Positions 1-13,010 of a stretch of DNA of 13,010 nt are shown one piece after another (within the stretch, counting starts at the first letter, position 1; the number at the start of each line of letters is the position of its first letter). Source of the DNA: a virus; the IMG/VR virus record IMGVR_UViG_3300045988_106465, positions 1 to 13,010 of that record; one strand, 5' to 3'. A program made the translations under genes and the position numbers. The notes beneath the pieces were generated by a model. The model searched no databases. It saw only the letters and a program-made list of their open reading frames with translations, and was not told the DNA's origin.

Positions 1-79
1 CTCGCCTATTGTATTGACTGATAACCATTTAACAAAGTTCCCCCATTGTTTGCTCCATTCCGAACGTTTTCATGCCAGA

Positions 80-109
80 TTGACAGCGTTTTAACAAGAT
101 ATACATAAT
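80..109 (+). promoter_or_regulatory. ITR-internal sigma70/SigA-like promoter, left copy, pointing inward (antisense to the tailspike gene)
   Basis: TTGACA (80-85), an 18-nt spacer, then CATAAT (104-109). The same sequence occurs on the minus strand at the right end. Confidence 0.35.
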
Positions 110-145
110 GCACAATATAAAACCATCTTCCAGGTATATTTTTGG

Positions 146-163
146 TTGTTTTGCACAAAACAA
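146..163. promoter_or_regulatory. Palindrome TTGTTTTG-CA-CAAAACAA inside the ITR (candidate operator)
   Basis: Two 8-bp perfect inverted arms are separated by 2 bp. It lies downstream of the ITR promoter, and a copy is present in the right ITR. Confidence 0.3.
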
Positions 164-204
164 GAGTTATGGATGAAAAGCTCCTAGATAGATTATACCT
201 TTCG

Positions 205-239
205 AGAACAAACGATTAGAGGACCATTTCTGGCCCTCT
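205..239 (-). terminator. Candidate intrinsic terminator after the last late gene
   Basis: The minus-strand RNA forms AGAGGGCC-AGAAAU-GGUCCUCU, an 8-bp stem with one G-U pair. This hairpin is followed by AAUCGUUUGUUCUC, which is only a weak U tract. It begins 15 nt after the tailspike stop. Confidence 0.4.
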
Positions 240-253
240 GACGGGGTGTGCGG

Positions 254-1627
254 TTAATCTCGTTTCACTCGAACGGTGGCTGTAAGTGCAAAGCTTTTGA
301 CGCCGCTTTCATCGTTTGTATAGAATCGAATCTCGCTGTTGCCTGAGATAGCAAACATGTTAGTATTTGCCGCAGCGTATGCCGCTCCAAGGTATCCCGC
401 ATGATAGGTATATGATATCGGATAAAAGGGTGCTGGAATTTTGGCCACGTTCACATATCCCACTGTATTACCACTGAATGATATTGAACCGTGAATCTCA
501 ACCGTTACCGTGTTATCCTCAATATACATGCGATTACTGTCGATCGTTGCGCCATTTATGGGTGTTACCTCGACATAATAACTTGTTTTTGCGGGGACGT
601 CTATATAGTCGGTGAGTGTCAAGCCGGTTAAGCGGCCCGAAAATTGACCGTCGCATAGTTTGTTTATGTTATGCCCATTTCCCTGTATACCGTTGATATA
701 AACCTTTGTAGTATCTCCGGCGAAAAGTACGCAATTGGGCTTGTTATCATGATAAGCCAGAAGATCATAAACAAACAATAGTTTGCCGTTTGCGACGTTG
801 AAACTGATATCAAAAGTGTCACTTGTGCACGCCGTGAAAATGTTATAACTTTCTTTGATATCGGCAAACTTGGTATTGTTCCAACTGCTGCTTGACGTGT
901 TCCAGCAATGACAAAAACTGATACGGTTATCACCGCCGCTCATATCGAAAATCGTTTGATAGTTTACTGCATAAACTGCATTGAAATGACAATCATACGT
1001 CTGACATTTAACGGCAATATTTCCCAGTGTACCATCACCATTGAACAAAAGCGCTTTGTTTAGCGTGACTTCGTAACCGCTTACAGCATCAATGAAATTT
1101 TTACAATGAATTGAATATACATTGGTAATGAATGTGTTATTGCTGCGTGAAATTTTTATCATAGTTGCAGGCGAATCATTACCATTAAAACAGATTGCGT
1201 TAAAAGATGATTCATAGCCCTTGCTGTCATAGTCAATTACTGGGTTCTGCATGCTTCCAGGGCATTTAAGATACGAATAACCAAAGTCACAATGAACTGG
1301 GCCATTTACTTTAATCGTATCAGTAACATAATATGTTACGCCGAAACTATAAAGCGTTTTTTTGCTGGTAGTAGCTGCTGCAAAAGCCGCTTGGAGTGCT
1401 GCCGTGTCATCCGTCACGCCGTCGCCCTTCGCGCCGAACATTTCCGGCGTCAAGAAGCTATTAGCGACTTCTGCCGGAATAGCGTCAACCTTTTTGGTTA
1501 GCGCGTTATATTTGTTATTCAGTTCGTCGAATTGCGCTTTGAAATCGGCTTGCGATCCTTTAATTTTGCCTAAAATCCAGTCGAGATTGAGATTATGCAA
1601 ATTGGTGTAGGGCCAATCGTTAAACAT
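254..1627 (-). CDS. Tail appendage / tailspike (receptor-binding protein) with a pectate-lyase-like right-handed beta-helix, phi29 gp12-like role
   Basis: 457 aa. The N-terminus carries WPYTNLHNLNLDWILGKIK, an anchor motif common in Firmicute phage fibres, followed by a coiled-coil stretch. FGAKGDGVTDDTAALQAA is the hallmark of Pectate_lyase_3-type beta-helix depolymerases. RBS AAGGGGGT lies upstream of the ATG. It is the last gene of the structural module. Confidence 0.8.
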   Translation of the reverse strand: MFNDWPYTNLHNLNLDWILGKIKGSQADFKAQFDELNNKYNALTKKVDAIPAEVANSFLTPEMFGAKGDGVTDDTAALQAAFAAATTSKKTLYSFGVTYYVTDTIKVNGPVHCDFGYSYLKCPGSMQNPVIDYDSKGYESSFNAICFNGNDSPATMIKISRSNNTFITNVYSIHCKNFIDAVSGYEVTLNKALLFNGDGTLGNIAVKCQTYDCHFNAVYAVNYQTIFDMSGGDNRISFCHCWNTSSSSWNNTKFADIKESYNIFTACTSDTFDISFNVANGKLLFVYDLLAYHDNKPNCVLFAGDTTKVYINGIQGNGHNINKLCDGQFSGRLTGLTLTDYIDVPAKTSYYVEVTPINGATIDSNRMYIEDNTVTVEIHGSISFSGNTVGYVNVAKIPAPFYPISYTYHAGYLGAAYAAANTNMFAISGNSEIRFYTNDESGVKSFALTATVRVKRD

Positions 1628-1641
1628 ATTTTTTACCCCCT

Positions 1642-2346
1642 TTAATATACTCCGATACAGAATGTGTCGATAAACTCATTTGTTATAAGCTTATAAATAT
1701 CATACTGCCGAAGTTTAAGCTCTGCTTCAACCATCTGTTGATTTGTAGTTACGCCGATATTGCCATGAGTATGTATAACAGTATGCCGTGTGTCGCCGCC
1801 CGTGAATCCTTTATTGCGATTGTCGCCGCCCGTGTATCCTTTATTGCGATTATCGCCGCCCGTGTAGCTGCGTGAATCGTCGCTATGATCTTCGCTTCCG
1901 CTGCTATCGGTAAGCTGTAAATCGCTGCTATTGTATCCCGTCCGGCTGTTTTGTATGCTGCCGCTGCTGTTGCTGTTTCCGCTGTCCGTTAGATTGCGGT
2001 TATAATCGTCGCTTTCTTTAAGGTCGCGTGTGTAATCGTCGCTTTCTTTAAGGTCGCGCGTGTAGTCTTCGAGATGATCTTCGTATCTGTCTGTATTTTC
2101 AATTGGGTTATACTCTGCATCGAGTGCCGCAATCATGCGGTTCCATGCCGCAAGCCGTGTCTTGCTCCAATTACCGATCAGTCTGCCCAGTATATCAGCA
2201 TTCGGGAACAGCAATTCCAGCTCCGCCGCCTCCATGATGATATTATCAATCAATGTTTCTCTGTCAACGCTCGTCGGAATAGTGAGCGAGTCAAAAATTG
2301 CTGGCTGATAGTTATACAGCCCCAGAATTGATAGAGTCGCTTCCAC
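1642..2346 (-). CDS. Lower collar / head-tail adaptor protein (phi29 gp11-like)
   Basis: 234 aa with a GTG start 7 nt after GGAGGTG. It lies directly downstream of the portal gene. The middle is S/N/D-rich, and the C-terminal motif GNIGVTTNQQMVEAELKLRQYDIYKLITNEFIDTFCIGVY is one I recognise from Picovirinae lower collar proteins. That recognition is from memory and needs HHpred. Confidence 0.65.
   Translation of the reverse strand: MEATLSILGLYNYQPAIFDSLTIPTSVDRETLIDNIIMEAAELELLFPNADILGRLIGNWSKTRLAAWNRMIAALDAEYNPIENTDRYEDHLEDYTRDLKESDDYTRDLKESDDYNRNLTDSGNSNSSGSIQNSRTGYNSSDLQLTDSSGSEDHSDDSRSYTGGDNRNKGYTGGDNRNKGFTGGDTRHTVIHTHGNIGVTTNQQMVEAELKLRQYDIYKLITNEFIDTFCIGVY
1791..1868. repeat. 30-nt tandem repeat (about 2.6 copies) inside the lower collar gene
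   Basis: Units at 1791-1820 and 1821-1850 differ at one base, and a partial third unit runs to 1868. They encode YTGGDNRNKG / YTGGDNRNKG / FTGGDTRH. Confidence 0.9.
2003..2062. repeat. Second 30-nt tandem repeat (2 copies plus degenerate flanks) inside the lower collar gene
   Basis: Units at 2003-2032 and 2033-2062 differ at one base. They encode DYTRDLKESD twice, followed in the protein by the degenerate DYNRNL. Confidence 0.9.
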
Positions 2347-3226
2347 CGTCTGTCACCTCCACCGCAAAATCAACGCCCAGCAAACCGCGAATGTCAGGGT
2401 ACATCTTCTCACTCTGCGCCATCCCGGCGCGAATCTCGTCAAGCCACATGCGCGCTTTGCTCCGCGTGAACATGTCGCCCCTTGCAATTTCTCCCGTGAT
2501 AAGCCGCTCTTTTTTCTCGGTCTGAACATTTGGGATGCCGATCTCAGCGCGGAAAGCAGCTTGGATTTTTTGCAGCACGTCCAGAACGTCGCCTGCAATA
2601 AAATTTTGCCCGACATTTTGCGTCAGCAGATGCAGCCCGTCGCCCGCTTTGCTGCCCGTGCGCTGGACAACTGCCGGAATACCGCTTGCAATGTTGTCAT
2701 AGAGTTTTTTAATCGTCTCCGCTTGAGCTTTACTGTCTGCTTCGCCGATGTATGACAGATGTGAGTTGAGAATATTCACGGCTGCACACTGCCAGCATAG
2801 AGTCATTAGATCTCCGTATGTGTCCACAATCCCCGCCACGCCCGAATAATCCGGCTGCATTTTGATGAGCGCGCAATCTCGACCGATGGTCAGCGGCCCA
2901 TGCTGCCGGATAAGCGGATTTGCAACGCTTGCTTTGTTGGGTCTGTAAAACACATTTTGACCACCAAGCGAGCAGGACATCGGGATAACGCCGAATCGGT
3001 CAGTGTTTATAACCGCCACAAAACCCACGCCGAGCAGGTTATAGCGGAAAAAATCAGCATCCCACCATTCAGGCAGTGTAAATTTAAACACCGACAAAGC
3101 ATCCTGCAAAAGATAGCGTTTAAAAAATCTCGCAAGCCCGGTATCATGCACATGCAGAAACGAAGGGTGAATCATGCCGTCAACGCTATTAAGCGTGTCG
3201 TAGAAAAAAGGTGGAGTGAATGCCAA
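2312..3226 (-). CDS. Portal / upper collar connector protein (phi29 gp10-like)
   Basis: 304 aa, against 309 aa for phi29 gp10. The motif GIPNVQTEKKERLITGEI matches phi29 gp10 GIKNANLEKKERMVTDEV. The start is TTG, immediately after the upstream stop, with AGGGGG about 9 nt upstream. Confidence 0.85.
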   Translation of the reverse strand: MAFTPPFFYDTLNSVDGMIHPSFLHVHDTGLARFFKRYLLQDALSVFKFTLPEWWDADFFRYNLLGVGFVAVINTDRFGVIPMSCSLGGQNVFYRPNKASVANPLIRQHGPLTIGRDCALIKMQPDYSGVAGIVDTYGDLMTLCWQCAAVNILNSHLSYIGEADSKAQAETIKKLYDNIASGIPAVVQRTGSKAGDGLHLLTQNVGQNFIAGDVLDVLQKIQAAFRAEIGIPNVQTEKKERLITGEIARGDMFTRSKARMWLDEIRAGMAQSEKMYPDIRGLLGVDFAVEVTDGGSDSINSGAV

Positions 3227-3847
3227 TTAAAACAACCCCCTTTTAAATTTGTAGAGCAGCCAAACCGGAATTTTTGACGGATAGGGAGGGAGAACACCGC
3301 CGAAAAACTCATACCATGCCGCCGCCTGTTCGCCGCGACTTCCCGGCCCCTGCGCGCTGCTGCGCTCGTATTGCCAATAGTACGCTTCGGCCAGTGTTCG
3401 CGGATCGTCGGTTGATTTTTTGAATCCCGGCCATGTATAGTTGAATCCCTCATTGCTATACCAATCTTGCCCGGTTGTCGCGCTGTACTCATGGAAGAGC
3501 ATCTGCACATCAATAGCTGATAGCGGGTTGTCATCTGTTGCAGTTGGAGAGATGCCGAGATTTGTCAACGCCCAATCTCCAATTTTGCGTCCCCATGGGG
3601 TCCACTGCGGGAGACCAAAGCCGCCACTGCGTGTTGTCGGAAAATTTGCTGACGTTGGATAATTGGGATTTATGCGACACTCGCTTTCCCAGTTTCCCAG
3701 CATCGCGCAAGCGCTATTGATCGTAAACCCCAGCGCGCCCAGATACGCCGCGAAAACGGTTGCGTTTTGCTCCATCTGTGCGCGGTCCGGGTAGACGCGG
3801 AACGTGTGGAAATAAGATGCAAAATCAGGCGGCTGGATGTCACTCAT
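3227..3847 (-). CDS. Tail-associated peptidoglycan hydrolase (phage tail lysozyme family; functional analogue of phi29 gp13)
   Basis: 206 aa counted from the internal ATG at 3847, which overlaps the tail-knob stop (ATGAGTGA). CAMLGNWESECRINP...GGFGLPQWT resembles the ILGNxxxESGxNP...GxGLxQWT signature of the phage tail lysozyme domain. The longer track ORF (to 4000) overlaps the knob gene and has no RBS. Confidence 0.65.
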   Translation of the reverse strand: MSDIQPPDFASYFHTFRVYPDRAQMEQNATVFAAYLGALGFTINSACAMLGNWESECRINPNYPTSANFPTTRSGGFGLPQWTPWGRKIGDWALTNLGISPTATDDNPLSAIDVQMLFHEYSATTGQDWYSNEGFNYTWPGFKKSTDDPRTLAEAYYWQYERSSAQGPGSRGEQAAAWYEFFGGVLPPYPSKIPVWLLYKFKRGLF

Positions 3848-5291
3848 AGTAAAAGCCCCCGCGCAAAAAAGATATAATTGCATCGTGCTCTTCAGCCGTC
3901 GCCACGACGTGCAACTCCGGGTTTTGACACATGATAAACCCGGATAGGCTCTTGATATTACGCACAGCGCACAATGGCCTTCCAGCTCGTGTGTTGTCAT
4001 TGTCCACCAAGATTGAAAAATCCGCTCTCAAAATAGGTGGTAGCTGATAGGCCGCAATGCTGCCGGACGCTGACAGTGTTTGTACCGTAGGCGTGCTCGT
4101 CGGAACAACCTCATTGATAGCAGCTTGCGCGAAACCGCTTGCAATATTGCCGTAGTTAGACCAGCTTCGCACGCCTGCTTTAACCGCGCCTATAATGCCC
4201 TGTCCCGCTGCCGTGGCAGGTGGAGGCGCCAGAAGCCCGGTAACACCGCTTGCAATACTGTCAAACATGCCCATTGTAACCTGTGATAGCTGGATATCAA
4301 CCCCCACCGATGCAGCAGTTCGCAGAATTTCGCTTGAACCTGCCGAGAAAGTCGAAATGCCGTTACCTGATACACAATCAACCAATGTTGATACAGTGAG
4401 CGCTTTAGCGTCGCCGCGAACGAAAAAATCCGGTGCGATTGCTACATCCCCCCACGGCCCATAGTTATAGGTGAGGCGTGTATAAGGGCTGCCGTTGAGA
4501 TAGCCCCCGCGCGTCGCTGCCTGTGGGTGCTGCGGAACATCCAGCGTCCAAGTGTCTGTGAAAATCGGCGTTTTTGCAAGGCGCTTGCAGTTGACAGGGA
4601 GGGTCCACCATCCTACTTTAATGGACGCTTGCACGTCTCCCTCTGTCGGCGCAACAAAGGGGAACCATTTACAGCTTACAATATATTGAAACGGGTTAAA
4701 CAGTGTTTTGGCAAGCTCGCTTGAAATCTCGCTTGATGGGATCTGCAAATAATCCGTGTTGATAAATAGTGCATCTCTGAGCGCTGCCATGTATGACTGT
4801 GTCAATACATAATAACTCGTTCCGCCACGAGCATTGTCGTCGCCGTTGATAACACCGATCACATAAGTGCCATCAATCAGGTTTGAGGTCCACGGAAAAC
4901 TAGCAACCGTCCGGTCCATTGTAATTCCGGCTTTGACGCTGTAAAATCCATCGGGCACAAATTCATCGTATTCAGACGCCGAGCGCAATACATATTGTGT
5001 TGAATTCCCAATCTCCGTGCGCCAGCTTGCCAGCACGTCAACCGCGCAGTCAGCTATCCACAATCCATCTTGCCACGTCCACGATGCAAAATAGTACCGC
5101 GCCCAAATCGGAATGTGAATATAATTGATCTGTGCTGGTGTCCAGCCGTCCACCATGTGAAAAACAAGAGACGGCGAAAGAATGCTGCAAACGTCTTTGA
5201 GTTCACAGGCATAAGTCACGCCGTTTGCTGGCTTTGGTATGGCTGTGCTGTCTGCCTCTTTTGCAAACGAATACAGGATTACATCAATCAT
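3840..5291 (-). CDS. Tail knob / distal tail tube protein (phi29 gp9-like)
   Basis: 483 aa with RBS AAGGAGA. The C-terminus is GRPLCAVRNIKSLSGFIMCQNPELHVVATAEEHDAIISFLRGGFYYE. It parallels the phi29 gp9 C-terminus GYKINRVKK...[34 protein letters not shown]. A Gly/Ala-rich hydrophobic loop region precedes it, as in gp9. The gene sits right after the MCP, as in phi29. Confidence 0.8.
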   Translation of the reverse strand: MIDVILYSFAKEADSTAIPKPANGVTYACELKDVCSILSPSLVFHMVDGWTPAQINYIHIPIWARYYFASWTWQDGLWIADCAVDVLASWRTEIGNSTQYVLRSASEYDEFVPDGFYSVKAGITMDRTVASFPWTSNLIDGTYVIGVINGDDNARGGTSYYVLTQSYMAALRDALFINTDYLQIPSSEISSELAKTLFNPFQYIVSCKWFPFVAPTEGDVQASIKVGWWTLPVNCKRLAKTPIFTDTWTLDVPQHPQAATRGGYLNGSPYTRLTYNYGPWGDVAIAPDFFVRGDAKALTVSTLVDCVSGNGISTFSAGSSEILRTAASVGVDIQLSQVTMGMFDSIASGVTGLLAPPPATAAGQGIIGAVKAGVRSWSNYGNIASGFAQAAINEVVPTSTPTVQTLSASGSIAAYQLPPILRADFSILVDNDNTRAGRPLCAVRNIKSLSGFIMCQNPELHVVATAEEHDAIISFLRGGFYYE

Positions 5292-5309
5292 CTTTCGCCG
5301 TCTCCTTTA

Positions 5310-6497
5310 TTAGTCGAGCAGGAACACAACGCCGTTTTCGGTCGTGTCGTTCCACCACCGATTGATAAAATGGTGGAATGCGTTGTAATAACGCGATTTT
5401 GCGTTAATGGGGGTCATCGTCATCCCCTCATTGATCATGTCATAGCCCATCGCGTCGCGGTCATAGAGCACAGCAAGGATATTGCTCTGCTGTACAGCCT
5501 TGCCCTTTTCATGCGCGCCCGTGCTGGTGATCTGTGCAGGTGTGATGTTGATTTTATCCGGCGCGTTGATGTTCTGCCAGAACAACACCGTTTCATGCGG
5601 AATCACATCAACAAAATTGGTGTGCCACGTGTCAGGCAAAACGATACCGCCCATCTCGCGCATAAAGTCGCTCAGGATGAGCGCTCTCTGCATGCTCTTC
5701 GGCGTATGCCGGATGATGGTCGCGCCGTCAATGCTCTTATGATAGAGCGTCGTGCGCTCCTGCATCCGATCGCTTGCTTTCACAAGTTCCACGCAAAGCC
5801 AAAGGACGAAGGGTTTGAAATTCTCCGGCTTGTAGATATCTTGCGCAGTCAGCGTCAAGCCCGTGAGCGTGTTGTATTCCGCGAGCATGTGGCGCACATT
5901 TGCGGCGTCCGTGTTAATCTTCGCGCCAATCATATTGGCGATGGTTCCGCGCGCCAGATTCTCCCGCTGCTGCTCCACCTCGTCGAGCACAAACTGCCGC
6001 TGCATCGCGAGGAACTGAGAGAGTTCATCCGGCCCGCGGAATGCTGCCTTGAGCTGGTATTCAAAAACTGTCGGTTCCTGCACTGCCCACTGAACAGCGC
6101 TTGTAAAATTGAGCTGCAACGCCTTCGGGCGCTTTACGGTCCACTGGTCGGCGCTGGTGCCGTCGGCAGGTGCGCTCGTATATTCCGGGTTGTCTTGCGC
6201 GCTGTCAATACCGAGCGGCGTGATTTTGCGAGTTTGAAAGCCCCAATCAAGGCTGTTACCCTCAAGGATTTTGAAGCGGCCAGTGTATGGCCGATTGACA
6301 AAAATCGAACGGTTAATAACCGTTGAAATGCTGGTCATGATGGGGTCAGTGCCCACAGACAGGCCACTTTCGGCCATTGCGACAAACTGCGACATATCGC
6401 GCGGCGCTGCGCTGATATCAGCCGTTCGGCCCTGCGCGTCTGCCACGATCTGGTTCAGGATCGTGGCAATTTGTGCGAATGTGTAACCAGTTGCCAT
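5310..6497 (-). CDS. Major capsid protein (phi29 gp8-like HK97 fold, no Ig-like C-terminal domain)
   Basis: 395 aa with RBS GGAGGTG 8 nt upstream. The C-terminal block LAVLYDRDAMGYDMINEGMTMTPINAKSRYYNAFHHFINRWW parallels phi29 gp8 [36 protein letters not shown]. It follows the scaffold-position gene with a 1-nt TAATG overlap. Confidence 0.88.
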   Translation of the reverse strand: MATGYTFAQIATILNQIVADAQGRTADISAAPRDMSQFVAMAESGLSVGTDPIMTSISTVINRSIFVNRPYTGRFKILEGNSLDWGFQTRKITPLGIDSAQDNPEYTSAPADGTSADQWTVKRPKALQLNFTSAVQWAVQEPTVFEYQLKAAFRGPDELSQFLAMQRQFVLDEVEQQRENLARGTIANMIGAKINTDAANVRHMLAEYNTLTGLTLTAQDIYKPENFKPFVLWLCVELVKASDRMQERTTLYHKSIDGATIIRHTPKSMQRALILSDFMREMGGIVLPDTWHTNFVDVIPHETVLFWQNINAPDKINITPAQITSTGAHEKGKAVQQSNILAVLYDRDAMGYDMINEGMTMTPINAKSRYYNAFHHFINRWWNDTTENGVVFLLD

Positions 6498-6865
6498 TAC
6501 GATTTCACCTCCATAGCGTAATCATTGGCGGCGAGAATTTCAGCCGCGTCTACTGACTGCGGCGCGCCGCCCATGTTATTGATGTTGTTTGCGCGGAACA
6601 TGCCGAGCATTTCACGCAAAAGCTGCACCGTCTCGCTTTCCTGCTGCGGCTGCTGCGGTCCCGGCTGCTGTACCTGCTGCGGCTGCGGTTCCGGCTGCGG
6701 CTGCTGCGGTCCCGGCTGCTGTACCTGCTGCGGCTGCGGTTCCGGCTGCGGCTGCGGTTCCGGTCCCGGCTGCTGTACCTGCTGCGGCTGCGGCTGCATC
6801 ATGGCAAGAATTTCTTCTCGGCTCCATCCTGCTCGATGTAGATCGAGCACATCTTGCATCGTCAT
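6497..6865 (-). CDS. Putative scaffolding protein with an internal Pro/Gln-rich tandem repeat
   Basis: 122 aa with RBS AAGGAGG. It lies immediately upstream of, and translationally coupled to, the MCP, which is the phi29 gp7 position. Helical-looking N- and C-terminal segments flank QQVQQPGP(E/Q)(P/Q)PQPEPQP repeats. No homology was recognised. Confidence 0.55.
   Translation of the reverse strand: MTMQDVLDLHRAGWSREEILAMMQPQPQQVQQPGPEPQPQPEPQPQQVQQPGPQQPQPEPQPQQVQQPGPQQPQQESETVQLLREMLGMFRANNINNMGGAPQSVDAAEILAANDYAMEVKS
6641..6796. repeat. Coding tandem repeat, 51-54-nt unit, about 3 copies (GC-rich CTGCGG/CTGCTG array)
   Basis: Units at 6648-6698 and 6699-6749 are identical. A third, rearranged copy has the core GGTCCCGGCTGCTGTACCTGCTGCGGCTGCGG at 6762-6793. 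Confidence 0.9.
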
Positions 6866-6996
6866 TCTGTCGCAACCTCCTTGATCGCATGCATCGAAAT
6901 AGTTGTCTGTACATCCGGCGAGAGTTTGAGCTTTTGCTGCGCAATGCTGCCGCCGCTGTCCTTGTATGTGATGAGTACATAAGTATTCACCGCCAT
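6862..6996 (-). CDS. Hypothetical 44-aa protein (below the ORF-track size cutoff)
   Basis: The product is MAVNTYVLITYKDSGGSIAQQKLKLSPDVQTTISMHAIKEVATE. The ATG at 6996 is preceded by GGGGGGTG 6 nt upstream. Its stop overlaps the scaffold start as ATGA. It exactly fills the gap between the endolysin and the scaffold. Confidence 0.5.
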   Translation of the reverse strand: MAVNTYVLITYKDSGGSIAQQKLKLSPDVQTTISMHAIKEVATE

Positions 6997-6999
6997 CTG

Positions 7000-7485
7000 T
7001 TACACCCCCCGTCTGATAACTTCCACCATTCGCTCAAGCAAATCTGCGATTTCAAGCCGCGCATCTGCGCCGTCTCCGTTGCTCTCTTCGCCGTAGTCCA
7101 CATCAATACATTTTGCATGATGTGTCCATCCGCTGATGGCCCCCATCTGCACGCCGCCCGTTGTACTGTGGATTACTTCGCCGTTGCCGCAATAGATGCC
7201 CACATGGTAGGCGTTGCCCATCTCATCATGATAGCCGCGCGGAATTTCACCGCCGTCACGCGAGACCTTGAACACCCATTCACCAGGCTGAATCGTGCTC
7301 ATATCGTCCGAGCGATCATAGACAGCATCGCGCCACATCTGATTACTTCCCCGCCAATTTTTGGAGAGCGCATTGCAGTCTTTGAGCACCTGTTCAACAA
7401 ACGCCTGACAATCAAGCTGCTCATAAGGCGTACCCAGATAGCCGCCAGTGAGAGCACGATCTACATAAGCATCAGCTTTCACCAT
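7000..7485 (-). CDS. NlpC/P60-family cell wall peptidase (endolysin)
   Basis: 161 aa counted from the ATG at 7485. The catalytic Cys context is LDCQAFVEQV and the His context is YHVGIYCGNGEVIHST, both typical of NlpC/P60. It follows the holin directly. No separate cell-wall-binding domain is evident. Confidence 0.8.
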   Translation of the reverse strand: MVKADAYVDRALTGGYLGTPYEQLDCQAFVEQVLKDCNALSKNWRGSNQMWRDAVYDRSDDMSTIQPGEWVFKVSRDGGEIPRGYHDEMGNAYHVGIYCGNGEVIHSTTGGVQMGAISGWTHHAKCIDVDYGEESNGDGADARLEIADLLERMVEVIRRGV

Positions 7486-7675
7486 CGCCAATTCTGAGCA
7501 CCTCCAAGATTCGGCTGAGCGCTTGCGTGTTGTTGTTAAGCGCATCGGTCATTTTGCTGACTTCTTCCTTGTGTGCATCGTCGCTGAGCCGTCGATCATA
7601 GAGCAGATAGCAGCAGATTGCAATGGGGAACCCCATTTGCTGAACAAACTGGACAAAAGTCTGCCAAAATTCCAT
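7472..7675 (-). CDS. Holin, BhlA/UviB-like (single N-terminal TM plus charged coiled C-terminus)
   Basis: 67 aa counted from the ATG at 7675, with GGAGGTG 5 nt upstream. The sequence is MEFWQTFVQFVQQMGFPIAICCYLLYDRRLSDDAHKEEVSKMTDALNNNTQALSRILEVL. It has one hydrophobic segment followed by a polar helix, and it lies upstream of the endolysin. The 112-aa track ORF extension covers the promoter/hairpin region and is not credited. Confidence 0.7.
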   Translation of the reverse strand: MEFWQTFVQFVQQMGFPIAICCYLLYDRRLSDDAHKEEVSKMTDALNNNTQALSRILEVLRIGDGES

Positions 7676-7687
7676 GGTAACACCTCC

Positions 7688-7775
7688 ATAATAAAAATCA
7701 GTCAACCATTTTTGTGCGGATGCCTCGCGCGCCCCGCCCCTTCTGGGGGCTGCATGTGGGAAATGGTTGACTGTT
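7688..7775 (-). ncRNA. Candidate about 85-nt structured small RNA / attenuator (promoter-proximal terminal helix, GC-rich core, U tract)
   Basis: A 13-bp perfect inverted repeat is formed by 7761-7773 and 7699-7711 (CAGUCAACCAUUU ... AAAUGGUUGACUG on the minus-strand RNA). It encloses 49 nt containing a GCCCC-CAGAA-GGGGC hairpin, an AUGC/GCAU helix and an unpaired GCGCGC. The 3' arm is followed by AUUUUUAUUAU. The predicted +1 of the upstream promoter falls 1-2 nt before the 5' arm. Confidence 0.45.
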
Positions 7776-7781
7776 GATATC

Positions 7782-7810
7782 ATTATATTCTGTTGTTGGA
7801 AAATTTGCAA
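7782..7810 (-). promoter_or_regulatory. Near-consensus SigA/sigma70 promoter (late/lysis operon and/or small RNA)
   Basis: On the minus strand: TTGCAA (7810-7805), a 17-nt spacer, then TATAAT (7787-7782). It begins 15 nt downstream of the ATPase stop codon. Confidence 0.65.
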
Positions 7811-7824
7811 TATATATTATAGTA

Positions 7825-8871
7825 TCATATCATGCCCAAATAACCACGGAAAATAAGCTCTGTATCGTAACTATCAAACGTCAAATAGTTTTCAAAATAT
7901 AGCGTTTTCATTAGCCCATAACGCTTGCGCCATTGCTCAAGGCCAAACCCCTGCGGGTCATATGCGCGCGTTTTCTGCGCGGCCCGGCAAATATAAAATT
8001 CCCGGCGCGATTTGTGGCGATACATGCCTATTGTACCAATCGTGCAAAGATAGTCAAACTCGATCAATGGCCGAGATGCAACCCTCGTCGGGTCCACATA
8101 AAACGCGTTGTTTATGGCCATTTCAATAAAATCCTGCGGCGCGTTTTTGTATAGCCCGGTCTGCATTTTCCGTCGGCTTATTGGACTATCTTGCAATATA
8201 ATCATTGCCCGGCTCCCGTCAGGCGTGCGAAAGATCATCTGTTTACCGCGAATCATTTTAATGGCCGTGCTCATAAAATCCCAACCAATATAATAGGGAT
8301 TAGCTAGCTGATTAGCATTGCCCAACAACAACGCTTTCACAGGTGCAAGGCCCTGCAATTCGCGGTTGCGGTTTACCGTTTCATAAAAATCCAAAAATGC
8401 CGTGAACTCGTTTGCAAGCGTCCGCTCCGTCGTCAGCGGAATATACTCATCAAAAACGATGGTATCAAACCCAGAAAAATCCATACCGCGAACATTTGCC
8501 AATGCTGACAAACTTGTACCCACGCCGAGTAGACAGCCATCCGGCGCGATTTTCCCACGCTTATTCTGTGCGGCCTCGTAAAACGCGACCATATCAGCGG
8601 ACAGGGAAAACGCCTGCACATTCCAGCCCATATCCTTGTTGAGTCGTGCGAAGGGGTTGCCCACAGGTGTTCGCGCTTTCAAGATCTGCGTGCCCCAGCG
8701 GCGCAACCACACAAATTTTCCGCCGCCATTGCGTGCAGTTTCAACCGCACGCTTTGCGACTCCATACGTTTTACCCGTGCCGCGCGACGACGTGACAGTC
8801 ACAAAATTAGACGCGCTATCCCAAATATAATCAATATTTGGATATCCATTATCAAGATACAACTTTCCCAT
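7825..8871 (-). CDS. DNA encapsidation (packaging) ATPase, phi29 gp16-like
   Basis: 348 aa counted from the ATG at 8871, with GGAGGG 8 nt upstream. Walker A is SSRGTGKTYG, against phi29 GARGIGKSY. FVWLRRW matches FIYVRRY. Walker B is DTIVFDEYIP, against STIVFDEFI. VNRNRELQG...LGNANQLANPYY matches VFRNRERVR...LSNAVSVVNPYF. Confidence 0.9.
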   Translation of the reverse strand: MGKLYLDNGYPNIDYIWDSASNFVTVTSSRGTGKTYGVAKRAVETARNGGGKFVWLRRWGTQILKARTPVGNPFARLNKDMGWNVQAFSLSADMVAFYEAAQNKRGKIAPDGCLLGVGTSLSALANVRGMDFSGFDTIVFDEYIPLTTERTLANEFTAFLDFYETVNRNRELQGLAPVKALLLGNANQLANPYYIGWDFMSTAIKMIRGKQMIFRTPDGSRAMIILQDSPISRRKMQTGLYKNAPQDFIEMAINNAFYVDPTRVASRPLIEFDYLCTIGTIGMYRHKSRREFYICRAAQKTRAYDPQGFGLEQWRKRYGLMKTLYFENYLTFDSYDTELIFRGYLGMI

Positions 8872-11032
8872 TTTGTTTAGCCCTCCAACTCCCAAACAGG
8901 TTGATTTTTGTAAGCAGCCTCTCATAATCCTCAGAATGTGACATTGTATAACTATTCGGTATCAACGCCACATTACGGGTAATGTGTAGATCGCGCCCAT
9001 CCACTTTAATCCAAAAATCCGCGCTGTCATTGTAAACTGATATGCTGCCAGCCGCCAGCGTCCAGACCATACCGCCATCCCGCACTCGTCGGCCTTTTTC
9101 ATCCCTTTTATAACGCCCGGCTGCATCTTGCGCATATCGTCCGGGTTTAAATGCGGACAACCCGCCAGCCTCTTTAAGCTCAAGCGCGCCCAGCGTCAAG
9201 CCTGCTGATTTGACTTTTTTCGTGCTAACACCTGAGACAGTCACACCAAGTTTACCTTCACGTTCATACGCATATCGTTTCGCCCCCTGCGTGATAAATC
9301 GGTCATAGCCATCCTCCTTGTCAAAAACGCCCATATAATACACCTTGCCATTACGATCATGTGCGAATGCTCCACAGCGTTTCGCGCGATCAACCAAGCG
9401 TGCATTCAGATGAGACAAATCAATAGGCGCATCTGTTTTAACGCTGTCTGTGTCATTATAGACAATGTTGTCTCCCGCGATCTGTATTGCCTCATGCAGC
9501 GCATAGCGCGCCCAAGCAGTCGTGTATACTCCCCACTGATAGGGGAAATATGCTTTTTCAAGCGCCTGCCGTTTTTCCTCGTCTGTTTTATGCACTGCTT
9601 GATAGTCGCCGTCAATAAATTGTATTGACTCGCGTATCGGGTCTTGCGCACTCATGCCATAGATACCATTCAATTTGTTCTTTGATTTCATATACTGATA
9701 TTGGCGCTCGTCCGCTTCATCTTCTGTTTCGCCGTCAGGGCCGTTTTTCAGCATTGTCTTATCCTGATAATATTTATCGATTACATCAAGATACTGTTTG
9801 GGCAGTGGCCCCTTGCGCGCAATCATTGCTTCTTCACATGCGATTTTATCCGCGGAATATTGGCGCATGACAATCGCCAGGTCGATTTCAGTTAAAGCGG
9901 TTGTGCAAAGATCTGCTGACAGCAAGCGGCCATTGTCAACCACAAAAGCGCTGCTTTGCGTTTTTGACAGCGACAAATAGGGCACTGGTTCCCGCTCATT
10001 GCGCAAGCGCAAGCCGGAAAACACATAACGCCCGACAACCGCGCGCCCATGCCGAATATAATCAATAATATTCGCCATTTGTAAATCTTCACCGCTGAGC
10101 CAGCGAAAGGGGGTTATCGGAAAATTTCTCGTTCGCTGCTGGGCCGGATATGCCGACGTTTCATCATATGATTCGACATTTTCAAGGATTTTGCCAACTT
10201 TATAGCGATTCGCATGCGTATCGCCGCCGCGAAACGCCGCTCGAAGCAGCGCATATTCCCGTTGATAGGGGAGAATTGATTCGATCTTCCATCTAATCGG
10301 CCACAGCGCCGCTTTAGCGTCTCGCCTGACATACCCAGTAGACGTGAGGGGCAACGTGTGGAGTGTATCTCCATCGCGTTTCATTTCCGTCTTGATCGCC
10401 TCCACAAGGCCCAATACATCGTTAATACAGTATTGCGTCTCATAGTCGGTCAAATCAGACCAAGGATAGCGCACAATATCATAATCAAAAGAGTCGCCGT
10501 CAAGCTTGCGATGCTCGCATTTCATAATTTCCGTAAATTTTGAAAGACTCATATTGCTATGCATGTAGCTGCATCGAAATTCAATACAGCCCAGCATGCG
10601 CGCATATATCGGCTTCCGAGCCTCGCGCAGAAACACTTCTTCCGGCTGGAATGGATAAAGCCCTGCCAGAAATTGGAATTCATACGCCAGATTGTGAACA
10701 AACATTACAAGATAAGGTTTTGTGTCAAGATTGTTCGATTCCTGTAAAGCCGCGCACATTTCATCAACGCGAGCAAGAAACGTGAAAAACTCATCCCAAT
10801 AGCGGCCCATGATAACATCTGAGTTTATTGCAACCTGCCACACATACATAAAAGCATGCGGCTCATCCTCGCCGTTCTCCATGCGATGTACAACCGACGT
10901 TTCGATATCAAAAGCCGCCACCACGTTGACATATTCCACTCGCTGACTTTTTGCACGCTTTCCGCGTTTTCGCGCTGCTATGCCGCTCTCATAGATACGC
11001 TCAAATGGGTAAGTCTCTGCCGTGTATATCAA
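8852..11032 (-). CDS. Protein-primed family-B DNA polymerase
   Basis: 726 aa. Exo I is FDIETS, Exo II is HNLAYEFQF and Exo III is YCINDVLGL. Motif A is SYDETSAYPAQ (phi29 DVNSLYPAQ). Motif B is KNKLNGIYGMSAQ. Motif C is VYNDTDSVK. The KxY motif is GAKRYAY. The start is TTG, overlapping the upstream stop as TTGA; the next in-frame Met lies after Exo I, so the TTG start is required. Confidence 0.92.
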   Translation of the reverse strand: MIYTAETYPFERIYESGIAARKRGKRAKSQRVEYVNVVAAFDIETSVVHRMENGEDEPHAFMYVWQVAINSDVIMGRYWDEFFTFLARVDEMCAALQESNNLDTKPYLVMFVHNLAYEFQFLAGLYPFQPEEVFLREARKPIYARMLGCIEFRCSYMHSNMSLSKFTEIMKCEHRKLDGDSFDYDIVRYPWSDLTDYETQYCINDVLGLVEAIKTEMKRDGDTLHTLPLTSTGYVRRDAKAALWPIRWKIESILPYQREYALLRAAFRGGDTHANRYKVGKILENVESYDETSAYPAQQRTRNFPITPFRWLSGEDLQMANIIDYIRHGRAVVGRYVFSGLRLRNEREPVPYLSLSKTQSSAFVVDNGRLLSADLCTTALTEIDLAIVMRQYSADKIACEEAMIARKGPLPKQYLDVIDKYYQDKTMLKNGPDGETEDEADERQYQYMKSKNKLNGIYGMSAQDPIRESIQFIDGDYQAVHKTDEEKRQALEKAYFPYQWGVYTTAWARYALHEAIQIAGDNIVYNDTDSVKTDAPIDLSHLNARLVDRAKRCGAFAHDRNGKVYYMGVFDKEDGYDRFITQGAKRYAYEREGKLGVTVSGVSTKKVKSAGLTLGALELKEAGGLSAFKPGRYAQDAAGRYKRDEKGRRVRDGGMVWTLAAGSISVYNDSADFWIKVDGRDLHITRNVALIPNSYTMSHSEDYERLLTKINLFGSWRAKQNGKVVS

Positions 11033-11721
11033 CGCCGAGCCTCGTTATCAAAAAATTCCATAGCCGCATCATAGAGCGGCCCCAGCTCGCCTTCTGTTGA
11101 CGGCTCATTGTCAAGAGCGGATAAGGCTGCTTCGATTTCCTGCTCGCGATCTGCAAGGTAATCTTGCATATCTGCAAGGACATCTTTCACAGATGCACCC
11201 TCGCGCATCTGGTCGGCCATGCGTCGCACTTCATCGCGGAATTTGTAGATGCTATAATCCTGTTTTGCGCTATCCAAAAAATGGATATAGTCCATCCAAT
11301 CCCGGACATTTGTGGGATTGATAGCGCTCTGCATATCAGACGGCAACCAATCGCGCACACCATCAACAAAGTTTTTGGTTTTCTCATCGCGCCAAAAAGA
11401 TTTGGCGGCTTTTCTGCGCAGTTCACGCTCTTTTGCGCGCCTTGTAAGTTCTCGGACACGATTATTATAATCCCTGATATACGTGTCTCGCTGCCTCTGT
11501 CTTTCCAGTTCACGCGCGCCAGACACTGTTGTGTCCTTACGCGCCGCCAAACGTTTCAGACGTGCAAGCGAGTTCCTGAGGTCTCGCGCGGTTTTAATAT
11601 CAGCCAAGCGCTCCCCCGCGTCCAGGGGATTGAATCCAGCAGACACAAGACGTCTGCTGCGATCTTGTAATAACTTTCTGAGACGGCGATATTCTGCGCG
11701 GGTTTTTTCACTGCCAACCAT
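11029..11721 (-). CDS. Putative terminal protein (replication primer protein)
   Basis: 230 aa with RBS AAGGAGG. It lies immediately upstream of, and overlaps, the polymerase, which is the phi29 gene 3 / gene 2 arrangement. The N-terminal two thirds are strongly basic and coiled-coil-like. The C-terminal third is acidic (DVLADMQDYLADREQEIEAALSALDNEPSTEGELGPLYDAAMEFFDNE). No sequence homology was recognised, so the call rests on synteny and composition. Confidence 0.5.
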   Translation of the reverse strand: MVGSEKTRAEYRRLRKLLQDRSRRLVSAGFNPLDAGERLADIKTARDLRNSLARLKRLAARKDTTVSGARELERQRQRDTYIRDYNNRVRELTRRAKERELRRKAAKSFWRDEKTKNFVDGVRDWLPSDMQSAINPTNVRDWMDYIHFLDSAKQDYSIYKFRDEVRRMADQMREGASVKDVLADMQDYLADREQEIEAALSALDNEPSTEGELGPLYDAAMEFFDNEARR

Positions 11722-11733
11722 GATACGACCTCC

Positions 11734-11763
11734 TTAAAAATGTGGCGGCCTCATAGGCCGCCA
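11734..11763 (-). terminator. Intrinsic terminator / attenuator between ssb and the terminal-protein gene
   Basis: The minus-strand RNA forms UGGCGGCC-UAUGA-GGCCGCCA, an 8-bp stem with 7 GC pairs. It is followed by CAUUUUUAA and then the AAGGAGG RBS of the next gene. Confidence 0.7.
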
Positions 11764-11768
11764 TAATA

Positions 11769-12125
11769 TCAACGTTTGCGTCTGTGTTGTGATGTGGGCT
11801 GCGTATCAGACGGCGAGCGCGACATAAAATCAAACGTTTCCACATTGACTTCATGCGTATTCACACGGCAACCATCACTATCAGTAAAGGTATAAAGCCG
11901 AATTGAACCGCACAGCGCAAGCTTGTCTCCTTTATGGCAATACTTACCAATCAGTTCAGCCGCGCCACCCCATGCCGTGCAGTGAAAAAAATCAGCCTGG
12001 TCATCTTTTTGCCGACCTGGCACGGCAATCGTGAATTTTGCCAGTGTGCGAGTTTCGTCTTTAACGTTCACTTCGCGGATTTCAGGATCAGCCATAAAAC
12101 GACCTACGATATAAAGCTTATTCAT
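11769..12125 (-). CDS. ssb: Single-stranded DNA-binding protein (OB-fold SSB)
   Basis: 118 aa. MNKLYIVGRFMADPEIREV...LAKFTIAV...DFFHCTAWGGAAELIGKYCHKGDKLALCGSIRLYTF matches the bacterial/phage SSB pattern (MNxVxLxGRLxxDPExR...FxLAV...FxxCxxWxxxAExxxxYxxKGxxVxVxGxL). The RBS is GGAGGTAGAAC, and the start overlaps the RHH stop (ATGAATAA). Confidence 0.85.
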   Translation of the reverse strand: MNKLYIVGRFMADPEIREVNVKDETRTLAKFTIAVPGRQKDDQADFFHCTAWGGAAELIGKYCHKGDKLALCGSIRLYTFTDSDGCRVNTHEVNVETFDFMSRSPSDTQPTSQHRRKR

Positions 12126-12288
12126 GTTCTACCTCCATGCGCTTCGCGCGTCTATCTTTTTCATTGTAATAGCGGTTTATAATCATTGTGAGCAGGGCTG
12201 ACCGACTGATTCGTCGTTTCTCTGCATCCGTGGTCAGGCGCTCCAAGAGCGCAGTATCTATTGTCACCGTTGCGGCTGACTTTCTCAT
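12118..12288 (-). CDS. Ribbon-helix-helix (Arc/CopG/MetJ-type) DNA-binding protein, likely transcriptional regulator
   Basis: 56 aa counted from the ATG at 12288, with GGGAGGTG 6 nt upstream. The sequence is MRKSAATVTIDTALLERLTTDAEKRRISRSALLTMIINRYY. This is the classic beta-strand (VTID) plus two-helix RHH pattern. Confidence 0.75.
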   Translation of the reverse strand: MRKSAATVTIDTALLERLTTDAEKRRISRSALLTMIINRYYNEKDRRAKRMEVEHE

Positions 12289-12520
12289 AATAAACACCTC
12301 CCGCATAAATCAGACCTTGGTAAGTGCCGCGTAGCTCTTGCCCGTCCATCGTTTGGAACGTGCACCGCCCATTGATGAACGGCAGAACATCGCCCAGAAT
12401 GTGCCATTCAGGGCGGCCGCCGGAAGGCTCCTGAATGTCTGCGCTGTACGCTTCATGCCCAAGCGCCCGGAATGCTTTGCACACTTCCTGGCTTTCTTCA
12501 CATGCGACTAAAACAAGCAT
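12161..12520 (-). CDS. N-terminal fragment of a phage methyltransferase-like family, with a tail overprinting the RHH gene (possibly a gene remnant)
   Basis: 119 aa counted from the ATG at 12520, with GGAGGTG 5 nt upstream. MLVLVACEESQEVCKAFRALGHEAYSADIQEPSGGRPEWHILGDVLPFINGRCTFQTMDGQE resembles, from memory, the N-terminus of about 200-aa phage proteins usually annotated as DNA cytosine methyltransferase. In those proteins this region is followed by WDLxIAxPPC. Here similarity stops at about residue 62-65, and the remaining residues are read out of frame across the RHH gene. Confidence 0.4.
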   Translation of the reverse strand: MLVLVACEESQEVCKAFRALGHEAYSADIQEPSGGRPEWHILGDVLPFINGRCTFQTMDGQELRGTYQGLIYAGGVYYEKVSRNGDNRYCALGAPDHGCRETTNQSVSPAHNDYKPLLQ

Positions 12521-12522
12521 TT

Positions 12523-12734
12523 TCACACCTCCACAAATTCCAAATCCCAACCACGGCCATACATGGCAAAGATCATATCTTCGGCCTGTTCACGCGTTGC
12601 AGCGTATTCGTCATTGGTCTCTTCCTCATCAGTTGCTTGGACATAGTAAGTGATAGCGCCCGTCTTTTCATCCCACAGGATATCAATTAACGTGGGGACA
12701 AAAAAATTTCGTTGTAGATCGTAGCGATTTTCAT
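12523..12734 (-). CDS. First early gene: about 70-aa strongly acidic protein, frame interrupted at a T7 run (-1 frameshift or homopolymer error)
   Basis: The ATG at 12734 has AGAGAGG 8 nt upstream. Frame 0 gives MKIATIYNEIFLSPR and stops at 12687. The -1 frame stays open from the T7 run (plus-strand A7, 12700-12706) to a TGA at 12523. It encodes VPTLIDILWDEKTGAITYYVQATDEEETNDEYAATREQAEDMIFAMYGRGWDLEFVEV, has no start codon of its own, and ends on the RBS of the next gene. Confidence 0.55.
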
Positions 12735-12798
12735 TTTGATTACCTCTCTTTCATTCGATAAAACCCGCGCCCGGAGGCCATCCCTTCGGAACAACTAT

Positions 12799-12827
12799 AT
12801 TATACCAGATTATAGTGTAATGGGCAA
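12799..12827 (-). promoter_or_regulatory. Early promoter in unique sequence just inside the right ITR (extended -10)
   Basis: On the minus strand: TTGCCC (12827-12822), a 17-nt spacer, then TGgTATAAT (TG at 12807-12806, TATAAT at 12804-12799). A second TATAAT lies at 12814-12809. Confidence 0.55.
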
Positions 12828-12847
12828 TAGCTTTTCATCCATAACTC

Positions 12848-12865
12848 TTGTTTTGTGCAAAACAA
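12848..12865. promoter_or_regulatory. Right-ITR copy of the TTGTTTTG-N2-CAAAACAA palindrome (candidate operator between the two early promoters)
   Basis: This is the mirror copy of 146-163. It lies between the ITR promoter and the unique early promoter. Confidence 0.3.
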
Positions 12866-12901
12866 CCAAAAATATACCTGGAAGATGGTTTTATATTGTG
12901 C

Positions 12902-12931
12902 ATTATGTATATCTTGTTAAAACGCTGTCAA
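12902..12931 (-). promoter_or_regulatory. ITR-internal promoter, right copy, co-directional with all genes
   Basis: On the minus strand: TTGACA, an 18-nt spacer, then CATAAT. This is the mirror of 80-109. Confidence 0.4.
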
Positions 12932-13010
12932 TCTGGCATGAAAACGTTCGGAATGGAGCAAACAATGGGGGAACTTTGTTAAATGGTTATCAGTCAATAC
13001 AATAGGCGAG

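Follow-up and report, generated by a model that had tools for sequence, protein, structure and literature searches.

The closest described systems are tailed phages related to phi29. The phi29 genome (Bacillus; Salasmaviridae) differs from the one described here in its size (19.3 kb), its 6-bp inverted terminal repeats (ITRs), its divergent early and late transcription, its p4 and p6 regulators and the distinct fold of its SSB, p5; it also encodes a 174-nt pRNA. Considerably smaller relatives have been cultured, including AD70P2 and AD70P3 of Amedibacillus (12.2-12.3 kb; Guelinviridae in GenBank), with 14 of 15 genes on one strand, a terminal protein (TP)-like gene directly 5' of the family-B DNA polymerase (PolB) gene and a terminal ITR of 55 bp; the astrithrvirus-like phages (astrithr, DU_PP_III and Phanie; 11.2-11.9 kb), which infect Gram-negative hosts and have short ITRs; and Vibrio phage K58 g2 (10.4 kb). 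A 2024 review describes about 30 clusters, with many human-gut genomes of 12-15 kb among them (PMC11476376). Here we analysed a 13,010-nt stretch of viral DNA (the window), which is very probably best explained as a whole as the genome of an uncultured, virulent phi29-like podophage of the human gut that would replicate by protein priming and carry an RNA leader. In our view, the RNA is a more interesting result than the type of genome.

Genome unit and termini

The two arms of the window are 100% complementary, in agreement with the perfect 182-bp ITR reported in an earlier note made from the letters of the window, and both contain an inward-facing promoter-like site.

1..182, no strand: left ITR, with a sigma-70-like site (TTGACA-N18-CATAAT) at 80-109 on the plus strand, directed inwards
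12829..13010, no strand: right ITR, with the identical promoter-like site at 12931-12902 on the minus strand, directed towards the early genes

Two further -10/-35 matches occur at 12838-12799. Contigs L016-L020 from IMG/VR represent the same species as the window (PolB 96-97% identical), and independent assemblies (L002, L005, L018 and L020) carry the ITR at each end. The ends of independent assemblies agree with those of the window within 3 nt, L017 and L018 beginning 3 nt inside its first base (about window position 4); the window starts with CTCGCC, without terminal reiteration, and L017 and L018 start with CCC. Judged from its sequence and from these assemblies, the window appears to be a linear double-stranded DNA genome that is complete, apart perhaps from a few nucleotides at its ends.

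Assemblers can generate spurious repeats, and several relatives indeed have 'ITRs' of exactly 55 nt that resemble k-mer artefacts, L020 is an ITR-mediated misjoin, L019 contains an internal 55-nt fold-back, and the ITR of L002, the MEGAHIT copy, is just 127 nt long, a length equal to its k. It is nevertheless highly improbable that fold-back or k-mer artefacts on an incomplete or circular genome likewise account for the 182-bp ITR and 13.0-kb length: the ITR boundary is identical across assemblers and samples, L016 stops exactly at this boundary, L005, L018 and L020 extend 30-146 nt into the ITR at the tailspike end, and L017, L018 and L001 reach within 3-6 nt of the outer end. Furthermore, 182 is an unusual value of k, the gene set is complete, and ITR lengths differ widely among relatives.

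Bacterial DNA was found beyond one phage end only, in a 45,872-bp contig (L001/L006) reported in two samples, which continues from phage position 7, 6 nt from the phage end, into a Bacteroidota chromosome encoding the IleS C-terminus, DksA, LspA, DUF4296 and TamL; no contig extended past both ITRs. This junction, together with the Bacteroidales host suggested for one related MAG (PMC11476376), could be taken to indicate an integrated or integrating Bacteroidota element (a prophage or a casposon- or polinton-like TIR element), with the 13-kb contig as its excised or partially assembled form. We see very little chance of this, and the integrated-element reading is largely refuted. The junction, with microhomology of at most 1 nt and located 6 nt from the free phage end, would truncate ileS to its last ~100 residues, whereas ileS is intact and the ITR sequence absent in 23 of 23 independent native contigs; because all native copies of the locus are intact and ileS is essential, we rejected L001 as a prophage and consider it a chimera. 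Searches of the window (Pfam, PHROGs and a tRNA search) revealed no integrase, transposase, recombinase or tRNA. The lysis cassette, moreover, looks Gram-positive. Apart from the chimera, PolB relatives occur on contigs of no more than about 15.5 kb, whether in IMG/VR, in GTDB genomes or in the protein database, which supports a free genome unit.

Gene content and layout

All family-supported ORFs are on the minus strand, as previously noted. On the plus strand, two long ORFs (5070-6326 and 6589-7497) run antisense to the genes for the MCP and the scaffold/endolysin and had no family match. The phi29-type gene set proposed in the earlier note holds. Compared with its count of about 19 genes, we find 16 protein genes, to which a frameshifted early ORF and a fragment of a methyltransferase gene are added; coding density is 94%. 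Pfam and PHROGs recover the phi29-type core (DNA_pol_B_2/phrog_1907, Podovirus_Gp16, Phi29_MCP, Phage_connector and Phage_lysozyme2), so that the overall proposal of a complete, ITR-bounded, protein-primed podophage genome of phi29 type is supported. The early region and the replication and packaging genes comprise the following features.

12523..12734, minus: first early ORF, disrupted by 5 inserted nt that make a T7 run (12696-12710)
12161..12520, minus: DNA methyltransferase-like N-terminal fragment of ~47 aa (phrog_757 positions 15-61 of 247, E 3e-10)
12118..12288, minus: ribbon-helix-helix (RHH; CopG/Arc-like) transcription regulator, 56 aa (Pfam RHH_1 and PHROG repressor families)
11769..12125, minus: SSB with bacterial-type OB-fold (Pfam SSB E 3.5e-19; phrog_44 E 5e-25)
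11743..11763, minus: terminator-like hairpin and U-run, between the SSB gene and the replication genes
11029..11721, minus: candidate TP, 230 aa, all-helical, from position and size; its stop overlaps the PolB start
8852..11032, minus: protein-primed family-B DNA polymerase, PolB (DNA_pol_B_2; phrog_1907 E 1e-53)
7825..8871, minus: gp16-type DNA packaging ATPase (Podovirus_Gp16 E 2e-12; phrog_2150 E 1e-28)

The first early ORF reads as a 15-aa stub, from which a -1 slip on U_UUU_UUG would restore a 70-aa protein; it is intact (68 aa) in relatives with PolB 96-97% identical, and the same 5-nt insertion is found in L001 and L002. The methyltransferase-like fragment, probably a remnant, lies in a ~200-nt cassette (about 12326-12523) swapped relative to L017 and L018, and its ORF continues out of frame over the RHH gene. 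The RHH regulator predicted in the earlier note is confirmed with an RHH_1 score of 21.6 bits, above the Pfam cut-off of 20.5.

In the PDB, PolB matches the phi29 polymerase alone, and motifs A, B and C align; the ExoI, ExoIII and KxY residues do not vary within the family, and ExoII retains an invariant acidic residue as E118 (D in phi29). For the candidate TP, the AF2 model is helical (pLDDT 79), Y145 and Y159 are invariant across the family, and hhalign links the family profile to astrithr gp02 (probability 89%, E 2e-6), pointing to a common N-terminal domain; comparison with phi29 p3 gave no significant sequence or fold match. The ATPase likely starts at 8871, in an ORF that is open from 8925. 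We propose that the TP primes PolB at both 182-bp ITR ends, presumably aided by the bacterial-type SSB, and that transcription would run in one direction, with promoters in and beside the right ITR driving the early genes (RHH regulator, SSB, TP, PolB and ATPase).

The remaining protein genes form the lysis and morphogenesis module.

7472..7675, minus: BhlA-like holin, 67 aa, one transmembrane segment (phrog_4898 holin)
7000..7491, minus: NlpC/P60 endopeptidase endolysin (Pfam NLPC_P60 E 1e-6)
6862..6996, minus: 44-aa ORF of unassigned function, its position conserved in close relatives
6497..6865, minus: PQ-repeat protein, directly upstream of the MCP gene
5310..6497, minus: major capsid protein (MCP), phi29 type (Pfam Phi29_MCP E 2e-14)
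3840..5291, minus: conserved virion protein, 483 aa (g483), syntenic across the clade
3227..3847, minus: tail-associated lysozyme with phi29 gp13-like domain (Pfam Phage_lysozyme2 E 3e-19)
2312..3226, minus: portal/upper collar connector, phi29 gp10-like (Phage_connector E 2e-8; phrog_2038 E 5e-12)
1642..2346, minus: lower collar (g234), phi29 gp11-like (family profile against phi29 gp11, hhalign probability 85%, E 7e-6)
254..1627, minus: tailspike/receptor-binding protein, pectate-lyase-like beta-helix (Pect-lyase_RHGA_epim, End_N_terminal; 12 PHROG tail-spike families)
218..239, minus: terminator-like hairpin at the end of the late operon

The lysis cassette, with its BhlA-type holin and an NlpC/P60 endolysin likely starting at 7485 or 7491, looks to be of Gram-positive type, and no spanin was found in it. 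The PQ-repeat protein is scaffold-like by its position; its repeat number differs between isolates, and the L001 copy, with a 54-nt deletion there, has one unit fewer than the window. The 483-aa protein probably corresponds to gp9, the tail knob of phi29, which is its best, albeit weak, phi29 match (hhalign E 0.003), and the lower collar has a repeat-rich central insert (repeat families D4 and D10). A promoter at 7782-7810 would drive the lysis and morphogenesis operon, from the holin and endolysin genes through those for the scaffold-like protein, MCP, tail knob, tail lysozyme, portal and lower collar to the tailspike gene, and the gp16-type ATPase would package unit-length DNA through the gp10-type connector.

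A conserved structured RNA ahead of the lysis and late operon

The head of this operon contains two further features.

7782..7810, minus: promoter-like site TTGCAA-N17-TATAAT
7699..7773, minus: conserved structured RNA, 75 nt, between the late promoter and the holin gene

Among the relatives compared, the promoter hexamers are conserved and the spacer diverges, with the -10 box 2-10 nt upstream of the RNA. The RNA consists of helices P1 (13 bp) and P2 and hairpins P2a (7736-7750, NGAA loop) and P3 (7716-7730), with an AUGC bulge that pairs with the GCAU loop of P3, and is followed by a U-run at about 7689-7698. A covariance model detects it in the window (46 bits, E 3e-10) and, exactly once per genome and on the coding strand, in 69 of 76 IMG/VR relatives. 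In the alignment, 89.7% of cells are paired, compared with 52% in shuffles, and each of the 25 pairs varies on both sides; the bulge-loop pairing, left out of the model, is 77% paired. Compensatory changes are seen in L063 and L017, the RNA of the window is 92% identical to that of L063 against a genome background of 76%, and its MFE z is -2.8. By these sequence-based measures, the RNA is strongly conserved and structured. It matches none of 4227 Rfam families at E<=1, the pRNA model included, and is apparently undescribed so far.

Holin homologues lie directly 3' of the RNA, at 10-45 nt, in nearly all relatives; in L135 the holin seems, as judged by eye, to be of a different family. A U-run or separate terminator follows the RNA in nearly half of the genomes, and a downstream segment complementary to P2a is present in 18 of 67 members but not in the window. 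Although these downstream elements are not universal, which counts against it, the RNA most likely acts in cis, as a leader by which elongation or termination into the lysis/late operon is controlled. It could do so like an attenuator or riboswitch, or as an antiterminator of the put type.

The topology also recalls pRNA (features compared as in PMC5066667): the 5' and 3' ends form a helix, the helices meet in a three-way junction, a bulge loop precedes a terminal hairpin, and the loop of another hairpin is complementary to this bulge, the two covarying. The RNA might thus be a mini-pRNA, forming a connector ring through intermolecular bulge-loop pairing and docking the gp16-type ATPase. The ATPase and the gp10-type connector, pRNA users in phi29, are both present, each genome has one copy and no other pRNA candidate, and in the window the dedicated promoter and U-run would yield a transcript of about 85 nt. 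We consider this reading unlikely, and less likely than a leader. The RNA keeps its place 5' of the holin gene without a fixed relation to the ATPase gene, from which it is separated by an extra gene in L021, L031 and others; in the roughly half of members that lack a terminator it would be a 5' UTR; and the downstream parts (terminator, or P2a-complementary segment near the SD) vary like expression platforms, as is typical of cis-regulators. Moreover, the RNA measures about 72 nt against 117-120 nt for a minimal pRNA, the Rfam pRNA model gives no match, and AD70P2, astrithr and HM2 lack the RNA despite having these motor proteins.

Comparison with known systems

The earlier note also placed the genome near the lower size limit for tailed dsDNA viruses and set its long ITRs and one-strand layout apart from phi29; our survey does not bear out distinctiveness or novelty on these grounds. 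At least 555 relatives are present in IMG/VR, mostly of 11-14.6 kb, PolB homologues number in the thousands, and, with the cultured relatives included, genomes of 10.4-14.6 kb are common; ITRs of tens to hundreds of base pairs (28-277 bp among relatives) are common, the one-strand layout is usual in the clade, and gene order is shared with gut contigs and AD70P2. No nucleotide match to any deposited phage was found, and thus no close identity to a classified one. MAG bins carrying relatives belong to unrelated phyla. The window falls within a large gut clade that has already been sampled, with genomes of 11-15 kb and AD70P2/P3 among its members, and the window's genome is ordinary in kind, since hundreds of similar genomes have been catalogued.

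Within this clade, the uncultured human-gut phi29-like genomes (IMG/VR UViGs; MT836263 and MT835998; clusters such as that of virus sp. ctxAI8, PMC11476376) share both synteny and leader RNA with the window, whose strain is set apart by the frameshifted first early ORF and the swapped-in methyltransferase cassette. AD70P2/P3, similarly small, have a nearly identical gene order and homologous PolB, ATPase, MCP, g483, portal and lower collar, but protein identity is 22-35%, GC content is 27% against 49% in the window, the early genes and tail fibre differ, and the covariance model finds no leader RNA; the divergence is of genus level or deeper. The astrithrvirus-like phages have homologous PolB, MCP and ATPase at 24-33% identity, but place the portal before the MCP, carry a small divergent gene block and lack the leader RNA. 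With phi29, the window shares PolB with all motifs (about 26% identity), gp16 ATPase, HK97-fold Phi29_MCP, gp10 connector, gp11 lower collar, gp13-type tail lysozyme and a beta-helix appendage.

Promoter-proximal regulatory leaders include the HK022 put RNAs, riboswitch and attenuator leaders, and the 6S arrangement of lambda PR'-tR'. Like these, the RNA lies directly 3' of a promoter, heads a long late operon starting with lysis genes, and is compact and multi-helical, with variable terminator-like or SD-proximal elements downstream. Its P1-P2-P2a-P3 fold with bulge-loop pairing differs from that of put RNA. The three-way junction and complementary loops resemble those of the phi29 pRNA, but the RNA falls about 40% short of the length of a minimal pRNA.

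A structured RNA family precedes the holin gene

Between the stop codon of the gp16-type ATPase gene and the start of the holin gene, the window carries three adjoining elements:

7782-7810, minus strand: promoter-like TTGCAA-N17-TATAAT
7699-7773, minus strand: structured RNA of 75 nt (72-75 nt in the clade), made of helices P1, P2, P2a and P3 and a bulge-loop pairing
about 7689-7698, minus strand: U-run, after the RNA and before the holin SD

In the fold of the RNA, a 13-bp stem closes a three-way junction (minimum free energy -37 kcal/mol, z = -2.8). Relative L063, whose genome is 76% identical in nucleotides to the window and whose family-B DNA polymerase (PolB) is 87% identical, retains 92% identity across the RNA element, and four of its six differences make up two fully compensatory stem pairs. 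L017, an IMG/VR contig of the same species as the window, has a compensatory change in the inner hairpin and a promoter whose hexamers are kept around a diverged spacer. Together, these patterns of identity, compensation and hexamer retention show that the element is under selection.

The same architecture recurs in genomes whose ATPases are only 29-47% identical. With 35 sequences as its seed, a covariance model hits 69 of 76 IMG/VR relatives (loci L065-L140) and several contigs of metagenome-assembled genomes (MAGs), in each case exactly once and on the coding strand; genomes outside the seed and genomes with an extra gene between the RNA and the ATPase gene are among the matches. Further homologues occur in L009, L017-L022, L024, L027, L028, L030, L031 and L063, and the model finds no copy in phi29, AD70P2, astrithr or HM2. 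Across 67 distinct RNA sequences, 89.7% of cells are paired, compared with 52% after shuffling and 31-46% after sliding the partners; every one of the 25 pairs varies on both sides, and G-U pairs are found in the sense orientation only. The bulge-loop pairing, which joins an internal bulge to the loop of hairpin P3 and was left out of the covariance model, is 77% paired, and two of its positions show four pair types. A cmscan of the whole window against Rfam at E<=1 returned no match to 7699-7773 and two chance matches elsewhere. With covariation in every helix, this is a well-supported RNA family that is not in Rfam.

Regulatory leader or packaging RNA

A -10 box lies 2-10 nt upstream of the RNA and, in nearly all genomes, a holin gene starts 10-45 nt downstream. 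By eye, the holin of one relative (L135) looks to belong to a different family. What lies between the RNA and the holin gene is variable, with a U-run right after P1 in about a third of members, a separate terminator hairpin in one subgroup and, in 18 of the 67 sequences, a segment just upstream of the SD that is complementary to the P2a hairpin and covaries with it in the examples inspected. A simple intrinsic terminator was considered and rejected, because L022, L028 and the L104 group keep the fold without a U-run. Given the fixed link to gene function and the variable downstream 'platforms', we lean, by a little over even chances, towards a cis-regulatory leader (attenuator, riboswitch-like or put-like) that would control entry into the lysis/late operon.

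The three-way junction, the helix joining the 5' and 3' ends and the mutually complementary bulge and hairpin loops are also features of the phi29 prohead RNA (pRNA; PMC5066667), and the element could be a miniaturised version of it, but its genomic context favours the regulatory leader and we regard this second reading as improbable. The Rfam pRNA model has no match in the window at E<=1, and pRNA, known only from the Bacillus phi29 group, is described as a mark of that group, not of the broad phi29-like group (PMC5066667, PMC11476376). Were the RNA a miniature pRNA, it would be the first outside the Bacillus phi29 group and RNA-dependent packaging motors would be widespread in small protein-primed phages; as a pRNA analogue, it would raise anew the question of how common packaging motors with an RNA component are. 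The regulatory alternative is nearly as novel, namely a new class of RNA, riboswitch-like or put-like, that sets the timing of holin and late-gene expression, and with it of lysis. A leader gating the lysis/late operon would provide a compact and tractable lysis-timing switch in phages almost devoid of regulatory proteins.

Genome ends and transcriptional layout

The perfect 182-bp inverted terminal repeat (ITR) announced in the earlier note, together with its single coding direction, is borne out: positions 1-182 match 12829-13010 without a difference, as in a linear genome bounded by ITRs, and every ORF with family support lies on the minus strand. The termini recur in independent assemblies. 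Coding density is 94% and GC content 48.9%, and plus-strand GC skew is negative throughout, matching the expectation for a single coding direction. A tRNA scan of the window found none. Two long plus-strand ORFs (5070-6326 and 6589-7497) were dismissed as antisense artefacts because they lack family support.

Since the ITR itself contains an early-promoter-like site, its left-end copy (80-109, plus strand; 11 of 12 consensus matches) points into the genome and lies antisense to the tailspike gene. It is not followed by a terminator on the plus strand; it could drive an antisense transcript, or homogenisation of the ITRs could have left it there as a silent by-product. Separately, the public clade contigs L019, L057, L063, L081 and L139 (at their termini) and L020 have inverted terminal repeats that measure exactly 55 nt, or fold-back joins mediated by the ITR. 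These look like assembler k-mer artefacts, and catalogued ITR lengths for the gut phi29-like clade should be treated with care.

A free genome rather than an integrated element

A human-gut contig of 12,900 bp matches window positions 56-12955 at 100% identity and carries the exact MCP, SSB and tailspike proteins. Five IMG/VR contigs with PolB 96-97% identical are 92-96% identical to the window in nucleotides; two of the five start 3 nt in from the first base of the window, and several extend to the ITR at the opposite end. Apart from L001, all relatives in the protein database, IMG/VR and GTDB genomes sit on contigs of at most about 15.5 kb.

Contigs running past both ITRs into bacterial DNA were looked for, and the sole chromosomal junction recovered is one-sided. 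In L001 (ENA ERZ19634338 k119_90741, 45,872 bp), phage position 7 is joined at 3544/3545 to Bacteroidota-type DNA, so that the phage part starts 6 nt inside the terminus. The bacterial side encodes TamL, LspA and DksA, and ileS is cut to the last ~100 of ~1030 residues. A metagenome scan with 24 nt of bacterial sequence from this junction found 23 contigs; all 23 continue into an intact ileS, and none of these native loci contains ITR sequence. Because the window has no detected integrase or transposase gene, ileS is essential, microhomology at the junction is at most 1 nt and the join sits at a free DNA end, L001 is a chimera formed at the end of free phage DNA. Integration, whether as a temperate prophage or as a casposon- or polinton-like element, was rejected on the lack of an integrase or transposase, the one-sided junction and the 23 intact ileS loci. 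Contigs of this kind call for caution in prophage and host assignment.

Gene content

The minus strand encodes the following, from the right end of the genome to the left:

12523-12734, minus: first early ORF, broken by a 5-nt insertion
12161-12520, minus: N-terminal fragment of a DNA methyltransferase-like gene (phrog_757, positions 15-61 of 247)
12118-12288, minus: RHH regulator (Pfam RHH_1 above threshold)
11769-12125, minus: bacterial-type SSB
11029-11721, minus: 230-aa helical protein, candidate terminal protein
8852-11032, minus: protein-primed PolB (Pfam PF03175, phrog_1907)
7825-8871, minus: gp16-type ATPase
7472-7675, minus: BhlA-like holin with a single transmembrane (TM) segment
7000-7491, minus: NlpC/P60 endolysin
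6862-6996, minus: 44-aa ORF
6497-6865, minus: PQ-repeat protein, scaffold-like by position only
5310-6497, minus: Phi29_MCP major capsid protein
3840-5291, minus: 483-aa virion protein, probable tail knob by synteny
3227-3847, minus: Phage_lysozyme2 tail lysin
2312-3226, minus: connector
1642-2346, minus: 234-aa protein, lower-collar-like (clade profile against phi29 gp11)
254-1627, minus: pectate-lyase-fold tailspike

The gp16-type ATPase, gp10-type connector and phi29-type MCP all score above gathering cut-offs (PF05894, PF05352 and PF25622). In hhalign comparisons of clade-homologue profiles, the 234-aa protein matches the phi29 gp11 lower collar (probability 85%, E 7e-6); the 483-aa protein matches the gp9 tail knob weakly, and its assignment as a gp9-type knob is therefore kept at probable, by synteny.

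Two genes carry repeats. A PQ-rich tandem repeat with an 18-aa unit occupies 6629-6812, within the gene just upstream of the MCP gene, and isolates differ in copy number: L001 has one unit (54 nt) fewer than the window. The lower-collar gene contains 30-nt tandem repeats at 1782-1871 and 1980-2039, encoding the 10-aa units DYTRDLKESD and YTGGDNRNKG. Relatives L097 and L088 bear other, longer arrays at the same central site, which marks the region as a hypervariable insert.

Polymerase and candidate terminal protein

The window encodes a protein-primed (DNA_pol_B_2) family-B polymerase with both exonuclease and polymerase motifs. Its only PDB match is phi29 DNA polymerase, to which motifs A, B and C align (DxxSxYP-, Kx3NxxYG- and YxDTDS-type). 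In the family alignment, ExoI D42/E44, ExoIII Y201/D205 and K585/Y587 (KxY) are invariant, and ExoII keeps its invariant acidic residue, as E118 where phi29 has D.

Directly upstream, with a stop codon overlapping the PolB start, a 230-aa ORF occupies the position of the terminal protein gene in phi29-like phages, making it a candidate for that role. The protein evolves fast, with only nine homologues in a set of 5.8 billion proteins and nine by exhaustive search. The alignment shows a conserved motif near the N terminus (EY..LR..RL..AGF), a second one, TV.GAR, and two tyrosines, Y145 and Y159, that do not vary. By profile, the candidate matches the N-terminal domain of astrithr gp02 (probability 89%, E 2e-6), a protein treated as the counterpart of phi29 p3 in PMC11476376. 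Comparisons with phi29 p3 by profile or fold, and with the AD70P2 positional analogue by profile, were not significant, nor were Foldseek searches of the PDB and BFVD, in which 2ex3_B ranked second (E 7.6); a first AF2 model (pLDDT 63) was set aside as too poor. The type of polymerase, the presence of ITRs and the candidate gene together lead us to infer that genome replication is protein-primed. With that proviso on priming, PolB, the ITRs, ATPase, connector and MCP uphold the earlier reading of the window as a protein-primed phi29-type podophage genome.

Disrupted genes in the early region

L017 and L018, whose PolB is 96-97% identical, have an unbroken first early ORF of 68 aa. By comparison, the window, L001 and L002, three independent assemblies of one strain, carry a 5-nt insertion at 12696-12710 (minus strand) that creates a U_UUU_UUG run and breaks the ORF. 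A -1 ribosomal or transcriptional slip at this run would restore a 70-aa protein, and the broken ORF could be either a pseudogene or a programmed frameshift. Nearby, a cassette of ~200 nt (about 12326-12523), with only the first ~47 codons of the methyltransferase-like gene, stands in place of an unrelated 64-aa ORF of L017 and L018, and the resulting ORF reads across the RHH gene out of frame. The cassette looks like a recombination scar. The early leader (12530-12800) shows no excess stability as a structured RNA (z = +1.3).

Host and relation to known phages

The lysis cassette combines the single-TM BhlA-type holin, NlpC/P60 endolysin and tail lysozyme, with no spanin detected in the window. 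Together with a cultured Bacillota-infecting relative, it points to a Gram-positive gut anaerobe as the probable host. MAG binning is unreliable for this purpose because the bins of relatives contradict one another, spanning Clostridia, Bacteroidales, Gastranaerophilales and even Alphaproteobacteria. In the isolate assembly of the actinobacterium Herbiconiux daphne CPCC 203386, a related PolB of the protein-primed type, with about 32% identity, is encoded on several short contigs (L048, L050 and L062), which could represent a phi29-like phage or element carried in the culture.

A nucleotide search of deposited phages, made for identity to a classified phage, gave no match to the window, and best protein identities to GenBank phage records are 36-40%. 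The broad group tested was the phi29-like protein-primed podophages (Salasmaviridae, Guelinviridae, Madridviridae, Astrithrvirus and relatives). Within it, the window genome is a further species-level member of a gut clade of the smallest tailed phages, one that is abundant and has been catalogued before. The genome can serve taxonomy and provide a reference for minimal genomes but is not surprising; the clade-wide RNA family deserves follow-up more than the genome itself. The three departures from phi29 singled out earlier (ITR length, one transcription direction and the regulator set) are real but are the norm for this clade, in which perfect ITRs span 28-277 bp. The distinctiveness claimed for the genome was overstated, given AD70P2/P3, astrithr-like phages, K58 g2, at least 555 PolB relatives in IMG/VR, on contigs mostly of 11-14.6 kb, and a 2024 review (PMC11476376) that lists numerous phi29-like genomes of 12-15 kb recovered from human metagenomes.

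Among known phages, the astrithr-like genomes measure 11.2-11.9 kb and that of Vibrio phage K58 g2 10.4 kb. The window PolB is 31-35% identical to those of HM2 and AD70P2. In Clostridium phage HM2 the ITR measures about 170 bp, and by tblastn this phage shares PolB and a weak tailspike match with the window, with nothing else detectable. Clustering of MCP and terminase separates AD70P2, filed under Guelinviridae, from the Clostridium members of that family (PMC11476376). The cultured Amedibacillus phages AD70P2/P3 (12.2-12.3 kb), with an ITR of 55 bp, have a one-strand gene order nearly the same as that of the window.

What the first reader, a model, noticed from the sequence alone, without database searches (positions are those of the whole stretch)
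7688..7810. Self-contained promoter-to-terminator structured RNA next to the packaging ATPase: pRNA-like candidate or late/lysis attenuator
A near-consensus promoter starts 15 nt after the ATPase stop (TTGCAA, 17 nt, TATAAT). Its predicted +1 lies at the base of a 13-bp perfect terminal helix (arms 7773-7761 and 7711-7699). That helix closes a 49-nt GC-rich core containing a GCCCC/GGGGC hairpin, an AUGC/GCAU helix and an unpaired palindromic GCGCGC. The 3' arm runs into AUUUUUAUUAU, and the holin RBS follows. This is the layout of a discrete RNA of about 85 nt. In phi29-family motors the gp16 ATPase docks on a packaging RNA whose paired 5'/3' ends form the A-helix, and pRNAs are so far known only from Bacillus phi29 relatives. 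Alternatively, the element is an intrinsic terminator or attenuator. In that role it would end early transcription and gate read-through from a strong promoter into the holin, endolysin and structural genes.
Basis: partly seen in the sequence, partly recalled or inferred. Interest (0 to 1): 0.8.

Follow-up and report, generated by a model that had tools for sequence, protein, structure and literature searches.

The report
Miniature pRNA-like RNA in gut phage
Between the packaging-ATPase gene and the late genes of this complete 13-kb phi29-like gut phage lies a small, conserved folded RNA with the same architecture as the 'prohead RNA' that Bacillus phage phi29 needs to package its DNA, an RNA so far reported only from Bacillus-type phages.

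Summary
On the minus strand, a near-consensus promoter (7810-7782) starts transcription 1-2 nt before a perfect 13-bp helix (7773-7761 / 7711-7699). That helix closes a 49-nt core and is followed by AUUUUUAUUAU and the holin ribosome-binding site.

The element belongs to a large RNA family that has no Rfam match. I found it in about 115 related phage loci by covariance model, and in more by eye. These include the cultured Amedibacillus phage AD70P3.

Covariation supports four helices plus a bulge-to-loop pairing: 90% of cells paired against 52% in shuffles.

The topology matches phi29 pRNA element for element: terminal helix, three-way junction, an arm with a 5' bulge and a conserved apical loop, and a second hairpin whose loop is complementary to the bulge. 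It is only 75-90 nt long.

About half the family ends in a terminator-like U-tract. In two lineages a tRNA gene directly follows, which implies release as a free RNA.

Best reading, at about 0.5: a miniature packaging (prohead) RNA made from the late promoter. Four things count against it:
- The portal lacks the basic N-terminus.
- P1 length varies from 6 to 20 bp.
- The RNA always lies 5' of the late operon.
- Some lineages carry an unexplained 'anti-P2' spacer.

The function is untested.

The parts
7805..7810 (-). -35 hexamer TTGCAA of the RNA/late promoter
   Evidence: An equivalent near-consensus promoter ends 3-9 nt before P1 in more than 50 divergent relatives.
7782..7787 (-). -10 hexamer TATAAT, 17-nt spacer
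7774..7775 (-). Predicted transcription start (A7775 or A7774), 1-2 nt before P1
   Evidence: Inferred from the position of the -10 element. The spacing is conserved across the family. Not measured.
7761..7773 (-). P1 5' arm, CAGUCAACCAUUU (equivalent of the pRNA A helix)
   Evidence: pair I18. There is a compensatory C-G to U-A change in L006. All 12 modelled P1 pairs covary.
7758..7760 (-). P2a 5' strand, CCC (equivalent of the C helix)
   Evidence: Pairs with 7733-7735. The P2a pairs are 96-98% paired and all four covary.
7751..7757 (-). 5'-side bulge ACAUGCA. AUGC (7755-7752) pairs with the P3 loop (equivalent of the pRNA right-hand CE bulge)
   Evidence: Core pairs of the pseudoknot covary: CG27/GC17/AU9/UA6, GC48/AU5/CG3, and CG38/UA13/GC5/AU4.
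7736..7750 (-). P2 hairpin GCCCC-CAGAA-GGGGC with the conserved pentaloop C-N-G-A-A (equivalent of the E stem-loop)
   Evidence: L005 carries one compensatory change and two G-U changes. The helix is 97-99% paired. Loop G39 and A41 are invariant; loop C37 and A40 and the closing G43 are at least 90% conserved (A3 columns).
7733..7735 (-). P2a 3' strand, GGG
7716..7730 (-). P3 hairpin GCG-CGAGGCAUC-CGC. GCAU (7723-7720) in the loop pairs with the bulge (equivalent of the D stem-loop, or left-hand loop)
   Evidence: P3 is 90-96% paired and all four pairs covary.
7712..7715 (-). A-rich junction J3/1, ACAA
   Evidence: one A in this junction is invariant across 60 sequences.
7699..7711 (-). P1 3' arm, AAAUGGUUGACUG
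7688..7698 (-). U-rich tract AUUUUUAUUAU directly after P1 (terminator-like)
   Evidence: Of 62 distinct family members, 31 have at least 5 U in 8 nt at this position. Termination itself has not been measured.
7472..7687 (-). GGAGG ribosome-binding site (7687-7683) and the holin-like first late gene (ATG at 7675)
   Evidence: PHROG 4898, annotated holin, and a weak YvrJ match. The distance from P1 to the start codon is 18-39 nt in most relatives.
7825..8925 (-). gp16-type DNA-encapsidation ATPase, upstream neighbour (homologues start at M19)
   Evidence: Pfam PF05894, E = 2.4e-12. There are 2019 homologues.
2312..3226 (-). gp10-type portal/connector, without a basic N-terminus
   Evidence: BLASTP against phi29 gp10: 22% identity, E = 1e-5. 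There are no K or R residues in the first 30 residues, against 8 in phi29.

Best explanation
The element is the gene for a discrete structured RNA of about 80-86 nt. It belongs to a large family with no Rfam match, carried by gut and rumen phi29-like phages.

Shown:
- The fold has a terminal helix P1, formed by the 5' and 3' ends, and a three-way junction.
- One arm runs P2a, then a 7-nt 5' bulge, then hairpin P2 with a conserved C-N-G-A-A loop.
- The second arm is hairpin P3, whose loop is Watson-Crick complementary to the bulge.
- Transcription is predicted to start at the base of P1 from a strong sigma-A-type promoter, which also appears to serve the late operon.
- In this phage P1 is followed by a U-tract.

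Inferred:
- The RNA is released as a free molecule. In this phage that would happen by leaky intrinsic termination, with read-through transcripts supplying the mRNA for holin, lysin and structural genes.
- It then works like a miniature phi29 prohead RNA. The conserved P2 loop would contact the prohead, and P1 would project as the docking site for the gp16-type ATPase.
For: Structure:
- Covariation: 90.5% of cells are paired against 52.2% in shuffles (0 of 500 shuffles reach it) and 33-40% in slid registers. The covariation score is 0.926 against 0.200. The bulge-loop core pairs show 4-5 pair types each (an independent MAFFT alignment gives the same).
- G-U pairs, and covariance-model (CM) scores of 65.9 bits on the minus strand against 10.1 on the plus strand, place the RNA on the gene strand.

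Resemblance to pRNA:
- The element order is the same as the Rfam pRNA structure of phi29: A, C, a 5' bulge carrying the pairing bases at its 3' end, a 4-bp E hairpin, C', the D hairpin, A'.
- The two criteria used in the field to authenticate new pRNAs are met (PMC12670572). These are covarying right- and left-hand loops on a three-way-junction fold, and gp10 plus gp16 homologues in the same genome.
- The window is a complete genome with 182-nt terminal inverted repeats. It holds one copy of this RNA and no canonical pRNA.

Design as a discrete RNA:
- The promoter ends 3-9 nt before P1 in more than 50 divergent loci.
- A terminator-like U-tract follows in 31 of 62 members.
- In L134 and L090 a tRNA gene (Ile and Gln respectively) starts 2-4 nt after P1. 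RNase P would therefore cut the RNA free. tRNA genes are otherwise rare: 3 credible ones in 122 loci.

A larger relative:
- Clostridium perfringens phage phiCPV4 (Guelinviridae) has a roughly 115-nt RNA of canonical pRNA size at the same position. It has a bulged A helix, a GCCA bulge complementary to a UGGC loop, and a UGGAA E loop. Its helices show compensatory changes in CPS2 and phiZP2.

Distribution:
- The family follows the gp16 ATPase clade: 79 of 86 sources searched with the model (IMG/VR loci, the window, ENA contigs and GenBank records), 34 of 63 MAG loci by covariance model, and more by eye.
Against: - There is no match to RF00044.
- Portals of this clade lack the N-terminal basic motif (MARKR in phi29, MSRRK in Athos, MSKRK in phiCPV4), which from memory of the phi29 literature binds pRNA.
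- P1 ranges from 6 bp in AD70P3 to 20 bp and has no conserved bulge, unlike the pRNA A helix that docks gp16.
- P2a and P3 together are only 8-10 bp, against 15 bp for C plus D in phi29. A pentameric ring would therefore be tight around a gp10-size portal (my estimate).
- The RNA is always the first element of the late transcription unit, even where the ATPase lies 8 kb away on the other strand (L094).
- 21 of 62 members have no U-tract or exact anti-P2 match after P1, and ARAGORN found no adjacent tRNA in the CM-positive loci it scanned.
- At least five lineages carry a spacer complementary to the P2 5' strand plus loop, which looks like a cis-acting alternative pairing.
- Sequence alone cannot tell whether the bulge-loop pairing is intermolecular or intramolecular. 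The similar lengths of P2a and P3 would also suit an intramolecular pseudoknot.
Confidence: 0.5

Rival explanations
1. It is a cis-acting leader or attenuator of the late operon. The bulge-P3 pairing is an intramolecular pseudoknot that makes a compact fold in the 5' UTR. P1 plus the U-tract terminates most transcripts. A phage or host factor that recognises the conserved P2 loop, or in other lineages an alternative pairing of P2 with the spacer, sets how much holin, lysin and structural mRNA is made or translated.
For: - The RNA is always directly upstream of the first late gene, 18-39 nt from the start codon. This also holds in the rearranged genome L094.
- The window has a U-tract after P1.
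- An anti-P2 spacer element occurs in at least five lineages, with a compensatory change in L054. 13 of 49 sequences reach p<=0.05 where about 2.5 are expected.
- P2a and P3 are of similar length, as side-by-side docking would need.
- The late promoter is near-consensus, so some control after initiation would be useful (inference).
Against: - The window group and the L012-L037 group show no expression platform, and their spacer complementarity is at chance level.
- P1 is 10-20 bp, perfect, and of freely varying sequence. It cannot be switched by a conserved alternative pairing.
- The conserved core lies inside the terminator stem. Binding it should stabilise termination, not relieve it.
- The U-tract is missing in half the members.
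- In L090 and L134 a tRNA gene sits between the RNA and the late genes, so processing would sever the RNA from the mRNA.
- No riboswitch or leader family in Rfam matches.
Confidence: 0.2
2. It is a trans-acting stable phage RNA with a function other than packaging. Examples would be a regulatory sRNA whose P2 loop pairs with UUCNG-type targets, or a decoy against a host defence or a host RNA-binding protein.
For: - The design is that of a discrete RNA: promoter at the base of P1, then a terminator or a tRNA at the 3' end.
- The invariant apical loop points to recognition by another macromolecule.
- Spacers in some lineages are complementary to that loop, which shows it can be used for RNA-RNA pairing.
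- The portal lacks the pRNA-binding motif.
Against: - No target or partner has been identified.
- The window has no UUCUG near the late ribosome-binding site.
- This reading gives no reason for the element-by-element match to pRNA, or for the covarying bulge-loop pair, in a phage with a gp16-type motor.
Confidence: 0.15
3. It is a co-transcriptional or protective leader. One version is a put/EAR-like RNA that makes RNA polymerase resistant to termination across the 7.4-kb late operon. The other is a 5' structure, stabiliser or xrRNA-like, that shields the late mRNA from RNase J-type 5'-to-3' decay.
For: - It lies immediately after the promoter at the head of a long operon.
- It needs no expression platform.
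- A three-way junction combined with a loop-to-3'-tail pairing, as in the anti-P2 lineages, recalls the architecture of xrRNAs (the comparison is from memory).
- After the ATPase gene, the L012-L037 group has a second promoter followed by a plain hairpin at +1. This suggests that 5' hairpins are used as stabilisers in these phages.
Against: - No convincing internal terminators need to be overcome in the window.
- A simple hairpin is enough for 5' protection, and the same phages use one elsewhere.
- Where a tRNA follows, processing removes the structure from the mRNA.
- A U-tract after P1 would work against antitermination.
- No Rfam match.
Confidence: 0.1
4. It is just the intrinsic terminator of the early (SSB-TP-Pol-ATPase) operon, with a chance promoter-like sequence in front, and the RNA has no function of its own.
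For: - A 13-bp stem followed by a U-tract lies right after the last early gene.
- Promoter-like hexamers are over-abundant in the window.
Against: - The 49-nt interior is conserved in structure, with covariation and invariant loop bases, across phages whose ATPases are only 25-50% identical.
- The promoter is conserved at a fixed distance.
- In L094 the element is not downstream of the early operon at all.
- Half the members have no U-tract.
Confidence: 0.03

Closest known systems
phi29-family prohead/packaging RNA (pRNA; Rfam RF00044)
   Same: - The host genome type is the same: linear, protein-primed, with a gp16 ATPase, a gp10 portal and a Phi29_MCP capsid protein.
- The order of elements is the same: paired 5' and 3' ends, a three-way junction, an arm with a 5'-only bulge followed by a 4-5-bp hairpin with a conserved loop, and a second hairpin whose loop is complementary to the bulge and covaries with it.
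- It has its own strong promoter.
- It lies downstream of the replication genes on the same strand.
   Different: - It is 75-90 nt long, against 120-174 nt.
- It has no sequence or covariance-model similarity.
- P2a is 3-6 bp against 9 bp for the C helix, and P3 is 3-5 bp against 6 bp for the D helix.
- The unpaired junction bases lie between P3 and P1, not between C and D.
- P1 has no bulge and varies in length.
- The portal lacks the basic N-terminus.
- The RNA is fused to the 5' end of the late operon rather than being a separate gene at the genome end.
- Its function is untested.
Unannotated ~115-nt RNA upstream of the late operon in Clostridium perfringens phages phiCPV4, phiZP2, CPS2 and relatives (found here; I found no description of it in the literature searched)
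   Same: - The position is the same: promoter, RNA, then the first late gene.
- The topology is the same.
- The E-type loop is UGGAA against CNGAA, and the D-type loop is UGGC against UGGCGA or UGGCAA in some mini-RNA lineages.
- The cultured carrier of the mini-RNA, AD70P3, is classified in the same family, Guelinviridae.
   Different: - It is of canonical pRNA size, with a long, interrupted A helix and a 10-bp C helix.
- Its portal has the MSKRK N-terminus.
- Model R1 does not detect it.
Lambda pR'-6S RNA-tR' unit with Q antitermination
   Same: A strong late promoter is followed at once by a short terminated transcript, and the late lysis and structural genes lie behind the terminator.
   Different: - Lambda 6S RNA has no conserved complex fold with a function of its own.
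- Read-through there needs the Q protein, which is loaded at the promoter.
- No Q-like gene or binding site is evident here.
HK022 put RNA and Bacillus EAR (cis-acting processive antitermination RNAs)
   Same: A structured RNA transcribed early in a long operon that acts without a visible expression platform.
   Different: - Their folds differ: put is two stem-loops, and EAR is a larger pseudoknotted RNA.
- There is no Rfam hit to EAR.
- A U-tract or a tRNA directly after the element does not fit that role.
Flavivirus exoribonuclease-resistant RNAs (xrRNA)
   Same: A three-way junction combined, in the anti-P2 lineages, with pairing between an apical loop and the single strand just 3' of P1.
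   Different: - The window RNA has no such 3' complement.
- The transcript starts at P1, so there is no upstream RNA to be degraded.
- The internal bulge-loop pairing is different.

Membership tests
phi29-type pRNA (RF00044) | Scores against the Rfam pRNA covariance model | tested here: not met
   There was no hit at E<=10 in the whole window or in 7670-7800 alone. The same model scores 145 bits on phi29.
phi29-type pRNA (RF00044) | The 5' and 3' ends pair in a terminal A helix that closes a three-way junction | tested here: met
   P1 is 13 bp in the window, and all 12 modelled pairs covary. It has no conserved bulge and ranges from 6 to 20 bp.
phi29-type pRNA (RF00044) | A C-E arm with a 5'-side bulge and a conserved apical loop, plus a D hairpin | tested here: met
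   P2a, the bulge, P2 with its CNGAA loop, and P3 are present. The element order is identical to the Rfam structure line for phi29.
phi29-type pRNA (RF00044) | The right-hand bulge and left-hand loop are complementary and covary | tested here: met
   The three core pairs are at least 97% paired, with 4-5 pair types each. The pairing extends to 7-8 bp in L093, L133 and L142.
phi29-type pRNA (RF00044) | That complementarity is used between molecules to form a ring | not testable with these tools
   This needs two-RNA complementation or a solved structure.
phi29-type pRNA (RF00044) | gp16-type ATPase and gp10-type connector encoded in the same genome | tested here: met
   PF05894 at 2.4e-12. The portal matches gp10 at E = 1e-5.
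phi29-type pRNA (RF00044) | Basic (RKR-type) connector N-terminus that binds pRNA | tested here: not met
   K+R counts in the first 30 residues are 0-2 in five portals of the clade (window 0; L089, L093 and L094 1 each; AD70P3 2) and 4 in L090 and L092. They are 8 in phi29, 7 in Athos and 6 in phiCPV4. The role of this motif is recalled from the phi29 literature.
phi29-type pRNA (RF00044) | An independent small transcript with defined ends | tested here: inconclusive
   The promoter at the base of P1 is conserved. A U-tract follows in 31 of 62 members, and a tRNA abuts the RNA in two lineages. However, 21 of 62 have neither a U-tract nor an exact anti-P2 match, and the late genes always follow.
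phi29-type pRNA (RF00044) | Present on proheads and required for DNA packaging | not testable with these tools
   This needs experiments. Cultured systems exist: AD70P3 on Amedibacillus, and phiCPV4 on C. perfringens for the larger RNA.
Intrinsic terminator / attenuator | A G+C-rich stem directly followed by a U-tract | tested here: met
   In the window, a 13-bp stem is followed by AUUUUUAUUAU. Across the family this holds for only 31 of 62 members.
Intrinsic terminator / attenuator | A mutually exclusive antiterminator pairing or a regulated switch | tested here: not met
   The window has no conserved alternative pairing, and its spacer-to-P2 complementarity is at chance level (z = -0.25). 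The P1 sequence varies freely. Other lineages have an anti-P2 element of unknown role.
Riboswitch | A conserved aptamer coupled to an expression platform, and membership of a known class | tested here: not met
   There was no Rfam class match. P1 is too long and stable to depend on a ligand. The ribosome-binding site is not sequestered. Ligand binding itself was not tested.

The most novel reading that the evidence does not exclude
RNA-dependent DNA packaging is not peculiar to Bacillus phages. Most gut and rumen phi29-like phages would encode a true prohead RNA: a 75-90-nt version in the clade of this window, and a version of about 115 nt in Clostridium perfringens Guelinviridae. It would be co-transcribed with the late genes and released by leaky termination or by an adjacent tRNA. 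These would be the smallest natural ring-forming motor RNAs. They would also show how the RNA and the portal co-evolved, since the portal has lost its basic N-terminus.
Probability: 0.45. Interest if true: 0.9.

Novelty: new variant of a known kind. Interest (0 to 1): 0.8.

Why it matters
pRNA is the only known RNA that is an essential part of a viral DNA-packaging motor, and it is a workhorse of RNA nanotechnology. Reviews from 2016 and 2024, and a 2025 survey, still place it only in Bacillus-type phages (PMC5066667, PMC11476376, PMC12670572).

A second, much smaller family with the same architecture, in hundreds of gut and rumen phages, would make several things possible:
- The long-standing question of why phi29 needs an RNA could be tested by comparison: which elements are indispensable, how the ATPase docks on a 6-20-bp helix, and how the ring binds a portal that has no basic tail.
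- It would supply new minimal self-assembling RNA modules.
- It would give a marker for annotating these abundant phages.

If the RNA turns out to be a late-operon leader instead, it is still a new, widespread, pseudoknotted phage RNA class with an unknown partner.

Tried and rejected
Searches that found nothing:
- Rfam on the whole window and on the element alone gave only chance-level hits.
- ARAGORN found no tRNA or tmRNA in the window.
- blastn of the region against GenBank phages found no match.
- An exact-motif search (CAYATGCA, GCACAAA) found only close relatives. I replaced it with a structure-based scan.
- Papers describing a pRNA outside Bacillus-type phages: none found in the held library.

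Families considered by eye and rejected:
- Hammerhead and other self-cleaving ribozymes: the core lacks CUGANGA and GAAA, and there is no Rfam hit.
- A boxB-type GNRA-like pentaloop: the loop starts with C, and covariation fixes a 5-nt loop closed by C-G.
- A tetraloop register for P2: it fails in the L044-type sequences.
- A CsrA GGA loop: the variable N gives AGA or UGA in many members.
- A T-loop or tRNA mimic.

Ideas tested and dropped:
- Anti-P2 spacer sequestering the start codon: plausible in L094 and L064 but not consistent across lineages.
- Reading the 112-aa ORF 7472-7810 as coding: rejected. Homologous holins start at the ATG at 7675, and the upstream part evolves as paired RNA.
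- Enterococcus phage Athos: Rfam pRNA does not hit its candidate RNA, and I could not settle its fold.
Full report
**1. What the window is**

The 13,010-bp window is a complete linear genome. Bases 1-182 and 12829-13010 are perfect inverted terminal repeats.

All genes lie on the minus strand. From high to low coordinates they are:
- an SSB (11769-12125);
- an arginine-rich protein in the place of a terminal protein (11029-11721);
- a protein-primed family-B DNA polymerase (8852-11032);
- a gp16-type encapsidation ATPase (7825-8925; PF05894, 2.4e-12);
- the element;
- a small holin-like gene (ATG at 7675);
- an NlpC/P60 lysin;
- a PQ-repeat protein;
- a Phi29_MCP capsid protein;
- tail and portal genes, including a gp10-type portal (2312-3226).

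It is therefore a small phi29-like podophage. The nearest public sequences are IMG/VR and human-faecal contigs. The nearest cultured relative is Amedibacillus phage AD70P3 (Guelinviridae), whose ATPase is 28% identical. Related contigs are binned with gut and rumen Clostridia MAGs.

**2. The observation**

- TTGCAA, a 17-nt spacer and TATAAT lie at 7810-7782.
- A perfect 13-bp helix (7773-7761 / 7711-7699) encloses 49 nt.
- It is followed by AUUUUUAUUAU, GGAGG and ATG.

The region folds better than all 200 dinucleotide shuffles (-37.1 kcal/mol, z = -2.95).

**3. It is a conserved RNA, not a lone hairpin**

Close relatives (ATPase 97-98% identical) keep the element. One of them (L005) changes the inner hairpin from GCCCC/GGGGC to GCUCU/GGAGU. 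That is one compensatory change and two G-U changes, which only makes sense as RNA on the gene strand.

A relative whose ATPase is 87% identical has a compensatory C-G to U-A change in the outer helix. A relative at 53% has a completely different outer helix around a recognisable core.

A structure-based scan of 80 IMG/VR loci, chosen only for encoding a related ATPase (33-46% identity), then found the same RNA in nearly all of them.

A MAFFT alignment of 60 distinct sequences, and a covariance-model alignment of 79 hits of which 62 are distinct, give the same picture:
- 89-90% of cells are paired, against 52-54% in column shuffles (0 of 500 shuffles reach this) and 33-44% in slid registers.
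- The covariation score is 0.72-0.93, against 0.17-0.20 in shuffles.
- 28-31 of 30-36 pairs show changes on both sides.

The model finds exactly one copy in the window (65.9 bits on the minus strand, 10.1 on the plus strand). With relaxed thresholds or by eye it also finds the RNA in:
- GenBank faecal phages (L089, L090, L092, L093, L094);
- AD70P3;
- 34 of 63 MAG-binned contigs, and most of the model-negative contigs I printed.

Rfam 15 has nothing like it.

**4. Anatomy, in window coordinates**

| Element | Coordinates | Sequence / note |
|---|---|---|
| P1 | 7773-7761 with 7711-7699 | terminal helix |
| P2a | 7760-7758 with 7735-7733 | CCC / GGG |
| Bulge | 7757-7751 | ACAUGCA, on the 5' side |
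| P2 | 7750-7746 with 7740-7736 | loop CAGAA at 7745-7741 |
| Linker | 7732-7731 | two bases |
| P3 | 7730-7728 with 7718-7716 | 9-nt loop |
| J3/1 | 7715-7712 | ACAA |

The bulge bases AUGC (7755-7752) are complementary to GCAU (7723-7720) in the P3 loop.

Across the family this bulge-loop pairing keeps its register and covaries. Examples are AGUCA:UGACU, UGCAC:GUGCA and CGC:GCG, up to AAAAGGAA:UUCCUUUU. Each of the three core pairs is at least 97% paired, with 4-5 pair types.

Of the unpaired bases, loop G39 and A41 and one A in J3/1 are invariant. Loop C37 and A40, an A at the 5' side of the bulge, and a G in the P3 loop are at least 90% conserved (positions are A3 alignment columns).

**5. 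Transcription unit**

In more than 50 divergent loci a 9-12/12 sigma-70-type promoter ends 3-9 nt before the first base of P1. The transcript is therefore predicted to begin at the base of the helix.

This also holds for the L012-L037 group. There an extra gene with its own promoter sits between the ATPase gene and the RNA.

Downstream of P1 the designs differ:
- 31 of 62 distinct RNAs have at least 5 U in 8 nt directly after P1. This includes the window.
- 12 of 62 have an exact stretch of 6 nt or more complementary to the P2 5' strand plus loop. With G-U pairs allowed, more do. At least five independent lineages carry it.
- In two independent lineages a tRNA gene follows within 2-4 nt: tRNA-Ile in L134 and tRNA-Gln in L090.
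- 21 of 62 have neither a U-tract nor an exact anti-P2 match.

tRNA genes are otherwise rare in these phages. ARAGORN found three credible ones in 122 loci, and two of them abut the RNA.

The next gene starts 18-39 nt after P1 in most loci. It is always the first late gene, usually the holin.

In L094 the replication-ATPase block is inverted and lies 8 kb away, yet the RNA still heads the late operon. In L134 the RNA follows the polymerase rather than the ATPase.

**6. Comparison with pRNA**

The Rfam structure line for phi29 pRNA reads as follows:
- A helix, then 1 nt;
- C helix (5+4 bp);
- a 9-nt 5' bulge that carries the pairing bases at its 3' end;
- a 4-bp E hairpin with a conserved loop;
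- the C 3' strand, then UUU;
- the D hairpin, whose loop pairs with the bulge;
- the A 3' strand.

The new RNA has the same elements in the same order, only smaller. Its main junction strand lies after P3 instead of before it.

A 2025 survey accepted new pRNAs on two criteria: a three-way-junction fold with covarying right- and left-hand loops, and gp10 plus gp16 in the same genome (PMC12670572). Both are met here.

That survey, and reviews from 2016 and 2024, know pRNA only from Bacillus-type phages. My searches found no paper reporting it elsewhere.

**7. A possible bridge**

C. perfringens phage phiCPV4 belongs to the same ICTV family as AD70P3. Upstream of its first late gene it has an unannotated promoter followed by an RNA of about 115 nt. 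Its features are:
- a long interrupted terminal helix;
- a 10-bp C-type helix;
- a CGCCA bulge;
- a GGG-(G)UGGAA-CCC hairpin;
- a GGGU-UGGC-ACCC hairpin, with GCCA in the bulge complementary to UGGC in the loop.

It is 90-100% conserved in 17 phage records. CPS2 and phiZP2 carry compensatory changes in two helices. Its size is that of a canonical pRNA, and its position and loop motifs are those of the mini-RNA.

**8. Weighing**

*For a free, pRNA-like RNA:*
- the topology, including the covarying bulge-loop pair;
- the gp16/gp10 context, and the absence of any other candidate RNA in a complete genome;
- the start at the base of the helix;
- the terminator or tRNA at the 3' end;
- the invariant apical loop;
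- the phiCPV4-type intermediate.

*Against:*
- Portals of the clade lack the basic N-terminus found in phi29, Athos and phiCPV4.
- P1 varies from 6 to 20 bp and has no bulge.
- A ring built from helices this short would be tight (my estimate).
- The RNA never leaves the head of the late operon.
- A third of the members show no obvious way of forming a 3' end.
- The anti-P2 element looks like a cis-acting alternative pairing.

A purely cis-acting switch is hard to reconcile with three observations. P1 is long, perfect and free to vary in sequence. The window shows no expression platform. And in two lineages a tRNA separates the RNA from the mRNA.

I therefore put a pRNA-like packaging role at about 0.5. 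The rivals are a cis-acting leader or attenuator at about 0.2, another trans-acting role at about 0.15, a protective or antitermination leader at about 0.1, and a plain terminator at about 0.03.

Sequence alone cannot decide whether the bulge-loop pairing is intermolecular. The phi29 case is the precedent: as I recall it, the same kind of covariation was first read as an intramolecular contact.

**9. Verdict**

- The element is a member of a new, widespread structured-RNA family.
- Its closest known analogue in form and context is pRNA, but it fails several membership tests. I file it as a new variant that works like a pRNA, with its function unproven.
- Cultured systems exist for the decisive experiments.

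Noticed in passing
window 1-182 and 12829-13010: These are perfect 182-nt inverted terminal repeats, so the window is a complete linear protein-primed genome. Each repeat carries a TTGACA-18-CATAAT promoter-like site pointing inward.
   Followed up: partly
L095 (phiCPV4) about 16177-16291, minus strand; also L097 (CPS2) and L098 (phiZP2): An unannotated promoter and a roughly 115-nt RNA lie upstream of the late operon of C. perfringens Guelinviridae. The RNA has a canonical pRNA-like fold, with a GCCA bulge complementary to a UGGC loop and a UGGAA apical loop. It is 90-100% conserved in 17 phage records, with a few compensatory changes.
   Followed up: partly
L096 (Enterococcus phage Athos) 4577-4842: The gap between the early operon (after Pol) and the late promoter holds a promoter, a roughly 120-nt multibranched RNA with a long terminal helix, and a strong terminator. 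The region folds at z = -4.0. It is probably this phage's unannotated pRNA, but Rfam RF00044 does not detect it and I did not resolve its fold.
   Followed up: partly
L096 about 4786-4801; L095 4813-4855 (two copies); also just after the ATPase gene or next to the -35 element in L020, L024, L038, L075 and L133: The palindrome TGTTTCACGTGAAACA recurs near promoters in phi29-like phages of very different hosts. It looks like a shared operator for an unknown DNA-binding regulator.
   Followed up: no
Spacer between P1 and the ribosome-binding site in the L044 clade, L065, L068, L093 and L094 (for example L094 1133-1141): A 6-9-nt element is complementary to the P2 5' strand plus loop bases C-G-G-A, with a compensatory change in L054. 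It is significant against shuffles, it is absent from the window, and its function is unknown.
   Followed up: partly
L134 6000-6073 and L090 8489-8564: tRNA-Ile(UAU) and tRNA-Gln(UUG) genes sit 2-4 nt downstream of the RNA. These are two of only three credible tRNA genes found in 122 related loci.
   Followed up: yes
window 2312-3226 and the portals of L088, L089, L093 and L094: Portals of this clade lack the N-terminal basic motif (M-A/S-R/K-R/K-R/K) that is present in phi29, Athos and phiCPV4.
   Followed up: partly
L012-L037, about 450 nt between the ATPase gene and the RNA: This subgroup has an extra gene (protein starting MELT...) with its own promoter. A small hairpin sits exactly at +1, suggesting that 5'-terminal hairpins serve as mRNA stabilisers in these phages.
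   Followed up: no
L007 4170-4300: In this relative (ATPase 53% identical) the RNA has no U-tract. It is followed by a second promoter (ATGACA-17-TATAAT) and a separate GC hairpin with U8, just before the holin ribosome-binding site.
   Followed up: no
window 6497-6865: A 122-aa protein is built largely from PQ(P/Q)E-type repeats (DNA tandem repeats at 6629-6812). It sits in the position of a scaffold or head-morphogenesis protein, and its N-terminus resembles the first late protein of L090.
   Followed up: no
window 7472-7810 and 8871-8925: Two mechanical ORF calls are too long. The 112-aa ORF that spans the RNA is an in-frame artefact upstream of the holin ATG at 7675. The ATPase probably starts at M19, because its homologues are 348 aa long.
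   Followed up: partly
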